Of a DNA stretch of 64,000 bases, positions 1 to 64,000 are shown piece by piece. The stretch covers positions 1,888,001 to 1,952,000 of the forward strand of contig CAWIIB010000001.1 of assembly GCA_963836075.1 (NCBI GenBank). The letters run 5' to 3'. Each line of letters starts with the position of its first letter. Within the stretch, counting starts at the first letter, position 1. This DNA comes from an uncultured Acidobacteriota bacterium (GTDB taxonomy: Bacteria; Acidobacteriota; JAQAZP01). Below the pieces are notes generated by a model. That model was not told the origin of the DNA and searched no databases. It saw only the letters and a program-made list of their open reading frames with translations. The translations under genes and the position numbers were made by a program.

Positions 1-1
1 T

Positions 2-1234
2 GTTTACCCGGCCCATGATCTCGATCAGGTCCACGTCCCCGGCCCGAATTTCCTGCCGTTCGGATGTAACCAGGCCGTGACCCGGCGAGGCGAGGTCCAG
101 CAGGGCAAAATCGCTCTCCAGCACCGGCGGCGGCTGACCCTCGCGCGGCAGCCAGCCCTGCCAGCCCCGCTCTTCGGTGAAGACCCACTCCGCGGCGTAG
201 GGGCCGATGAACTCCTCGTCGCCGGCCCGCGCCCTGGCCGCGCTCCTCTTGGTCTCCAGCACCCAGTCGGTCTGCAGGGCCATGGCGTCGAGGTTCAGGC
301 TGAGCCGCCCCTGGTTGGCCGGCAGGTCGAGCAGTTCCACCCGCACCGCCCGCGGGGCGATGACCTCCGGCAACCGGCGGCGGATGTAAAAAGACCGGCC
401 GAGACAGGTGATACCGGGGATCGTCTTCCACAGTCCGGGCAGGGAGATGTCGGCAAAATCGAGACCGTTGACCAGCTGGATCTCGGTCTCCCCGCCGCCG
501 CTGTCCTCGATCACCAGCCGGGCCACCGCCTGGCCGAACTCGATGCCAAAGGTGTCGTTGAGCGATGACGACAGTTCGAGGGCCCGGCAGGGCGGGAACC
601 CGGGGGTGGGGATCCTGGTCACCGGCTGCCCCGGGGTGAGGGTGATCAGCTGGTTCAGGGGCACCGGCTTGAAGTGCATGAACGATTCCCGGCGGTCGTC
701 CGGCTCCGCTGCTCCGGTGACGCGGATCGACTCCAGCACCAGGGTCCCCGCTTCCATGATCGGATCGAACCGCAACTGGTGGATGGTCCCCCGCCACCAG
801 GGCGACCGGCCCACTTCGGCGCGGCAGGTCTGCAGGACACCGTCCAGCTCCACGCGGTAAAAGACGCTCTTCTCCTGGCTCCAGCCCCGGTCACCCTCGT
901 TCATCCAGTAGAGCTGACCCACGGTGGCATCCCGCCCCAACCGGCCCCGGGCGGCCAGGCGCAACAGCACCAGCGATGCGTCGGCGGCATCGATCCCCAG
1001 CCCTGACCGGGTGACCAGGTAGGGGTCTTCCCCGGGAATGGTGAACAGGGGCATCCCGGTGACCCCATCCATACCGGCCGGTTCCAGCTGCTGGCTGTAC
1101 TCGAACCGCGCGAGGGCCGGGTCGTCCACGGCATTCCAGGACCAGACGGCCACGCCCGGTCCGGTCTCCGCACCGGCGGGAACCGGGAAACAGGCCAGCG
1201 TGGCACAGAGGGCGATCAGCAGCAGCCTTCTCAT
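2..1234 (-). CDS. Secreted/membrane-anchored hypothetical protein, 3'-partial (runs off window start)
   Basis: Not in ORF track; read manually. ATG at 1234 overlaps GT2 stop (ATGA). MRRLLLIALCATLACFPVPAGAE signal peptide; open to window edge; contains a WRGTIHQLRFDP motif typical of carbohydrate-binding-like beta-sandwich modules. Confidence 0.75.
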   Translation of the reverse strand, partial: MRRLLLIALCATLACFPVPAGAETGPGVAVWSWNAVDDPALARFEYSQQLEPAGMDGVTGMPLFTIPGEDPYLVTRSGLGIDAADASLVLLRLAARGRLGRDATVGQLYWMNEGDRGWSQEKSVFYRVELDGVLQTCRAEVGRSPWWRGTIHQLRFDPIMEAGTLVLESIRVTGAAEPDDRRESFMHFKPVPLNQLITLTPGQPVTRIPTPGFPPCRALELSSSLNDTFGIEFGQAVARLVIEDSGGGETEIQLVNGLDFADISLPGLWKTIPGITCLGRSFYIRRRLPEVIAPRAVRVELLDLPANQGRLSLNLDAMALQTDWVLETKRSAARARAGDEEFIGPYAAEWVFTEERGWQGWLPREGQPPPVLESDFALLDLASPGHGLVTSERQEIRAGDVDLIEIMGRVN

Positions 1235-2271
1235 CGATCCCCTCCACCGAGGAACGGACGGAAACGGATGAACCCGGCGGCCATGCCCGCCAGCAGGGCC
1301 AGGGCGCGCAGGCCCAGCAGCAGCGGCGAGGCCAGGGCCAGCAAAGGGTCGCGGGGCAGCGCGGCCGCGGCAAAGGGAACCGTGGAGAGCACAAACAGCG
1401 CCAGCAGAAGGAGTGCCGGCAGAACCGCCGGCGGGAAGACCAGGGCCGTGGCCAGCGCGGCAAGCGCCCCGGCCATGGCGGCCAGCTGGACCTTCATGGT
1501 CCGCGGGGTGTAACTGTCCCCCGCCGCCTTTCCCGGGTAGCGGCGGTAGACCTTCATCCGCCAGTAGCCCCGGCTGACCTTCAACCGGAGATAGCCGGCC
1601 AGCGTGGGCCGGTGCTGGTGCTCCACCACCGCGGCCGGGGCAAAAACCATCCGGTGGCCGGCGGCGGCGATACGGTAGGAGAGGTCCACGTCCTCGTTGT
1701 TGGGCAGCGGGAAGCTGGTGTCGAACCCGCCGACCTCTTCCAGTACCCTCCTGCGGAAAGCGGCGGCATAGGTGTCGACAAAATCGATGGTCGGGAGACG
1801 GGCCATCATCCGGTACCGTTCCTCGAACTCGGCCTGGGCAAACCGTGCGGCCAGCGAGCGCTGGCCCGTGCGGTAGGCGCCCTTGACCCCGCCCACCCCC
1901 GGATCGTCCAGCAGGGGGCGGCAGATCTGGGCAACAAAGCGCGGGTCGGGGATGCAGTCGGCATCGGTGAAGAGCACCAGGTCACCCCGTGCCGCCGCAA
2001 TGCCGTCGTTGCGCGCCGCCGCCGGCCCGCCGCGCGAGCCGCGGCCCACAACCCGCACCATCGCTCCTCCGGCACGGCGGGCCGCTCCGACAGTGCCGTC
2101 GGTGGAGCCGTCGTCAACCACCAGGACCTCCAGCCCGCCGGGGAGCTCCTGCTGGCCGGCCAGGGCGCGGACGCAGAGCGGCAGCCGTTGCTCGGCGTTG
2201 TACGCCGGAACCACCACTGAAACCAGCGGCGGGGGGGACGTATCCTGCTGTTCGGCTGTCCTGGTCATCAT
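1231..2271 (-). CDS. Glycosyltransferase family 2 with C-terminal TM helices
   Basis: VSVVVPAYN, VVDDGSTD, GPAAARN, FTDAD (DxD), EDVDLSYR; start moved to ATG 2271, which overlaps the radical SAM stop. Confidence 0.9.
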   Translation of the reverse strand: MMTRTAEQQDTSPPPLVSVVVPAYNAEQRLPLCVRALAGQQELPGGLEVLVVDDGSTDGTVGAARRAGGAMVRVVGRGSRGGPAAARNDGIAAARGDLVLFTDADCIPDPRFVAQICRPLLDDPGVGGVKGAYRTGQRSLAARFAQAEFEERYRMMARLPTIDFVDTYAAAFRRRVLEEVGGFDTSFPLPNNEDVDLSYRIAAAGHRMVFAPAAVVEHQHRPTLAGYLRLKVSRGYWRMKVYRRYPGKAAGDSYTPRTMKVQLAAMAGALAALATALVFPPAVLPALLLLALFVLSTVPFAAAALPRDPLLALASPLLLGLRALALLAGMAAGFIRFRPFLGGGDR

Positions 2272-3713
2272 CCCTTGAACAGATATCTGGCAAACGTCTT
2301 CAGCGCCTTGAAATTCCGCACCGCCTCGCCGGGGCCGGTCAGTGTCTGCCACCCCTTGTAGAGCAGGTAGCGCGGCCGGAGATAGAACCGCCGGCGCGCC
2401 CGGTTGCAAAAATCCACCAGCTGGGCGCCGTCCAGACTGCCGGTGGAGATCACGCAGTTGTGCTGGCCGGTCTCGTCGAGCCACAGGGCGTAATCCTCGG
2501 TCTCCAGCAACCCCTGCGACCGGTAGTGCTCGTAGGCCGTGGTGCCGGGGTAAACCATCACCGGGTAGAACTGGGCCGTGTCGGGCCGCAGGGCGGCGGC
2601 CAGCCGGTAGGTCCGCTCCAGGTCGTCAGCGGTTTCGCCGGGGAAACCGACGATGAAACAGCCGTGGACCAGGATGCCGGCCCGGCGGGCATCCCTGACG
2701 AACTGGTGCATCCGCACCGTGTCGAGCTTCTTCTCGATAAAGGCCAGCGAGGCCGGGGCGCCGCTTTCAAAGCCGACACAGACCTGGCGGCAACCGGCCC
2801 GTTTCATCAGCTGCAGCAGGTCCGCCGACACGTCGGCCCGGGCATTGGCCGTCCAGGGGATATCGATGCCGGCGGCGAGAATCGCCTCGCACAGCGCGGC
2901 CACCCGCTGCGTACCGAGGGTGAAGGTGTCGTCCTCGAAGAAGAGACCGCGGACCTCGGGGAAATGGCGCTTGATGTATCGCAGTTCCTCCACCACGTTC
3001 TCCGGCGAGCGGGTGCGCAACCGCCGGCCCATGGTGGTCTGGGGGTAAAGGCAGAAGCTGCAGCTGTGCGGGCAACCGCGGCTGGTGACCAGGGTCAGCA
3101 TGGGGTAGAGCGAGTTGGGATTGAAGTAGTGGGCCGGCACCAGGTGGCGGCGGTAGAAGGTGGAAACAAAGGGCAGCGCGTCGAGATCGCCGATCGGTTG
3201 ACGGGGTGCGGTGACCACCTTTTCGCCCCCCGTACCGCGCAGCACCAGCCCCGGAACCCCGGAGAGGTCTTGGCCCTGATCCAGTGCCACGGCCAGGTCG
3301 CGGACGGTCTCGTCGTATTCACCCACCACCACCGCGTCCAGCGCCGCACAGAGGTCCAGCGTCTCTTCCGGCAGCGCGGTGACGTGGGTCCCGGTGGCCG
3401 CCGTAAAGCAGTGGGGCAGCCGCTCCCTGATCCGCTCGATGAAGCGGAGATCGTTGTTGATGCTCGGCGTGGAGGTATCGATCACCGCCAGCATCGGGTC
3501 CCCGGCAGCGGCTTCGTCCAGGGTGGCCGCTTCGTCCAGGCCCCGGGCCGGGGCGTCCACCATGGTCACCAGGTATTCCGACGCTTCCAGCAGGGCGCCG
3601 GCATGGGCCAGCCAGAGGGGATAGTAGAGTGTGCCGCTGCGGGTCACCGCCGGGCTGCGCTGGGCCCGGGAGTACAGCGGGAGGTAGGGCGGGTTGATCA
3701 GGCTGACCTTCAC
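2268..3713 (-). CDS. B12-binding domain radical SAM protein (BchE/HpnJ-like)
   Basis: N-terminal INPP..YYPLWLA B12-binding-like region; SRGCPHSCSFC CxxxCxxC; FEDDTF, VGFESG, FIVGFPGET. Confidence 0.9.
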   Translation of the reverse strand: MKVSLINPPYLPLYSRAQRSPAVTRSGTLYYPLWLAHAGALLEASEYLVTMVDAPARGLDEAATLDEAAAGDPMLAVIDTSTPSINNDLRFIERIRERLPHCFTAATGTHVTALPEETLDLCAALDAVVVGEYDETVRDLAVALDQGQDLSGVPGLVLRGTGGEKVVTAPRQPIGDLDALPFVSTFYRRHLVPAHYFNPNSLYPMLTLVTSRGCPHSCSFCLYPQTTMGRRLRTRSPENVVEELRYIKRHFPEVRGLFFEDDTFTLGTQRVAALCEAILAAGIDIPWTANARADVSADLLQLMKRAGCRQVCVGFESGAPASLAFIEKKLDTVRMHQFVRDARRAGILVHGCFIVGFPGETADDLERTYRLAAALRPDTAQFYPVMVYPGTTAYEHYRSQGLLETEDYALWLDETGQHNCVISTGSLDGAQLVDFCNRARRRFYLRPRYLLYKGWQTLTGPGEAVRNFKALKTFARYLFKG

Positions 3714-4957
3714 CGGGTTTCTCCTTCACCCGTGGTGCGGGCGGACAGGATCTCCATACAGGAAGTATAAACCGCTTCGAGGCTGACCTGCTCCATGCAG
3801 CCGGCCGAGCGGGTGCAGCCGGGGAACGGTTCGTTGTTGTAACAGGGGCTGCAGTCCAGACTGGCCTCCACCACCCGCACACCCGGATCATCCAGGGGCA
3901 GGAGCGCCGAAGCCCTGGTGGGGCCGAAGAGGCCCACCAGGGGCACGCCGAGGGCCAGGGCGATGTGCATCGGTGCCGAGTCCACGGTGACCAGCAGGCT
4001 GGTCCGGCGGATCAGCCCGGCCAGCGAAGTCAGGGTGGTGTACCCGGAAAAATCGATAGCCGGTCTTTTCATTCTTGCGGCCACTTCCCGGACCAGCTCC
4101 GTGTCGCCGGGCGAACCAAAGAGCCAGACCGGCCGACCGGTCTCCTCGATGATCCGGTCGGCCAACGCCGCGAACCGCCGGGCCGGCCAGCGCTTCTCCG
4201 GCACCCGGTCCCGGGGATTGATCCCGCCGCCGGGCACCAGGCCCACCGGACCGCCGCCACCGGCGCCGGCGCCGGCGCCCAGCGTCCCGATCAGCCGCTC
4301 CGCCTCCAGCTCCGCATCGTCTCCCGGATGGAGTTCGAGGCGGCGCTCTTCGGCACCCCCACCCGCTGCGACGCCACAGGCCGCCGCGGCCAGCCGGAGG
4401 TAGTCGTCCGCCACGTAGTGCCGGTCGTTGGGACCGCGCCAGGGAACGGCAGTGGTGAGGGAGAACCCGGAACCGCCGGCGTCGAAACCGATGCGATGGG
4501 GCACGCCGGCCAGGCGGGCCAGCAGGTGGACCGGCCAGGCCGGATGGAACAGCACCGCCGTTTCGCAACCCAGCCGGCCGATCAGCCGCACGGTGTCCCG
4601 CACCGCGCCGGGACGGCGGGCCAGCAGCCATTGCTCGGACACGGCGAGCACGCGGTCCAGGTGCGGGTTTCCTTCGAGGAGCGGCAGGGCGCTGGCACCG
4701 GCGAGGAAGATCAGCTCGGCATCGGGCATTTGCCGGCGGAGCAGCCGGATCGCCGGGGTGACCATCAGGATGTCTCCGAGAGCGTGGGTCTTGACCAGCA
4801 GCACCCGGCCCGGGCGGGTCCGGCCGGGACGGCGGTCCAGTCCCCGGGAAAGGGCCCGTCCAAGGGCCTGTCCGGACCGTGTCCAGAAATGGCTGCCGCC
4901 GACGGTCATTCCGTCACCCCGGTCCCGCGGCTGCACCTCAGGTGAGCCGGAATTCAT
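3710..4957 (-). CDS. Glycosyltransferase family 9 (heptosyltransferase-like)
   Basis: ALGDILM, KRWP, VTVDSAPMHIALALGVPLVGLFGPT, CSPC...C; start may be 4909. Confidence 0.9.
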   Translation of the reverse strand: MNSGSPEVQPRDRGDGMTVGGSHFWTRSGQALGRALSRGLDRRPGRTRPGRVLLVKTHALGDILMVTPAIRLLRRQMPDAELIFLAGASALPLLEGNPHLDRVLAVSEQWLLARRPGAVRDTVRLIGRLGCETAVLFHPAWPVHLLARLAGVPHRIGFDAGGSGFSLTTAVPWRGPNDRHYVADDYLRLAAAACGVAAGGGAEERRLELHPGDDAELEAERLIGTLGAGAGAGGGGPVGLVPGGGINPRDRVPEKRWPARRFAALADRIIEETGRPVWLFGSPGDTELVREVAARMKRPAIDFSGYTTLTSLAGLIRRTSLLVTVDSAPMHIALALGVPLVGLFGPTRASALLPLDDPGVRVVEASLDCSPCYNNEPFPGCTRSAGCMEQVSLEAVYTSCMEILSARTTGEGETR

Positions 4958-6377
4958 CCCGCTGGCCCGCGGGCCAGATCACCCCGGCATGCTCGCGCTG
5001 GGGACACAGCGCGGCGGGTCCAGGTCCGGCCAGGGCTTCGGCCAGGTCGAGACCGGCTTCGATGGAGTCATCCATGTTGTTGTACCAGAAAGTCCCGCAG
5101 CGACCGAGACAGAGGAGGTTGGCAAACGGCGACAGCTGGTGTACGAAGCTGGCCAGCTGCCGGGGGTACTCCATGCGGTACACCGGATAGGCTCCGCTGA
5201 CCACTTCGCTGTGAACCCGCTCCACCCGGCCGCGTTCCACCAGCCTCACCTGCTCCAGCTCGCCCACCACCTGCTCCTCGATTCGCGACAGTTCCGCCTG
5301 CGGCGGCGGATCGCCGGACCAGGTCACCTCCACACAGAGCCCGTCCTTGCCCGGCGGCACCAGGCCGGGGTGAAAGTTGCGCGGAAAGGAGATCCGCGAG
5401 ATGGCCAGATCGCTGTCCGAAAAGTAGGTCCACTGGTTTGGGGTCTTGACCTGGCCCTTCACCTCGACGTTGAAAATCAGCAGGCTGAGGAAGTCGAGCC
5501 CGGGCAGGTCTACGCCCAGACCGGTTGCCAGGTCGGCCGGCGGGGCGGTCCAGACCATCCAGGCCGGCTCCACCCGTTCACCCTGGAAACAGACCGCGGT
5601 GACCTCCTTCCCGTCGGTTTCCAGGGCCAGGTCCTGCACCCCGGCGACCAGACGCCCGCCATCGGCCAGAAAGGCGTCGCGCACCCGTTCCGCATAGAGG
5701 TCGATTCCCCCCTCGGGGTAGATGAACTTGGTCACTTTGGGCTTGGGCAGCAGGGCGATACGCAGGATGTCCAGCAACGACCCCTGCTGGTAGCGGCGGT
5801 CGATGGTGGCCCGGTGGATCGACTGGCTGGCCCAGCTGTGGTGCAGCCGGTCGGGCGTGCAGTGGGCAAATTTGGTGGTGTAGCCCTTGAAGAAAACGTC
5901 GTAGAGCGTCGGCCCGTAACGGCTGACGATGTAGTCTTCAAAACTCTGCTCGTCCCCGTCGCCGTCATCCCCCGTCCCACCCCTCCGCCCGCGCAGCAGG
6001 TCTCCGAGGCAGCGCAGCAGCACCGAGGGCGGGAGGCGGAAGATGGAGGAGGTCCCCAGGGGCCAGGTGTGGTAGCGGCCGAAGAGGTAGACGCTGCTGC
6101 AGCGGTCGATGAGCACATACTGCTCCCCCAGCGCTTCCCGGATCAGGGCCAGCGCCCGCTCGCTGTAGGTGTGGAACCGGTGCGGCCCGATATCAAAGGT
6201 GAAATCGCCATAGCGGAAACAGCGGGCCAGGCCGCCCACCTCGGGCAGGCGCTCGATGAGCAGCACCGGCAGGCCGCGGCGAACCAGTTCCCGCGCGGCG
6301 GTGAGGCCGGCGATGCCGGCGCCCACCACCACCACCGGCCGGCCGTTGTCGATCCGCCCACTCGCGGTGTTTTCCAT
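4938..6377 (-). CDS. FAD-dependent oxidoreductase (protoporphyrinogen oxidase/UDP-Galp mutase-like family found in glycan loci)
   Basis: VVVGAGIAGL Rossmann motif, VGGL, FDIGPHRF, YPEGG, GRCGTFWYNNMDDSI; start set at ATG 6377. Confidence 0.85.
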   Translation of the reverse strand: MENTASGRIDNGRPVVVVGAGIAGLTAARELVRRGLPVLLIERLPEVGGLARCFRYGDFTFDIGPHRFHTYSERALALIREALGEQYVLIDRCSSVYLFGRYHTWPLGTSSIFRLPPSVLLRCLGDLLRGRRGGTGDDGDGDEQSFEDYIVSRYGPTLYDVFFKGYTTKFAHCTPDRLHHSWASQSIHRATIDRRYQQGSLLDILRIALLPKPKVTKFIYPEGGIDLYAERVRDAFLADGGRLVAGVQDLALETDGKEVTAVCFQGERVEPAWMVWTAPPADLATGLGVDLPGLDFLSLLIFNVEVKGQVKTPNQWTYFSDSDLAISRISFPRNFHPGLVPPGKDGLCVEVTWSGDPPPQAELSRIEEQVVGELEQVRLVERGRVERVHSEVVSGAYPVYRMEYPRQLASFVHQLSPFANLLCLGRCGTFWYNNMDDSIEAGLDLAEALAGPGPAALCPQREHAGVIWPAGQRDEFRLT

Positions 6378-6671
6378 CGTCCGCCCCTCTGCCCCGCACT
6401 TCAGACCCGGAGGGCCTGCGCTCATCTCTGACGGGAGTTGGATCTGGATCAGGGATGTGTCCTGTGACGAGCAATCAGTGTACCGGGCAATTCCGGCCCG
6501 CGTCAACCCGCAGGGAACCCGGCGCCCCGGAGGTCGGACTTGCCCGATGAAATGTTCCGCTATACAGTTCCCACAGGCTATACTGCAAAAATCCTCAAGA
6601 ACGTAAACCAGCGGCCCCGGCAGGCCGATGAGGGAGATGTGGCCACAGGAGAGGGAGCAGGGACACTACGC

Positions 6672-7819
6672 ATGCAGCGGACAGCATTCTCAACAGCAGC
6701 GCCGGCATTCAGACCGGGGACGGTCATTCTGCTGGCCGCCCTCCTGATCCTCGCCGCCGCCATGGTCGGCCCCGCAGCCCTGGCTGACAACGTCACCTGT
6801 TCGGCCTGCGGCAAGAAGATCCGCGGCGACTACCTGGTCATGGACGGTGACCCGTACTGCAGCCAGTCCTGCCTCGACACGGTGCTCCCCGGCTGCGCGG
6901 TGTGTGGAGAGGTGATCAGGGGAGCCCACCTGACCCTGAACGGCAAGCGTTACTGCAGCCAGAACTGCCTGGACCGGGACCTGCCGGCCTGCGACATGTG
7001 CGGCCGGCCGGTGCGGGGCGACTACTTCCAGAGCAAGGGCAAAACCTATTGCAGCGAAGCCTGCTACACCCTCTCGCTGCCCCGCTGCGAGGCCTGCGCG
7101 GAACCGATGAAAGAGTGGCTGGATATCGAGGGCCGGCACTACTGCCACTCCTGCGCCAGCAGACAGCGCTGCAGTACCCTGCGGCCACCCCGGCCCCACC
7201 ATCAGCCTGGGGGATGGGCGGCGGATCTGCGACAGGTGCCGGGATACGGCGGTGATGGAACAGACCGACGGGGAACAGCTCTTTGATCTGGTCCGCAGGC
7301 GGATGGACCGCACCCTCGACCTTTCCACCGAGCACGAGATCGAGTTCCACCTGGTGAGCCGCGACGACCTGGAGCGGATCAGCAACGGTTCCTCCAGCGG
7401 ACGGGAACTGGGCTATTACCAGTATCAGGCCGAGACAACAACCACCTACCTCACCACCCGTGATCGCAACGGCCGCGAAAAAAAACGGGTGGCCGGCGAG
7501 CGGACCGACAGGAAGTTCCGCATCTACATCCTTTACGGGTTGCCCGAGAAGCGGCTGATGGAGGTGGCGGCCCACGAACTGGCCCACGACTGGATGCGGG
7601 TCAATCTGCCGCGAGATCAAGGCCCCGATCTTCGAGGAGGGATTTGCCGAATACGTCGCCTGGCTGGTCAACGATTGTTTCGGCCACGAGGAGTTGAAGA
7701 AGCGGATCGAGGAGAACAGTGACCCGATTTACGGCGACGGGTTCAAGATGATGAAGGGCCTGGCCGACCGGCACGGCGGCCTCGACGGACTGATCGACTA
7801 CCTCGCCGACCTCCCCTGA
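6672..7819 (+). pseudogene. Secreted LIM-like zinc-finger + DA1-like zinc metallopeptidase, interrupted by two frameshifts (~7178, ~7612); may be sequencing errors
   Basis: Signal peptide, repeated CxxC...YCSxxC fingers; second frame gives CGHP..ICDRC..AHELAHDW; third frame gives FEEGFAEY..IYGDGFK ending at TGA 7817-7819. Confidence 0.75.
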
Positions 7820-7976
7820 GCATACCGATTCGTGGCCCCCGCCGGCTGCAGCCCGGTTTTCCGTTGTCAAGCTTGTATTCCACTATCCCGATATTTAATA
7901 TGCTGTATATTGGGTTAAGGATTGGTCCATTCACCTGTAAAGTAACGAGGGTTTCCCTTCAACAGGCTCGTCACCC

Positions 7977-9281
7977 ATGCTGGAAACGGTCATCTACGCG
8001 GCGACGGCGGCGACGGTCATCGGCATCCCCGCCGTCTACATCTTCCTCGAGATGCGGAAGGCCCGCCTGGCCAGGGAGATGTGGCAGGCCGCCGAGACCC
8101 GGGGGCTCACCGAACCGGTGAACCTGCACCCGGTGATCGACCCGGCCCGCTGTATCGGCACCGCCGCCTGTGTCCCGGCCTGCCCCGAGGGTGAAATTCT
8201 CGGGGTCCTCGACGGCCGTGCCAAACTGGTTTCGCCGAGCAAGTGCATCGGCCACGGGGCCTGCGAGGCGTCCTGCCCGGTGGGGGCCATCACCCTGGTC
8301 TTCGGCACGGAGCGCCGCGGGGTGGACATCCCCTATGTCAAGGAGACCTTCGAGACCAACGTGGAGGGAATCTACATCGCCGGCGAACTGGGAGGCATGG
8401 GGTTGATCCGCAACGCGGTGACCCAGGGGCGGGAGGCGATGGACTACATCTGCCGCTCGCTCGACGGCAGCCAGCCCGGGGTCCACGACGTGGCCGTGGT
8501 GGGCGCCGGACCGGCCGGTCTCTCGGCCAGTCTCCAGGCCCGTTCCGCCCGTCTGGACAGCATCACCCTCGATCAGGATGACATCGGCGGAACCATCCTC
8601 AGCTACCCGCGCCAGAAACTGGTGATGACCCGGCCGATGGAGGTGCCGCTCTACGGCACGGTGAAGGTCAGGGAAATCCTCAAGGAGGACCTGCTCGACC
8701 TGTGGAACGAGATCATCACCCGGACCGGACTGGAGATCCGCACCAAAGAGCGGGTGGAGACGGTGGTCAGGACCAACGGCTGCTTCAAGGTCGTCTCCCC
8801 CAACGGAGAGTACCTGGCCCAGCGCGTGCTGCTGGCCATCGGGCGCCGGGGCACCCCGCGAAAGCTCGGCGTCCCAGGCGAGTTGTCAGCCAAGGTGGCC
8901 TACCGGCTGCTGGAACCGGAGCAGTATCGCGGGAATGATATCCTGGTGGTGGGCGGCGGGGACAGCGCGGTTGAGGCCGCCCTTTCACTCTCCGGGCAGC
9001 AGGGGTGCCGGGTCACCCTTTCCTACCGAAAAAACGTTTTCGGCCGGATCAAGGAGAAGAACGAGAACCGGATCAGCGAAGCCATCGAGAATGGCCGGGT
9101 GCGGGTACTCTTCGAATCGGTGGTCACCGAAATCCGTGACCGGGAAGTCGTGCTGGTGCAGGACGGGAAACAAATGACCGTGATCAACGACTTCGTCTTT
9201 GTTTTTATCGGCGGTGTTCTGCCCACCAACTTCCTCCAGGGGATGGGCATCAGCATTGAACGGAAATTCGGCACGAGGTAA
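7977..9281 (+). CDS. Membrane-anchored 2x[4Fe-4S] ferredoxin + thioredoxin-reductase-like NAD(P)/FAD oxidoreductase
   Basis: N-terminal TM; CIGTAACVPACP and CIGHGACEASCP; GAGPAG and VVGGGDSA dinucleotide-binding motifs. Confidence 0.88.
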   Translation: MLETVIYAATAATVIGIPAVYIFLEMRKARLAREMWQAAETRGLTEPVNLHPVIDPARCIGTAACVPACPEGEILGVLDGRAKLVSPSKCIGHGACEASCPVGAITLVFGTERRGVDIPYVKETFETNVEGIYIAGELGGMGLIRNAVTQGREAMDYICRSLDGSQPGVHDVAVVGAGPAGLSASLQARSARLDSITLDQDDIGGTILSYPRQKLVMTRPMEVPLYGTVKVREILKEDLLDLWNEIITRTGLEIRTKERVETVVRTNGCFKVVSPNGEYLAQRVLLAIGRRGTPRKLGVPGELSAKVAYRLLEPEQYRGNDILVVGGGDSAVEAALSLSGQQGCRVTLSYRKNVFGRIKEKNENRISEAIENGRVRVLFESVVTEIRDREVVLVQDGKQMTVINDFVFVFIGGVLPTNFLQGMGISIERKFGTR

Positions 9282-9282
9282 C

Positions 9283-10149
9283 GTGAAGATTCACCGCACA
9301 CTGCTTGTCCTGCTCTACGTTTCGGGGATTCTGCTAGCCGCGGCGCTGGCGGTGGACGGGCTGGACTACTACCGGACACCACTGGCCGAACGTCCGCACA
9401 TGGCCCGGCACGCCGAACTGAAGCCGGGTGGAATCATCGGCCACGGGCTGGGGATCCTGGGCAGCGGTCTGATCCTGCTGCTCTTCCTCTATTCGCTGCG
9501 CCGGCGGAATCTCCTCGGGCTGCGCTTCGGCGATATCGGCCAGTGGCTGAACATTCATATCCTCTTCGGTATCATGGGGCCGATATTCGTCACCCTGCAC
9601 ACCTGTTTCAAATTCGGCGGAATCGTCTCGGTAAGCTTTTATTCCATGGTGGCGGTGGCGGCCAGCGGGTTCATCGGCCGCTACCTCTATGTCCAGATTC
9701 CCCGCACCATCTCCGGGGATGAATTGACCTTGATAGAGATGGAAGAGAAGAGCCGCGAAATGGGACTGCTGCTGGAGGAATACGGCATGGATGAACAGCT
9801 TCTCGCCGAAGTGCGTGCCGTATCCGGAGCGAGGCCCAGGCGGCGAAACGCGTTGACGGTGATCCCGGCGATCATTTTCAATGACCTGGCCCGGCCGTTC
9901 AGGCGCTACGGGTTGAAAAAGCGGCTCCGCAGCCAGGCAGCAGCCCTGACTGGAGAGGATTCAGGGAAACTGATGAGAATCATCGACCGCCACTCGCTGC
10001 TGGTGCGGAAAATCGAAATGCTCTCCTCGGTCCAGCGGCTGTTTCACCTCTGGCACGTGGTGCACAAACCGTTCGCCACGGTGATGATCCTGATCATGAT
10101 GGTCCACGTGACCGTGGCCATACTCTTCGGTTACCGGTGGATTTTCTGA
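9283..10149 (+). CDS. His-rich integral membrane protein (putative cytochrome b/ferric-reductase-like TM subunit)
   Basis: GTG start 2 nt after upstream stop; about 5-6 TM segments with His in or near helices (GHGLG, WLNIH, TLHT, WHVVH, MVHV). Confidence 0.72.
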   Translation: MKIHRTLLVLLYVSGILLAAALAVDGLDYYRTPLAERPHMARHAELKPGGIIGHGLGILGSGLILLLFLYSLRRRNLLGLRFGDIGQWLNIHILFGIMGPIFVTLHTCFKFGGIVSVSFYSMVAVAASGFIGRYLYVQIPRTISGDELTLIEMEEKSREMGLLLEEYGMDEQLLAEVRAVSGARPRRRNALTVIPAIIFNDLARPFRRYGLKKRLRSQAAALTGEDSGKLMRIIDRHSLLVRKIEMLSSVQRLFHLWHVVHKPFATVMILIMMVHVTVAILFGYRWIF

Positions 10150-11891
10150 TGGGATTGGGATACCTGGCAACCCGCACGATCCACGGCCTGGCCGCAGCGC
10201 TGCTGATGGCCGTCGTCACCGTTCCGGTCCCGGCCCAGTTGTCGCCGGGAGACCTGGCCCGGCCCCACGCCGATCTGGAGGGCATGGCCAGCTGCATCTC
10301 CTGCCACAAACTCGGCGAAGGGCCCAGCGACCGGCTCTGTCTCGACTGCCACGCCGAAATCGACGAGCGGCTGAAGAGCCGCCGGGGCTACCACCACCGG
10401 CTGATGCAGGACCGGGAGAACAGCTGCCCGAAATGTCACAGCGACCACAACGGCCGCGAGTTCGAACTGATTCACTGGCCGGAGAGCGAGGAGCGGTTCG
10501 ACCACGCGCTCACCGGATACCAGTTCGAAGGCGCCCACACCGCGTTGAAGTGCCGCCAGTGCCACCAGCCGAAATACATCGCCCGCGACCTCCGGATCCT
10601 CCGGCCGGATGTGAACCTCGAGCGGACCTTCCTCGGCCTGGGCACCCGCTGCCTCCACTGCCACGAGGACCGGCACGGGGAGCAGCTGACCGACGACTGC
10701 ACGCGCTGCCACGACCAGCAGCAGTGGAAGCCGGCCCGGTTCTTCGACCACGAGCTGGCCGGGTACCGCCTCACCGGCCTCCACCAGCAGGTGGCCTGCA
10801 AGAAGTGCCACCCGGCAATACCCGGGGAGGCTGAGATGGACGGACAGCCGGCCCTCCGCTACACCGGCATCTCCTTCGGCGCCTGCACCGACTGCCACCG
10901 GGACGAGGTCCACAAGGGCCGCCTGGGCACCCGCTGCGAGGAATGCCACCAGACCGGCGGCTGGCGTCAGCCAGTGGGCGACCGAGAGCGTTTCGATCAC
11001 TCGAAAACCGTCTATCCCCTTGAGGGGCGGCACGCCGTGGTGGAGTGCCGCAAGTGCCACAAAGGACCGAAGTACACAACGCCGCTGCGTCACGGCGCCT
11101 GCGCCGACTGCCACCAGGACACGCACCAGGGCCAGTTCGCCAAGCGGGCCGACGGCGGCCGCTGCGAGAGCTGTCACGACCTGAACGGCTTCCTTCCCGC
11201 GAAATTCGACCTGCCCGAGCACCAGTTGGGCCCCTACCCGCTCACCGGGGCGCACACCGCACTGCCCTGCAGCGACTGCCACCAGCTGGAGGCGCTGCGA
11301 GGTACCGAACCTGTGCGGCGTTTCCGCATGGCTGACAGCGCATGCCAGGACTGCCACAGGGACGAGCACCGGGGGCAGTTCCCGCCCCGTCTGGGCGAAC
11401 CGTGGTGCGAGACATGCCACACCACATCGACCTGGAAGGGGGTGCAGATCGACCATGGCCTGACCCGTTTCCCGCTGGAAGCAAGCCACGGTCAGGTGGC
11501 CTGCGCCAAGTGCCACCCGCGGGTGGACGAGGGCGCCGAGAACGAGCACACCCGCTACCGGCCCCTGGAGCTGACCTGCGTCGGCTGCCACACCGACATT
11601 CACCGGGGCCAGTTCGCGGTTGGCGAAACGCCGAAAGACTGCATCACGTGCCACGCACCAGAAACCTGGAAAAAGATCACCTTCGATCACGACCGCGATT
11701 CACGGTTCTCACTCAGAGGGGCTCACGAAAGGGTACCCTGCGCCAGTTGTCACTCTCTGGAAAATGCCGGCGGCGATGGGGATGACTTTGTCCGCTACCG
11801 CCCCTTGAAAAGCGGCTGTGCCGACTGCCACCGTGGCAGTCTCGGATCCCTTGATCTCACCACTGAAGAATCCGCGCGGCCCCGACCATGA
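10149..11891 (+). CDS. Periplasmic multiheme cytochrome c (20 CxxCH)
   Basis: TGATG coupling with upstream gene; signal peptide; 20 CxxCH counted by hand; FDH..(F/Y)PLxGxH repeats. Confidence 0.93.
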   Translation: MGLGYLATRTIHGLAAALLMAVVTVPVPAQLSPGDLARPHADLEGMASCISCHKLGEGPSDRLCLDCHAEIDERLKSRRGYHHRLMQDRENSCPKCHSDHNGREFELIHWPESEERFDHALTGYQFEGAHTALKCRQCHQPKYIARDLRILRPDVNLERTFLGLGTRCLHCHEDRHGEQLTDDCTRCHDQQQWKPARFFDHELAGYRLTGLHQQVACKKCHPAIPGEAEMDGQPALRYTGISFGACTDCHRDEVHKGRLGTRCEECHQTGGWRQPVGDRERFDHSKTVYPLEGRHAVVECRKCHKGPKYTTPLRHGACADCHQDTHQGQFAKRADGGRCESCHDLNGFLPAKFDLPEHQLGPYPLTGAHTALPCSDCHQLEALRGTEPVRRFRMADSACQDCHRDEHRGQFPPRLGEPWCETCHTTSTWKGVQIDHGLTRFPLEASHGQVACAKCHPRVDEGAENEHTRYRPLELTCVGCHTDIHRGQFAVGETPKDCITCHAPETWKKITFDHDRDSRFSLRGAHERVPCASCHSLENAGGDGDDFVRYRPLKSGCADCHRGSLGSLDLTTEESARPRP

Positions 11892-12023
11892 ACTTCCTAG
11901 CGAAACCCAATAACCGCCTTGTTCTGTAGATCATACGCATAATCGTCACCGACGAAATCGTCACCGAATTACAATATTGAAAGTGCCCCACCAGCAAAAC
12001 GCCAACAGGGTGATTGTTCACCG

Positions 12024-12125
12024 GTCAACGAAATGACATTTCACTTTTAATCAATTCATTCAAAACAACTTGCCTGATACTGCACGGGGGCGCTGGAGAG
12101 CCGTCATCATGGTATGAATCTTGTA
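12024..12125 (+). promoter_or_regulatory. Putative sigma54 promoter (TGGTAT-N5-TTGTA, 12110-12125) with upstream GTCA-N6-TGAC palindrome (12024-12037)
   Basis: AT-rich intergenic region; GG-N10-GT is a variant of the -24/-12 consensus; palindrome GTCAACGAAATGAC. Confidence 0.45.
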
Positions 12126-12191
12126 TCCTATTAGACTGATAATCACTGTGGTATATGTAGGATTCAACTGATACCCATTTGATGTGAACTG

Positions 12192-14957
12192 GTGAAGGAG
12201 ATCATCTTGACCATATATCCGGGCCGTCAGATTTTGCAGAATCACGACGAACGGTCACCCTCCGGGACGGTGGGGCGGGATCGCAGGCTGCAGGACAACC
12301 CCTGGCTGCGCACTGCCCTCTTCCTGGTCCTGTTCGCAGCCCTCTTCTTTCTCACCACCGGGATGACCGGGGAAGACGACTTCCCCCACGGCGAGTTCGA
12401 CGGGGACTGCTCACTCTGCCATACCGACGAAGCCTGGGTCCCGGCGGTAATCTCACCCGAGTTCGACCATGACGAGGCATCCGGATTCACCCGGCGCGGG
12501 GCGCACCTCGACCTGCGCTGTCAGGCCTGCCACAAGAGTCTCAATTTCGCCGAAGCGCCCCGGGAGTGCGCCGGCTGCCACGAGGACGTGCACCTGGGCG
12601 AACTGGGCTCGGACTGCGGCCGTTGCCACAACCCGGAGAGCTTCATCGACCACGGTTCCTGGCTGAGGGCACACAATTCGACCCGCATGCCGCTCACCGG
12701 CCGCCACCTCACCGCCGACTGCGAAGAATGTCACCTGCCCCAGCCCCAGGGAAGACTGAAATGGGTCAACCTGCCGGTGGACTGTTATGCCTGTCACCGG
12801 GAAGAGTACCAGGGCACCAGCAATCCGAACCACGCCGACTCGGGCTTTGACACCGGGTGCGATCAGTGCCACACCACCGCCGCCTGGTTCCCGGCCTACT
12901 TCAGCCACAACTCTTCGGGCTTCCCGCTCACCGGCGGGCACGCCGGGTTGGACTGCGAGGACTGTCACGTCGGCGGCAACTACGAGAACACGCCCAGCGA
13001 CTGTTACGCCTGCCACCAGGACGACTACGACCGAACCGACGACCCGGACCACCGGGCCGCCGGTTACTCCACCGACTGCACCCAGTGCCACACCACCAGC
13101 GACTGGAGCGGGGCGGTGGACCACACCTCATTCCCGCTCACCGGGGGGCACGGCGGCCTCGACTGCAACGACTGCCACGCCGACGGCGTCTACCAGGGAA
13201 CGCCCACCGACTGCTTCGCCTGCCACCAGGACGACTACAACCGGGAGCACGCCGGCAGCGGCTTCCCCACCGACTGCACCCAGTGCCACTCCACCAGCGA
13301 CTGGGAGGGAGCCACCGACCACTCGGCCTTCCCGCTCACCGGGGCTCACGGCACGCTGGACTGTGACGCCTGTCACGGCGACGGGGTCTACGAAGGGACG
13401 CCCACCGACTGCTACGCCTGTCACCGGGATGACTACGATAATACCGACGACCCGGATCACCAGGCAGCGGGCTACCCCACCGACTGCACCCAGTGCCACT
13501 CCACCTCCAACTGGGACGCCGAGGACGCGCACACCAGCTTCCCGCTCACCGGCGGCCACGGCGGCCTCGACTGCAACGATTGTCACGCCAACGGCGTGTA
13601 CCAGGGGACGCCCACCGACTGCTACGCCTGCCACCAGGACGACTACAATGAGGAGCACGCGGGCAGCGGCTTCCCCACCGACTGCACCCAGTGCCACACC
13701 ACCGCTAACTGGGAGGGAGCCACCGACCACTCGGCCTTCCCGCTCACCGGGGCCCACGGCACACTGGACTGCGACGCCTGTCACGCCAACGGCGTGTATG
13801 AGGGGACACCCACCGACTGCTGGTCCTGCCACCAGGACGACTACAACGGCGAGCACGCCGGCAGCGGCTTCTCCCACGACTGTACCGAGTGTCACAGCAC
13901 CAGCAACTGGGACGCCGATCTCGACCACACCAGCTGGCCGCTCACCGGCGCCCACGCCGCGGTGGACTGCAGCCTCTGCCACATCGACGGGGTCTACGAA
14001 GGCACGCCCACCGACTGCTGGTCCTGTCACAGCAGCGAATACAACCAGGAACACAGCGGCAGCGGCTTCCCCCACGACTGTTCCATCTGTCACAGCACCA
14101 CCAACTGGGATGCGGAGGATGCCCACACCAGCTGGCCGCTCACCGGCGGCCACGGCGGTCTCGACTGCAACGACTGCCACGCCGGCGGGGTCTACGAGGG
14201 CACGCCCACCGACTGCTGGTCCTGTCACGAGGACGACTACAACGACGAGCATGCCGGCAGCGGATTTCCCCACGACTGCACCGAGTGTCACTCCACCACC
14301 GACTGGGACGCCGACTTCGCCCACACCAGCTGGGCGCTCAACGGGGCCCACGCATCGGTGGCCTGCAACGACTGCCACGAGAACGGGGTCTACGAGGGAA
14401 CACCCACCGACTGCTACGACTGCCACACCTCGGACTTCACCGGCGAGCACGGAGGGGACGGCTATCCCCACGACTGCCTGCTCTGCCATGACGAGAACAA
14501 CTGGGACTCCGACTACGACCACAACAGCTTCTGGCCGCTCACCGGCGCCCACCGTTTCGCCAACTGCACCGAGTGCCACATCGGCGGGGTGTATGCGGGG
14601 ACGCCGACACTCTGTTACGACTGCCACCGGGAGGAGTACGAGGACGAGCACTCCAGCAGTACGCCGCGCCAGTGCGAGGAGTGCCACAGCACCAGCGACT
14701 GGGACGACGACAGCCCCCGAACGGCCATCGCCGACCACGACGCCCTGTTCCCCATCCGCTCCGGCCGGCACCGCAACCTCTGGTTCTCCTGCCAGGACTG
14801 TCACCCCAACAAGAAGAACCCGGCTGTCTTCACCTGCGCCGGCTGCCACTCCCCCGGCGACCACCCGGCGTCAGGGCTGAAAAAGGCGAGCCCCGCCCCC
14901 TCTGTCTTCAGGAGGGCTGACCGGGACTGCCTGGTCTGTCATCCGAGGGGGGACTGA
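12192..14957 (+). CDS. Large multiheme cytochrome c (37 CxxCH) built of triheme repeats
   Basis: Hydrophobic N-terminal segment; 37 CxxCH counted; ~50-aa unit H..FPLTGxH..DCxxCH..YxGTPTDCxxCH..H..DCxxCH; exact start uncertain. Confidence 0.93.
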   Translation: MKEIILTIYPGRQILQNHDERSPSGTVGRDRRLQDNPWLRTALFLVLFAALFFLTTGMTGEDDFPHGEFDGDCSLCHTDEAWVPAVISPEFDHDEASGFTRRGAHLDLRCQACHKSLNFAEAPRECAGCHEDVHLGELGSDCGRCHNPESFIDHGSWLRAHNSTRMPLTGRHLTADCEECHLPQPQGRLKWVNLPVDCYACHREEYQGTSNPNHADSGFDTGCDQCHTTAAWFPAYFSHNSSGFPLTGGHAGLDCEDCHVGGNYENTPSDCYACHQDDYDRTDDPDHRAAGYSTDCTQCHTTSDWSGAVDHTSFPLTGGHGGLDCNDCHADGVYQGTPTDCFACHQDDYNREHAGSGFPTDCTQCHSTSDWEGATDHSAFPLTGAHGTLDCDACHGDGVYEGTPTDCYACHRDDYDNTDDPDHQAAGYPTDCTQCHSTSNWDAEDAHTSFPLTGGHGGLDCNDCHANGVYQGTPTDCYACHQDDYNEEHAGSGFPTDCTQCHTTANWEGATDHSAFPLTGAHGTLDCDACHANGVYEGTPTDCWSCHQDDYNGEHAGSGFSHDCTECHSTSNWDADLDHTSWPLTGAHAAVDCSLCHIDGVYEGTPTDCWSCHSSEYNQEHSGSGFPHDCSICHSTTNWDAEDAHTSWPLTGGHGGLDCNDCHAGGVYEGTPTDCWSCHEDDYNDEHAGSGFPHDCTECHSTTDWDADFAHTSWALNGAHASVACNDCHENGVYEGTPTDCYDCHTSDFTGEHGGDGYPHDCLLCHDENNWDSDYDHNSFWPLTGAHRFANCTECHIGGVYAGTPTLCYDCHREEYEDEHSSSTPRQCEECHSTSDWDDDSPRTAIADHDALFPIRSGRHRNLWFSCQDCHPNKKNPAVFTCAGCHSPGDHPASGLKKASPAPSVFRRADRDCLVCHPRGD
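12900..14703 (+). repeat. Intragenic tandem repeat, nine imperfect copies of ~190-205 bp
   Basis: Recurrent ccgctcaccggc/g ... acgcccaccgactgct ... gactgcacccagtgccac blocks. Confidence 0.85.
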
Positions 14958-14959
14958 AG

Positions 14960-16600
14960 ATGAACTGCAGAACCCTTCTCGTGATGTCGATTCTAGTGGC
15001 CCTGGCCGCCGCGGTTCCCGCCGCGGGTCAGGACGGAGAGCAGGCCACCTGTGAGATCACCTATCTCACCGGCAGCTCGGTCTACATCAACGCCGGCAGC
15101 GAGGACGGTCTCCGTCCCGGCGACCTGGTGGAGCTGGTCACCGCGGGAGAGGTGGTGCTGGTGCTCCGGGTGCGGGACGTCTCCAGCCGCAAGTCGGCCT
15201 GTATCCCCCAGGACCAGGATCTGAATCTGACCGGGCTGGTCAATGTGGGGGATACCATTCGCTACACCAGACGGGCGCCGCAGCCGCCGGCGGCCGCGGC
15301 CGTCACCGTGGAATCCGAAGCGGAGACCGCGGTGCTGACCGAGCAGACCGAGCCCGCACCGGCAACGAAAACCTCCGGCGAGCGAAGCCTGTTCGGCGGT
15401 CTGCGGGGCCGGGTGGGCCTGGCCTACCTGCTGGTCAACGACCGGGAGAACGACAGCGGCGGCTTTGACCGGCCGGCCATCACCCTGCGTCTGGACGGCG
15501 AGCACCTCGGCGATTCAGCCTTCAGCATCCACGTGGACACCCGGCTGCGGCGCACCACCAGCAACAGCAACAACGAGGCGGTGGCCAGCAACCGGATTTA
15601 CCGCTTCTCCGCCGAGTGGCAACGCCGGGGCTCGCCCTACCGGCTCTCCCTGGGCCGGCAGTATTCCCCGGGGCTGTCCGGGCTGAGCCTTCTCGACGGC
15701 CTGCTGGCCGAACGGCGCACCGACCGCTGGGCCTTTGGCATCTTTGCCGGGACCCAGCCGGATTACGAGGACTACAGCTTCTCCACGGACACCACCCAGT
15801 ACGGCATCTACGCCCAGCGCACCAGCTACCTCGACGCCGGGAAGAGCTGGGACGTGACCGCCGGCCTCTCCGCCAGCTACGGCAAGGGGGAGGACTTCCG
15901 CGAGTTCTTCTATCTCCAGGCCAACTACTTCACCCGGCGCTGGACCCTCTCGCTCAACCAGGAGGTGGACTTCAACCGCGACTGGAAGTCGGACGCCGGG
16001 GAGAGCACCGTCCAGCCCACGGCCACCTTCGCCATCGCCCGCTACCGGGTGAGCGACTACCTGACGCTCAACGCCGGCTACGACGACCGGCGCAACGTGA
16101 TCCTCTACCGCGAGTTCGAGAACCCGGAAACCGAGTTCGACGACGACAACCGGCAGGGGCTGTGGGGCGGGGCCGACGTGAACTTCCTCCAGCGCTTCCG
16201 TGCCGGGGTCAACTACCGCGGCAACAGCGGCGGGGACAACGGCACCTCCGACTCCTACACCCTGACCCTCGGGGCGCGGGACCTCTTCCCCTTCCACCTC
16301 GACATCGGGGCCCGCTCCACCCGGTTCGAGAACGACACCATGGAGGGCTGGCTGAACTCGCTGAACCTCTACCTGCCGCTGGGCCGGCGCACGCAGTTCT
16401 CGGTCTACGGCGGGCTGCGCCAGGACGAGTACGTCGAGGCGCTCAGCCCGGACCTGGTCAGCCAGGACCTGTTCTGGTACGGCGCGGAGATGAACCTCCG
16501 CTTTGGCAAGTCGTGGTTCTTCCTCATTTCACTGGAGAGGAATTCGGGGGACGTGGAGGATTTCGACCAGCTCTACACCATGCTCAGCTACCGCTTCTGA
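14960..16600 (+). CDS. Outer-membrane beta-barrel protein with small N-terminal periplasmic domain (putative porin of a porin-cytochrome complex)
   Basis: Signal peptide, Pro/Ala/Thr linker, alternating amphipathic aromatic-rich strands, terminal LSYRF (Bam-type C-terminal Phe); 2 nt after the 37-heme gene. Confidence 0.8.
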   Translation: MNCRTLLVMSILVALAAAVPAAGQDGEQATCEITYLTGSSVYINAGSEDGLRPGDLVELVTAGEVVLVLRVRDVSSRKSACIPQDQDLNLTGLVNVGDTIRYTRRAPQPPAAAAVTVESEAETAVLTEQTEPAPATKTSGERSLFGGLRGRVGLAYLLVNDRENDSGGFDRPAITLRLDGEHLGDSAFSIHVDTRLRRTTSNSNNEAVASNRIYRFSAEWQRRGSPYRLSLGRQYSPGLSGLSLLDGLLAERRTDRWAFGIFAGTQPDYEDYSFSTDTTQYGIYAQRTSYLDAGKSWDVTAGLSASYGKGEDFREFFYLQANYFTRRWTLSLNQEVDFNRDWKSDAGESTVQPTATFAIARYRVSDYLTLNAGYDDRRNVILYREFENPETEFDDDNRQGLWGGADVNFLQRFRAGVNYRGNSGGDNGTSDSYTLTLGARDLFPFHLDIGARSTRFENDTMEGWLNSLNLYLPLGRRTQFSVYGGLRQDEYVEALSPDLVSQDLFWYGAEMNLRFGKSWFFLISLERNSGDVEDFDQLYTMLSYRF

Positions 16601-16608
16601 GGCGCGGG

Positions 16609-19017
16609 TCAGAACCCTCCCGCCGCCACGTTGACCCCGTAGGTCCAGCCGGCAGGGAAAGCTTCCAGGGAAAACGACTGGATCACATCTGATCCGTCGT
16701 AGCGGTAGACCTTGACCGGCGACCCGGTTGACGGGTCCGGCCCGGGGCCCACCACCAGGTCATCCCGCCCGTCACCGTCCAGGTCGGCCATGGCGCAGAC
16801 CTTCGCCCCGTACTGCACCTGGCTCGGCGGCCAGGCAAAGAAGTTGAACCCGTCCAACTGGACCACCGCCACCCCGTCGTAATTCCAGCCCCGGACATGG
16901 GCCCCGAAGGCCGGCCCCGGCCCCGCGCCGCTGATCAGCTCGTCCATTCCGTCACCGTCCATGTCGCCGCAACTGACGTTCACGCCGAACTCGTTGCTGC
17001 CGTATGCAAAGAAACTCACTGCCGGGATGGCCTCGGCCGGCCCGCCGTCCACGTTCCAGCCCCGCACGTGGGGACCGAAGATCCTGCCGGGTCCGGCGCC
17101 GGTGACGATTTCGTCGTACCCGTCGCCGTCGATATCGCCGGCAGCCACATTCACCCCCCACTGGCTGGTGCCGTAAGCGAAGAAGTTGACCCACGGCGAG
17201 GGCGCCACGCTGCCGCCGCTGCCGTACTGGATCAGGTCAAAGGCGCGGACGTGGGGGCCGAACACGCGGCCCGGCCCGGCGCCGGTGATCAGTTCGCAGG
17301 TCCCGTCGTGGTCGATGTCGCCGGCACAGATGTTCACCCCGTAGCGCAGAGTGCCGTAGGCAAAGAAATTAAGTCCGGGCACGGGCAGGCCGTCCGTGGT
17401 GAACCCGCGCACCTGGGGCCCGTAGATCTCACCCGGCCCGGCGCCGGTGAGCAGCTCGTCGCGGTGATTGCCGTCCACGTCGCCGCAGCAGACGTTCACC
17501 CCGTAGCTCGGTGCTCCATAGGCGATGATCTCGTGAGTGTGCGCGGCGTCCTGCTGCGGAGGGAAGAGTCGCACCAGGGGCGGGTTGGTGAGCCCCGGAC
17601 CGGGCCCGGCCGCCAGGGCGGGAGTGGTGATCGGTGACGATTCGCCCTTGTACAGGGCACTGTAGTGCCGGGTCAGGTTGATGAACTGGTCGTTGTACTC
17701 GCTGGAGTCACAGACATCGGTCCCCTCGTAGAACTCGTTCCAGGTCTCGATGGCGATCATCGGCGCGCCCGAGGCGATGGCCGCCTCCCAGCTCTCGCGG
17801 TAGTAGCGGCCGCCCTCACGGTCGCGATAGGAGGGCGGGTAACGCACCGAAGAGTCATCGTACCCCGGCCCCACGGCAGCGGTGTGCAGCAGCTGCGGCC
17901 CGTTCAGCGCCGCACCCCAGCGGTAGCGGCTGTCGGTGACCACGTTCCAGCTGTCCTCCCGAATGATGTATGGGGCCACACCGAACTGCAGCGTGAACTG
18001 GTCCTTGAGGCAGTCGATGGACCACTGGTTGTAGTTGCCGGCAAAGTGGCTGCCGTAGAACTGGATCACCGGCCGGCCGTCCACAGTGGCCCGCAATTCG
18101 TACGGCACCATGTCAAAGAAGTCCCGCACGGTCCTCCAGAAATAGCCGTGCTCCTCGGTGGTGGTGATGTCCAGGCCGGGGTTGAGGCCCGCCTCGTACG
18201 AGTCATCCACCGACTGCAGCATGCCGGCTCGCGAACCGCCCCCGTCGAGATAGCTCATCCAGTAGAGCAGCCCCGCGCTGTCCGGCGCCCGGCCAAGGAT
18301 CAGCTGGAAGGTGTCGTTGACGTATTCCTCGTCGTCGACGATCAGGCTGCCGTATTCCGCGGAGGCGAGAACCGTGTCGATCATCCCCCGCCGTGTGCCG
18401 CCCCCGGCCAGGACATCCACCCACTGCTGCAGCTCGAAGAGATCGGGCTGGCGGTTGAGCAGCACCGTGTAGCAGCGGATGATAAAGTGGCCGTCCAACA
18501 GGAAAAGGGCTGCCCGGTAGCTGCAGTGCCGGTAGTCGTGCTGGTCGTAGTCGTAGGTCAACGGGTTCATGGTCAGGGTGACCGTGTCGTAGAACATTCC
18601 GATCTTTGGCGGGGTCTCGCCCTGGGCCGCCAGTTGCTGCGCGGCCTGCACCAGCAGCTCCAGCCCCTGGTTGCTCCAGTAGTTGTAGCGGGCAGCGGTG
18701 TGCGGAAAGCCCCAGTAGACAGGCAGCACCACATCAACACCGGCCTCGCTCATCCGGCGCAGGTTGAAGGTGTACCAGGGCAGTGATTTCCACCACAGGG
18801 GGGTGCCGGCGGGGAGCCAGGGGTGGTCGGACATCTCGCCTGGGTCTTCGTGATACCAGTAGAAAAAGTAGGTGGTGACGAGTTTGTCGTCCAGCGGGAC
18901 CGTGCCGGTTTCCGCCGCGGCGGATGCCGTGGCGCTGTTCCCGGCGGCGAAAAGCAGCCCGAGCAGCAGCACGATTCCGAAGGACGTGATCCGCTTAGCC
19001 AACCAATTGTTCCTCAT
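16609..19017 (-). CDS. Secreted DUF5010/GH99-like glycoside hydrolase with DUF4214-like insertion and C-terminal FG-GAP-like repeat module
   Basis: Signal peptide from ATG 19017; YFFYWY, GVDVVLPVYWG, IGMFYDT, IETWNEFYEGT; LGRAPDSAGLLYW insertion; GDxDGDGxDExxTGAGPG repeats. Confidence 0.72.
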   Translation of the reverse strand: MRNNWLAKRITSFGIVLLLGLLFAAGNSATASAAAETGTVPLDDKLVTTYFFYWYHEDPGEMSDHPWLPAGTPLWWKSLPWYTFNLRRMSEAGVDVVLPVYWGFPHTAARYNYWSNQGLELLVQAAQQLAAQGETPPKIGMFYDTVTLTMNPLTYDYDQHDYRHCSYRAALFLLDGHFIIRCYTVLLNRQPDLFELQQWVDVLAGGGTRRGMIDTVLASAEYGSLIVDDEEYVNDTFQLILGRAPDSAGLLYWMSYLDGGGSRAGMLQSVDDSYEAGLNPGLDITTTEEHGYFWRTVRDFFDMVPYELRATVDGRPVIQFYGSHFAGNYNQWSIDCLKDQFTLQFGVAPYIIREDSWNVVTDSRYRWGAALNGPQLLHTAAVGPGYDDSSVRYPPSYRDREGGRYYRESWEAAIASGAPMIAIETWNEFYEGTDVCDSSEYNDQFINLTRHYSALYKGESSPITTPALAAGPGPGLTNPPLVRLFPPQQDAAHTHEIIAYGAPSYGVNVCCGDVDGNHRDELLTGAGPGEIYGPQVRGFTTDGLPVPGLNFFAYGTLRYGVNICAGDIDHDGTCELITGAGPGRVFGPHVRAFDLIQYGSGGSVAPSPWVNFFAYGTSQWGVNVAAGDIDGDGYDEIVTGAGPGRIFGPHVRGWNVDGGPAEAIPAVSFFAYGSNEFGVNVSCGDMDGDGMDELISGAGPGPAFGAHVRGWNYDGVAVVQLDGFNFFAWPPSQVQYGAKVCAMADLDGDGRDDLVVGPGPDPSTGSPVKVYRYDGSDVIQSFSLEAFPAGWTYGVNVAAGGF

Positions 19018-19169
19018 GACATCAGAGAGGGTCCGATCCGACAGGGTTGCCTGAAACACCCTTGATCTGCAACCTGAATATAGGGTTCCGGAGGACAAAG
19101 GGCAAGGAAAGCGGTGCATGAACGGGAGGTCATAGTACCGCTTGCGCGCCATTCCCGACAGGCGTACAT

Positions 19170-19205
19170 AAAAAAACGGGATGAAACCCGAGAGTCTCAT
19201 CCCGT
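19170..19205 (-). terminator. Intrinsic terminator of RRM gene 1
   Basis: ACGGGATGAGAC/GTTTCATCCCGT stem followed by T7 on minus strand; conserved behind paralog. Confidence 0.8.
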
Positions 19206-19289
19206 CCTTCTCAAACGATCCCGGCCGGATCGGGTTCACCCCTCACTCAGTGCAGGGGAGTGTCCCGGTCCGGCACCGGATGCTGCGCC

Positions 19290-19550
19290 CTAGTAACGGG
19301 GACGCCGCTCTTCCCGGGGCCGGGCTTCGTTGACCTTCAGATTACGACCGCCAAGCTCCTTGCCGTCGAGGGCGCGGATGGCTTCGTCGCCGCCCGAGGA
19401 CATCTCGATGAAACCGAATCCCCGCGGACGGCCGGTGTCCCGGTCGGTGATCATCTTGACTTCATCCACGGTGCCGAACTCTTCGAACATTTCGCGGATG
19501 TCGCTCTCGGTGGAATCAAAGGACAGGTTGCCAACATAGATATTCGTCAT
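19290..19550 (-). CDS. Single-RRM RNA-binding protein (Rbp type), copy 1
   Basis: RNP2 IYVGNL and RNP1 RGFGFIEM; LKVNEARP; 86 aa. Confidence 0.95.
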   Translation of the reverse strand: MTNIYVGNLSFDSTESDIREMFEEFGTVDEVKMITDRDTGRPRGFGFIEMSSGGDEAIRALDGKELGGRNLKVNEARPREERRPRY

Positions 19551-19941
19551 GGTCTTTATTCTCGTTTCCTTTTTCATGATCGGTCTCGAGGGTGGATACC
19601 ACTCCCGATCGATCGTCCTCGCGGCCCAGCAGATTCAGCTGAAGGCTCGGAGGGCCCCTTGTGGGGCTAGTGTTCTCTTGATCCGGCACCAGTTGTCACT
19701 ATTGACCACCGGCGCATTCTCGACTCGTGCGTCGTCGCGCTCCTCTTCGCTTATTCAAACCTTGCTGCCCGCTGAAACAAAAAGAGCCTCCGCAACGGTG
19801 AATCCAGGCCGGCAGTCTGAATGGGGCGCCGTCCCGGCCACCGTCGCGGTAAGGGGTTTCCGATCCACATCCACTCAATAAAAAGAGGCGGTCTCTAGAC
19901 CGCCCCTCTCACTTGCGTGCGACATGTCCGAAAACTCAAGC
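19551..19941 (-). ncRNA. Candidate structured 5' leader RNA of RRM gene 1 with internal terminator (19877-19910)
   Basis: Colinear similarity to 23851-24236 with compensatory changes and minus-strand G-U pairs; extended -10 TGgTATAGT at 19944-19952. Confidence 0.6.
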
Positions 19942-20105
19942 GGACTATACCACCACCATGGGAAAAAGTATAGAAAAATAAAATATTTATATCGTTGTCA
20001 GGTACCGACGCCGCCCCGGGGAAGCCCGGTGTTTCATCTATCCATGCATTGTCCATGAAAACGTCCCCGGCGATGCCGCCGACGGTCACACAAGCAGCCA
20101 TGGCA

Positions 20106-20372
20106 TCAGGAGGACAGGGTAACCCAGTTTCCGCAAATACCGGAGATCGGCGTGGACATTGATGTCCCGCCGGGGCCAAAGCCGACACCCGCCTGAGCCG
20201 GGCTCAGACTCTCGTCGACGCCCATCCCTGGTCCCAGGTGGCCGGTGAAGGTTTCATAAGCGGTTGAAAAGTGCATGGAACCAGCCGGAGGCGTGAACGT
20301 CTTGCCACAGCCAAGGGCCGAAGTCTCGAAACTCGTCTGAGATTGCATGGTGGGGGGCGAATACTTTTTCAT
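20106..20372 (-). CDS. Small peptide, putative RiPP-precursor-like (88 aa)
   Basis: Strong RBS GGAGGAGAGA-ATG; MKKYSPPTM..FETSALGCGK leader-like N-terminus; Ser/Thr/Gly-rich remainder with a second Cys. Confidence 0.6.
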   Translation of the reverse strand: MKKYSPPTMQSQTSFETSALGCGKTFTPPAGSMHFSTAYETFTGHLGPGMGVDESLSPAQAGVGFGPGGTSMSTPISGICGNWVTLSS

Positions 20373-20578
20373 TCTCTCCTCCGCTGCTGATGGACGCATT
20401 ATCGCTCCGGGTCGATACCGCGCGTCTGGAAAGCAGGCCCATTCAACGACTGAACGGTCCGGGGGAAACCCAAACTTGCCTGCACCGTCAACCAGTACAT
20501 CCTTGCTTCAGGAGCAGCCCAGCACTGGCGGAACGAGTTTCAGACCGAGGCCGTGGCAGCGTTGATCACAGCTTCACG

Positions 20579-20692
20579 TCACTGTGCTCTTTTCGGCTGC
20601 TTGTCCTCCTTTTTCTTCGCTTCCTGCTGCTGTTTACTTTTTTTCTGTTTCTTGATTCTGTCCTTGTCCTTCTTGCCGCCTTTGTCGCCCAT
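20579..20692 (-). CDS. Small lysine-rich protein (37 aa)
   Basis: MGDKGGKKDKDRIKKQKK...; purine-rich RBS-like AAGGGTGA; strongly biased composition. Confidence 0.55.
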   Translation of the reverse strand: MGDKGGKKDKDRIKKQKKSKQQQEAKKKEDKQPKRAQ

Positions 20693-21421
20693 TGTTTCAC
20701 CCTTTCCCCTGCCAGGTTCATCGTTCAGGCACAGCCGCAGGTTCACATCTATAGTATTGATATGATGCATCATAAAGTGGGTTTAAGCAATAAAAATCGA
20801 TAGTGCTGTTCGGCCAGTAAGGGCAACAGCTTTATTGAATCGGGATGGGGTCCACCTCTGTCCACCGGGAACCCACTGCAGAACCAGCTCAGATTTTCTT
20901 CGCGCAGCCGCGTGCCCCTGTGGGAACTGGATGATGTACTCTATGTAAAAAATTACCCTGAATACCAATAATTATCTGCTCACAGCCGGTTACGCTCGAG
21001 GGGGCCATTACAAATATATGTATTATTGTCATGTGTTTATACCCACACAAGGATACGACGCCAAGGCAGTGGAATAACAATTGCTTATTGTACGCCATAC
21101 AACCAAATATACAAAAGGTCAGTTCATCCAACTGTATTAGGACCTATGATCTGGCCTTGGCAAATGTTCATTCCCGAAATGGGATACAACAACAGCGCAT
21201 TTTGCTGTTATGTATCTAAGGTGTTTAATTTTTCAACCCACTCACATCGCTCACGGGCCGGGAGGGGAGGTGTCATTTTTGGAGGTACTCGCGGTGAGTA
21301 GCGGGGCGCATTCCACCCAGGTGGAGCGTTCGGCGACTACCGTGAGGTGATATACCCGTGTTGATTTGTTCATAATCCACTACACGGTCAGAATTCCTAT
21401 TCCATTTGGAGGAAATAGCTG

Positions 21422-23146
21422 ATGAAGAAGTATTTCCTGATTTTCGCCCTGGTGATCTGTTTCTGTTCCTGGGGTGCCGTGGCCGACGAGACCACCTGTT
21501 TCCCCACGGCTGCCGCTGACAACACCGGCTCCACCGACGGCGCGACCATCACCGACTCGAGCATGATCCGTGGTTACAGCATGGAGGATGGCTGGGCCAA
21601 GTTTGACGTGTCCGCCATTCCTGACACCAATACGGTGACCCAGGTCGACTTCAACTTCTATGTGAACAGCACGTACCATCCCTACTGGAGCACCACTCCG
21701 GTGACCATCGATCCGGTGGGCGCCGACCCGGCCGCACTCGCCAGTGACATCACTGCCGAAGCGAGCACCGGCTACTACAACTATCAGAACGAGTCGAGCA
21801 CTTACGCTCCTGGGTGGAAAACGCTGACCCTGGGCGGCAATGCCGTGGCCGACATAAACGCCGCCCTGGCCGGCGACGCATTCACGGTGGGTATCGCCAG
21901 CCGCGACAACAGCACGACCTACTACATCATCATGGACGGCTGGAACGAGGCCAACGCGCCCTACTTGGTAGTGACGCACACCGCCGATGAGATCTGCTTC
22001 CACGACGGTTGCTCGGACGCCTATCCCATCGCATCCGGCGAGCTGTTCCAGGGCAGGAACTGTGCCTGCACCGACGACTTCCAGGATTACGCTTGTGCCC
22101 CCTGGAGCTTCCTCGGACCGGACCAGGTGTTCACCATCGACCTGGAATGCACCGGCACCCAGATCGACGTGAACTGCACGCCGACCGACGGGTGGGATCC
22201 GGCCATCGCCATCGGTTTTGAGTGCTCAAACGGGAACCTGGTCTGCCTCGCCGCCGCGGACGCGGGATTTGGCGGTGATCCGGAGGCCATCAGCTATCTC
22301 ACCACCGTCGGTGAAGTGGGTACTCTCTACATCTTCGTCGATTCCTACTATTCAGGAGGAGGCCTGGAATGCGGCGATTATGACCTGACCGTTACTTTGG
22401 ACAACGGCATTCCCAACGACGTCTGCACGGACGCCATCCCCGTGGCCGTGCCCTCGGTGACCCACGGCACCACCGATTGCGCCACGTTCGACGGGGCGCC
22501 GCTCTGCGTGACTTCGCAGACCGCGCCAGGTGTCTGGTACTCGGTTATCGGCACGGGCGTCACCATGTATGCCGAAACCTGCGGTCCCACCTACTGGTAT
22601 GATACCAAGATCTCGGTATTCACCGACGGCTGCGACACGCTGACCTGTGTCACCGGCAACGACGACAACTGCCCGGACGGCGCCAGCGGACTGCTGAGCG
22701 GTGTCCTGTGGGACAGCGTCGAGGGGCAGGAGTACCTGATCCTGGTGCACGGCTTCAGTTCTGCCACCGGTGAGTTCGACCTCTATGTGGATTCCGATGT
22801 GGTGGACACCTTCGACGTGACCATCACCTGCGTCACGCCGTCTGTTGTAATTCCCGGCATGGTGAGCCTGAGTGTCGACGTGACCAACCTCACCGACGCG
22901 CCGATCACCGTGAGCGGCCACGTGGACGCCACCCTCTGCAACGGCGTCGAGGTAGGACCGATCCGCAACGGTTTCCTCTACCTCAACCCGTTCGAGACCA
23001 AGGCCATCGCGTGGACACAGGGGCTTTGGGCGGCCAATCCCAGGACCTGCGACTGTGATCTGATCTGGACGGTCTACGCACAGGATGATGCAACGCTCGT
23101 CGAAAAGACGAACTCCTGCGTCATCTCCACGACGTGCCCTAAATAG
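21422..23146 (+). CDS. Secreted Cys-rich protein: DNRLRE/CBM96-like N-domain, two PPC-like domains, divergent C-terminal domain
   Basis: GGAGG RBS, signal peptide; KFDVSAIP..FNFYVN..PYWS domain shared with 27320-28723; NDVCTDAIPV-type modules. Confidence 0.8.
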   Translation: MKKYFLIFALVICFCSWGAVADETTCFPTAAADNTGSTDGATITDSSMIRGYSMEDGWAKFDVSAIPDTNTVTQVDFNFYVNSTYHPYWSTTPVTIDPVGADPAALASDITAEASTGYYNYQNESSTYAPGWKTLTLGGNAVADINAALAGDAFTVGIASRDNSTTYYIIMDGWNEANAPYLVVTHTADEICFHDGCSDAYPIASGELFQGRNCACTDDFQDYACAPWSFLGPDQVFTIDLECTGTQIDVNCTPTDGWDPAIAIGFECSNGNLVCLAAADAGFGGDPEAISYLTTVGEVGTLYIFVDSYYSGGGLECGDYDLTVTLDNGIPNDVCTDAIPVAVPSVTHGTTDCATFDGAPLCVTSQTAPGVWYSVIGTGVTMYAETCGPTYWYDTKISVFTDGCDTLTCVTGNDDNCPDGASGLLSGVLWDSVEGQEYLILVHGFSSATGEFDLYVDSDVVDTFDVTITCVTPSVVIPGMVSLSVDVTNLTDAPITVSGHVDATLCNGVEVGPIRNGFLYLNPFETKAIAWTQGLWAANPRTCDCDLIWTVYAQDDATLVEKTNSCVISTTCPK

Positions 23147-23160
23147 GTACACGTTATGAA

Positions 23161-23199
23161 AGTGGGGTGCGGTCGCCCGACCGCACCCCACTCCCTTTT
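23161..23199 (+). terminator. Intrinsic terminator
   Basis: 14-bp perfect stem AGTGGGGTGCGGTC/GACCGCACCCCACT followed by ccctttt, just after stop. Confidence 0.75.
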
Positions 23200-23467
23200 C
23201 ACCAGCTTCAGATCCACCCCATCATTCTCAGACCGGTTCCCACTCGTCCCAGCCGGCAACCCATCCTGCTGATGATGTATTCGATTTAACTCGAACAGGT
23301 TTCCACTGATTGCCGAGCCCAGAGCCGAGATTGTCATGTTTCAGGCGGCAATATAACGGCTCCCGGGGGCCACGGTGGCGGTACTGTTCAGCAGCTTCCA
23401 TTGGCTATATGTGTCTGATACTCGATGGACGGGGAAGCTCGCAGCATATATGCCATGCCTTGTGTAC

Positions 23468-23506
23468 AAAAGAAAACGGGATGAAGCCCAAAGAACCTCA
23501 TCCCGT
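23468..23506 (-). terminator. Intrinsic terminator of RRM gene 2
   Basis: ACGGGATGA/TCATCCCGT stem + TTTTCTTTT; homologous to 19170-19205. Confidence 0.75.
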
Positions 23507-23589
23507 CTTTATCGAAAGACCCCGGTCGGATCGGGTCTCCACCTGAACTTTACAGAGGCACCACCGGCACGGCACCGGGATGCAGCACT

Positions 23590-23850
23590 CTAGTACCGGG
23601 AACCCCGCTCTTCACGGGGCTTCGCCTCGTTGACTTTCAGGTTGCGGCCGCCGAGTTCCTTGCCGTCGAGGGCGCGGATGGCTTCGTCGCCACCCGAGGA
23701 CATCTCGATAAAACCGAATCCCCGCGCACGACCGGTGTCACGGTCGGTGATCAGCTTGACTTCGTCCACGGTGCCGTGCTGTTCGAACAGCTCGCGGATA
23801 TCGCTCTCGGTGGAATCAAAGGACAGGTTTCCAACATAGATATTCGTCAT
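23590..23850 (-). CDS. Single-RRM RNA-binding protein, copy 2
   Basis: MTNIYVGNLSF..RGFGFIEM; near-identical to 19290-19550. Confidence 0.95.
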   Translation of the reverse strand: MTNIYVGNLSFDSTESDIRELFEQHGTVDEVKLITDRDTGRARGFGFIEMSSGGDEAIRALDGKELGGRNLKVNEAKPREERGSRY

Positions 23851-24236
23851 GGTCTTTCTTCTCGTTTCCTTTTCAAGATCAGACCCAGGGAAGGCCCCTG
23901 GTTGATCGTCCCCGGGGCTCAGCAAATTCAGCTGAATGCTCGGAGGGCCCCTTTCGGGGTTGGTGTTCTCTTGACTTGGGCACCAGTCGTCACCGCTGAC
24001 CACTGATGCTCAGATGACTCTTGCGTTGTCGCGCTCCTCTTTGCGCATTCAAACCTTGCTGCCCGATGGACTCATTTTGAGCATCCACAACGGTTAAACC
24101 GGACCGGCAGTCTGAATGGGCGCCGACCCGACCACTGTTGCGGCTGCGAGCTTTCGATCCACATCCACGCAATAAAAAGGGGACGATCTCAAGACCGTCC
24201 CTCTCACTTGCGTGCGACATGTCCGAAAACTCAAGC
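23851..24236 (-). ncRNA. Candidate structured 5' leader RNA of RRM gene 2 with internal terminator (24171-24205)
   Basis: Paralog of 19551-19941; extended -10 TGaTATAGT at 24239-24247. Confidence 0.6.
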
Positions 24237-24588
24237 TGACTATATCACCAACGAAGCGAAAAGCATAGTAAAATTAATATTTTACACCGAACCCGTCACC
24301 GTGCAGGTGGCCCTGTGAGACTGATGATGGGGCCAATGTAACCACTAACCAGCAAATATCCTTGGTCGCAGGTGGGATCAGGTGGATCAGCCGATTCCTC
24401 ATGCTGATGGCATCTTTCCTCCTGTTGGCCAAGACATTGCGGAGGATGAACCCCCGGAGAAGCCACGCGGCATGGCAATTAACCACTATTTCTTGCTTTG
24501 GCAACACCCCAGCCCTATATTTTACGTTGATAGATAAACCAATGGCGGTCATGGGCTGACGAGCGAATGAGGAGATAAGGAGACAACA

Positions 24589-26955
24589 ATGAGAATCGAC
24601 AACCGTTTCAAGGGGGGCATGGCTCTCAGGTGGGCGATGACCCTGGCCTTTCTCCTGATCCCACCCTCACCGGCATCGACGATAGCATTTGCCGGCGCCG
24701 GTCTCGACCAGGATACCGGATCCATCATTCTGCTCAAGTATGGCGCATTCAATCCCCTGGTTGGCGAACCGGAGGTGCCGGCCGAGCTCACCTCCGAGAC
24801 CGTTAGTAGCATCAGGCTGGTCCAGGTATCCGGCCCGCTCACCTCACCGGAAATTCTTTCCCTGGAGGACGCCGGGGCCACTCTGCTCAGCTACGTACCG
24901 GAAAATACATACCTGGCCCACGTCCCGCCTCAGGCACTCCCGCGTCTCCGGGCCCTGCCCGTGGTCCTGTGGGTGGGTCACTATCATCCCGCCTATAAAA
25001 TTCAAGCCGGGTTGCTCGAGCGGGAGGAGGCGCAGATCGAGATCAACATACTGCTCTTCCCTCAGCTGGCCGAAGAGAATGATCGGATAGCGCTGGGTGC
25101 CGAGATTGCATCTCTGGGGGGGCAACTCACCTTCCAGGAGGAGCTGTCCCACGTTCTTCGTGCCACCGTTCCACCGGCTGCGGTGATTTCACTGGCCAAA
25201 CTCCCCCAGGTTCATTGGATCGACCGCTACGATCCACCGCGAAAGGACATGGACGCTGTCCGCGAGATGATCGGGGCCACCTCGGTGTTTACTTTCGGCT
25301 TTGACGGCACCGGTATCACCGGCGCGGTAAAGGACGCGGGAATCGATCCGACTCATCCCGACTTCGGGAATCTCATCGGCACCCAGGGAAATCCAGGGGT
25401 GGACGAGCATGGTACCTGCACCTTTGGCATCGTTTTTGCCGACGGGACCGATAGCGTCCAGGCCATGGGAATGATGCCCGGAGGAGACGGGGTTTTCTGC
25501 AACTGGGACTGGGGCCGGAACTGGTCGATTCACGACCTGTTCCATTCCTATGGGGGGGTCTTTCAGTCCAACAGCTGGAGTCAGGGCCTGCATAACGGGG
25601 ACTACACCAGTTACTCCGACTCGAACGACGGCGCCATCAACAGCTATGATGTGTCCATGCTCTACTCTGCTGGAAACAGCCCGGTCAGTGTGGGGGCCGT
25701 CACCATTTCCCAGGATTCAGCAGCCAAAAACGTAATCTGTGTCGGCGGTGTATTTCACAAGGGCGACACCAACCAGGACAACGATGAGTGGCACAACTAT
25801 TTTGGGGCCGGGACCACACCCAGCCAGGGCCCGGCGGCCGACGGCCGGATCAAACCCGATCTCTGCGGCTATGTGGACTTAATCTACACCACTGATATTG
25901 TCGGCGCCGGCGGCTATACCTCCGGGAACTATGTCAGCGACTTTGGCGGAACCAGCGGGGCCTGTCCCATCGTGGCCGGTGCGGCGGGTCTGACCTATGA
26001 CATGTATATCGACAACCATTTCGGCAACAACACCGCCGGCGACACGCCACTGCCGGCCACAATCAAGGCACTGCTGATTGCCAACGCTTATCAGTACAGC
26101 CTCAGCGGTTCCTACTCCGCAACCCGCTACCAGCAGGGCTGGGGGGCACCTGACCTTGACCGGACCCACCAGGCAGGTTCCAATCAGGTCATTGTGGATG
26201 GCGGCACCGCCCTGAGTACCGGGGAAAGCTGGAGTACGGTCGTCACTCGTTACAGCGGCGCGGAGCCGTTGAAGATCTCTCTGGTCTGGAGTGATAAGGC
26301 CGGTGAAGCCTCGGCCTCGAAGGCGTTGATCAACGATCTGGATCTCATCGTGACCGCACCGGGCGGCTCTACCTTCCACGGCAACTATGGGCTTACCTAC
26401 AACCGGTATTCCACGGCCAGCGGTTCAGCCGACCGTCTGAACAACGTGGAAAATGTCTTCATCCAGTCCCCGGCCGAAGGCGACTACACCATTGAAGTTT
26501 TCGCCTACGACGTGGCCCTGGACAATCACCCCGACGCCGGGGTGAACCAGGATTTCTCACTGGTGGCCTCCATGGCCCTGGAAGGGGGGGCGAGCGATAC
26601 CATGCACGCAGTGATGGCTTGTGTCCCCACCTCGGGCACACTGCCCGCCACCGTCCAGATTCAGCCGCAACTGTGCAACGATGATTGGTTCACCCGCAAA
26701 CTTGCCGGTCATATCGATCTGACGATCGCCAACGGAGCAACTTACACCAACTGGCGCGCCGGCAATACCAACGTGGATCCCGGTGAATGTTATTACGGTC
26801 CGTTCAACATCAACCTGCCAAACCTCGGCACACTCAAAGGGGACAATATCTTTGTTCTGGTGGGTGAGGATGTAACGCCCCCGCCCTACAACCAACCCCC
26901 ATATTCCCCCGCCGGTGATTCGGACAGCGATGCCGGCACCTTCACCGGTTATTGA
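24589..26955 (+). CDS. Secreted S8 (subtilisin-like) serine peptidase with shared C-terminal domain
   Basis: Triad VKDAG / EHGT / GGTSGACP, SAGN oxyanion Asn, GRIKPDL, NNVE P-domain-like region; EDVTPPPYNQPPY CTD. Confidence 0.92.
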   Translation: MRIDNRFKGGMALRWAMTLAFLLIPPSPASTIAFAGAGLDQDTGSIILLKYGAFNPLVGEPEVPAELTSETVSSIRLVQVSGPLTSPEILSLEDAGATLLSYVPENTYLAHVPPQALPRLRALPVVLWVGHYHPAYKIQAGLLEREEAQIEINILLFPQLAEENDRIALGAEIASLGGQLTFQEELSHVLRATVPPAAVISLAKLPQVHWIDRYDPPRKDMDAVREMIGATSVFTFGFDGTGITGAVKDAGIDPTHPDFGNLIGTQGNPGVDEHGTCTFGIVFADGTDSVQAMGMMPGGDGVFCNWDWGRNWSIHDLFHSYGGVFQSNSWSQGLHNGDYTSYSDSNDGAINSYDVSMLYSAGNSPVSVGAVTISQDSAAKNVICVGGVFHKGDTNQDNDEWHNYFGAGTTPSQGPAADGRIKPDLCGYVDLIYTTDIVGAGGYTSGNYVSDFGGTSGACPIVAGAAGLTYDMYIDNHFGNNTAGDTPLPATIKALLIANAYQYSLSGSYSATRYQQGWGAPDLDRTHQAGSNQVIVDGGTALSTGESWSTVVTRYSGAEPLKISLVWSDKAGEASASKALINDLDLIVTAPGGSTFHGNYGLTYNRYSTASGSADRLNNVENVFIQSPAEGDYTIEVFAYDVALDNHPDAGVNQDFSLVASMALEGGASDTMHAVMACVPTSGTLPATVQIQPQLCNDDWFTRKLAGHIDLTIANGATYTNWRAGNTNVDPGECYYGPFNINLPNLGTLKGDNIFVLVGEDVTPPPYNQPPYSPAGDSDSDAGTFTGY

Positions 26956-26962
26956 TCCCAAC

Positions 26963-27003
26963 CATCATTCCAACGCCCCCCGCCGGGGGGCGTTGGAATG
27001 ATG
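26963..27003. terminator. 19-bp perfect hairpin between convergent genes
   Basis: CATCATTCCAACGCCCCCC-gcc-GGGGGGCGTTGGAATGATG, 7 nt after the S8 stop; no U-tract. Confidence 0.55.
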
Positions 27004-27251
27004 AGGATAGAGAGAAAGGGGGAAACGCAGTTCAGTCAAGCAGCCTGGAACTCGACCTGCTGCGGCCGCCGGAAAATGCAACCGAGCTATCGATGTGGCG
27101 GCCGGAGGTCCCAACCTGCTACTGATGTATTTAACCTTTTGAATACAAAGGACGGTGGTGCGGTGAGCAGGATCAACCGTCGGACGTAGTCATGGCTGGC
27201 CGTACGGAGCAACACCGGCCCGGTTAGTCCCGAGCCGGTGCCCGCTAGATA

Positions 27252-27287
27252 TCAGGGTTCGATCCCCGTCACCGTACAGGAGGCCGC
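27252..27287 (-). pseudogene. Relic 3' tail of a CTD-bearing gene (AASCTVTGIEP*)
   Basis: cccgtcaccgtacaggag matches the CTVTG-IAP ends of neighbouring genes. Confidence 0.6.
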
Positions 27288-27319
27288 CGTTAAGCGGACT
27301 CCATCAGTCCCTGACCGGG

Positions 27320-28723
27320 TCAGGGAGCAACGCCCACCACCACGTTGGCGCTGGTGCAGGTCGTTCCCGAAGCCGGATAGGGCGGCTGGTTGTAAGGAGC
27401 AGGCGTCACGTCCTCGGCGGTCAGTACAAAGGTGTTGCTGCCGATCACCGTGCCCGTTGCCGGGAGGTTGGCCGGAAACTGGATGGTGAAATTGCTCTGC
27501 GGCTGGATATCGGTGAAATTGGCACGCCACGGGTCGTAGACGTTGCCGTTGGCCAGGGTCACCGCAATCCGTCCGGCCACGCAGCGGAACCAGTCCGGTC
27601 CGCCGCTGTTCAGGTTGGACAAGGTGATCCGGTGGGTCATGGAGAAGGGCACCGTGCCCGACAGCGGAGTCACCGTGTAGTCGCAGTCAATGGGACCGGT
27701 GGCGAGGCAACTGATGTCCACCCCCAGTTCGAAGGTGCCGACACCGCCGTCAGTGCGACTGTCGACAATGATGTAGTAAGTCTGGGTGGAGGTCTGGCTG
27801 TAGCAGAAAACCTCGTCCTCACCACCGGCCAACCAGCCGCTGGCGCCGGCCACGCAGGTGCCGTTGACATCAGCGCAGTCAGTGACCATGTAGACACCGC
27901 CGTTCCAGGTCATCACGCTCTGGTTGAGCGTGACGCAGACTTCGCAGTGGCCCGGCAATGTGATGATGTAGGTCACGTCCTTGCCGGCATGGTCCAAACC
28001 GCCGACGCAGGCCGCGGTACAGTCGTAGTCGTTGGTGGCCAGGGTGATGTCACCGGTGTAGCTGCTGCTGCCGGGGGTGCCCGGGATCACGATGGCTCCG
28101 GCGCAGGTATCGTTGGCCGGCGGCGGCGTATCGGTGACCACCAGGTAGGGCACGTTGGCGCCGGTGTGGCCGTCGATCTCCAGGTAGTAGGTGGTGGTCG
28201 TGTCACGGCTGGCAGCACCGATGGTGAACCAGTCCTGGGCCAGGGCAGCGGTGAGATCGGCGTTGGCCGTGCCGCCCAGCGCCAGCGTCTTCCAGCCAAC
28301 ATCGTAGGTGGAAGACTCGTTCAGGTAATTGTAATAACCAGCAATTATCTCAGCCTGGGCATCGTCCCAGAGCAGGGCGGCGGTGGAATCGATGGGCACC
28401 GGGTCGAGGTCCACCGGCGTCACACTCCAGTAGGGCCAGTTGGTGTTGTTGACGTAGAAGTTGAATACCAACCCGGTAACTGTTGTGCCATCGGGTATCG
28501 AGCTGATGTCAAACTTGAAGAACGCGGTTTCCATCCGGGTGGTGCCGGTGGAAGCGCCGCCGTAGACCAGGGCCTCACCGTCGGTCTTGACGTCGTAGGT
28601 GGTGGTGCCGGTGGTGAAATCCTCCGTGGTGGGGTAGACCGTCCAGGTTGCGGCCATGGCGCCGATATCCAGAACGGGCAGGCAAAGGAATAGGATGGCC
28701 AGACTCGTCAATGTTTTGAGCAT
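27320..28723 (-). CDS. Secreted protein: DNRLRE-like domain + PPC-like domain + shared CTD
   Basis: Signal peptide MLKTLTSLAIL; FKFDISSIP; PANDTCAGA; EDVTPAPYNQPPYP. Confidence 0.85.
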   Translation of the reverse strand: MLKTLTSLAILFLCLPVLDIGAMAATWTVYPTTEDFTTGTTTYDVKTDGEALVYGGASTGTTRMETAFFKFDISSIPDGTTVTGLVFNFYVNNTNWPYWSVTPVDLDPVPIDSTAALLWDDAQAEIIAGYYNYLNESSTYDVGWKTLALGGTANADLTAALAQDWFTIGAASRDTTTTYYLEIDGHTGANVPYLVVTDTPPPANDTCAGAIVIPGTPGSSSYTGDITLATNDYDCTAACVGGLDHAGKDVTYIITLPGHCEVCVTLNQSVMTWNGGVYMVTDCADVNGTCVAGASGWLAGGEDEVFCYSQTSTQTYYIIVDSRTDGGVGTFELGVDISCLATGPIDCDYTVTPLSGTVPFSMTHRITLSNLNSGGPDWFRCVAGRIAVTLANGNVYDPWRANFTDIQPQSNFTIQFPANLPATGTVIGSNTFVLTAEDVTPAPYNQPPYPASGTTCTSANVVVGVAP

Positions 28724-28802
28724 GGTAGCTGCCTCTTTTGATTGAATATACAGAGAGATTCGACGCTGAGATCAAAGTGATCCCACCACTTTTTTCACAA
28801 TG

Positions 28803-28831
28803 AATATAGTTTCTTTCGAGACAAAGGACAA
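28803..28831 (-). promoter_or_regulatory. sigma70-type promoter TTGTCC-17-TATATT
   Basis: Exact 17-bp spacing; homologous promoters precede the other array genes. Confidence 0.7.
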
Positions 28832-28888
28832 GTGGGTTTTCGAGAGTAAGCATCCGGTGGCCCAACATTGCTGATGATGTAGTCAATT

Positions 28889-28901
28889 TAAGTTGTTGAT
28901 A
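28889..28901 (-). promoter_or_regulatory. IHF-like site (TATCAACAACTTA)
   Basis: Matches WATCAANNNNTTR; equivalent at 39396-39408 and near matches at ~27131, ~31002, ~41257. Confidence 0.55.
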
Positions 28902-28986
28902 ACAATAGATCGGCTATTTTGCTGGGATCGTTTTCTGGATGCGCTACGAGGCCTGCCCGATCAATGTCGCTGTTTCACCCGATCGT

Positions 28987-30564
28987 TCACGGAGCGATCC
29001 CCGTCACCGTGCAGGAGTCGGTATCAGTGTCGCCCGACGGCGGGTACGGGGGTTGGTTGAAGGGCGCAGGGGTCACGTCCTCGGCCACCAGCGTGAACTC
29101 GTTTCTCCCAATCACCGACCCGAGGGCCGGGATGTTCCGGGGCCAGGACGTGGTAAAGCTGTCTCCGGGCGGAACGCTCAAGAATCCGGTTCGCCAGTTC
29201 GGGAGAGACTGGCCGCCGGCGAGCTCGACATCGATACGGCCGGCAAGAGTCCGGGACTGGCTTGGGTGCCGGTTCGAGACCGTCACCGACAGATCCGTCG
29301 TGAAGGGCACCGTGCCGAACGTCAGGGAACTGGTCAGAACCGACTCCACCATCCGGCCGGGGTAGTGGTATCCCATGTCCACCTGCCCGGCGTCGTCGAC
29401 GAAGTCGGTGCGGGTCGGGCGCTGGTCGAGGCAGACAGTCCCCTCGCCACTGTCGAAGCAGATGTCCGCTGACGGTTCGCTCCCGGCATCCAGACACGGG
29501 CTGTCCTCGGCCTGCCCCGCGGCTACCTGGCTGAAGTAGTAGTTGCCCTCGGGTCCGGCAAAGAATAGCGGATCGGCGTCGATGTTTCCCTCGCCCGGCC
29601 AGCCGCCCTGAACGTCGGAGTAGGAGACGATCGAGGAGCCCGATGCGTCATGGATGCTGTCCGGGCTGTTGTTCCAGACGATGCAGTTGGTGATTGTAGT
29701 TGAGCCCCAGCAGGCGATCCCACCACCGTCACCAGCTACGTTTCCACTGAAGGTGCAGTTGGTGATCGTCGTTGAGTCCCCGCAGCTGATCCCACCACCG
29801 TCATTAGCTACGTTTCCACTGAAGGTGCAGTTGGTGATCGTCGTCGATTGCCAGCAGGCGATCCCACCACCCCTAGAATATCCATACAAACCCCCATGTG
29901 CCACGTTAGCGCTGAAGGTGCAGTTGGTGATCGTCGGCGAGGAGGCGTCAATGCAGCAGACCCCACCACCGTCACCAGATAGTTCATACCCATAATACCA
30001 ATCAAGTGCGTGGTTAGCGCTGAAGGTGCAGTTGGTGATCGTCGGGGAGGAGTGGACGCAGAAGATCCCACCACCATAATGAGCTACGTTTCCACTGAAG
30101 GTGCAGTTGGTGATCGTTGGCGAGGAGAAGGCGCAAAAGATCCCACCACCATACTCTTCAGCGGTGTTATCACTAAAGGTGCAGTTGGTGATCGTCGGGG
30201 AGGAGCCGTCGCATAAGATCCCACCACCACCCCAAGCTTCTCCGTTGCGGATCGTGAATCCGTCCAGCACCGAATCCTGCTCCTCACCGTTTGTGAAATG
30301 GAAGCCTCTGCCTTGCTCCTCACAATCTATGATGCAATTCTCCGACCCGCTCTCCGCCCTGACTGTTATCGCCTTGCCGCGGAAGCCAATGTCGCGGTTG
30401 CCTGAACCAGTGTATGTACCATCGGAAACCAGCACTATGTCACCGTCTACAGCGGCATCGATCCCCGCCTGGATGGTGGGCTGGTCGCCGGGGACGTAGA
30501 TCATGGCTGCTGCGGCCACTAGGGGAAAGCAGAGTATCAGGAAAATGGGTATTGTGCGTTTCAT
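28987..30564 (-). CDS. Secreted right-handed beta-helix (pectin lyase-like/Pmp-like) protein + shared CTD
   Basis: VPGDQPTIQAGIDAA start; SPTITNCTFSxN..GGGI repeats; GNIDADPLF; CTD. Confidence 0.88.
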   Translation of the reverse strand: MKRTIPIFLILCFPLVAAAAMIYVPGDQPTIQAGIDAAVDGDIVLVSDGTYTGSGNRDIGFRGKAITVRAESGSENCIIDCEEQGRGFHFTNGEEQDSVLDGFTIRNGEAWGGGGILCDGSSPTITNCTFSDNTAEEYGGGIFCAFSSPTITNCTFSGNVAHYGGGIFCVHSSPTITNCTFSANHALDWYYGYELSGDGGGVCCIDASSPTITNCTFSANVAHGGLYGYSRGGGIACWQSTTITNCTFSGNVANDGGGISCGDSTTITNCTFSGNVAGDGGGIACWGSTTITNCIVWNNSPDSIHDASGSSIVSYSDVQGGWPGEGNIDADPLFFAGPEGNYYFSQVAAGQAEDSPCLDAGSEPSADICFDSGEGTVCLDQRPTRTDFVDDAGQVDMGYHYPGRMVESVLTSSLTFGTVPFTTDLSVTVSNRHPSQSRTLAGRIDVELAGGQSLPNWRTGFLSVPPGDSFTTSWPRNIPALGSVIGRNEFTLVAEDVTPAPFNQPPYPPSGDTDTDSCTVTGIAP

Positions 30565-30701
30565 GCTTCACCTCCATTAGCAGTGCGCAATGAGGGATAA
30601 AGAACTCGGGCACCCTGAGACGACGACGGCTATCGCACGCTGTGTGGGACGCTTGGCACCTTCATACTGTCGAACGGGTTCAGTTGAGTGAAGATAAGGT
30701 C

Positions 30702-30730
30702 AATATATTGAGCAGTAAGCGTAAATTCAA
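30702..30730 (-). promoter_or_regulatory. sigma70-type promoter TTGAAT-17-TATATT
   Basis: Exact spacing upstream of 30564 start. Confidence 0.65.
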
Positions 30731-30832
30731 GGCATTAAGGGAAGATGGTATTCCGAAACGAACATAGCATTCAGGAGCCGAACAGAAAAGATAAATATTC
30801 CGATGGGATTGTCCATTTGATGATTAAGGAAA

Positions 30833-30940
30833 TCAGTGCTTCGCCAAATACTCCTTTATCGCCTCCTCGAGCAGCGAGCCGGCGGTCTTGTCCATCTTCA
30901 GCGCCAGTATCTTCATCTCCCGCCATAGCTCGGAGTCCAT
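30833..30940 (-). pseudogene. Ribbon-helix-helix (CopG/Arc-like) protein fragment, 35 aa
   Basis: MDSELWREMKILALKMDKTAGSLLEEAIKEYLAKH*; in-frame TAG just upstream removes the ribbon strand; below ORF-track cutoff. Confidence 0.55.
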
Positions 30941-31099
30941 ATGACGTCGTTTCTAAGAGACCATTGCTGGCGGCCTCACCAGGCTAACGTTGTATACAAT
31001 TTAAGTTGTTGAAAACAAAAGATTGACGTTTTACGCCCAGTCGACTATTGGCTATTGTGCCTCGACGAATTGATCAATGTCGCCGTTTCACCCGACTGT

Positions 31100-32614
31100 C
31101 TACGGCGCTATCCCGGTCACAATGCAATGGTCAATGACCCGGTCACCCGCTGGTAGGTAGGGCGGCTGGTTCCATGGGGCTGGTGTCACATCCTCGGCAA
31201 CCACAGTGAAGACGTTATCCCCGACCAGGGGACCTAAATTCGGGATGTTCTGGTTCCAGGACGTATAGCAGCTTTCACCACTTGCAAGGGTGGTCAGTCC
31301 TGCTCGCCAGTTGAAATAGAAGGTGCTGCTGGCATAGGTGACCTGGATGCGTCCCGCAATTCTGCGAGTCTGACCGGCGTGGTTATTCGTTAGTGTTGCA
31401 GTCATTTGGGTCGTAAATGGCAAGGAGCCCGAGGCTGGGGCGCAGGTCAACTCTGCCGAGATGATTGTTGGAGGGCTCACGTTGATGAGTATGGCGACCT
31501 GGTCGGTCGTTATCGCAACGGCCAGATCCGGGGCACCGTCGCCATTCAGATCTCTAATGGCGACCGAACTGGGATCATAAGAGACCCCGTATTCCACCGC
31601 GGTCTGAAAGGTGCCGTTCCCATTGCCCAGGAGCACGGAAACATGATGAGAATTGTCATTTGCCGTAACCAGGTCCGGAACACCGTCTCCATCCAGGTCG
31701 TCAATGGCGACTGACACAGGTTGGCTACTGACACCGTAATTCACCGCGGCATCAAAAGTTCCGTCTCCATTGCCCAGCAGCACCGAAACATTGTCGTCGG
31801 TCCAATTCGCAACTACCAGATCCGGGTTGCTGTCGCCGTTCAGGTCTTCGATTACAACTGACCGAGGATAATTTCCGACCCCGTAATTCACCGCAGGCTG
31901 GAAGGTGGCGTCCCCATTGCCCAGGAGTATGGAAACGTTGTCAGAATCAAAATTCGCCACGGCCAGGTCCGGGGCGCCATCACCATCCATGTCGTCGATG
32001 GCGACCGAAAACGGCAGGGCACCGGCGCTTGAAATTACCGCGGGCTCAAATGTGCCGTTCCCATTGCCTAGGAGTACGGAGACGCTGTTGATATAAAAAT
32101 TCGCCACGGCCAGATCCGGGGCGCCGTCGCCATCCAGGTCGCCGATAGCGACCGAACTGGGAGTGTTAATGGCATCATAATTCACAGCAGCCTCAAAAGT
32201 TCCGTCCCCGTTGCCCAGGAGTACAGATACATTATCAGAATTACCATTTGCCGTAACCAGGTCCGGGGTACCGTCGCCATCCAGGTCATCGATGGCGACC
32301 GAATAGGGACTATCGCCGGCAATGTAATTCACCGCGGTCTCAAATGAGCCGTCCCCATTGCCCATGAGCACAGAGACATCGTCAGAATAATTATTCGCTG
32401 TAACCAGGTCCGGGGTGCCGTCTCCATCCAGGTCGTCAATGGCCAATAAAAATGGGTAGTCACCGGTACTGTATGTTGCTGCGGTCTCAAAGATGACGTC
32501 CCTCTTGCCCATAAGTGTCAATTCATCGGCTCTCCCAATGTCCGGTAGCACCACCCAGAAGACGATCAGAAACACCAGGCAGGCATAGCTCAGATTGCGT
32601 GAGTGCGCTCTCAT
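31100..32614 (-). CDS. Secreted VCBS/FG-GAP repeat protein + shared CTD
   Basis: GAGGAG RBS before ATG 32614; six to seven DLDGDGxPDLxxAN..VSVLLGNGDGTF repeats; CTD. Confidence 0.88.
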   Translation of the reverse strand: MRAHSRNLSYACLVFLIVFWVVLPDIGRADELTLMGKRDVIFETAATYSTGDYPFLLAIDDLDGDGTPDLVTANNYSDDVSVLMGNGDGSFETAVNYIAGDSPYSVAIDDLDGDGTPDLVTANGNSDNVSVLLGNGDGTFEAAVNYDAINTPSSVAIGDLDGDGAPDLAVANFYINSVSVLLGNGNGTFEPAVISSAGALPFSVAIDDMDGDGAPDLAVANFDSDNVSILLGNGDATFQPAVNYGVGNYPRSVVIEDLNGDSNPDLVVANWTDDNVSVLLGNGDGTFDAAVNYGVSSQPVSVAIDDLDGDGVPDLVTANDNSHHVSVLLGNGNGTFQTAVEYGVSYDPSSVAIRDLNGDGAPDLAVAITTDQVAILINVSPPTIISAELTCAPASGSLPFTTQMTATLTNNHAGQTRRIAGRIQVTYASSTFYFNWRAGLTTLASGESCYTSWNQNIPNLGPLVGDNVFTVVAEDVTPAPWNQPPYLPAGDRVIDHCIVTGIAP

Positions 32615-32670
32615 CTCGATACTCCTCGATATCCAACGATTATCACGATTGCCAGGTGTTTTCGGGCTTT

Positions 32671-34668
32671 TCACGGTGCAACCCCCGTCACCGTGCAGGT
32701 AGCCGTATCTGTGTTCCCCGCAGGCGGATAGGGCGGCTGGTTCCATGGGGCTGGTGTCACATCCTCGGCAACCACAGTGAAGACGTTATCCCCAACCAGG
32801 GGACCTAAATTCGGGATGTTCTGGTTCCACGAAGTCGCAAAGCTTTCATCACTCGCAATGCTGGTGAATCCGCCTCGCCAGTTAAATATGAAAGTGCTGT
32901 TAGCAAAGGTGACTTCGATACGTCCTGCAATCCTGCGGGCTTGACCTGTGAATTCATTGGTCAATGATATGGTCATCAAGGACGTAAATGGCAAGACGCC
33001 CGAGCCGGGCACACAGCTCAGGTCTGCCGACACAGTACCAGGCTCCCCAGGTAGTCCATAGTGGTAGCCCAAGTCCACCTGGCCACTATCCGGCACTTCA
33101 TCTGTGCGGGTCCAGGACGAATTCATCCCCAGAACGATTGCCCAGGTACTTCCGGCGTTAACGCAGGGGCTGTCCGCGACCTGACCTGCCTCAACCTGGC
33201 TTAGGTAGTAGTCACCCTCGGACCCGGTAGTGAATAGCGGATCGGCGTCGATGTTCCCCTCGCCTTCGTACCCGTCCTGGATATCGCTGTAGGTGACGAG
33301 CGGGACGCCCGTCCCGGTGATATACATGCCGTCGCCCACGGGAGCGGTGTTGCCGTAAACGATGACATTCGTGAGGACGGGCGCGGAGTCTTCGATATAG
33401 AGCCCGCCGCCCTCCCCCACACCATTCACGAAGTTGTCCGCAATGGTGATGTTGGTAAGCAGCACCGAGGAGGAATGGAATTTGATCCCTCCCCCCACGG
33501 GCTGCTGATCATCAAAATTTTCACGAGCCTCGTTCTGGGCGATCAGACAGTTCGTCACGGTGGCCGAGGCTCCGAAAAAGCTGATCCCGCCGCCACCATC
33601 AAAACCCTCATACCAGCCACTAGTAGCTCTGTTGCTCACGATGGAGCAGTCGGTGATCAGCAGGCTCGAGCCGCCCAGGCAACCAATCCCTCCGCCGTTG
33701 ACCGAACGGTTGTCAGAAAACGTAGACTCTTTGATCACGGCGTTCGAGGTGCCAACGACGAAGACCCCCCCCCCGTCACCCCAATTCTCGGTCCATCCAG
33801 ACCCAATGGCCACGTTTGATTGGAAGCTACAGTCCGAAATGACAGGCGAGCCACCGCTGCAGGCAATGCCACCACCATAGTCAGCCCGGTTCGACGAAAA
33901 AGAGCAGCTGGAGATCGTGGGTGACGAGGAGATGCAGCGAATGCCGCCGCCCGAACAATTTGACTCGCTTTCACCGGCCTCGTTGTTGGAGAAGGCACAA
34001 CTCGTGACCACGAGATCCGAGTCGATGGCGTAAATACCGCCACCACCGGAGACCGAAGCGCCACCCCAACCGCCTCCATGATTTTGCATGAATGAGCAGT
34101 CCGTGACCGTAAGATCGGAGTCGATAGCGCGAATCCCGCCGCCTTCACCATCTTCATAATAGCCATCCGCATACAACGCGAAATTTTCACAAAATTCGCA
34201 GGAATCAAAGGTCGACGAAGATCCTGTAGCGTGTAGACCCCCGCCGAATCCGGCGATGTTCGCGGTGATGAGACAGTCGCGGATGGTTGGCGACGTCTGA
34301 TCACAATAGATACCGCCGCCATATTCGTACTCACCGACAACGGTCCCGGTGCCATTCTGGATCGTGAATCCCTCGAGCACCGAGGCGCTCCCCTCGCCGC
34401 TGGCAAATGTGACGACCGATCCGTTCTGGTTGCCATCGATGATGGTCAGGTCCGCGCTGCTCTCACTCCGAACGGTGATTGCCTTGCCGAGGAAGTCGAT
34501 GGTCTCCACGTACGTCCCGGCCGCGACGAGCACGGTGTCGCCATCCACCGCGGCATCGATCCCAGCCTGGATAGTGGGCTGTTCGCTCGGGACATGGATA
34601 ACGGCACCCGTCGCCACAATGGGCAGACAAAAGAAAATAATGGCCAGACTCGTCATTGCTTTGAGCAT
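32671..34668 (-). CDS. Secreted right-handed beta-helix protein + shared CTD
   Basis: Signal peptide; PTIQAGIDAA; GGGI/FxxN repeats; CTD. Confidence 0.88.
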   Translation of the reverse strand: MLKAMTSLAIIFFCLPIVATGAVIHVPSEQPTIQAGIDAAVDGDTVLVAAGTYVETIDFLGKAITVRSESSADLTIIDGNQNGSVVTFASGEGSASVLEGFTIQNGTGTVVGEYEYGGGIYCDQTSPTIRDCLITANIAGFGGGLHATGSSSTFDSCEFCENFALYADGYYEDGEGGGIRAIDSDLTVTDCSFMQNHGGGWGGASVSGGGGIYAIDSDLVVTSCAFSNNEAGESESNCSGGGIRCISSSPTISSCSFSSNRADYGGGIACSGGSPVISDCSFQSNVAIGSGWTENWGDGGGVFVVGTSNAVIKESTFSDNRSVNGGGIGCLGGSSLLITDCSIVSNRATSGWYEGFDGGGGISFFGASATVTNCLIAQNEARENFDDQQPVGGGIKFHSSSVLLTNITIADNFVNGVGEGGGLYIEDSAPVLTNVIVYGNTAPVGDGMYITGTGVPLVTYSDIQDGYEGEGNIDADPLFTTGSEGDYYLSQVEAGQVADSPCVNAGSTWAIVLGMNSSWTRTDEVPDSGQVDLGYHYGLPGEPGTVSADLSCVPGSGVLPFTSLMTISLTNEFTGQARRIAGRIEVTFANSTFIFNWRGGFTSIASDESFATSWNQNIPNLGPLVGDNVFTVVAEDVTPAPWNQPPYPPAGNTDTATCTVTGVAP

Positions 34669-34747
34669 GGGAACGACCTCATTTCTTTGAATACACAGAG
34701 AGATTGGACGACGGGTTCAGGGGTGACCCAAACACACAACTACCATG

Positions 34748-34776
34748 AATATAATTTACTTCAAGAAAAAGGGCAA
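34748..34776 (-). promoter_or_regulatory. sigma70-type promoter TTGCCC-17-TATATT
   Basis: Exact spacing; homologous to other array promoters. Confidence 0.7.
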
Positions 34777-34853
34777 ACGCGCCATCTCGAGCATGCAGCC
34801 GGCGCCCCCATCCTGCTGAAGATTTGTCCGCCCGGGCGTGACGACAGCAACGG

Positions 34854-36488
34854 TCACGGCGCGATCCCCGTAACCGTGCAGTCAGACGAGTCGGTGTCCC
34901 CCGATGGTGGATAGGGCGGTTGGTTGTAAGGCGGTGGCGTCACGTCCTCCGCTATGAGAGTGAAGGTATTGGTGCCGATCACAGTTGGATGGGCCGGAAT
35001 CGTCTGGATGATACTGGTGGTGAACGATGCTCCCGAAGCGAGGTTTAACCAGCCGGTTTTCCAGTTGGGAATGGACGTGCCGCCGGCGGTCAGGACATCT
35101 ATCTTGGCTCCCACCTTGCGGGTGAATCCGTAGTAGGTGTTGGTCAGCCGCAGGCCGATTTGGGCGATAAAGGGAACCGTGCCCGAGGCAGGCAGGCAGA
35201 GCAACTGGGCTGATACAGACTTCCAGGGGTAGTGATACCCCATGTCCGCCACACCGATGTCTTGAACATGGTCGGTGCGGGTGGTGCCGTCGATGGGTTC
35301 GTATTCCGGGGCGCCGGAGTCGACACAGGGGCTGTCCTCGGCTTGGCCGGCCGCGATCTGGCTCAGGTAGTTTTCGCCCCAAGGGCCGACCGCGAACAGT
35401 GGATCGGCGTCGATCATTCCCTCACCCCAGTGAAGATTGGCACCCTCATCCACGAATACCGCCGCCTCTCCTCCCTGGACGTCGGAGAAGGAAATATGGA
35501 CGATGGGGTGGCTGGACCGAACAGAGATCTCCGGGCCCGTGGAGGCTTCGTCGCCCCAGAGAATGGTGTTCGAACAGTAGAGGAGGTATTCCCCGTAGCA
35601 GTAAAGCCCTCCGCCCTCTCCGGCTGTATTGCCGGTGATGGTTGAGCTGTACACGGTACCGCTGCATGCTCCCACGGAAGATGATATGAGCGCCAAACCA
35701 CCGCCGGTGCCGGCATTGTTACCACTGACCAGGCAGTTCGAGATGTAGCAGTAATCCCCGTCCGCGTGGACACCTCCTCCTCTGTACTCTGCGACGTTGT
35801 CGCTTATTACGCACTTACTGATGGAGAAGGATCCCCATCGGGACCAGATCCCCCCGCCGTAGTTGGCCGAATTGGCGGTGATCGTGGTCTCTGTAATGGT
35901 ACCAAGGAATTGATAGAGCCGGATTCCGTGATCGTCGTTGCCGCTGACCAGACAACCGGTGATCTCGTCGTCGCCCCCATCGCACCGGATTCCGGTACCC
36001 GAGTTGTCCTGGATGACTGAATCTCGAAGGAGGAAAGAACTCCCGGACCCAAGGACACCGATTCCGGTGTTCTCACGAACCATTACTTGATCGATGAGCG
36101 GGGCCGAGCCTTCGCAGCAGATGGCCCCACCGGACTGGTCGCTCCACCCGTTCCTGATGGTGAACCCGCAAACAACGGCTCCCCGTGACTCACCGGTCCG
36201 AAAGTTGAATCCGAAGTGGGGCTCGCCTGAACTCCCTTGGCAGTCAATGACGCAGACGTCGGGGCCATTCTCGGAACGGAGGGTGATGCTCTTACCATGG
36301 TAGTCGATATCCCGGTTGCCGTCGCCGATGTAGGTCCCGTCCGCCACCAGCACGGTGTCACCGTCCACAGCGGCGTCGATGCCGGCCTGAATGGTGGGCT
36401 GGTCGCCGGGGACGTGGATGGTCTCAGCCGCGACCGCCAAGGGGAGAAAGAGGAATAGGACGGTCATTGCCGCGATATGCCTTAGCAT
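34854..36488 (-). CDS. Secreted right-handed beta-helix protein + shared CTD
   Basis: Start at MLRHIAAM signal peptide; VPGDQPTIQAGIDAA; CTD. Confidence 0.86.
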   Translation of the reverse strand: MLRHIAAMTVLFLFLPLAVAAETIHVPGDQPTIQAGIDAAVDGDTVLVADGTYIGDGNRDIDYHGKSITLRSENGPDVCVIDCQGSSGEPHFGFNFRTGESRGAVVCGFTIRNGWSDQSGGAICCEGSAPLIDQVMVRENTGIGVLGSGSSFLLRDSVIQDNSGTGIRCDGGDDEITGCLVSGNDDHGIRLYQFLGTITETTITANSANYGGGIWSRWGSFSISKCVISDNVAEYRGGGVHADGDYCYISNCLVSGNNAGTGGGLALISSSVGACSGTVYSSTITGNTAGEGGGLYCYGEYLLYCSNTILWGDEASTGPEISVRSSHPIVHISFSDVQGGEAAVFVDEGANLHWGEGMIDADPLFAVGPWGENYLSQIAAGQAEDSPCVDSGAPEYEPIDGTTRTDHVQDIGVADMGYHYPWKSVSAQLLCLPASGTVPFIAQIGLRLTNTYYGFTRKVGAKIDVLTAGGTSIPNWKTGWLNLASGASFTTSIIQTIPAHPTVIGTNTFTLIAEDVTPPPYNQPPYPPSGDTDSSDCTVTGIAP

Positions 36489-36563
36489 GACATTCACTTT
36501 ATTCGTTAATATCACGGACATAATGAGCTTTTGGGCGGTGTGCCCCAACACCCGTACGCATTG

Positions 36564-36592
36564 AATGTAATTTCCTTCTGCAAAACAAACAA
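36564..36592 (-). promoter_or_regulatory. sigma70-type promoter TTGTTT-17-TACATT
   Basis: Exact spacing at the homologous position. Confidence 0.6.
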
Positions 36593-36689
36593 GCGGAATT
36601 TCGAGGTAGTGGTGGCTGGCGGCCCCACCCTGCTGATGATGTGGCCCCCGGCATCAAGGACCTCAGGCCTTGGAAATCCATTTGCCGGC

Positions 36690-39230
36690 TTACGGTGCAA
36701 TACCCTCCACCGTGCAGGAGTCGGTATCGGTGTCCCCGGATGGCGGATAGGGTGGCTGGTTGTAAGGCGCAGGCGTCACATCCTCGGTCACCAACTCGAA
36801 CAGGTTATCACCGATCACCGAGCCCAGAGCCGGGATGGTCATGTTCCATGCGGCAATATAACTGCTCCCGGGGGACACGCTGGTGTTCCCGGCGCGCCAA
36901 TTTGGGTAGTGGCCGCTTCCGGCAAGCGTGACGTTGATGCGGCCCGCGATCCTCCGGGTCTGGCCGGTGTATTGGTTGGCCAGTGTCACCGTCATGGAGG
37001 TGCTGAAGGGTACTGTCCCGGCCGGCGGGATGCAGGTCAGCTCAGCTGCAATGGTGCCCCGACTGTTTATCAATACCGAAACATTGTTGTCCCAGCGATT
37101 GCACACCGCCAGGTCCGCTTTTCCATCGCCGTCCAGATCGTCGATGGCCACCGATCCCGGCTCCCCGCAGACACCAAAATGGCCGGCTTCCCGGAAGGTG
37201 CCATCCCCGTTGCCGGTCAGCACCGATACGGAATTTGAGGAGATATTGGTTGCCGCGAGGTCCGGAATGCCGTCGCCGTCCAGGTCATCGACAGCAACTG
37301 ACATGGGCCGTCTTCCAACCAGGTAATTAACGACCTCATTGAACGTGCCGTCGCCGTTGCCCAACAGCACCGAGATATCATGGCTGCTGTAATTCGCCGT
37401 GACGATATCCGGATTCGCGTCACCGTCCAGATCGTCGATGGCCAGGATGCGCGGGCTTTCACCAACCCCGATGCCGACAGCGGCCTGGAAGGTGCCGTCC
37501 CCATTGGCAATGAAAATCGAGACATCGTCGCTGGCTTCGTTCGCCGTGGCCAGGTCCTGGTGACCATCCCGGTCAAGATCGGCGATGGCCACCGAATACG
37601 GGTTAACACCCGCCGCGTAGTTTACGGCGGCCTGGAATGTCCCGTCCCCGTTACCCGGATAAACCGAGACCATACTACCGTACGTAATGGTAACGGCCAG
37701 ATCCTGGTGCTGGTCATCGTTCAGATAGCCAACGGCCACTGAACTCGGGTTTATATCAACTTCGAAAGTGATCGGAGCCTGAACGGTGCCGTCGCCATTG
37801 CCCAGGAGCACCGAAACGTCATCGGTCCAGTTATTCGCCGTCACCAGGTCCGGATGTCCATCCTCGTCCAGGTCTCCCGAAACGATGGTATAGGGCCATT
37901 CGCCAACAACGTAGTTCACCGGGGGTTGATACGTCCCGTCGCCCACACCTAAAAGAATCGAAACATCATCACTATACTGGTTGGCCACTGCCAGATCAGG
38001 ATGACCGTTTCCGTCAAGATCGCACGTGCATACCGAACGTGGAGTATTGCCGGCATCGTAGTTTGTAGAGGCTTTGAACGTAGCATCGCCATTGTCCAGC
38101 AAGATGGAGATAAAACCGTAGGTGCTGTTCCCCACTGCGATGTCCGGACGGCCATTGCCATCGAGGTCGCCCACGGCCAGCCCTCTTGGCGTATTTCCCA
38201 CCCAGTACTTCCCACCGGGCTGCAGTGACCCATCCCCGACGCCGAAGAAAATGGAAATCGTGTCATCGTAATCGTGTGCCGCCACCACGTCTCTGGTGCC
38301 GTCGAGATCAAGGTCGCCAAAAGCCAGGGTTGAAATGGAATGTTCGGCAATGATATCGATGGCCGGCTGGAACGTCCCGTCGCCGTTCCCCGGAAAAATG
38401 GTGATGGTATATCCATGCACCACCACCAGGTCCAGATGCCCGTCGTCGTTCATCCACCTCAGATATACTCGTTCGGGATCCCACAGAAACGTGCTCCATG
38501 CCTGGACAAGACTTCCGTTCCCCAATCCCTGGAGGACGAGGACTGAATTGCTCCCCTCCAGCGCCACGGCCACGTCGAGGTTGTTGTCTCCGGTCAGCTC
38601 GCCGATGGCCAGAGACCAGGGGGTGTTGGGTAGACCGAGCTCATGATGAATGGCCGCCTGGAAGGTGCCGTCCCCGTTGCCCAGAAAGGTGCAGACACAA
38701 CAGTGCGTGCTGTTCGCCGTGACCAAGTCGGGGTGACCGTCGTTGTTCAGGTCACCGATATCCACCCAGACGGTGTCGAAATGGGAGGCATACTGCACGC
38801 TGGGCAGGAAGGTGCCGTTCCCGACGCCCAGGAACACCGACACGTCGTCGGTGCCGCTGTTGGCCATGACCAGGTCGAGGTCACCGTCCCCGTCCAGGTC
38901 GTCCACGGCGATGTGGCGGGGGGAGGTGCCTCCGGTGTAGTAAGCCTCAGGCTGCAGCGTGCCGTTCCCGTTGCCCAGAAAAACCGCGGCAAAGCCCCAG
39001 CCATCCGCCCCGGCCACATCGTTGTGCCCGTCTCCGTCCAGGTCGGCGATGACCATCGAATGGCAGCGACAGTCCCGCCCGTAGTCGACCCTGACATCGA
39101 ACAGATGATTGCCCTCCGCCGGCGCAGCGAGAAAACAGAGGCTTGTCATTGTCAAACAGATCAAATGGCTTGCTCGGGTGGCCATGGCGGAACATCGATG
39201 ACCGTCAAACAACAGAGAATTCGTTGGCAT
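36690..39230 (-). CDS. Secreted VCBS/FG-GAP repeat protein (~13 repeats) + shared CTD
   Basis: DLDGDG..GNGDGTF repeats; CTD; start uncertain (39242/39230/39185). Confidence 0.87.
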   Translation of the reverse strand: MPTNSLLFDGHRCSAMATRASHLICLTMTSLCFLAAPAEGNHLFDVRVDYGRDCRCHSMVIADLDGDGHNDVAGADGWGFAAVFLGNGNGTLQPEAYYTGGTSPRHIAVDDLDGDGDLDLVMANSGTDDVSVFLGVGNGTFLPSVQYASHFDTVWVDIGDLNNDGHPDLVTANSTHCCVCTFLGNGDGTFQAAIHHELGLPNTPWSLAIGELTGDNNLDVAVALEGSNSVLVLQGLGNGSLVQAWSTFLWDPERVYLRWMNDDGHLDLVVVHGYTITIFPGNGDGTFQPAIDIIAEHSISTLAFGDLDLDGTRDVVAAHDYDDTISIFFGVGDGSLQPGGKYWVGNTPRGLAVGDLDGNGRPDIAVGNSTYGFISILLDNGDATFKASTNYDAGNTPRSVCTCDLDGNGHPDLAVANQYSDDVSILLGVGDGTYQPPVNYVVGEWPYTIVSGDLDEDGHPDLVTANNWTDDVSVLLGNGDGTVQAPITFEVDINPSSVAVGYLNDDQHQDLAVTITYGSMVSVYPGNGDGTFQAAVNYAAGVNPYSVAIADLDRDGHQDLATANEASDDVSIFIANGDGTFQAAVGIGVGESPRILAIDDLDGDANPDIVTANYSSHDISVLLGNGDGTFNEVVNYLVGRRPMSVAVDDLDGDGIPDLAATNISSNSVSVLTGNGDGTFREAGHFGVCGEPGSVAIDDLDGDGKADLAVCNRWDNNVSVLINSRGTIAAELTCIPPAGTVPFSTSMTVTLANQYTGQTRRIAGRINVTLAGSGHYPNWRAGNTSVSPGSSYIAAWNMTIPALGSVIGDNLFELVTEDVTPAPYNQPPYPPSGDTDTDSCTVEGIAP

Positions 39231-39308
39231 GGTAACCACCATTGATCGAATAATTTACATGAAGGACGGATGCTCCGGTCGGGATGCACCGAGCAGATGT
39301 ATGCCTTG

Positions 39309-39337
39309 AATATAGTTTCATTATGCAAAACGGGCAA
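39309..39337 (-). promoter_or_regulatory. sigma70-type promoter TTGCCC-17-TATATT
   Basis: Exact spacing. Confidence 0.7.
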
Positions 39338-39493
39338 GCGAGCCGCCTGTACACTTGTGGCCGGTGGTCACACCCTGCTAATGATTTAGTCAATTCAAGT
39401 TGTTGATAACAAAAGATCGACTGTTTTTCTGGGATCGACTTCTCGATACGCTGCTAGGCCTGATCAATCAATGTCGCTGTATCACCCGACCGT

Positions 39494-41092
39494 TCACGGC
39501 GCGATTCCCGTCACAGTGCAGGTGGACGTGTCGGTGTCACCCGACGGCGGGTAAGGCGACTGGTTATAGGGCGCAGGCGTTACGTCCTCGGCCACCAGAG
39601 TAAAGGTGTTCTCGCCCACGATCTGGGGCAGCATGGGAATGATGCTGTTGAAGGCGATAACGATGAAGTCATCCGGTCCGATAGTAACGGTGCCTGCTTT
39701 CCAGTTCGGGATCTGCAGGCCGCCGGCGAGGGCTACGTCGATCTGGGCGGCAAAGGTGCGTTCGGACTCGATGTAGTTGTTGGACAGCAGAACGCCGAAC
39801 TGCACCGGGAAGGGCAAGGTGCCCGACGCTGGGCGGCAGGCAAGTTTTGAGCTGACCGATTTCCAGGGGTAGTGGAACCCCATGTCCACCACAAATGCAT
39901 CGTGGACGTGGTCGGTGCGGGTGGTGCCCCAGATCATCTCGCTGTCCGGGTCGCCGCTGTCCAGGCAGGGGCTGTCCGCACCCTGCCCGGCGGCTATCTG
40001 GGAGAGGTAGTAATCGCCCAGGGGCCCGCCGGTCAACAGCGAATCGTCATCGATCATGCCCGGCCCCCAGTCAAGCTCGCACCCCGGCTCGAGCACCACA
40101 GTGTCCGGCCCGCCTTCCAGGTTGCTGTGATGGATCGACAGCGTCAGCGAGTAGCCAATGTAATGAATCATGTAGGCCTGTTCACCGGTCGTCGAACTGT
40201 TGTCCCGGATGATCGAGTTCACGATGAGCAGAGAGCCGTCGAAGCTGCATATGGCGCCGCCGTATTGTGGCGACTCGTTGCCAACGATGGTGTTGTTGAC
40301 CAGGGTGATCTCGCTGTCCACCACGAGAATGGCGCCGCCGCCGAACCCGCCGGTGGAGGTCACGGCGTTGCCCGTGATCAGGTTGTTGACCACCAACGGA
40401 TCACTGTAGTATCCGCTGCCGATAGCGCCGCCTCCTAACTCGGCCTGATTGTCGACGATCAGGTTGTGGCTGATGACGGGAGACCAGGAATCGGTACAGT
40501 GGATGGCCCCGTTGAAATCGGCCCAGTTTCCGCTGAACGTGTTGCGGGTGATCAGGGCATTGCTCTCGTAGATATAAATGGCGCCGCCCTGGTCCCCCCC
40601 GTCGTTCCCGGTGAACAGATTGCTTGTGATCAGGGGGTCCGCGCCGTAATCCTCGCAGGAGATGGCCCCGCCGCCGTTTTCGGCGACGCACCCGCTGAAG
40701 ACGTTGTCCCTGATGGTGGGGGATGCCGAGAGGCAGAGGATGGCCCCGCCGCGGTACCCATTGCCGTTGATGATGGTGAACCCCTGGAGCACCGATCCGT
40801 TGTCCTCGCCGGTCTGGAAGATGAAGGCCCGGTCCCCTTTCAGGCAATCGATCAGGCAGGAGGAAGCCCCCTCCGCCGAGGCCACGGTGATCGACTTGCC
40901 CAGGAAGTCGATGTTGCAGTTGCCGGGGCCCGTGTAAGTGCCGTCCGCCACCAGTACAGTGTCACCGTGCACCGCAGCATCGATGCCCGCCTGGATGGTG
41001 GGCTGGTCGCTCGGGACATGGATGACTGAGCCAATGGCCACAACTGGCAGACAAACGAATATGATGGCCAGACTCGTCACTGTTTTGAGCAT
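39494..41092 (-). CDS. Secreted right-handed beta-helix (GGAI repeat) protein + shared CTD
   Basis: Signal peptide MLKTVTSLAII; GGAI/FxxN repeats; CTD. Confidence 0.88.
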   Translation of the reverse strand: MLKTVTSLAIIFVCLPVVAIGSVIHVPSDQPTIQAGIDAAVHGDTVLVADGTYTGPGNCNIDFLGKSITVASAEGASSCLIDCLKGDRAFIFQTGEDNGSVLQGFTIINGNGYRGGAILCLSASPTIRDNVFSGCVAENGGGAISCEDYGADPLITSNLFTGNDGGDQGGAIYIYESNALITRNTFSGNWADFNGAIHCTDSWSPVISHNLIVDNQAELGGGAIGSGYYSDPLVVNNLITGNAVTSTGGFGGGAILVVDSEITLVNNTIVGNESPQYGGAICSFDGSLLIVNSIIRDNSSTTGEQAYMIHYIGYSLTLSIHHSNLEGGPDTVVLEPGCELDWGPGMIDDDSLLTGGPLGDYYLSQIAAGQGADSPCLDSGDPDSEMIWGTTRTDHVHDAFVVDMGFHYPWKSVSSKLACRPASGTLPFPVQFGVLLSNNYIESERTFAAQIDVALAGGLQIPNWKAGTVTIGPDDFIVIAFNSIIPMLPQIVGENTFTLVAEDVTPAPYNQSPYPPSGDTDTSTCTVTGIAP

Positions 41093-41170
41093 GGTAGCTG
41101 CCTCTTTTGGTTGAATATATAGTGAGATTGGATACCGGAATTAGAGTGAATCCAATACATTTATGAAATG

Positions 41171-41199
41171 AATATAATTTCTTTCAATAAAATGGGCAA
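41171..41199 (-). promoter_or_regulatory. sigma70-type promoter TTGCCC-17-TATATT
   Basis: Exact spacing. Confidence 0.7.
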
Positions 41200-41353
41200 G
41201 TGGGTCGTCGAGGACATGCAGCCGGTGACCATGACCTGCTAACGATGTATACAATTTAACCTGTTGAATACAAAGGACGGACGTTTATAACTAGTCGGCT
41301 TTTTGGCTACCGTGCCTCAACGAATTGATAAATTCGCCGAATTACATCGCTAC

Positions 41354-42952
41354 TCACGGCGCGAACCCCGTCACCGTGCAAGTGGCCGTAGCGGTATCGC
41401 CGGCCGGCGGATAGGGCGGCTGGTTGTAGGGCGCGGACGTCACGTCCTCGACCACCAGCGTGAATACGTTGCTGCCGATGGTGAATCCCAGCGCCGGAAT
41501 CGTTGTATTCCAGCGAGTCTGGATTCCGCTGCCCGCGGCCACGTTGAAGTATCCGGCCCGCCAGTCGGGAAAGGACCGACCGCTGGCGAGCGTAACATCG
41601 AGGCGGCCGGAAATAATACGCGACCAACCGTTGTAGTTGTTGAATATCCGGACATTCATGTTGGTCTGGAATGGCACAACGCCGGCTTGCGGTTCACACT
41701 GCAACTCAGCGAAGATGGTTCCGCATTCGATGGCCGAGACACCGAAAAAGTAAACCGACCCTGAATAGGAGCCGTTGTCGTCATCATCCCGTGCCCCGAC
41801 CATGACAATGTCGCCGGAGAGGGCGACGGAGTGGCCGAAGTGGTCATCAGCCTGCCCGTCGGAGGCGAGCAGCTGGGCCTCCTCGTTCCAGCCGCTGCCG
41901 TCGTACTTGAAGATTCGCACCGAACCGGCATCGTGAGCCCGGTCGTCGTCATACCGAATCCCGACGAGTGCAAGGTCGCCTGAGATGGATGTGGACATGC
42001 CGAACCAGTCTCCGGCCGCCGCTCCCGCAGCGGTCAATTTGGCTTCCTCGACCCAACCGCCGCCGTCATAGCGAAAGACATAGGCCGATCCCGAGTCGGG
42101 ACCGTTGTCGTCGTCCCATGTCGCTGCGATCAGGGCGATGTCGCTGGAGAGGGAGATTTGATTTCCGAATCCGTCTGCCGCCGCCCCGTCGGCGGCGGTC
42201 AGCTTGGCCTCCTCGACCCACCCGCTGCCGTCGTGGCGGAAGACATACACCGATCCCGAGTCGGTGCCGTTGTCGTCGTCATTCATCGCCCCGATCAGGG
42301 CCGTATCACCGGAGAGAGAGCCTCTACTGCCGAACGAGTCCCCTGCCGCCCCATCGGCGGCGGTCAGCTTGGCCTCCTCGACCCAGGTGTTGCCGTCGTA
42401 CTTGAAGATGTAGGCCGACCCCGAGTCGGTGCCGTTGTCATCGTCGCCCATCGCCCCGATCAGGGCTGTATCACCGAAGAGAGAGACATTAATACCGAAG
42501 AAGTCCCCCGCCGACCCGTCGGAGGCGGTCAGCTTGGCTTCCTCGACCCACCCACTGCCGTCGAAGCGGAAAATATAGGCCGACCCCGAGTCGGTACCGT
42601 TGTCATCGTCGCGCCCCGACCCCACCAGGGCAATGTTGCCAAAAAGGGCGTTGGGACCGCCAAAGTGATCATCCGCCGCCCCGTCGGAGGCGGTCAGCTT
42701 GGTTTCTTCGACCCATTCAATGCCATCGCGATGGTAGACATACACCGACCCCGAGTCGGTGCCGTTGTCGTCGTCGCGCCATGCCCCGACCAGGCCGAAT
42801 TCGCCGGAGATGGAGACGGAACTTCCGAACAAATCACTCACAGCCCCGTCGGAGGCGATCCGCTTGGCCAGTTCACAGGAAACCTGGTCGGCCGGAACCG
42901 CCACGGGCACCAACAGAAAAGCTGTAACAAGCAACACTCCAATCCTGTTCAT
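41354..42952 (-). CDS. Secreted FG-GAP (integrin-alpha-like) 7-repeat beta-propeller + shared CTD
   Basis: Seven EEAKLTAxDGAAGDxFG..ALIGA..DDDNGTDSGSAY repeats; CTD. Confidence 0.88.
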   Translation of the reverse strand: MNRIGVLLVTAFLLVPVAVPADQVSCELAKRIASDGAVSDLFGSSVSISGEFGLVGAWRDDDNGTDSGSVYVYHRDGIEWVEETKLTASDGAADDHFGGPNALFGNIALVGSGRDDDNGTDSGSAYIFRFDGSGWVEEAKLTASDGSAGDFFGINVSLFGDTALIGAMGDDDNGTDSGSAYIFKYDGNTWVEEAKLTAADGAAGDSFGSRGSLSGDTALIGAMNDDDNGTDSGSVYVFRHDGSGWVEEAKLTAADGAAADGFGNQISLSSDIALIAATWDDDNGPDSGSAYVFRYDGGGWVEEAKLTAAGAAAGDWFGMSTSISGDLALVGIRYDDDRAHDAGSVRIFKYDGSGWNEEAQLLASDGQADDHFGHSVALSGDIVMVGARDDDDNGSYSGSVYFFGVSAIECGTIFAELQCEPQAGVVPFQTNMNVRIFNNYNGWSRIISGRLDVTLASGRSFPDWRAGYFNVAAGSGIQTRWNTTIPALGFTIGSNVFTLVVEDVTSAPYNQPPYPPAGDTATATCTVTGFAP

Positions 42953-43128
42953 GACACGTCCCCCCCGCCCTCCGGGTTTTCCATCCATCCGCGGATGACC
43001 TGTGGGCGGTCGCCATCATTCATGGACCATGAGGGATTCCCCCCGGAATCTCGCCTGAGCCCCATCGCACCGCTTACAATTGTTGAAGTGAAAACCGACA
43101 AGGGAGAAATCCCAGATTCCCATGGATG

Positions 43129-43157
43129 AATCTAGAGCTTATCATTCGTAAAATCAA
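43129..43157 (-). promoter_or_regulatory. sigma70-type promoter TTGATT-17-TAGATT
   Basis: Exact spacing upstream of 42952. Confidence 0.5.
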
Positions 43158-43313
43158 TGACTATTTCACTCGCCATCATATCCGATCAGGAACTGTCGAT
43201 CTGGAGCACTGTGGCCGAGGGGGTTCGGGTTGCGACCGGCGTCCCCACCCTGCTGATGATGTGATCTCCCGATCACCAGTTGGGTCGGATCGATTGGCTG
43301 GACAGCCTCACGC

Positions 43314-43676
43314 TCACTCGTCCCGGTGCACGGTGTCCGGTGAGAAGGCGGGCAGGCAGACGGCCACGTATTCGGCGCCCCCCGGCTCCGGGGTACCGTA
43401 TCGGACCCACTCGCCGGGTGCGGTGACCACCGCCTGCCCGGCACGCACCTCGATGACGCCGTCTCTGTGCTCCACTCTGAGCATTCCGGCGAGCACAACG
43501 GTGATCTCTTCAAACTCCGGGGACTGACCCGGTTCCACCCAGCCTTCGGGCGAGGTCATTCTGGCTACGCTCACCGACCGGTGGCCGGAGTTGACCCGGC
43601 CGGCATACTCCTCGATCAGCTTTGGTTTGGTGCCGGCGGCCTCGATTGTTGCCGGCTGCTCGATCAGTCTGGGCAT
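43314..43676 (-). CDS. Cupin domain protein
   Basis: GGAGG RBS; KPKLIEEYAGRVN, GWVEPGQSPEFEE, WVRYGTP, YVAVCLPAFSP typical of a conserved small cupin family. Confidence 0.85.
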   Translation of the reverse strand: MPRLIEQPATIEAAGTKPKLIEEYAGRVNSGHRSVSVARMTSPEGWVEPGQSPEFEEITVVLAGMLRVEHRDGVIEVRAGQAVVTAPGEWVRYGTPEPGGAEYVAVCLPAFSPDTVHRDE

Positions 43677-43720
43677 GGTCGCCTCCTCCTGATGTGGAAT
43701 GATGCGCCATTGTACACGAG

Positions 43721-43744
43721 ACGGCCCGCCGCGGGGCGGGCCGT
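43721..43744 (-). terminator. GC-rich hairpin after response regulator
   Basis: ACGGCCCGCC/GGCGGGCCGT 10-bp stem; weak U-tract. Confidence 0.45.
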
Positions 43745-43768
43745 TGTGTTTCGGCTATTGATTCGGGC

Positions 43769-44152
43769 TCAGGCCGTCAATTCGTCAACCAGTGCGAGAA
43801 ACTTATCCACGTCGATCGGCTTGGCCAGGTAGCCCTCGGGGGGCGGCACGCTCTTGCGGCTGGAGATGAACTTCTCGAAGTCGTCGGCCACACCGGTGAT
43901 GATGATCACCGGTACGCCCTTCATCTCTTCCATGCCCTTGATCTCGCGGTAGAGCCGCACGCCCGATTTCTCCGGCATGGTGATGTCGAGGGTGACCAGG
44001 TCGGGCACCGACTCCTTCAGCCGGGCCATGCCTTCTTCGCCGTTGCGGGCGATGACGGTCTCGAAGCCCTTGTCCTCCAGCACGGTGGAAAAGTAGGTAC
44101 AGGTGTCCGGCTCGTCATCCACGATCAGGACCGTTTTCTTCGCTTCACTCAT
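43769..44152 (-). CDS. Single-domain response regulator
   Basis: LIVDDE, LDITMP (phospho-Asp), ITG, YLAKP. Confidence 0.92.
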   Translation of the reverse strand: MSEAKKTVLIVDDEPDTCTYFSTVLEDKGFETVIARNGEEGMARLKESVPDLVTLDITMPEKSGVRLYREIKGMEEMKGVPVIIITGVADDFEKFISSRKSVPPPEGYLAKPIDVDKFLALVDELTA

Positions 44153-44317
44153 CTTTCACCTCCACCACGATGCATCAGACGGCGGGCCGGTCAGCCGGGT
44201 CCTTCGTCCTTTCAAGAATATAAGAGATCATGAATGCCGGAGTCGTTACTGCCGCCGGAAGGCCGGCAAAGTCTATGAAACCTAGTCTAACACAGCAGAA
44301 CCCCGGGTAACACCTGT

Positions 44318-45772
44318 TCAGACCACGTTGAGATCGCCAAACTCACCTTCTAAGGCGTCCTCGTCCTTCATCGGACGGTTCCGCGGGATGGTGACGATGA
44401 ACTTCGTCCCCTTGCCCGATTCCGAGTCGAGGGTGATCGACCCGCCGTGGGCCTGGGCGATCTTGTTGGAGATGAACAGTCCCAGACCGGTTCCCTCCGC
44501 CCCCTTGGAGGAGAAGAAGAGGCTGAACGCCTTCTCCCGGGTCTCGCCGTCCATACCGATGCCGTTGTCCTCGATCTCGAACCGCACGTGGTCGATACCG
44601 CCGCCAACGCTGAGCTTCACCAGGTGGGTCTTCTCCTGCTTGTCCAGGCGGCAGGCGTCCAGCGAGTTCTCGGCCAGGTTGATCAGCAGGGTGCGCACCG
44701 CCTTGGCGTCGCCTTCGAAGTTACCCGTTTCCGGGTCGATGGCGGTTTTCAGTTCCACGCCCTGCTCGGCGGCCTTGTCGGCCATGACCCCGCGAACCTC
44801 CTCCATCACATCCGCTGCGGCGAGGTGCTCCCAGTTGGGCTCGCGGTCCTTGGCATAGTAGAGGATGTCCAGCACCATGCTGCGGATGCGGCCCACGTTG
44901 CGCAGCACGATGTCCCAGCCCTTCTCCACCCGCTGCGGGTTGTCCTTTTTCAGGCCGTTGTTCACCAGGTAGATCCCGCCGTCGAGGCCGTTGATCAGGC
45001 CCTTGAGGCCGTGGGAGATGGAGCTGATCAGCAGGCCGATGGAGGTGAGCTGCGACTGAAGCTCGCGGATGCGGGTGATGTCGGCCCCCATCTCCATCAC
45101 GCCGCTGATCTCGCCCTCGGGGTTGCGGATCGGAGCGGTGTGCACCAGCACGTTGAGCAGTTTGCCGTCCTTGGAGGTGACCACCTCCTCGTGGACCCGG
45201 CGCTTGCCGTCACGGAAGGTGTCCTGGACCATGCAGGGGTAGCACTCCTCGTCGCGGCGCTTGTAGATCTCGTAGCACTTGCGGCCCAGGCAGCGGCCAA
45301 AGGTCTCCTTCAGCGCCTTGTTCGAGTCGTAGATGTTCAGCTCGCGGTCCTGGATCGAAATGTAGCAGGGCACTTCCTCGAACAGGGTGTGGTAGCGCTG
45401 CTGGCTGGCCCTGAGGCGCTTCTGCAGCGACTTCATCTCGGTGACGTCGGTGGACATCTCCAGCACGCTGGTGATCTCGCCGTTCTCGTCGCGGATCGGC
45501 TTGGTGTAGACCAGCACCGAGACCTCGGTGCCGTCCACACAGGTCACCGTCTCCTCGCTGCTGTGGCGCTGGCCGTCGGTGAAGGTCTTCATCACCGGGC
45601 AGACCTCGCAGCGCTCGGCCCGGTGCTTGTAAATCTGGTAGCAGTAGCGGCCCTCGAAGTCGCCGAAATCCTGGCGGAAACGGTCGTTGGCCGTGACGAT
45701 CTTCAGGTCGCGGTCCTGCACCGTCAGATACCCGGGCACCGCGTCGAAGTAGTCCTTGTATGGAAGCTCCAT
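44318..45772 (-). CDS. Cytoplasmic PAS-PAS sensor histidine kinase
   Basis: Two Cys-rich PAS domains; SISHGLKG H-box; NLAENSLDA, DNGIGM, GTGLGL. Confidence 0.92.
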   Translation of the reverse strand: MELPYKDYFDAVPGYLTVQDRDLKIVTANDRFRQDFGDFEGRYCYQIYKHRAERCEVCPVMKTFTDGQRHSSEETVTCVDGTEVSVLVYTKPIRDENGEITSVLEMSTDVTEMKSLQKRLRASQQRYHTLFEEVPCYISIQDRELNIYDSNKALKETFGRCLGRKCYEIYKRRDEECYPCMVQDTFRDGKRRVHEEVVTSKDGKLLNVLVHTAPIRNPEGEISGVMEMGADITRIRELQSQLTSIGLLISSISHGLKGLINGLDGGIYLVNNGLKKDNPQRVEKGWDIVLRNVGRIRSMVLDILYYAKDREPNWEHLAAADVMEEVRGVMADKAAEQGVELKTAIDPETGNFEGDAKAVRTLLINLAENSLDACRLDKQEKTHLVKLSVGGGIDHVRFEIEDNGIGMDGETREKAFSLFFSSKGAEGTGLGLFISNKIAQAHGGSITLDSESGKGTKFIVTIPRNRPMKDEDALEGEFGDLNVV

Positions 45773-45804
45773 GGGTCCCCTCCGTGCGACTGCGATCCTC
45801 CCGA

Positions 45805-47560
45805 CTAATTCAGTTCGAGGATCTTGCGCACGTTGAACAGCAGTGTCTCCTCGTCACGGCTTGTCCAGGTAGCCCTCCGGCGCCGCCACGGAGCGGTCGT
45901 AGATCAGGCTGGCGCAGCTCGGGCCGGCCGGTGATCGATGCAGATCTTCGGGTGTCGGCCAGTTCCTCGTCCTTGCGGATCACCTCGAAGACCTCGCCCG
46001 CCGTCCTTGCCCGGCATGGCCAGGTCCAGGGTCACCAGGTCCGGCTTCTCGCGGCGCACCATCTCGAGGGCTTCGTCGCCGTTGGTGGCCTCGAAGACCG
46101 TGGCCCCGTTGTCCTCCAGCACCGTGGTGAAGAAGACCTGATGTCCGGCTCGTCGTCCACCACCAGGATCTTCTTCCCGGCGAGGGGCAAGGCCACCGGT
46201 TCGGCAGCCACTTCAGCGGACCACTTCGGCCTCGGGCTCCACCGCGGCGGGCATTCTCGTCGATGACCAGGGCGTTGGCCACCAGGTTCACCAGCTGGGT
46301 GACCTCCATGTCCAGCTTGTAGTGGCGGATCAGGTCGGTCAGCCCGTCCACGCAGTTGTGGCAGGAGGTGACCACCACCTTGGCCCCGGTGGCCTTGAGC
46401 TGGTCCGCCTTGACCTTGGCCGACTTCAGCCGCTGCGGGGTGTACTCCGACATGGACATGGCCCCGCCGCCGCCGGTGCAGCAGAAGTTCTCGGCGCGGT
46501 TGGGGTACATCTCGCGGAAGTCGGTGACACACGAGGTTCAGCAGCTCGCGCGGCTCCTCGAACAGACCGCAGCTGCGGGCGTTGTTGCAGGAATCGTGGA
46601 AGGTCACCGGCTCGGTGTTCTTGGTCTTGTCGACCTTGATCTTGCCCTCCTTGATGTAGCGGAGCATGGTGTCGACCGAGCTCTCCATCACGAAGGGCAC
46701 GTCGCGCTTGCCCCAGTTGGGACCCTCGCAACGGGTGGAGCGGTAGCCGTGGCCGCACTCGGAGATCACCAGCTTCTTGCCCCGCAGCTCCTCGACCTTC
46801 TCGTACAGCCGGCGGGCCACCGCACCGCCCAGGTCGTCGTCGCCGGAGAAGAGGCCGAAGTTGGTCATGTCCCAGCCCTCGCTGGGCATGGTCCAGTTCT
46901 CGCCGGCCACGTGGAAGATCTTGGCCGCGTCGGCGATGGTCCGCGGGTCGTACTTCACTTCCCGGGGGTTGATCGAATAGACGACGTCGGCGTCCTCCTT
47001 GTCGACCGGGATCTTCACGTCGGGGTCGTCCAGCTCGTCCTGCAGCTCCTCCTCCATCCACTCCAGCGTGTCGAGGTAGTCCTCCTTGAGCACGCCCATC
47101 TGGTTGCCGATCTCCCACTGGTCCTTGCTGACCACCGCCACGCCCTCGGGCATGATGCCCACCGACACCAGCAGGCCCCGGGCCATGCGGTTGAAGGTGG
47201 CTAGGTCGACGCCCATCGGGCAGTTGATCGAGCAGCGGCGGCAGTTGGTGCACTTGCCGAAGACGATGTCTTTCAGCTCTTCCAGTTCCTCGTCGGTGTA
47301 GACGCTCTCCGCCTTGACCCACCAGGGGAACACCCGGCCGGTCCAGTCGAAGTGCCGCTTGAACAGCTTGCGGATCTTGTCCGCCTTGTATGCCGGCTGC
47401 GTAGGTCGGGATCGCCGGGGTTGGCCAGCACGTAGTGGCACGAGTCGGTGCACATGCCGCAGTGCACGCAGGCGACCAGCGAGCTGGCGATCTGCCGGTT
47501 GAGCTTCTGTTCCAGCCGTTCCAGGACTTTTGTTGCTTTATGTGATCTTTCCTTCGCCAT
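45805..47560 (-). pseudogene. HdrD/GlpC (TmcB/HmcF-like) Fe-S oxidoreductase fused to a C-terminal receiver domain; multiple frameshifts
   Basis: CVHCGMCTDSC, CTNCRRCSINCP, ISECGH, TFHDSC, FCCTGGGG, TSCHNC, then ILVVDDEPD..LDLAMP..GYLDKP..RKILELN*, spread over several frames (breaks ~47410, 46530, 46255, 46138, 45995 and further in the last 150 bp). Confidence 0.8.
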
Positions 47561-47612
47561 GTTCCTCTCCGGTTTGGGAAAAGGTTCCCGGTTCTGTCAG
47601 CTCATCAGCTCC

Positions 47613-48293
47613 TCACGCTTTCCCTCCGCGCACGATGGGGAAGACGCCCCGCCGGCCCAGGGTCTTTCCCAGGTAGTAGCGGGTGAAGGGGTAGTAGAGG
47701 TAGTGCGAGATCTTGCTGAACGGGACGTAGACCAGGAAGAAGGCCGTCATCCAGAAGTAGATCAGCAGTATGGTTTCTCCGCCGGCATGGTTGTTCGGTG
47801 CGGCCAGACCGGCAAAGAAAAACCAGACGGTGAGCAGGAACAGCGAGAAGTGGTCATCGGGGGTGCTGATCGCCCGCATGTGCTTCGATCCGAAACGGCG
47901 AAACACCCGGAGCAGCGCCACCAGGAAGGCGGCGAAGCAGAGCGCCTGGATCGTCTTGACCACGGCCGCCGACTCCAGCAGAGCCGGGGCGTAGGGGATG
48001 ATGAAGGAGAGCGCGATGGCCGCCACCACCCCCACGTGGAAAATGACGAACTGGATGTAGAGGAAGAACTTGGTCCTCGAACTCTCCATGGCCCAGGGCT
48101 GGGCGATGTTGAACCAGGAATAGAGGATGCTCGCCCTGGGCGTGGCGCTTCCCCGGGTGCCGGAGGGCGCTTGCCGCTCCTTGCCCGCCGGGAACTTCAT
48201 GATCCAGCGCAGACGCATGATGTAGACAATGGCCATGAAGAGCAGGGCGAATTCCTGCAGCCGGTGTGAGGCAAAGTGTAACGCTTCGCTCAT
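47613..48293 (-). CDS. NarI/TmcC/HmcE-like membrane cytochrome b subunit
   Basis: ~5 TM; IFHVG, ISTPDD, YVPFSKISHY (canonical PFSKxxH); ATGA coupling to macro gene. Confidence 0.8.
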   Translation of the reverse strand: MSEALHFASHRLQEFALLFMAIVYIMRLRWIMKFPAGKERQAPSGTRGSATPRASILYSWFNIAQPWAMESSRTKFFLYIQFVIFHVGVVAAIALSFIIPYAPALLESAAVVKTIQALCFAAFLVALLRVFRRFGSKHMRAISTPDDHFSLFLLTVWFFFAGLAAPNNHAGGETILLIYFWMTAFFLVYVPFSKISHYLYYPFTRYYLGKTLGRRGVFPIVRGGKA

Positions 48294-48844
48294 TGGTTTG
48301 ATCCTTCCCTTCCTTCGTTCAGGCCGTTGAGCGCCTCGGCAAAGGGCTCGTATTCCAGGGTGTCGATGACCCGGATGATGATTTCCTTCAGCTGGCCGCC
48401 GTTGTTTACATGGTCCCGGATCGTTTCCAGCATCACCTCGGCGCACATCGGCCGGGCGAGACCGTAAAACCCGGCGCCCATGGCGGGGAGGGCCAACTGC
48501 TTGAACCCCTTCTCCTCTGCCGCGGCCAGCGTGTTACGCACGGTCAGCGCCAGCTTCTCGTCCATGTCGGCCTCGAGAAACTTGGGGCCCACAGCATGGA
48601 TGATGTGACCGGCCTTCATGTTGCCCGCCTCGGTAACCACCGCATCACCAATCTGCTTCTCACCCAACTCGTCCAGCGCCTTCTGGATCGTCGGGCCGCC
48701 CCGTGTGGCAATGGCATTGCCGAACCCGGACATCAACTTCAGGTCCTCCCGGGCATAGAACACGAAGGCTTCCACCTCAAAATCGGTGATGTCTCCCTTT
48801 TCCAACTTCACCGTGCACCCGTTGATCTCTTTGGTAATAGACAT
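48290..48844 (-). CDS. Macro domain protein (divergent)
   Basis: KGDIT, GDAVVTEAG, IIHAVGP, LALPAMGAGFYG; lacks NAAN/GGG. Confidence 0.85.
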   Translation of the reverse strand: MSITKEINGCTVKLEKGDITDFEVEAFVFYAREDLKLMSGFGNAIATRGGPTIQKALDELGEKQIGDAVVTEAGNMKAGHIIHAVGPKFLEADMDEKLALTVRNTLAAAEEKGFKQLALPAMGAGFYGLARPMCAEVMLETIRDHVNNGGQLKEIIIRVIDTLEYEPFAEALNGLNEGREGSNQ

Positions 48845-48862
48845 CCCTTGCCCCTGTGTGAG

Positions 48863-49078
48863 TTAACCCTGATCGACATCCCACACCCCTTCGTCGAGGT
48901 GCAGGGCCCGTTCCTCCTCCGCCAGCCGTCGGAGCTTGTAGGCCATGTCCCGCAGAGTCCCGTAAAGGACACCGCAGCTGCGGTCCTTGCGCTCGTGGTC
49001 TCCCTCGTCGGCCAGCATCATCATCTCCCGCGACATTCGCAGGACCTTGACAATGTTCGTGTTTTGCGTTTCGGCCAT
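48863..49078 (-). CDS. Small helical hypothetical protein (71 aa)
   Basis: GAGGA RBS; LADEGD..SCGVLYGTLRDMAYKL; first gene after the sigma54 promoter. Confidence 0.7.
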   Translation of the reverse strand: MAETQNTNIVKVLRMSREMMMLADEGDHERKDRSCGVLYGTLRDMAYKLRRLAEEERALHLDEGVWDVDQG

Positions 49079-49115
49079 TGGTTCATCCTCTGTTGTTGAA
49101 ACCGGGGATATATAG

Positions 49116-49131
49116 AGCAAAAGATGTACCA
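49116..49131 (-). promoter_or_regulatory. sigma54 promoter TGGTAC-N5-TTGCT
   Basis: Exact GG-N10-GC, 38 nt upstream of ATG 49078, adjacent to an EBP gene. Confidence 0.82.
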
Positions 49132-49429
49132 TTTATCCCCCAGACGGACAGAACATATTAACTGTTGTAATTAATGATCTTACGCAAAATAATAGAAATC
49201 GATCCCGTGACAGGTGGTACACTTTCATCCCCCGATAATGTTACATATCATCCCTGTATCAGGTGTGGTCACTTGCAGCCGAAAGATCTGGCCAAAGACA
49301 GAGAAGTCAATTAATGCATTATCTGTCAAGCATTAAAGAGGCAGGCCAGGAGGAGGGCACAAAACCTGGGATGGGGATGGCAGGTTTAAAAACCGTCCAT
49401 AAATAATTATGTTACGATAGTGTATTATG

Positions 49430-51169
<1,740 letters not shown>

Positions 51170-51249
51170 GTCACTCCTCCATGTCGGATAGCAACTATCG
51201 ATTGTACAGGATGTCCGGGAGGCGGGGAAAGGGGCGGGGGGCGCCCGGT

Positions 51250-52962
51250 CTAGTTGATGCCGCGGCCCGCAGCGACACTGGCGCCAAAGATATAGTCCTC
51301 GTCGTAGGCCAGAAAGTCCAGGCCGCTCTGCTCCACTGTACCGTCAACGTAGTTCCAGCCGCGGATGGTTGCGGTGTACCCGGCGCCAGGTCCGGGGCCC
51401 GGAGCGGTGATGATCTCATCCACACAGTCCCCGTCAATGTCGCCACAGGCCACGACAACGCCGTAATGAAACGAATCGTAAGCAACAAAACTGCCGCCCG
51501 GAATCTGGTCAGTGGTTCCGACTCCATATGGATCGACAGAAACGGCCCAACCGCGCACATGGGCAGAGTAGCCCTGCCCGGGTCCGGGTCCGGTGATGAT
51601 TTCGTCAATCCCGTCGCCGTCGATGTCGCCGCAGGCCACGTTGACTCCGTAATTGTTGGTGCTGTAAGCCAGGACGTTCACCCCCTCCATGGCCACCACC
51701 CCGCCCCCGTCCATGTTCCAGCCACGAACGCGGGCACGATATCCCATTCCGGGGCCGGGGCCGGTGACGATCTCGTCGATGCCGTCCCCATCGATGTCGC
51801 CGCAGGCCACGTTGACGCCGTACTTGGGGAAGCCGTAAGCCATATAACTGATACCGGTGACCACCGAAGAGCCGCCGTCATAGTCAAATGTCTTGACATT
51901 GGGACCGAAGCCGAAATCCTCGCCCGGCCCCGGGCCGGTGACGATCTCGTCGATCCCGTCGCCATCGATGTCGCCCAGGGCCACCCTGGCGCCAAACCTG
52001 TTCACTCCATAGGCCAGGAAGCTCAACCCGGGCAGAGGGTTCCCCTGGTCATCGAATCCCCTGACGTGCGGCCCCAATCCCTCACCCGGTCCCGGCCCGG
52101 TGACGATGGCCAGTTGCCCGTTGCCAGTGACATCACCGACAGCCACATTGACTCCGTAACGTTCCCCGCCGTAAGCCGCAAACTCCAGCAGCGGTTCCGC
52201 CAGGCTCACCGTAGGATCGAACAGCCGCGCCAGCGGCGGGTTGTTCCGACCGGGCCCCGGTCCGGTGATGATCAGTTCCGGCATCGCGGGCGCACCGCTG
52301 ATCACTTCGATGGGGACGCTGTCACTGAAACGGCAGATGATGGTGCCAAACTCGTCCAGGGCCACCACCCGGATCTGGTAGAGACCCGGCCCCTGGAAAT
52401 TGAGTGCGGTCACGGTAGTGGTTGACGCGGGGGAGTACAGAACCCGCTTGAAACAGCGGTGCCCGGGATCCCACTCGGTTCCGTTGGGATTGGCAAAGTA
52501 CTGGTTGACCAGGCTGACCTCCAGGCCGGCGCCGGCCACTCCGCCGAATTCGCTGACATCCCAGGTGAACGGGAACACCGGTTGATCCAGACTCACCGTT
52601 GACGGCACCACCGGCGGATTGGCTTCGCTGCTCCAGGGGAGCGCCGTGCAGGAGACCGGACTGGAGTACAAGCTCCTGAGACCGGATGTATCAACCGATT
52701 GCATCTTGAAATAGTAGGTGGTCCCCACGTTGAGGTCGGTGACGGTGTGGGAAGCCGCATCGGGATTGGCAATATACACACCATAGGGATAGGTTTCGCC
52801 ATCGGTGCTGTAGCGCAAGCGGTAACCGGCAAGATCGGGGGAGCTGGGGGGAGACCAGTCCACCCGGATAGTCGCCGCCGGCGCCACGAATCCCGCGAAC
52901 AGGGACAGCGTCAATACAATCATACACACCTTGCCAAAGAACCGCCCGCCAGTGATCAGCAT
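51250..52962 (-). CDS. Secreted fibronectin type III protein with C-terminal FG-GAP-like repeat module
   Basis: Signal peptide; W..DLAGYRLRY..LNVGTTYYF FN3; GPGPG..NPPL and GDIDGDGIDEIVTGPGPG repeats. Confidence 0.82.
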   Translation of the reverse strand: MLITGGRFFGKVCMIVLTLSLFAGFVAPAATIRVDWSPPSSPDLAGYRLRYSTDGETYPYGVYIANPDAASHTVTDLNVGTTYYFKMQSVDTSGLRSLYSSPVSCTALPWSSEANPPVVPSTVSLDQPVFPFTWDVSEFGGVAGAGLEVSLVNQYFANPNGTEWDPGHRCFKRVLYSPASTTTVTALNFQGPGLYQIRVVALDEFGTIICRFSDSVPIEVISGAPAMPELIITGPGPGRNNPPLARLFDPTVSLAEPLLEFAAYGGERYGVNVAVGDVTGNGQLAIVTGPGPGEGLGPHVRGFDDQGNPLPGLSFLAYGVNRFGARVALGDIDGDGIDEIVTGPGPGEDFGFGPNVKTFDYDGGSSVVTGISYMAYGFPKYGVNVACGDIDGDGIDEIVTGPGPGMGYRARVRGWNMDGGGVVAMEGVNVLAYSTNNYGVNVACGDIDGDGIDEIITGPGPGQGYSAHVRGWAVSVDPYGVGTTDQIPGGSFVAYDSFHYGVVVACGDIDGDCVDEIITAPGPGPGAGYTATIRGWNYVDGTVEQSGLDFLAYDEDYIFGASVAAGRGIN

Positions 52963-53020
52963 ATCCGCCCCACCCTCCACAACAACTGCTTGTACGGTTG
53001 ATTTACCGTGCCCCAGTAAT

Positions 53021-53036
53021 AGCAATGGGCATGCCA
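53021..53036 (-). promoter_or_regulatory. sigma54 promoter TGGCAT-N5-TTGCT with upstream GTCA-N6-TGAC boxes (53158-53171, 53282-53295)
   Basis: Exact GG-N10-GC; two perfect-arm palindromes upstream and one imperfect at 53040. Confidence 0.75.
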
Positions 53037-53448
53037 ACTGTCAAAAAACAGACAATCAACTTTGAACTAATTCCTATATAGCTGAAATAATGCACTTTAA
53101 TCATATTATCGTCTGGTCCTGAAAGGCGGTTCAATGGACAGGAAAGACCTGCCATTCGTCAATTTCGTGACATGGCTTACGATATCGAAAAAATGGAACC
53201 AATATTGTAATCGGCACTCAATAACAGCAACTAAATAGCCGATTAATAGAATCAACTACTTTATTTTTCCGTCCTCGATACGTCAAAAAACTGACTGGTA
53301 TTGAAGCACGGAATGGAGCGTCATGTAAACAGGTCATGTTTTTCAGTCACTTAGCAGGATTTTAGGGTAGATTTCCCGCGGGTAATACCGTATACTTAGT
53401 GATCCTGCACTGCCCGGCGCACGCCACTTCCGGATGAGGAGTATCCCG

Positions 53449-55701
53449 ATGACCGTCACCCGCTTCTTCCCGCTCGCCCTTCTCCTTGTATCCCTCTGTG
53501 CCGGCGCCGTCTTTGCCGGGGTCAGCGCTGAGGGCCTGATCACCCGTGACGAGGGGCCGCTGGTGCTCCAGTCACCGCTGGGCCGTTTTACGCTGCTGAT
53601 GGCGCCGGAAGCGTCGCAGCACGGCCTGATGCAGTCCCGTCTGGAAATCCGTGAGCAGGGTGAGGAGAGCCGGTTCATCCCCGGCGTGCGCGGGAACTGC
53701 TTCTTCATTTCCGACCTGGAGAGGATCGTCTCCATTGAAATGCCGGACACCAATGCGGTGCCGGGCCGGCTGGAACTGCTCGACTGTAACGGCCGGCGGC
53801 TGCTGGTCCGCAAGCTCTCCCCCGTCACCGACCCGTCACTCTCCTCCGACGGCTCACGGCTGGTCTACCGCAGCAACGGCGAAATACATCTCCTCGACTT
53901 GCGAACCTTCGAGGAGCGGATTTTCCCAAATCTGGCAATCTTCTGCGCCGGCCCGGACGGCCGGCTGGCCGGGGCCCCGGACGGCGGATCGGCGGAGGTG
54001 ATCATCCACACCGGCCACACCGCCCGGCACACGGTCAAGGTCGATTCGCGTCCGGTGAGGATCGCCTGGGAGCCTGATGGTTCAGTGCTCTACGTGCTCA
54101 CCGCCCGGACGCTCTACCGCCTGCCCCGGGGCGCCAGCAACGCAGCGGTGATTTTCAATGCCCCGCCGGAGAGCCGGCTGCGCGACCTGCGGGTGACGGG
54201 AAAAACGCTCCAGCTCGGGGTCCGGCACCTGACCGAGGACAGGGTATACGGGGAACTGATCACCATTGACCCGAGGGGCCGGGAGGTGGACCGGGCCCGG
54301 GGCCCGCAGCGTGAGATACCGGAGGAATTCTCCAAAGACCGGCTGAACAGGGGCATCCCCTGGCCCCTGCTGCCAAACATTCAGCAGGAGATCGGCAATA
54401 CCTATGGCGAATTCCAGTACTACGGCGGCGCCCCCTACATGCACCCCGGCATCGACGTGATGGGTTCGCCGGGACAGGCGGTCCACGCCGTCCACTCCGG
54501 CGAGGTCAAGGCGGTGCTCACCACCAGCGGCTCCTGGCACTGGCGGGTGGCGGTGAGCAACAACAGCGGCAGTGATACCAGCGAGGGATACCTCTACGCC
54601 CACCTGGACCAGTCGACCATCGCGGTGAGCGTCGGCGACACGGTGGCCCTGGGGCAGTATCTCGGCGACCTGGTGCAGTGGCCCAGCTACAACTTCACCC
54701 ACATCCACTTCGCCCGCATCGAGGATTCGGGCAGCCAGTGGTATGGCAACTGGCTCTGCACCGGCAATCCGCACCTCGAACTGGACAACCTCAGTGAAAC
54801 CATGGCCCCGGTGTTCGAACCGGCCCAGGGCAGCAGTATCTTCGCCTTCTGCGACAACGAGACCGACAACTACCAGGATCCCGCCGCGCTCAGCGGCCAG
54901 GTGGACATCATCGCCCACGTCGGTGACCGGATCGACTCCAGCTGGGTCTGCACCGTGCAGTCCATCGTCTACAGCATCTACCCGGTGGGCAACCCCAGGG
55001 CCGCGGTGATCACCGATAAACTGGCGGTGAACTTCGACATGGATCTGGACACCTACCAGAGCGGCCCGGTGGACCCGTTCCTCGTCGACCTGCTCTACAA
55101 GCAGGACGCGGTCTGCCAGACCTACGGCGACTACGACTACCGCGAGTTCTATCACATCATCACCAACAGCGACGGCGACCAGGTCTACGAGACGTCCGAC
55201 CTGCTGGAAGCCTGGGACACCACCGCGGTCTGGGACGGCGACTACGTGGTGGAGGTCACCGCCACCGACACGGCGGGCAACGCCGCCACCCAGTCGATGG
55301 TGGTCACCACGGCCAATGGCATCATCCCCACCGACACGGTGGCCGCGACCCTGACCTGCATTCCCGGCACGGGCACGGTGCCCTTCGTCACCACCATGAC
55401 CGCCACCCTGGAAAACATCTACACCGAACAGACCCGGACCCTGGCCGGGCGGCTGGCAGTGGACCTGGCCGGCGGACAGCACTTCGACGGCTGGCGGGCC
55501 GGGTATACCAACGTGGCGCCCGAAGCCAGTTTCTCCACCAACTGGAACCAGAGCATCCCGGCCCTCGCAACGCTGATCGGGGTCAACACCTTCACCCTGA
55601 CCGTGCAGGACGTGACCCCCGTCCCGTACAACCAGCCGCCGTACGCGCCGGCCGGCGACACGGCCGAGGACGCTTGCACGGTGACCGCAGCTGTCCCATA
55701 A
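53449..55701 (+). CDS. Secreted M23-like metallopeptidase with N-terminal propeller-like region + shared CTD
   Basis: GAGGAG RBS; HPGID, YLYAHL, THIHF (HxxxD / HxH); QDVTPVPYNQPPY CTD. Confidence 0.82.
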   Translation: MTVTRFFPLALLLVSLCAGAVFAGVSAEGLITRDEGPLVLQSPLGRFTLLMAPEASQHGLMQSRLEIREQGEESRFIPGVRGNCFFISDLERIVSIEMPDTNAVPGRLELLDCNGRRLLVRKLSPVTDPSLSSDGSRLVYRSNGEIHLLDLRTFEERIFPNLAIFCAGPDGRLAGAPDGGSAEVIIHTGHTARHTVKVDSRPVRIAWEPDGSVLYVLTARTLYRLPRGASNAAVIFNAPPESRLRDLRVTGKTLQLGVRHLTEDRVYGELITIDPRGREVDRARGPQREIPEEFSKDRLNRGIPWPLLPNIQQEIGNTYGEFQYYGGAPYMHPGIDVMGSPGQAVHAVHSGEVKAVLTTSGSWHWRVAVSNNSGSDTSEGYLYAHLDQSTIAVSVGDTVALGQYLGDLVQWPSYNFTHIHFARIEDSGSQWYGNWLCTGNPHLELDNLSETMAPVFEPAQGSSIFAFCDNETDNYQDPAALSGQVDIIAHVGDRIDSSWVCTVQSIVYSIYPVGNPRAAVITDKLAVNFDMDLDTYQSGPVDPFLVDLLYKQDAVCQTYGDYDYREFYHIITNSDGDQVYETSDLLEAWDTTAVWDGDYVVEVTATDTAGNAATQSMVVTTANGIIPTDTVAATLTCIPGTGTVPFVTTMTATLENIYTEQTRTLAGRLAVDLAGGQHFDGWRAGYTNVAPEASFSTNWNQSIPALATLIGVNTFTLTVQDVTPVPYNQPPYAPAGDTAEDACTVTAAVP

Positions 55702-55746
55702 TCTTCAGGCATCCTCAACCGTTCGGTGAGCGCTTGGAGTGAACGT

Positions 55747-56865
55747 ATGTCCGCCGCTGCCCCGTCAACACCCCGACCCTCGCTCCCCCGGCGTCTGCTG
55801 CGCTGGCTGGCCCTGGCGCTGATCTGGATCCTCGTGCCCCTGATCGCCGCCGAAATCGCGCTTCGCATACGTCACCTGCTGCAGGAAAAGCCCGAGGACT
55901 ACACCATGACCATCACCTCGGAGAGCCGGCAGCGGCGCTACCAGTACCGGCCAGGTTTTTCCGGCCTCAGTCACGGCAACCACCACATGCGCGTCAACGC
56001 CTTCGGCTTCCGGGGGCACGAGTATCCGGAAAAGAAAGGTGAGGGCACCAGACGGATACTGATCCTCGGCGACTCGGTGGCCCTGGGCCTGTTTCGCGAG
56101 GAGGAATACACCTTCCCCGCCATGCTGGAGGTCTACCTCAACCGGGCAGAGGACGGGTGGACCTACGAGGTGCTCAACGGGGCGGTGAGCGGCTACAACG
56201 CGGAGAACGAGCTGGGCACCCTGCGCCAGATGGGGCCGCGGGTCGAGCCCGACCTGGTGATCCTGCAGACCTGCATCAACGACATCGCGCCTTCCAACTA
56301 CGTCTCGGCGATCAACGGCGGCTCCTATTTCAACTACCGCGGGGACTACCTGCCCGAGGCGGGGCTGCTGCGCACCGTGGGCGAATTCATGGAGCAGCAC
56401 TCGGTGCTGGTGGCCGAGATCACGGCCAACCTCGACCGCTACCTGAAAGCGAAGGGCAAACGCGAGGACTACTACTTCTACTTCCGGTGGTTCTACCGGG
56501 AAATATTTCTCGGCGAGTTCGAGCACCCCAAGGTGGAGCGGGCCTGGGAACGCGTTCTGGAAACCACCGCAGAGATGCACCGGGAGGCCGAGCGCCAGGG
56601 GGCCCGTTTCCTCTGCCTGATCTACCTGCCCAGCCACCTGATGAAATACGAAGAGCCACCCGGCGGCTACACCTCGCGCCTGGTCCAGCTGGCCGAAACC
56701 AACGGGTATCCCTGCATCGTGATGAAGGATGAATTCCTCCAACGCTGGCAGGGCCGGAACATCTATGCCGACCGGGTACACCTCAACGGCTGGGGCCACG
56801 AACTCAGTGCCAAAATCATACGCGACCACCTGGCCGGGCACCCCGAACTGTTCACCGCTCCCTGA
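55747..56865 (+). CDS. Membrane-anchored SGNH/GDSL hydrolase-like protein
   Basis: N-terminal TM; ILGDS, NGAVSGY, CIND, DRVHLN. Confidence 0.85.
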   Translation: MSAAAPSTPRPSLPRRLLRWLALALIWILVPLIAAEIALRIRHLLQEKPEDYTMTITSESRQRRYQYRPGFSGLSHGNHHMRVNAFGFRGHEYPEKKGEGTRRILILGDSVALGLFREEEYTFPAMLEVYLNRAEDGWTYEVLNGAVSGYNAENELGTLRQMGPRVEPDLVILQTCINDIAPSNYVSAINGGSYFNYRGDYLPEAGLLRTVGEFMEQHSVLVAEITANLDRYLKAKGKREDYYFYFRWFYREIFLGEFEHPKVERAWERVLETTAEMHREAERQGARFLCLIYLPSHLMKYEEPPGGYTSRLVQLAETNGYPCIVMKDEFLQRWQGRNIYADRVHLNGWGHELSAKIIRDHLAGHPELFTAP

Positions 56866-56870
56866 TCCGG

Positions 56871-59273
56871 ATGTTTGTGATGAACCACGAGAGCAGCCCC
56901 GAAATCCCGGCCCTGCCGGTGGAAGCGCTTCGCGCCGAGTTCAGTGAACTGTTCCACCGCGGGCACCTGGTGATCTCCGCGCCCACCGGCAGCGGCAAGT
57001 CGACCCTGGTGCCTGTCTGGTGTCTCGAGGAGCTGGGCGACGGGGCCCGGGTGCTGGTGGTGGAACCGCGGCGCGTGGCCTGCCGGGCCCTGGCCCGCTA
57101 CGTCAGCGCCCGCTTCGAGGGCGAACCGGGCGGCACGGTGGGGTACCGGGTGCAGCACGACGACTGCTCCGGGCCGGAAACCCGGATTCTTTTTGCCACC
57201 CCCGGCGTGGCCCTCCGCCTGCTCCAGGGCCCGGGCTGCCGCCAGTGGGCCGCGGTGGTTCTGGACGAGTTCCATGAGCGGGGCCTGGAGACCGACCTGC
57301 TGCTGGCGGTCTGCCGCCACGAGGAGGTGGGCCGGATCCTGGTGATGTCGGCCACCCTGGAGAAAAAACGGCTGGTGGAGTTTCTCGGCGCCCGGCTGCT
57401 GGAGGCCTCGGGCCGGCTGCACCCGGTGGATGTGGAGTATGAATCGGAGAGCGACCTGCCCTCGGCAGACGGGCTTGAGGAGCGGGTGGCCCGGGCGGTG
57501 ACCGGGTTCGGGGACGAAGAGGGCGACCTGCTGGTCTTTCTCCCGGGAAAGGCCGAGATCGGGGCCTGCCTCAGCCGCCTCTCCGGCACCGCCGGCCTGA
57601 ACGTGCTGCCGCTCCACGGCGGGCTGCCGCCGGCCGAGCAGGACCGGGTTTTCCAGACGGTTCGCGGACGGCGGGTGATCCTCTCCACCAACGTGGCCGA
57701 AACCTCGGTGACCATCCCCGGCGTGGTGGGAGTGATCGACTCCGGGCTGGCCCGCCAGACCTACTACCGGGACGGTCGGACGGTGCTGGGCCTGCGGGTC
57801 ATCTCCCACGCGTCGGCCGAGCAGCGCCGCGGCCGCGCCGGGCGCCTCCGACCGGGCCGCTGTGTCCGGCTCTGGGGCCGGCAGGCCGTGCTCCAGTCCG
57901 ACACCCCGCCGGAGATCCTGCGCCAGGACCTCTCCCAGGCGCTGCTCACCGCGGCAGCGGCGGGCTACCGCCTGGACCGGCTGCCGATGCTCGACGCCCC
58001 GCGGCCCTTTGCCGTGGAGCAGGCCACCAGGCGCCTGGCCGCCGTGGGCGCACTGGACGGCGACGGGATCACCGCACTGGGCCGGACCATGTTCCGGCTG
58101 CCGCTGGACGCCTCCTTCTCCCGCGTGCTGCTGGAGGCCCGGCGGCGGTCGTACCCGCCCCGCGTGCTCCAGGCCCTGGTGGACCTCACCGCACTGCTCA
58201 ACCTCGACCGGCCGCTCTTTGCCCGGCCCCCTGGGGGGCCGGAGGGAGAGGAGGTGGCCGAGGACCGCCGCAAGCTGGGGGAGGCCGGCTGCGACGGAGC
58301 GCTGATGGTTCGCGCGTTCCGTTCGGGAAAGATCCGCCGCCTGGCCCTCAACCCGGCGGTGCTGTCCGAGGCCCGCAAGGTGGCCGGACAGGTGCGCGGC
58401 CTGCTGGACCTCGACCCGGTGAGCGAGGCGGAGCAGGAGAAGGTGGACAGCCGGGGCATGGCCCTGGCCTGGATGCGGGCGGTTCCGGGATCGGCCTTCG
58501 TGCCCCGGGCCCGGCGCGACGCCTGGGCCAGCGACGCCGGAGAAGAGCTGCTGCTCTCCCACTCATCGGTGCTGCGGGCCGGGGCGCCGGCGCTGGTGGC
58601 CGCCGCCCGCCGCACGGTGGTGGGCCGCGGCGGCCGCAAGACCACCTTCACCACCTGTGCCCTGCCGGCCGATCTCAAGCTGTTGCTCGAGGCCGGCCTG
58701 GGTGAGGAACGACCGGGCAGGGTCTTCATCCACCAGGGGCGGGTGATGGCCGAGGTGGAGCGGCGCTATGCCGGCGTGACGCTGGAGAGCAGCGAGAAGG
58801 AGCCGGAGGGCCGGGCGGCACGGGAAGCGGTGGCCCAGCTGATCCTGCGCAACCGGATCCTCAAGGGATCGGCCGCACCGCTGCAGGAGGAGATCGATCG
58901 CCACAACCTCCGTTGCCGCCTCGACCCGGCCCAGGGGCGGGAAGAGGTGGACCCCACCCGCTGGCTGGTGGACCGGCTGGAGGAGATCGGCCTGGAGCAC
59001 GGGTCGGACGCGGCGATCCTCTCCCCCACCGACCTCGCCTTCCCCGGCATGCCCGCCGGGGAGCAGGAGGAGTTCGACCGGCGGTTCCCTCGGCAGCTCA
59101 AACTGGGTAACCTGCAGTGCCGCGTGGAGTATGAGCCGGCGGGCCGGGTGGTAACCCTGGTCAAGGAGGCCGGCGTCTCCCCCCAGCCGCCAGACCCGCG
59201 CTACCTGCCGGCCTGGCCCGGCTGGAAGATCCGCTTCCGGGACCGGCAGCGGGTGGTGCCGGTGCGGGGATGA
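56871..59273 (+). CDS. ATP-dependent DEAH-box RNA helicase, HrpB-like
   Basis: APTGSGKST, EPRR, LDEFHER, MSAT, FLPG, STNVAETSVTI, QRRGRAGR. Confidence 0.88.
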   Translation: MFVMNHESSPEIPALPVEALRAEFSELFHRGHLVISAPTGSGKSTLVPVWCLEELGDGARVLVVEPRRVACRALARYVSARFEGEPGGTVGYRVQHDDCSGPETRILFATPGVALRLLQGPGCRQWAAVVLDEFHERGLETDLLLAVCRHEEVGRILVMSATLEKKRLVEFLGARLLEASGRLHPVDVEYESESDLPSADGLEERVARAVTGFGDEEGDLLVFLPGKAEIGACLSRLSGTAGLNVLPLHGGLPPAEQDRVFQTVRGRRVILSTNVAETSVTIPGVVGVIDSGLARQTYYRDGRTVLGLRVISHASAEQRRGRAGRLRPGRCVRLWGRQAVLQSDTPPEILRQDLSQALLTAAAAGYRLDRLPMLDAPRPFAVEQATRRLAAVGALDGDGITALGRTMFRLPLDASFSRVLLEARRRSYPPRVLQALVDLTALLNLDRPLFARPPGGPEGEEVAEDRRKLGEAGCDGALMVRAFRSGKIRRLALNPAVLSEARKVAGQVRGLLDLDPVSEAEQEKVDSRGMALAWMRAVPGSAFVPRARRDAWASDAGEELLLSHSSVLRAGAPALVAAARRTVVGRGGRKTTFTTCALPADLKLLLEAGLGEERPGRVFIHQGRVMAEVERRYAGVTLESSEKEPEGRAAREAVAQLILRNRILKGSAAPLQEEIDRHNLRCRLDPAQGREEVDPTRWLVDRLEEIGLEHGSDAAILSPTDLAFPGMPAGEQEEFDRRFPRQLKLGNLQCRVEYEPAGRVVTLVKEAGVSPQPPDPRYLPAWPGWKIRFRDRQRVVPVRG

Positions 59274-61117
59274 ATACTGAACTGAAGGACCGGACAATGC
59301 CAACGTTGGAGAAGAGCGGATGGGGCGGGATCCTCGCGGTGGTCCTGGTCTACCTCGCCCTGGCCCTGAGCTGCGTCCTCCTCGTCCCGCTCTGGGAAGC
59401 GCCCGACGAACCGGCGCACTTTCTCCGCATCCGGGCCGAAGCCCGGGCCATGGGCCTGGTGCGCACAGCAGAACCGAGCCGCTGGCTCTTCCCTCCGGAC
59501 GGGCCGGCGCCGCCGGACCACCACCCGGGCCTGGCCCTCCAGCGCCGGGAGGGGTTCTGGAAGAAGGGCAATGTGGTCAGCGGGTATGAAAGACACCAGC
59601 CGCCCGGGTACTACCTGCTCACCGCCCCGCTCCTCGCCCTCTCCGCCGGGGAGGCTGATCCGCCATTCTTTTTCAACCAGCAGTACGAAACCGGGCAGGG
59701 CCAGGTTTTTTACCACGGGGCCGACAACGACCCGGCCTACCAGACCGCCCGCCGGTCAGTTCTGCTGCTGCGTCTCGTCTCGGTGCTGCTGGGCGCCTGC
59801 AGCCTGGTGCTCATCTGGCTCACTGCCGGCCGCCTGGTCCGCGGCGCCGGGCGGAGGACAGCCCTGGCCGCGGCCGCCCTGACCGCGTTTCTGCCCCAGT
59901 TCATCTTTGTCACCTCGGTGATCAACAACGACTCCCTGGCCCTGGCCCTCTCGGCGCTCTTCTTCCTTGTGCTGGTCCGCCCGGGGGCCGCCCGCCCGCT
60001 GCTCACCCCCGCCCGGGCCGTGCTGCTGGTCCTGGTGTTCGCCGCCGCCCTGCTCACCGAATTCGCCCTGGTCTTTCTCTTCCCCGCGGCCCTGGCCTAC
60101 CTCGCCGCCGCCGGCGGGGGACGAAAGCCGCTGCGGACCGCCGCGGCCGTCTCCGCCGCCGTGGTCCTGCCGGCGCTGCTCCTGCTCACCGTTCCCCAGC
60201 GCCTCACCGGCAGCGGAGCTCACTGGGACCCGGTTCGCCAGCTGGAGCGGATCAGCACGGTGGGCCACGGCCTCCTGCAGTGGGAATCCCTGCGCGAGAC
60301 CGTACGGCTCTTCTTCACCTCCGCCTGGGGGGTCTTCGGCTGGATGTCGGTATTCCCGCCGCCGCTGCTCACCGCCGCCTACATTGCCGTTTCCGTGATT
60401 ATCCTGCTGGGCCTGGTCCGGCTGCTGGGGCCGGCCGGCCGGGACGGCAGCGCACCGGTGCCGGCGCCAGGCGTGCGCGCGCTCTTCGCCACTGCTTTGA
60501 TCGGCCTTGTCTTCCTGGTGGTCAGGAATGCCCTGTTCACTTTCCAGCCCCAGGGCCGGATGTTCCTCCCGCTCCTGCCCCTGGCCGCGCCGCTGGCCGC
60601 GGCGGGCCTCCAGCGGATGAGGCCCCGGATCCCGGGCCGGCTCTGTCTGCCGGTGGTGGTCTTCATGCTCGGCGCCTCCCTCTACTGTCTGTTCGGCATG
60701 ATCCGGCCATTTTACCGGGCGGTGCGGGCGCCGGTCACATTCACCCTTCCCGCTGAATCGGCTATACTGTATGGCCTGTACGGGGCGGGGTTCGAAGTGG
60801 AGGAATACGCCGGACACTCCACCACGGCCCGGCTGGAACGGACCGGCGCTCTGCGGCTGCAGAATCCGGGCCGGCGGCAACTGGAGGCGACACTCCGTGT
60901 TTCCGTTACGGCCGAAAAACCGCCGCGGAGACTGGAGATCTGGGACCGGCAAGGGCCGGTGGGCCGCTTCTCCATGGAGGACGGCCGCCGTTTCTTCCAG
61001 CTGGACCGGCTGACCCTGCCCCCCGGCGAGACCGTCCTCTTCTTCCACCTGCCGGACGAGGGGGAGCGGGGCGGCTGCCGTGTGGGCGGATTGGCCCTCG
61101 TCTCACCCGGCCCATAG
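59270..61117 (+). CDS. GT-C fold membrane glycosyltransferase (DUF2142/PMT-like)
   Basis: EAPDEPAH after TM1, HQPPGYY, INNDSL, QGRM; ~11-12 TM. Confidence 0.75.
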   Translation: MNTELKDRTMPTLEKSGWGGILAVVLVYLALALSCVLLVPLWEAPDEPAHFLRIRAEARAMGLVRTAEPSRWLFPPDGPAPPDHHPGLALQRREGFWKKGNVVSGYERHQPPGYYLLTAPLLALSAGEADPPFFFNQQYETGQGQVFYHGADNDPAYQTARRSVLLLRLVSVLLGACSLVLIWLTAGRLVRGAGRRTALAAAALTAFLPQFIFVTSVINNDSLALALSALFFLVLVRPGAARPLLTPARAVLLVLVFAAALLTEFALVFLFPAALAYLAAAGGGRKPLRTAAAVSAAVVLPALLLLTVPQRLTGSGAHWDPVRQLERISTVGHGLLQWESLRETVRLFFTSAWGVFGWMSVFPPPLLTAAYIAVSVIILLGLVRLLGPAGRDGSAPVPAPGVRALFATALIGLVFLVVRNALFTFQPQGRMFLPLLPLAAPLAAAGLQRMRPRIPGRLCLPVVVFMLGASLYCLFGMIRPFYRAVRAPVTFTLPAESAILYGLYGAGFEVEEYAGHSTTARLERTGALRLQNPGRRQLEATLRVSVTAEKPPRRLEIWDRQGPVGRFSMEDGRRFFQLDRLTLPPGETVLFFHLPDEGERGGCRVGGLALVSPGP

Positions 61118-61158
61118 TACCGGCGGCAGAACGGACCGGCGCTGAAAGGACCAAGCAG

Positions 61159-61389
61159 ATGGGCAGTGATGAAAAGGACTTCGTCTTCCGCTTCAAGCTT
61201 GACCGGGAGTCGACCGGTGACGCGGTGTATGACGATCCGCTCACCGAACTGGTGCGCAGCCAGCTGGAAGCGCTGCTCGAGGTGGTGGTGCTGACCCGCG
61301 GCGGCGAGGAACTGCGCGGGGTGGACGGCTTCCGGTTCATGAAACAGATCGACCGCCCGTTTGAGATCTATCCCGAAAAACAGGATTGA
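61159..61389 (+). CDS. Small hypothetical protein (76 aa)
   Basis: AAGGA RBS; overlaps the start of the next gene; fills the operon gap. Confidence 0.6.
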   Translation: MGSDEKDFVFRFKLDRESTGDAVYDDPLTELVRSQLEALLEVVVLTRGGEELRGVDGFRFMKQIDRPFEIYPEKQD

Positions 61390-63212
61390 GCCGTTCACGC
61401 TCCCCCTGGACCGGTATACCGCTGATGACCCCGAACCGCCACAACCCGCTGCCCGCCGATGAGACCGCGGCCGCGCTGCGCTCGCTGCTCTCGGTCACCC
61501 TGGGCAACCTCTCCCGGGTGCTGGACCTGGAGTGCAACGGCCGGCCGTTGGACACCGGCAAGGTCTGGTTCAGCAGCGGGCCGGAGAACGGGGACGGAAG
61601 CGCCGAGGCCGTCAAGGCGCCCCGGCGCTACTACTATCCCCTGCAGCATTTCCGCGCCGAGGAACCGCGGGCGCTGCTGCTGGACCGCCTGCTGCGCAGC
61701 TGCCTCCGCCTGGGCCGGGTCCACGAGGAGGGGAGTGAGGGCCAGGTGACCGCCTGGTCGCTGCGCGACCTCGAGCACTGGCTGGTGGAGGAGGAAACCG
61801 ACCCGGGGTCGATGCTGGGCAACATCTCCTGGTACTGCAAGGTCAAGTGCAAATTCTGCTACCAGATCGGCCACCCGCCCGAACTGCAGTCACCGCGCTT
61901 CACCACCCCTCGGGAAGAGATCGAGACCAAGATCCGTTACTACCGGCCGGAAAAAAAACAGCGGCTGTTCCACGCCACCAACTACGACACCAACGAGATC
62001 CTGACCTACCCCGGGGTCATCGAGCTGATGCGCCTGCTGCGGGAAAAGACCGACAAGCCGTTCTACAACATCACCACCAACGGCGTCCCGCTCACCGAAC
62101 AGATGATCGGCGATCTCAAACCGCTGCTGCCCTTCGAGCTGGGCATCTCCATCAACTCCACCAACCCGGCCCTGCGCAAGAAACTGATGCGCGACAAGCA
62201 GCCGGAGGTGGCCATCGGCAGCATGAAGCGGCTGCGCGAGGAGAACATCCCCTTCCTGGCCAGCATCGTGGCCTGGCCCGAGTTCAGCATCGAAGACCTG
62301 GAACAGACGATCCGTGACCTGGACCGCTTCCCCCCGGCGGAGATCCGGGTCTGCCTGCCGGGGTACAGCAAATACTTCTCGGCCGAACCGCTGTTCGACC
62401 GCGACGAGGTCTGGCAGGGCATCGTCAACCTGGTGCGCCGGCTGCGCCGGGAACTCACCGTACCGATCATCCCCCTGCCCTCGGTCTACGAGGAGCACCT
62501 GCACGACGAGTTCCACAACCAGCCGTACATCCAGGGCGTGGTGCCCGGTTCGCCGGCCGCTCGGGCCGGTGCCCGCCGCGGCGACGTGCTGGTCAGCGCC
62601 AACAACGTCGGTCTGCCCAACCGGCCGGCCGCCCGCTACGCCGTAACCAAAATGCACGAGGACGGGGTCTCGCTGGTCTGGCTCAAGGTGCTGCGCGGCG
62701 GTGAGGAGACCGACCTGGTGCTCAAGGAAGGTGCGGACAGCTGCTTTGAATATCCCTACACCCGCCACCTGGCCTCGCTGCACCGCATGCCCTACGGCCT
62801 GCTCCTGCCCCAGGGCCTGGGCCACGAGGTCACCGGGCAGATCCGGCATCTGGCGGCCCGCCACCGGGCGGAACGGGTCCTGATCCTCTCCTCCACCCTG
62901 ATGCAGGGACCGATGCAGCAAATGCTGGCCGAAACCGGCGCCATGGAGGGAGTGGAGGTGGAGTGGGCCATCCCCGAGAACAGGTATCTCGGGCCGAACA
63001 TCTTCATGGGCGACCTGCTCACCGTCCAGGACTACGTGGAATTCCTTCGCGATCACCAGGCATCCGGGGCGGCCCGGCCCGACCTGGTGCTGATCCCCGG
63101 TTCGGCATTCTCCACCTGGCGCCGCGACATCACCGGCCGCACCTTCTACGAGATCGGCCGGCTCACCGGCCTGCCGGTGGAGTTGATGCAGGTGACCCGG
63201 ATCTGGGCGTAA
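61386..63212 (+). CDS. Radical SAM protein of DUF512 type with internal PDZ-like segment
   Basis: CKVKCKFC; ITTNG; VVPGSPAARAGARRGD PDZ-like; ENRYLG..MGDLLTVQD and DLVLIP DUF512-like tail; start may be 61425. Confidence 0.78.
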   Translation: MSRSRSPWTGIPLMTPNRHNPLPADETAAALRSLLSVTLGNLSRVLDLECNGRPLDTGKVWFSSGPENGDGSAEAVKAPRRYYYPLQHFRAEEPRALLLDRLLRSCLRLGRVHEEGSEGQVTAWSLRDLEHWLVEEETDPGSMLGNISWYCKVKCKFCYQIGHPPELQSPRFTTPREEIETKIRYYRPEKKQRLFHATNYDTNEILTYPGVIELMRLLREKTDKPFYNITTNGVPLTEQMIGDLKPLLPFELGISINSTNPALRKKLMRDKQPEVAIGSMKRLREENIPFLASIVAWPEFSIEDLEQTIRDLDRFPPAEIRVCLPGYSKYFSAEPLFDRDEVWQGIVNLVRRLRRELTVPIIPLPSVYEEHLHDEFHNQPYIQGVVPGSPAARAGARRGDVLVSANNVGLPNRPAARYAVTKMHEDGVSLVWLKVLRGGEETDLVLKEGADSCFEYPYTRHLASLHRMPYGLLLPQGLGHEVTGQIRHLAARHRAERVLILSSTLMQGPMQQMLAETGAMEGVEVEWAIPENRYLGPNIFMGDLLTVQDYVEFLRDHQASGAARPDLVLIPGSAFSTWRRDITGRTFYEIGRLTGLPVELMQVTRIWA

Positions 63213-63222
63213 CTGGAGCCAG

Positions 63223-63999
63223 ATGAACGAGGTCCACCAGGGCCGCGACCGGACAGCCGAAAAAACGGAGGCCCGTCCGCCGCGAACACGTCGCCGCCGC
63301 GCAATGATCGGCGCCGCCGCCTGCCTGGCCGTGGCACTGGTCGTCGGCCCGACCTACCCGCTGGTGGTCCCGCCGGTGCTGGCCGGAGACGGCTCGGAAT
63401 ACCTGCTGATGCTCCAGTCCTGGTTCGATCACGCCTCACCCGACCTGCGGCAGGCCGACATCGACGCCCTGGACCTTCTGGTTCCCAGCGACCGGCTCTT
63501 CTCCCGGATGGTTGACCCCTGGGCCGGGTTCGTGGAAGCCCGCAACGGCCGGTGGTACAGCATGCACTTCTGGCTCTACCCGCTGCTGGCGGTGCCGGCC
63601 AAGTTCGTCTACCGCATCGCCGGGGTCAGCGAGTTTGGCGCCCTGCAGTCGGTGAACGCCTTCTGCTTCGTCCTGACCTTCTGCTTCGCCTGGGTCCAGG
63701 GCAACCGGGAGCGCTCCCGGCGGCTGCTCTTCATCGCCCTGGCCGTGGTGGGGCCGGTGCTCTGGTTCCTGCGCTGGCCGCATCCCGAACTGTTCACCTG
63801 GTGCTGCGTTATGGTTTCGCTGACCCTGCTGGGCCGCAAACGCCATGGCCTGGCCGCGGCCGCCGCCGCGGTGGGGTCGCTGCAGAACCCGCCGCTGATC
63901 CTCCTCGCCCTGTTACCGCTGGCCATCGCCGCCATATGCCGCCAGAGACGCCAGGCGCTGCAGGCGGCGGCCGGACTGTTGCCGGCCCTGGCGGCACCG
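63223..63999 (+). CDS. Polytopic membrane protein (GT-C-like), 3'-partial
   Basis: Read manually: GGAG RBS, ATG 63223, TM1 then GDGSEY acidic loop, YSMHFWLYPLL, multiple TMs; open to window end. Confidence 0.7.
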   Translation, partial: MNEVHQGRDRTAEKTEARPPRTRRRRAMIGAAACLAVALVVGPTYPLVVPPVLAGDGSEYLLMLQSWFDHASPDLRQADIDALDLLVPSDRLFSRMVDPWAGFVEARNGRWYSMHFWLYPLLAVPAKFVYRIAGVSEFGALQSVNAFCFVLTFCFAWVQGNRERSRRLLFIALAVVGPVLWFLRWPHPELFTWCCVMVSLTLLGRKRHGLAAAAAAVGSLQNPPLILLALLPLAIAAICRQRRQALQAAAGLLPALAAP

Positions 64000-64000
64000 C

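Follow-up and report, generated by a model that had tools for sequence, protein, structure and literature searches.

The view that bacterial RRM proteins stand in for cold-shock proteins and for Hfq-like chaperones has emerged only recently. Bacteroides thetaiotaomicron carries three RRM-1 paralogues, rbpA, rbpB and rbpC, with 5′ UTRs of 122–155 nt, as well as one canonical CSP, and its rbp genes are under negative auto- and cross-regulation at 21 °C, exerted partly through the 5′ UTR (PMC13370968). The pertinent passages of that report describe neither a UTR structure nor a leader terminator, and its authors raise a thermosensor role as an open question (PMC13370968). The Chlorobi-RRM motif (RF01697) is a candidate cis-regulatory RNA located upstream of RRM-protein genes in one lineage (PMC2864571). 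The locus described here belongs to a lineage of uncultured sediment Acidobacteriota with three RRM-gene copies, every one of which has a leader of 350–400 nt. As far as the B. thetaiotaomicron system is described in those passages, the resemblance lies in three single-RRM paralogues, each with a long 5′ UTR, plus one cold-shock gene. The two systems differ in phylum and in UTR length (~350–400 nt compared with 122–155 nt). As with Chlorobi-RRM, a structured RNA lies 5′ of RRM genes and is confined to one lineage, but the phylum is different and an Rfam search that included RF01697 gave no match. The leader is a well-defined candidate for the control of RRM synthesis, which, to judge from the same passages, is an open question even in Bacteroides.

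In Escherichia coli, the cspA promoter combines a TGn extended −10 with an UP element, and the cold box of the leader is implicated in the CspA-dependent attenuation of cspA transcription; this leader is not known to contain a canonical hairpin-plus-U terminator. In the E. coli S10 operon, L4, a ribosomal protein working with NusA, acts on the nascent leader and raises intrinsic termination without a competing antiterminator fold. The cspA leader of E. coli is ~160 nt long (PMC13370968). In Staphylococcus aureus, a stem-loop in the cspA 5′ UTR carries a U-rich motif on its right arm; CspA binds there, melts the stem and antagonises RNase III, which results in negative feedback (PMC5815144). 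The Acidobacteriota leader resembles that of E. coli cspA in being a long leader on the gene of an abundant RNA chaperone whose extreme 5′ end forms a conserved block, and that of S. aureus cspA in having a long 5′-proximal stem-loop with a U-rich right arm. Unlike in E. coli, the protein belongs to the RRM family and not the CSD family, and there is no Rfam match at E up to 10. The S. aureus RNA, which is unrelated in sequence, acts according to the passages on it through antagonism of RNase III and not through termination, whereas here a GC-rich stem leads straight into the U-run, the arrangement of a terminator.

The window, i.e. the whole stretch of 64,000 nucleotides that was analysed, contains two of the three leader–RRM gene pairs, A and B (Table 1). 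Their colinearity over 19551–19950 and 23851–24245, proposed in the preliminary description, is borne out by 79% identity in BLAST, and the pairwise identity of leaders A and B is 0.79 with all columns counted and 0.81 when the count is limited to aligned columns. The ATG codons of genes A and B are at 19550 and 23850 on the minus strand, which corrects that description. The description had listed two copies; a third leader with its RRM gene (L003) is found elsewhere in the genome, outside the window. The same leader type thus heads all three close RRM paralogues of the lineage. Eight leaders are found in total, in all three genomes of the class that were examined, and each of the eight is directly followed by an RRM gene in the sense direction. 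The A/B tandem pair, with a spacing of ~4.3–4.6 kb, recurs in a second species. Each of the three genomes contains one CSD gene, and at least five RRM matches are among those listed for the source genome.

Table 1. Features of the two leader–RRM gene pairs in the window (positions are those of the 64,000-nucleotide stretch)
Feature	Position	Strand	Basis
RRM gene A, 86 aa, one RRM_1 domain	19290..19550	-	ORF; Pfam RRM_1 E 1.2e-19
RRM gene B, 86 aa	23590..23850	-	ORF; Pfam RRM_1 E 4.8e-19
Leader A, 5′ UTR ~388 nt	19551..19938	-	5′ end inferred from −10 box
Leader B, ~383 nt	23851..24233	-	5′ end inferred
Extended −10, promoter A, TGGTATAGT	19944..19952	-	sequence
Extended −10, promoter B, TGATATAGT	24239..24247	-	sequence
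−35-region motif CTATAC, conserved, and A+T-rich stretch upstream (UP-like)	19968..19993	-	promoter strings of all 8 leaders
5′ domain A: closing helix 1, small CAC-GCAA-GUG hairpin, terminator hairpin	19856..19935	-	consensus fold, helices 1–3
5′ domain B	24150..24230	-	consensus fold
Terminator-like hairpin A, GGGGCGGUC-UAGA-GACCGCCUC + U5	19879..19909	-	−16.2 kcal/mol
Terminator-like hairpin B + U5	24173..24204	-	−15.3 kcal/mol; flagged by consensus scan
Long hairpin A, helices 4 and 5; loop 19815–19826 holds invariant UUCAGAC	19786..19853	-	consensus fold
Long hairpin B, helices 4 and 5, UUCAGAC loop	24081..24147	-	consensus fold
Invariant GGUUUGAA, complementary to UUCAGAC loop, possible pseudoknot	19754..19761	-	7 pairs, 8/8 leaders
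Invariant GGUUUGAA, copy B	24048..24055	-	alignment
Helix 8 hairpin A, sequence varies, pairing kept	19686..19715	-	6/10 pairs compensatory; 5/32 columns invariant
CCCC-tetraloop-GGGG, then CCUC...GAGG around UCAGC/GCUGA, invariant CCUCCGAGC + UUCAGC (copy A)	19617..19667	-	fold and alignment
CCCC-GAAA-GGGG hairpin and CCUC...GGGG domain, copy B	23910..23960	-	consensus fold
GAUC-closed hairpin A, variable module, helices 12 and 13	19578..19614	-	consensus fold
GAUC-closed hairpin B	23877..23907	-	consensus fold
Ribosome-binding region A, purine-rich, largely unpaired	19551..19577	-	predicted pairing
3′ intrinsic terminator of gene A, 13-bp stem + U7	19170..19204	-	sequence; −18.3 kcal/mol
3′ intrinsic terminator of gene B	23473..23509	-	consensus terminator scan; stem energy

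The consensus fold of the eight leaders pairs 95.9% of cells on the gene strand and 82.9% on the opposite strand (105 cells are G-U). Compensatory changes occur at 19 of its 95 pairs, compared with 9.2±2.1 in shuffled alignments, none of 500 of which reaches 19; this control overstates significance, and the eight sequences, from three related species and three paralogue groups, are kin and not independent. When pairing partners are slid, 3–5 pairs show compensatory change. The folding energies of leaders A and B lie far below those of their dinucleotide shuffles (MFE z-scores of −5.3 and −6.4, 100 shuffles each). Conservation of the leaders (0.67–0.91) equals or exceeds that of fourfold-degenerate sites of the respective genes (0.54–0.89), and the DNA past the promoter does not align (0.11–0.54 in global alignment). 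The structured, conserved leader with an internal terminator-like hairpin that had been put forward is present on the gene strand, with covariation above both the shuffled and the slid controls. It has the features of a structured cis-regulatory leader RNA: paired on the gene strand, compensatory in its changes and located upstream of one gene family.

All copies come from one small lineage and G+C-rich RNA folds well in any case, which would suit a leader with no function, whose similarity is a remnant of duplication and whose folds are a by-product of composition. We consider this extremely unlikely. Conservation ends at the promoter, beyond which the flanks are randomised, and it is mosaic, with invariant loops beside a helix that keeps its pairing with only 5 of 32 columns invariant; the z-scores point the same way, and the duplication is older than the split of two species. 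Leader conservation at or above that of fourfold-degenerate sites, next to flanks that do not align, likewise speaks for selection and against recent duplication.

As had been noted, an extended −10 of the form TGnTATAGT lies just upstream of both stretches on the minus strand (TGGTATAGT and TGATATAGT), and the TGn and TAnnnT elements are kept in all eight leaders of the alignment. To judge from this box, transcription probably starts immediately downstream of it. A second promoter within the leader was considered and dropped, as the eight-leader alignment contains no other conserved TGn/−10-like box.

The RNA begins with an 80-nt domain of three helices, located almost at its 5′ end, with the terminator-like hairpin at the tip. 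The block that is identical in copies A and B is 38 nt long (~37 nt in the earlier count). The hairpin and its U-run are present in both copies, at 19882–19909 and 24176–24204, and the stem covaries as previously claimed, with a G-C pair replaced by A-U at columns 45/60. Helix 3, the terminator stem, has three pairs with compensatory change and 98.9% of its cells paired; in helix 1 the latter figure is 96.4%. All eight leaders have the form of an intrinsic terminator at ~+30 to +70 of the RNA, i.e. a G+C-rich stem of 8–9 bp, a tetraloop and U5–U7, with stem energies of −13.3 to −16.2 kcal/mol in the seven leaders measured (G002_a was left out). The consensus terminator scan flagged hairpin B and missed hairpin A. 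The RRM genes themselves end in canonical terminators consisting of a stem and U7–8, which indicates that the organism uses such signals. The G-U pairs at the stem base (columns 39–40 with 66–67) never turn into G-C, as expected if selection acts on the U-run itself.

The terminator-like hairpin sits inside a larger one, the 3′ strand of which comes after the U-run. The read-through RNA is thus itself a selected, folded form, and the arrangement fits a purely structural 5′ hairpin equally well. Three Us of the U-run pair with upstream purines, so that their conservation may partly serve pairing. As an alternative to a terminator, the hairpin could be a 5′-terminal stem for stabilisation or processing, with an RNA chaperone bound to its U-rich right arm as in S. 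aureus cspA. Its position, a few nucleotides from the putative 5′ end and within a closed 80-nt domain whose 3′ strand extends beyond the U-run (helix 1, 96.4% paired), agrees with such a role. We regard it as rather unlikely, as the stem, tetraloop and U5–U7 match exactly the form of the organism's own 3′ terminators and no copy has G-C in place of the G-U pairs at the stem base.

Neither arm of the terminator stem has a complement in the 30 nt upstream of it, and in the consensus fold these 30 nt sit in helix 1 and the small hairpin. With no alternative antiterminator pairing visible, conditional read-through would rest on a putative factor. The leader is best read as a cis-regulatory RNA with a protein-controlled attenuator, which would place the RRM paralogues under feedback or cold control; we give this reading about an even chance. 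A share of polymerases would stop at ~+70 at the terminator hairpin, and a trans-acting RNA-binding protein would set this share through the near-invariant first 40–65 nt. The most likely candidates for this factor are the RRM proteins; the single cold-shock-domain protein of the genome is another. The three paralogues would in this way regulate themselves and one another, probably in connection with cold adaptation. As a proposal, this is analogous to the S10/L4 system, in which a protein encoded downstream acts on a leader terminator, although the RNAs are unrelated. In a stronger version, the near-invariant first 65 nt would be a protein-sensing attenuator, with an RRM protein setting termination of its own transcript and of those of its paralogues, and the 300-nt fold, with its invariant loops and the possible UUCAGAC/GUUUGAA pseudoknot, would serve the RRM proteins as a dedicated RNA partner instead of being a passive UTR. 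This version is distinctly unlikely; if true, termination set by an RRM protein would be the first instance of RRM-dependent transcription attenuation among bacteria. The candidate control unit, in which promoter, 5′ block and terminator precede a large conserved fold, is repeated on three paralogues, and the suggested mechanism, with its terminator ahead of the fold, is testable in vitro without culturing the organism.

Two coding explanations of the 5′ region were rejected. An ATG in the 5′ block starts frames with lengths of 16, 76 and 4 codons in the three copies of the source genome and is missing from one relative, which does not suit a leader peptide, and the ATG-started frames of the leaders include no conserved upstream ORF. 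An N-terminal extension of the protein is contradicted by a frame that is open in copy B only and by indels that are not multiples of three. In public data, the leader is covered patchily by the assembled contigs of sequencing runs. Contig ends near 19765–19803 probably reflect repeats among the paralogues, and one 151-nt contig from an RNA-seq run, whose library may contain DNA, covers 19772–19921 across the U-run.

Between the 5′ domain and the purine-rich ribosome-binding region lie ~300 nt of helices with invariant loops. The core of the long-range helix in the preliminary description, UUCAGAC/GUUUGAA, is complementary in all eight leaders; the outer A-U pair of the helix is broken in three of eight, and the UGCC/GGCA part has one broken pair in two of eight. 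Both sides of the core are invariant and so show no covariation, and the UGCC/GGCA pairing is in competition with helix 5, a local hairpin that has better support. The CCCC-tetraloop-GGGG hairpin is confirmed at 19654–19667 and 23947–23960. The GATC-closed hairpin exists in copies A and B, as described, but is absent from two of the eight leaders.

Positions −22 to +3 relative to the start codon form the most open part of the RNA, with a predicted unpaired probability of 0.35–0.70, compared with ~0.3 elsewhere (eight leaders), so that control by masking of the start is not indicated. The large fold is transcribed later than the terminator; therefore it can neither sense for that terminator during transcription nor control it. 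For these two reasons, the terminator at ~+30 to +70 that precedes the 300-nt fold and the open ribosome-binding region, the earlier label "riboswitch-like" finds no support. The size of the RNA, its conserved multi-helix fold and its invariant loops would be in keeping with the binding of a small molecule that controls expression, but the sole terminator precedes the fold, pairing leaves the ribosome-binding region open, Rfam offers no match, and the genes regulated encode RNA-binding proteins and none is metabolic. The probability of a riboswitch is next to negligible. With the attenuator as the preferred reading, the ~300 nt most likely act on the full-length mRNA via stability, protein binding or translation.

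The whole leader could also adopt another fold in the cold, yielding a stabler or better-translated mRNA with no protein involved, as in an RNA thermosensor of the cspA type. The known setting of such elements, in the relevant passages, is the long leaders of cold-induced RNA-chaperone genes (PMC13370968), and here the long-range UGCC/GGCA pairing and helix 5 exclude one another and most copies could form either, so that two conformations are conceivable. This reading is decidedly improbable, as the second fold lacks covariation support and Rfam gives no cspA match at E up to 10. Predicted folding at 10, 25 and 37 °C also shows no consistent closing of the ribosome-binding region or change in its openness in the eight leaders.

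The leader RNA might instead be the stable particle partner of the RRM protein encoded in cis, or its terminated 5′ RNA of ~65 nt might act in trans as an sRNA. Each of the three paralogues retains its own copy, the invariant single-stranded motifs UUCAGACUGCCG, AGGUUUGAA, CCUCCGAGC and UUCAGC resemble binding sites common to all copies, and the promoter and terminator would together yield a discrete short RNA. We nevertheless find this very unlikely, since the RNA passes into the coding region with no intervening terminator or processing signal and no copy occurs apart from an RRM gene in the three genomes.

Rfam 15 gave no matches in the 64-kb window at the gathering score. At E up to 10, the region 19200–24400 matched only sR40 and mir-483, with 19.4 and 18.3 bits compared with gathering scores of 50 and 60. 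The models searched include the cspA thermoregulator, Chlorobi-RRM, Acido-1 and Acido-Lenti-1. The leader thus matches no known Rfam family, and its novelty stands in this respect; most likely, it is a new RNA family serving an already familiar kind of control.

No credible leader was found in 148 other genomes of the phylum. Covariance models R1, R2 and R3 each represent one of three sections of the leader. At 27 loci that surround RRM genes from other families, they gave no upstream match in the sense direction at E < 0.1; the best matches, R2 on L070 (E 0.0013) and R3 on L075 (E 0.042), are in the wrong orientation, distant from the gene or within it. Across 151 genomes of the phylum, R1 gave one outside match, a hairpin in G032 (E 0.0075) with no RRM gene nearby, and R2 gave 10 outside matches with E 0.005–0.05, where ~7 are expected by chance; none of the 10 is at any of the RRM places listed, which exclude 102 weaker matches. 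Three BLAST matches of 25–30 nt with E ~0.01 in G003, G010 and G025 were taken as chance. In the source genome, R2 and R3 detect no extra copy upstream of other genes, the single csp gene included, and the three genomes of the class contain no leader away from an RRM gene.

A pattern scan of the genome collection returned seven loci, of which five are leaders and two are chance. The same kind of scan in metagenomes returned 44 loci, only four of which contain the leader (two of them cut), each close to one of the three genomes; in nine others, the chance fit comes from a protein-coding gene. In Acidobacteriota, RRM genes belonging to other families also have long conserved leaders, unrelated in sequence to the one described here. 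Control through a leader may therefore be a general trait of RRM genes, with RNAs specific to each lineage.

Two of the eight copies of the leader lie in the window, ahead of RRM genes A and B, a third precedes an RRM gene of 87 aa on another contig of the same genome (L003), and the others belong to two genus mates. The leader is a conserved structured RNA, read on the gene strand and carrying an internal terminator-like hairpin.

Positions of the leaders, RRM genes and 3' terminators in the window
Feature	Position	Strand	Remarks
Leader A, non-coding	19551 to ~19938	-	directly upstream of RRM gene A
RRM gene A, 86 aa	19290-19550	-	single RRM_1 domain, Pfam E 1.2e-19
Leader B, non-coding	23851 to ~24233	-	directly upstream of RRM gene B
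RRM gene B, 86 aa	23590-23850	-	single RRM_1 domain, Pfam E 4.8e-19
3' terminators, genes A and B	19170-19204 and 23473-23509	-	also in the 3' flanks of loci L003-L011

The colinearity of the two ~385-nt stretches noted in the preliminary description is borne out by 79% identity in BLAST and, in pairwise alignment, by 0.79 over all columns and 0.81 over aligned columns. The third copy (L003:1489-2105 with its gene) is 73% identical in BLAST, ~353 nt long and devoid of the GATC hairpin; with the orthologous leader of a genus mate (L010) it shares 0.88-0.89 identity. Recent duplication alone does not account for this similarity: leader identity (0.67-0.91 over aligned columns) equals or exceeds that of the fourfold-degenerate sites of the leaders' own genes (0.54-0.89), the 300 nt past the promoter do not align between copies, and the A/B tandem pair, 4.3-4.6 kb apart, is found in a second species too, so the copies are old. 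Genes A and B both end in a canonical stem-plus-U terminator, a feature conserved among the RRM paralogues (CGGGAUGA...UCAUCCCG plus U7-8, eight of eight genes), and the duplicated unit therefore spans promoter to terminator. Between the two genes lie the reading frame of a cysteine-rich protein of 574 aa whose N-terminus resembles a signal peptide (21422-23146, plus strand) and a putative 64-aa lysine-rich ORF (KKDKDRIKKQKKSKQQQEAKKKEDK; 20579-20773, minus strand), neither of which has a Pfam match.

The leader is headed in both copies by the expected TGnTATAGT, kept as TGn plus TAnnnT in all eight leaders, and about 18 nt before this box lie an A+T-rich stretch and a conserved (C/A)TAT(A/G)C motif. 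Pairing probably begins at nearly the first base of the RNA, since helix 1 (GUUUUCGG-A-CAUGUC) starts 6-8 nt past the -10 box. The 5' strand of helix 1 is followed by a small CAC-GNNA-GUG hairpin and by the terminator-like hairpin, which consists of an 8-9-bp G+C-rich stem (-13.3 to -16.2 kcal/mol in the seven of eight leaders measured) and a tetraloop, and runs directly into U5-U7; this 80-nt 5' domain then ends with about 10 unpaired variable nucleotides and the 3' strand of helix 1. Next come a 68-nt hairpin with an invariant loop, a region with GGUUUGAA and the purine-rich AGAGGAG, helix 8, the unpaired UCAAGAGAACAC, and the CCCC-tetraloop-GGGG hairpin described previously, which adjoins CCUC...GAGG, itself enclosing UCAGC/GCUGA. 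The GATC-closed hairpin, also present as described, is optional, being absent from two of the eight leaders and larger in one. Partition-function folds show the purine-rich final 25 nt as the most open part of the leader (unpaired 0.35-0.70, compared with ~0.3 elsewhere).

The RNAalifold consensus of the eight leaders has 98 pairs, 95 of which were counted. On the gene strand, standard pairs occupy 95.9% of 738 cells; on the opposite strand the same structure pairs in 82.9% of cells, 105 of them by G-U, and this weaker pairing indicates that the RNA is read on the gene strand. Two-sided changes occur in 19 pairs, compared with 9.2±2.1 in 500 shuffles, none of which reaches 19, although the eight sequences come from three paralogue groups in three related species, and the control overstates significance because such kin are not independent. 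When the partners are slid by 1-3 columns, only 3-5 pairs show two-sided change. Compensatory pairs are concentrated in the terminator stem (three, with 98.9% paired), in helix 4 at the base of the long hairpin (five), in helix 8 (six of ten pairs, with 5 of 32 columns invariant) and in the GATC hairpin (three). Conservation is a mosaic, in which invariant runs of 6-12 bases (CGGUCU, UUCAGACUGCCG, AGGUUUGAA, CCUCCGAGC and UUCAGC) alternate with stretches having 5-16% invariant columns. Single leaders also fold better than their dinucleotide shuffles (minimum free energy z of -5.3 and -6.4, 0 of 100 shuffles as good). That the leader has no function is among the less likely readings.

Of the features described earlier, only the long-range helix is no more than a candidate. 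Its core, UUCAGAC/GUUUGAA, is complementary in all eight leaders, but both sides are invariant; the outer A-U pair is broken in three and UGCC/GGCA is broken at one pair in two. The UGCC/GGCA part excludes helix 5, a competing local hairpin that is 97.7% paired and in which seven pairs vary on one side only. With helix 5 formed, UUCAGAC would lie in a 12-nt loop and could pair with GGUUUGAA in a possible pseudoknot.

The hairpin plus U-run, whose stem covaries as first described, is kept in all eight leaders and has the form of the genes' own 3' terminators, only weaker (U5-7 vs U7-8; -13 to -16 vs -17 to -27 kcal/mol). The G-U pairs at its base never become G-C, consistent with the Us themselves being under selection. 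Taken together, its form, its conservation and the kept G-U pairs suggest, by analogy, that it is most likely a partial terminator, an attenuator. Fold, strand and terminator anatomy thus uphold the description of a structured leader with an internal terminator. They do not uphold the label riboswitch-like: transcription reaches the large fold only once the terminator has been passed, so the fold cannot be its sensor, which makes a riboswitch less likely. The 30 nt upstream contain no complement to either terminator arm, hence no RNA-encoded antiterminator, and these two features point to control by a trans-acting factor. The block reported as identical between A and B is real, 38 nt long (38/38), and is their most conserved; it lies within the first 65 nt. 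From this anatomy and by analogy, read-through would be set by a factor acting on these 65 nt; candidates are the RRM gene products and the one cold-shock-domain protein of the genome. The 300 nt beyond would in turn influence the complete mRNA, whether through its stability, its translation or additional protein binding.

A stem that stabilises the RNA or serves its processing, and that may bind a chaperone on its U-rich right arm by analogy with S. aureus cspA (PMC5815144), would explain the nesting of the hairpin in helix 1 equally well. A protein-free thermosensor is possible, but neither the temperature folds of the leaders nor covariation, which gives no sign of a second fold, supports it; a role of the leader as partner RNA of the RRM protein or as a small RNA is less likely. 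Contigs of public runs cover gene and leader piecewise at a depth of 2-14. Among them is a 151-nt RNA-seq contig (19772-19921) that crosses the U-run; it hints at read-through weakly at most, as the library may contain DNA.

In BLAST over 41 genomes the leader occurs only in its own genome and the two genus mates, at eight places; three 25-30-nt matches in other genomes (E ~0.01) were taken as chance. These three genomes are the whole of the class in the collection (3/3). Of the covariance models built for three parts of the leader, R2 and R3 recovered the same eight places in them and no further credible copy; no credible match came from 148 other genomes of the phylum or from the surroundings of 27 RRM genes belonging to other families. 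RRM genes as such are widespread in the phylum, with 121 of 151 genomes having them. Two genomes marked unpublished, G025 and G048, enter these tallies and no other result. Searching the genomes of 185,579 species for the exact pattern gave seven loci, five of them leaders in records titled Acidobacteriota bacterium (MAG) or uncultured bacterium and two chance matches. Among 44 metagenome loci, four have the leader, each close to one of the three class genomes; nine (L016, L019, L030, L031, L034, L042, L047, L050 and L053) are chance matches, not RNA, which share a fixed 62-nt span because the pattern lies within a protein-coding gene conserved among unrelated bacteria. By their labels, the public runs in which at least half of the sampled words occur are salt-marsh and marine-sediment metagenomes. 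Rfam gave no match at gathering score in the 64-kb window and, for the leader region, no relevant one even at E up to 10. The RNA family is new and confined to a small uncultured lineage, though its kind is already known.

Leaders of that kind are long, regulatory and attached to RNA-chaperone genes; its relatives in this sense are the 5' UTR of E. coli cspA, that of S. aureus cspA (PMC5815144), the Bacteroides rbp UTRs (PMC13370968) and the Chlorobi-RRM motif (table of PMC2864571). By Rfam search the leader belongs to none of these in sequence or structure; it is two to three times longer and differs in having a canonical terminator near its 5' end that precedes a large conserved fold. PMC13370968 reports for Bacteroides thetaiotaomicron that its three RRM-1 paralogues, which have long 5' UTRs, show self- and cross-repression in the cold, partly via the UTR. 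The balance it gives recurs in each of the three class genomes, with 3-5 RRM matches vs a single cold-shock-domain gene (L109 in the own genome, L108 and L110 in the others). A fourth RRM gene of the own genome (L105, same contig, ~100 kb past the window; protein 65% identical) has no leader match by BLAST, R2 or R3; the own genome also contains a fifth RRM match.

Other Acidobacteriota RRM genes have conserved leaders of their own. The closest homologues outside the class (60-69% identical; L068-L073, six loci of one family in three genera) share a ~180-nt leader behind a promoter of the type TTGCA...TATACAGT. Its sequence bears no relation to that of the leader studied, and a simple scan gave no terminator-like hairpin. 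Two of three paralogues in another genome (L103 and L104) share a ~170-nt leader, again unrelated in sequence. Leader control of RRM genes thus seems general, and the RNA studied lineage-specific. In the third paralogue of the latter genome (L102), a strong hairpin plus U5 lies instead 111 nt ahead of the start.

Follow-up and report, generated by a model that had tools for sequence, protein, structure and literature searches.

In an uncultured member of the Acidobacteriota (assembly GCA_963836075.1), a rapidly changing tandem array of related genes for secreted proteins carries a short conserved DNA element at almost all of its junctions. The array lies in a stretch of 64,000 nt, here called the window (contig CAWIIB010000001.1, positions 1,888,001–1,952,000), and coordinates given without a contig name refer to it. 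Judging from sequence comparison, the element may be a protein-bound site upstream of a promoter that doubles as a homology patch for unequal crossover; this explanation is preferred here with somewhat less than even confidence. There is no direct sign that the motif drives gene capture in the manner of integrons.

A sequence-only reading of the window had placed a 29-bp motif at nine positions, all of which carry it on the plus strand in a single orientation; only three of the nine match the 29-mer consensus of that reading at ≤3 mismatches. A search with a 16-nt core returns 14 sites (2.0 expected) that include the nine copies, all nine again on the plus strand. An nhmmer profile built from these copies finds the same nine and three more at a second locus (C9:519,6xx–523,2xx), the next match having E = 0.043, and a covariance model recovers the identical 12 copies. 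Neither model places the motif away from the two array loci of the genome, a distribution which agrees with the earlier view of a discrete junction element rather than an ordinary operator dispersed genome-wide. Strong matches are confined to three genomes of the genus among the 121 genomes of the phylum that were searched, whereas a more degenerate pattern returned at least 120 single chance matches in unrelated taxa. Two other species and six metagenome contigs also keep the motif.

On the gene strand the motif reads TACATCATYAGCAGGnTGGGGCCRCCGG and is often preceded by an AT-rich box (Box A, TTTGTTWTCAACArsTTAAATTGA). It forms the core of an element of ~57 bp that also contains an AT-rich box resembling a binding site for IHF. 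The presence of such sites had been proposed before and is borne out by the counts: the exact form, WATCAANNNNTTR, occurs five times in the window (0.42 expected), two of these matches (28889 and 39396) adjoin motif copies, and in other copies the box is one base off in alignments read by eye. A genome search never found Box A or the promoter block without the motif. The motif shows no dyad symmetry and no clear direct-repeat symmetry; information peaks along the element recur about every 10 bp across four helical turns, which fits protein contacts on one face of the helix. In the alignment of species and metagenome copies conservation falls sharply immediately 3′ of CCGG, and only the ~57-bp element stands out, joined in some of them by the spacer. 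Even where the flanks are unalignable, for instance at 43235 and 23252, the motif is preserved; the former copy agrees with the earlier consensus at 27 of 29 positions (counted by hand) and has no detected adjoining homology.

The window array comprises eight paralogous genes for secreted proteins on the minus strand (27320–28723, 28987–30564, 31100–32746, 32671–34668, 34854–36551, 36690–39242, 39494–41092, and 41354–42988), some with uncertain starts. As had been noted from the sequence, the region is less GC-rich than its surroundings (0.54–0.60 inside, 0.64–0.72 in the flanks). Each gene encodes a signal peptide, a variable passenger (beta-helix/PMP, FG-GAP or unknown) and a common C-terminal domain of ~130 aa, which is present in 204 ORFs of the genome and in hundreds of metagenome proteins together with many different enzyme domains. 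The members scanned gave no match to Pfam or NCBIfam, and the domain looks like an undescribed export or anchoring tag. A profile search for the T9SS-related families SprA_N and Por_Secre_tail, whose controls likewise stayed unmatched, returned nothing. A limited literature search yielded nothing relevant to the element or the domain, and no claim of absence from print is made.

The genes next to the array include two that the sequence-only reading had named, a cupin gene (43314–43676, minus strand) and an RRM gene (23590–24003, minus strand), both of which are real neighbours. The latter, encoding an RNA-binding protein, stands in synteny with the array across three species and on one metagenome contig. 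A subtilase gene with the same C-terminal domain (24589–26955, plus strand) separates the terminal motif from the RRM gene and is missing from the corresponding place in two sister species. Beyond the cupin gene, an ORF scan shows genes for a CheY-like response regulator (43769–44152) and a PAS histidine kinase (44318–45772), both on the minus strand.

Following the direction of transcription, the first motif copy of the array (43235–43263, minus strand as all copies listed here) has the cupin stop 50 nt before it and TTGATT-17-TAGATT 77 nt after it; neither of its flanks has homology to other copies. The copy at 41221–41249, with Box A at 41250–41274, lies 104 nt past the stop of gene 41354–42988, and TTGCCC-17-TATATT follows 21 nt downstream. 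At 39360–39388 the motif adjoins Box A (39389–39413) with an exact IHF-like match (39396–39408), the stop being 105 nt before and the promoter 22 nt after. Two copies are devoid of Box A: 36615–36643 (stop 46 nt before, TTGTTT-17-TACATT 22 nt after) and 34798–34826 (stop 27 nt before, TTGCCC-17-TATATT 21 nt after). Box A is present again at 30966–30994, where the stop is 105 nt before, the downstream flank is unique and the next promoter-like site (30702–30730) is 235 nt away, and at 28853–28881, which has an exact IHF-like match (28889–28901), a stop 105 nt before and TTGTCC-17-TATATT 21 nt after. The terminal copy (27101–27129) has a partial Box A; behind it come first a promoter-module relic, TCGATAGCTCGGTTGCAT, and next the terminator belonging to the convergent subtilase gene. 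Between this copy and the stop of gene 27320–28723 is the 3′-end relic of an older C-terminal-domain copy (27252–27286, minus strand, ending in CTVTGIEP and a stop). An outlying copy with a 1-nt deletion (23252–23280) follows a decayed C-terminal-domain relic (~23287–23418) downstream of the RRM gene and has no sense-strand gene after it; in one contig of sequencing run X4 a C is present after 23259, within the motif.

Promoter-like sites are strongly over-represented in the window, with nine matches to TTG-N20-TA[CGT]ATT against 0.19 expected. Seven of them are on the minus strand inside the array and correspond to the separate TTGxxx-17-TA(T/C/G)ATT promoters described earlier (pattern scan: 28803–28831, 30702–30730, 34748–34776, 36564–36592, 39309–39337, 41171–41199, and 43129–43157). 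The gap between motif and −35 is 21–22 nt in six of the 12 genome copies (five in the window and the first of the second array), and also at the first copy of the array of sister species G001 (G001:C61:9321), which is located 14 nt past an unrelated Na/Ca-exchanger gene and lacks Box A. Because this copy keeps the gap, the motif appears to remain tied to the promoter even where the upstream module is missing. Three other genome copies have gaps of 33, 77, and 235 nt, and a sister-species copy (G002:C4) one of ~165 nt; the variable distance claimed before (~22 to ~235 bp) was thus confirmed within the window, where 21–22, 77, and 235 nt were measured. Besides the six copies with the fixed gap, three non-terminal copies have a TTGCCx-16/17-TATxTT site, read by eye, 33–235 nt downstream.

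In the preferred explanation, the motif would be a genus-specific, sequence-specific protein-binding DNA element that bounds, on the upstream side, the promoter module used by a small sub-family of genes for secreted proteins. Copies with the common layout have the motif at approximately −58 to −86 from the predicted start and the IHF-like box around −100; there the motif would recruit or place a regulator acting jointly on the genes of the array. Activator-dependent sigma-70 promoters with an upstream site and an IHF site in a class I-type layout are well known. The element resembles them in that an asymmetric block ends 21–22 nt before a sub-optimal −35 (TTGCCC) and the IHF-like box is placed one or two helical turns further upstream; it differs in that a downstream promoter is missing from some copies, the distance is not always fixed and gene 3′ ends are marked too. 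The best genome paralogues of the PAS kinase and CheY-like regulator of the window adjoin the second array and are reciprocally best, which suggests a linked control system.

As the motif is the only non-coding stretch nearly identical among the paralogues, it would also act as a homology patch. Unequal crossover and gene conversion would be the mechanism behind the observed pattern, starting or ending at the motif, and such a role would explain why the layout is n+1, why flanks are mosaic and why the array turns over rapidly. The fixed gap of 21–22 nt may only reflect common descent of the junctions.

Several observations count against a control site. Three genome copies have no downstream promoter, and copies 27101, 23252, and C9:523,2xx as well as contig L202 have no downstream same-strand gene, yet they are equally well kept. 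The distance to the −35 varies, a promoter of the same type occurs without the motif at 19075–19105, and in the unit that moved between species the motif goes with the 3′ end of the gene. The element is without dyad or clear direct-repeat symmetry, as is usual for regulator sites, and no DNA-binding regulator with a specific link to the arrays was found, the adjoining response regulators being receiver-only with no output domain. Two candidates for the control system were set aside. A sigma-54 promoter (GG-N10-GC in TGGCAC/TTGC context) was rejected as none of the 12 copies, with flanks of ≤40 nt included, scores ≥8/10 on either strand; three score 7/10, about the chance rate, and 53 perfect sites exist elsewhere in the genome. 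Linkage to a bEBP is weak: a bEBP gene lies near all three arrays, but the genome has 43 matches, and the best paralogue of the bEBP of the window is not the one at the second array.

The array turns over between species. Its content differs within flanks that are syntenic and 87–88% identical. In G001 the first unit has an 89% orthologue at another locus, which carries Box A and the motif on its 3′ side, so that in this relocated unit the motif travels with the 3′ end of the gene. The window array has eight genes and eight motifs including both ends, one internal junction being free of the motif; the second locus has two genes and three motifs, and G001:C61 has three genes with motifs at both ends. 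Both genes of the second locus align to the window (L001:9843–11427 to 30501–28854, and L001:11769–13244 to 32441–30963), stop at the far edge of the motif and are in swapped order. The upstream flank of copy 28853 is near-identical to that of C9:521,4xx (score 128 of 130), identity decaying within the motif. Five junctions are homologous over the entire intergenic region, and seven of the 12 copies have homology to other copies on one side only or on neither.

Most of these features are also what a dedicated recombination site would leave, an explanation considered unlikely but the foremost of the rivals. A recombinase acting in trans, perhaps either of the two Xer-like enzymes or one that went unrecognised, would break and rejoin DNA at the motif, and self-promoted units composed of promoter, gene, spacer, Box A and motif would be inserted, excised and shuffled, the IHF-like box having an architectural role. 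The n+1 layout of three arrays, the one-sided homologies, the swapped genes ending at the motif edge, the flank whose identity decays within the motif, the variable content inside conserved flanks, the relocated first unit and the single orientation of every copy are in its favor. On the other hand, several breakpoints fall outside the motif (within the C-terminal domain, 63 nt inside a coding region, or 30 nt beyond the motif), and the units are paralogous, so that duplication and homologous exchange among 204 domain copies can yield the same pattern. The common C-terminal domain, signal peptides and promoters of these paralogues indeed imply that tandem duplication is a large part of the story. 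Known core sites of tyrosine and serine recombinases have inverted binding arms around a spacer; alignments of the motif read by eye have no such arms. The statement that no recombinase is in view holds for the window ORFs scanned, and no Phage_integrase match was found among these or the ORFs scanned at the second locus (L001). The genome has four matches to tyrosine recombinases and none to serine recombinases. An attC-like hairpin was rejected, as single-stranded DNA folds no better than shuffles (six copies on both strands, 12 folds, z from +0.71 to −0.95). Among the joints listed for four metagenomic DNA runs, assembled as short Logan contigs with little power, none is at the motif; they fall in FG-GAP repeats or the C-terminal domain.

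In its stricter form, which is rated improbable, the 29-bp motif and the IHF-like box would be the core site of a cassette system without a linked recombinase, served by a trans-acting enzyme, at an integron-like hypervariable exoproteome locus using neither attC nor IntI. As in integron cassette arrays (attI plus attC), single genes are set apart by a repeat that keeps one orientation, n genes come with n+1 sites and the content varies between relatives inside conserved flanks. In contrast to integrons, no IntI is adjacent, the motif lacks the palindromic attC fold and GTTRRRY is not conserved at the unit boundary (Box A reads GTTAAAT in 8/23, CTT.A.T in 7/23 and is absent in 8/23, counted by eye in an alignment of 23 copies with L193 and L195 left out). 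Whereas integrons hold promoterless, unrelated cassettes behind a common promoter, each unit here has its own promoter and the genes are paralogues with signal peptides and a C-terminal domain. The cassette accumulation proposed by the sequence-only reading is supported in part: the junction element, the n+1 layout, the one-sided homology and the turnover of content agree with it, while the paralogy of the genes, the lack of a nearby recombinase, the lack of a fold and the breakpoints outside the motif do not. That reading had also asked whether the motif clusters in arrays near a recombinase, and had regarded conserved gene order without breakpoints at the motif, or a genome-wide motif at a fixed promoter distance, as evidence against cassettes. 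The copies do cluster, but from the second array it is 49 kb to the closest tyrosine recombinase; gene order differs between species, but the distance to the −35 is fixed at 21–22 nt in six genome copies and one of a sister species.

A function tied to the gene upstream is more improbable still. Together with Box A, the motif would bind a protein, as DNA or as unstructured RNA, and stop or insulate transcription or mark the 3′ end of the mRNA, separating each gene from the next promoter. The distance of 104–105 nt from a stop codon was reported correctly for copies 28853, 30966, 39360, and 41221; in the genome six of the 12 copies are at ~105 nt, all behind C-terminal-domain genes, with a spacer conserved across species. 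The same layout is found in G001:C61, G001:C332 and metagenome contigs L201 and L204, and even the outlying copy 23252 follows a relic of the domain. The spacers contain few convincing intrinsic terminators (nine terminator-like sites in a scan, 11.8 expected in shuffles), and the synteny of the RRM gene in three species and a metagenome contig points in the same direction. However, distances from the stop range widely (27, 46, 105, ~190, and ~310 nt), copies 43235 and G001:C61:9321 are behind unrelated genes (50 and 14 nt from the stop) and no same-strand gene precedes the copy that opens the second array. No such element was found behind the other ~170 genes with a terminal domain, and a 9-mer count over 182 downstream regions of C-terminal-domain genes returned only GC-rich, terminator-like words.

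A structured form of the suggested 3′-UTR RNA element was rejected, since neither strand shows a conserved RNA structure: RNAalifold predicts no pairs either for the motif or, on the gene strand, for the spacer together with the motif, while the opposite strand gives 13 trivial pairs (−1.6 kcal/mol). Rfam gives no match at the motif at E up to 1, and two spurious sub-threshold matches elsewhere. A small ORF in the spacer was also rejected, with codon-phase conservation of 0.76, 0.75, and 0.77 and no frame open in all copies; 3-nt periodicity is absent and frame shifts are visible between copies. Finally, a neutral residue of tandem duplication with no function of its own, as the paralogous genes and the five fully homologous junctions might suggest, is very improbable, given that the motif is retained where flanks are unalignable (copy 43235 included) and kept across three species and several metagenome populations with conservation dropping right beside it.

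The protein-bound element with a homology-patch role preferred here has partial parallels in other loci. Flanking repeats occur in recombining families of paralogous surface proteins, including the vsp/vsa/vpma sites of Mycoplasma and the Sma/Cla repeat 3′ of pilin copies in Neisseria. As in these, a short conserved non-coding element accompanies each variable surface or secreted family member at recombination boundaries. In the mycoplasma systems a recombinase is encoded nearby and one promoter is switched through inverted sites, and the pilin system has silent copies; in contrast, all genes of the present arrays are complete, have their own promoter and run in the same direction. REP/BIME repeats with IHF sites (RIP/RIB of E. 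coli) also combine a short repeat with an IHF-like site in 3′ intergenic space. Elements of this type are palindromic and occur in hundreds of copies genome-wide, whereas the present one is non-palindromic and has 12 copies in two loci.

The C-terminal domain merits a separate study, and should the motif prove to be a recombination site, it would represent a new way to assemble gene cassettes. If the preferred explanation is true, it would be a lineage-specific control element for co-regulated secreted proteins of an uncultured sediment bacterium, which would be of use for annotation and unsurprising. The element provides an experimental handle, and the locus is a clear natural case in which arrays of paralogues turn over fast while one short non-coding element is kept at their junctions.

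All nine motif copies claimed in the sequence-only reading (9/9) are present in the window on the plus strand, and the array is, as described there, less GC-rich than its flanks (GC 0.54–0.60 vs. 0.64–0.72). The 29-mer consensus given for them captures a real motif but is too strict, three of the nine copies being matched at ≤3 mismatches; a 16-nt core has 14 sites vs. 2.0 expected by shuffling, including all nine copies, each on the plus strand. With the array genes encoded on the minus strand, the motif is best read there, as TACATCATYAGCAGGnTGGGGCCRCCGG. An nhmmer profile from the nine window copies, run over the whole 6.2-Mb genome, places all copies in two loci (nine in the window and three at a second locus, C9:519,6xx–523,2xx). 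The next match after these twelve has E = 0.043, and a sequence-only covariance model (R1, from motif alignment A5) finds the same twelve. Compared with the others in A5, copy 23252 lacks 1 nt, so that an insertion of C after 23259, seen in one contig of metagenome run X4, may restore the usual length.

Five junctions (41221, 39360, 36615, 34798, and 28853) are homologous along their full length and read, on the gene strand, stop codon, spacer, AT-rich Box A (TTTGTTWTCAACArsTTAAATTGA, containing an IHF-like match), motif, 21–22 unconserved nt, promoter, 5′ UTR of ~75 nt, GAGG and ATG. The spacer after the stop measures ~105 nt, shrinking to 27 nt in one junction and 46 nt in another. The promoter is TTGCCC-17 nt-TATATT, with TATATT inside a conserved block, GAArnAAAyTAyATTCA; the pattern reported earlier for seven array promoters is enriched (TTG-N20-TA[CGT]ATT, nine matches vs. 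0.19 expected, seven of them inside the array on the minus strand). As for the IHF-like site, exact WATCAANNNNTTR occurs five times vs. 0.42 expected, and two occurrences abut a motif. Motif and Box A together form an element of ~57 bp whose conservation is 0.9–1.0 across 12 aligned copies (three species, several metagenomes) and falls to 0.36–0.64 directly after CCGG, and its information peaks approximately every 10 bp (23 copies). The counts from alignment A9, and the sigma-70 spacings for copies beyond the window, are visual readings of printed sequence.

The reading ranked first, held tentatively, is that the motif would be bound by a protein upstream of the promoter and would double as a favoured homology patch in unequal crossover. 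The gap of 21–22 nt to the −35 box occurs in six copies of this genome and again at C61:9321 of the sister species G001, where the motif lies 14 nt after an unrelated gene and lacks Box A. Sub-optimal −35 boxes, of which TTGCCC is an example, are usual for activator-dependent promoters. Wherever Box A or the promoter block occurs in the genome, the motif accompanies it. Against this reading stand terminal copies with no downstream gene, a gap to the −35 box that differs in other copies, and a promoter of the same type lacking a motif at 19075–19105. The Mycoplasma and Neisseria systems and REP elements serve as comparisons.

Further features accompany the promoters. The 5′ UTRs at 28740–28800, 34690–34745, and 41100–41165 carry a short stem-loop whose arms vary between copies, and a second TGTATATTCAA box ~25 nt ahead of the ATG in the shared array 5′ UTRs may act as a second promoter or as a leader element. 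The opposite strand of the −10 block reads TATAAT, TATAGT, or TGTAAT (28803–28815, 34748–34760, 41171–41183, and others), which makes conceivable an antisense transcript that crosses the motif and enters the upstream gene at its 3′ end.

The eight array genes (27320–42988, minus strand) have in common a signal peptide and a ~130-aa C-terminal domain (CTD) ending in ...EDVTPAPYNQPPYPPSGDTDTxxCTVTGIAP*, and are therefore paralogues rather than unrelated cassettes; the passenger part varies (beta-helix/PMP, FG-GAP, or without Pfam match). A CTD HMM finds 204 ORFs in the genome, with the domain ≤5 residues from the stop in 182/204, and in the window detects, besides examples such as 27323–27730 and 28990–29400, a subtilase (24589–26955, opposite strand to the array) and an M23 peptidase (53434–55701). 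As the genome holds only twelve motif copies, the motif is restricted to a small sub-family, and counting 9-mers across 182 downstream regions revealed no element in common. The CTD occurs in three of 41 related genomes searched, all of the genus, and in 238 metagenome proteins with many and diverse N-terminal enzyme domains (among those listed, 120/120 are named only “hypothetical protein”). No Pfam or NCBIfam match fell on it in the CTD-carrying window genes scanned (six and four of ten, respectively), and its modelled structure (pLDDT 89.7), a beta-sandwich of eight strands, has only generic Ig/FnIII-like matches; the CTD is possibly a hitherto undescribed tag for export or anchoring. In non-coding DNA upstream of motif 27101 (27252–27286) and of motif 23252 (~23287–23418), decayed CTD fragments remain from older units that were overwritten or lost. 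Genes 32671–34668 and 31100–32746 are separated by ~80 nt (32590–32671) if the second starts at MRAHS...; theirs is the sole array junction without a motif and also lacks a promoter-like site, so they are probably co-transcribed.

Each array adjoins a PAS histidine kinase and a receiver-only response regulator (window 43769–45772; second-locus region L001:1991–4056), and across the genome each pair has its best paralogues in the other, a point in favor of the promoter-linked reading: the kinase beside the window array finds its best paralogue beside the second at 34.5% identity vs. 22% for the next-ranked, and the CheY-like regulator at 50 and 40% vs. 32%. Two paralogous RRM-protein regions (19140–19985 and 23470–24230) encode proteins 66% identical, each with a similar terminator; the array-side gene, barely above the cut-off for NCBIfam Rbp_regulator, is syntenic in the sister species G001 and G002 and in metagenome contig L204. 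A long perfect GC-rich hairpin (26955–27008) sits in the gap that separates the convergent subtilase gene from the array. It resembles a bidirectional terminator and is not a miRNA, despite a weak Rfam label, mir-8927 (26.7 bits vs. a cut-off of 160). Upstream of the array region, 10137–14957 holds two large genes for multihaem cytochromes with c7/c3/MtrC-like repeats, and a cytochrome/NrfD/Fer4 set lies beside the second array (L001:4053–9138).

Trans-acting site-specific recombination at the motif is unlikely, although several features favor it. Each array is bounded by motifs on both sides: 43235 before the first gene of the window array and 27101 after the last, three around the two genes of the second locus, and, on G001:C61, copies ahead of gene 1 and behind gene 3. 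Flank homology is one-sided or absent in seven of the twelve copies (upstream only at 30966, 27101, C9:521,4xx, and C9:523,2xx; downstream only at C9:519,6xx; neither at 43235 and 23252) and two-sided in five. The second locus is, on sequence comparison, a mosaic: L001:9843–11427 matches window 30501–28854 at 85% and L001:11769–13244 matches 32441–30963 at 67%, both matches stopping at the far edge of the motif; the two genes are swapped in order relative to their window relatives, and the first has a promoter, 5′ UTR, and signal peptide like those of junctions 34798 and 41221 and unlike the region upstream of its closest relative. As to gene order in related genomes, array content does differ between conserved flanks in G001: contig C61 matches window 51241–43316 at 87–88% and the RRM region (24230–23470) at 81%, and holds between them a gene for a Na/Ca exchanger and three array genes. 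In the ten alignments with the highest scores, these genes pair with paralogues at other loci of this genome (73–76%) and with none of the eight window genes. An 89% orthologue of window 43160–41356 (promoter and first gene) lies on G001:C332, followed by Box A, the motif, and genes located at C9:790 kb in this genome. Array genes or a terminal motif likewise adjoin the RRM region in G002:C4 and L204, and contig L202 (93% to window 27085–25166) has another spacer type upstream of its motif.

Against such recombination, the motif has no inverted arms and, as first noted, no recombinase is in view among the scanned ORFs of the window or L001; the genome has four tyrosine-recombinase matches, the nearest 49 kb from the second array, and no serine-recombinase match. 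Breakpoints also fall outside the motif: the CTD-end relic upstream of 27101, a promoter relic ~30 nt beyond it, a switch 63 nt inside a coding region, and the 5′ edge of the moved unit, which falls at the −35 box where G001 has no motif ahead of it. With 204 CTD copies in the genome, homologous exchange is an obvious alternative. Mis-assembly can affect repeat arrays, and the assembly comprises 10 contigs (94.7% complete, 4.6% contaminated); public contigs at 99–100% identity cover parts of the array, one crossing motif 39360 without difference.

A role as a 3′-end or insulator element is improbable. Less probable still, given the conservation of the element even in copies with neither flank homologous, is a neutral relic; part of the probability is assigned to none of these readings. 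Other element types were rejected: an RNA element (RNAalifold gave 0 pairs for the motif, 0 for the gene-strand sequence of spacer and motif together, and −1.6 kcal/mol on the other strand; Rfam had nothing at any copy), a coding spacer (no codon periodicity, no frame open across all copies), an attC-like ssDNA hairpin (none of twelve ssDNA folds better than shuffles), and a sigma-54 site (no copy scores ≥8 of 10, the genome carrying 53 perfect sites elsewhere).

Among 121 genomes of the phylum, strong motif matches occur in the three of the genus only, namely this one, G001 (C61:11157, C61:16511, the weak C61:9321, and copies on C332 and C256), and G002 (one copy, at a contig end). A metagenome scan gave 18 loci, of which ten are AT-rich chance matches, two are doubtful, and six carry the complete element with its parts arranged as here (contigs L191, L198, and L201–L204), that of L198 equalling the G002 copy across the printed stretch. 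Judged from sequence, the motif is a real, selected, non-coding, unstructured, and genus-specific DNA element at the junctions of a hypervariable array of paralogous genes for secreted proteins.
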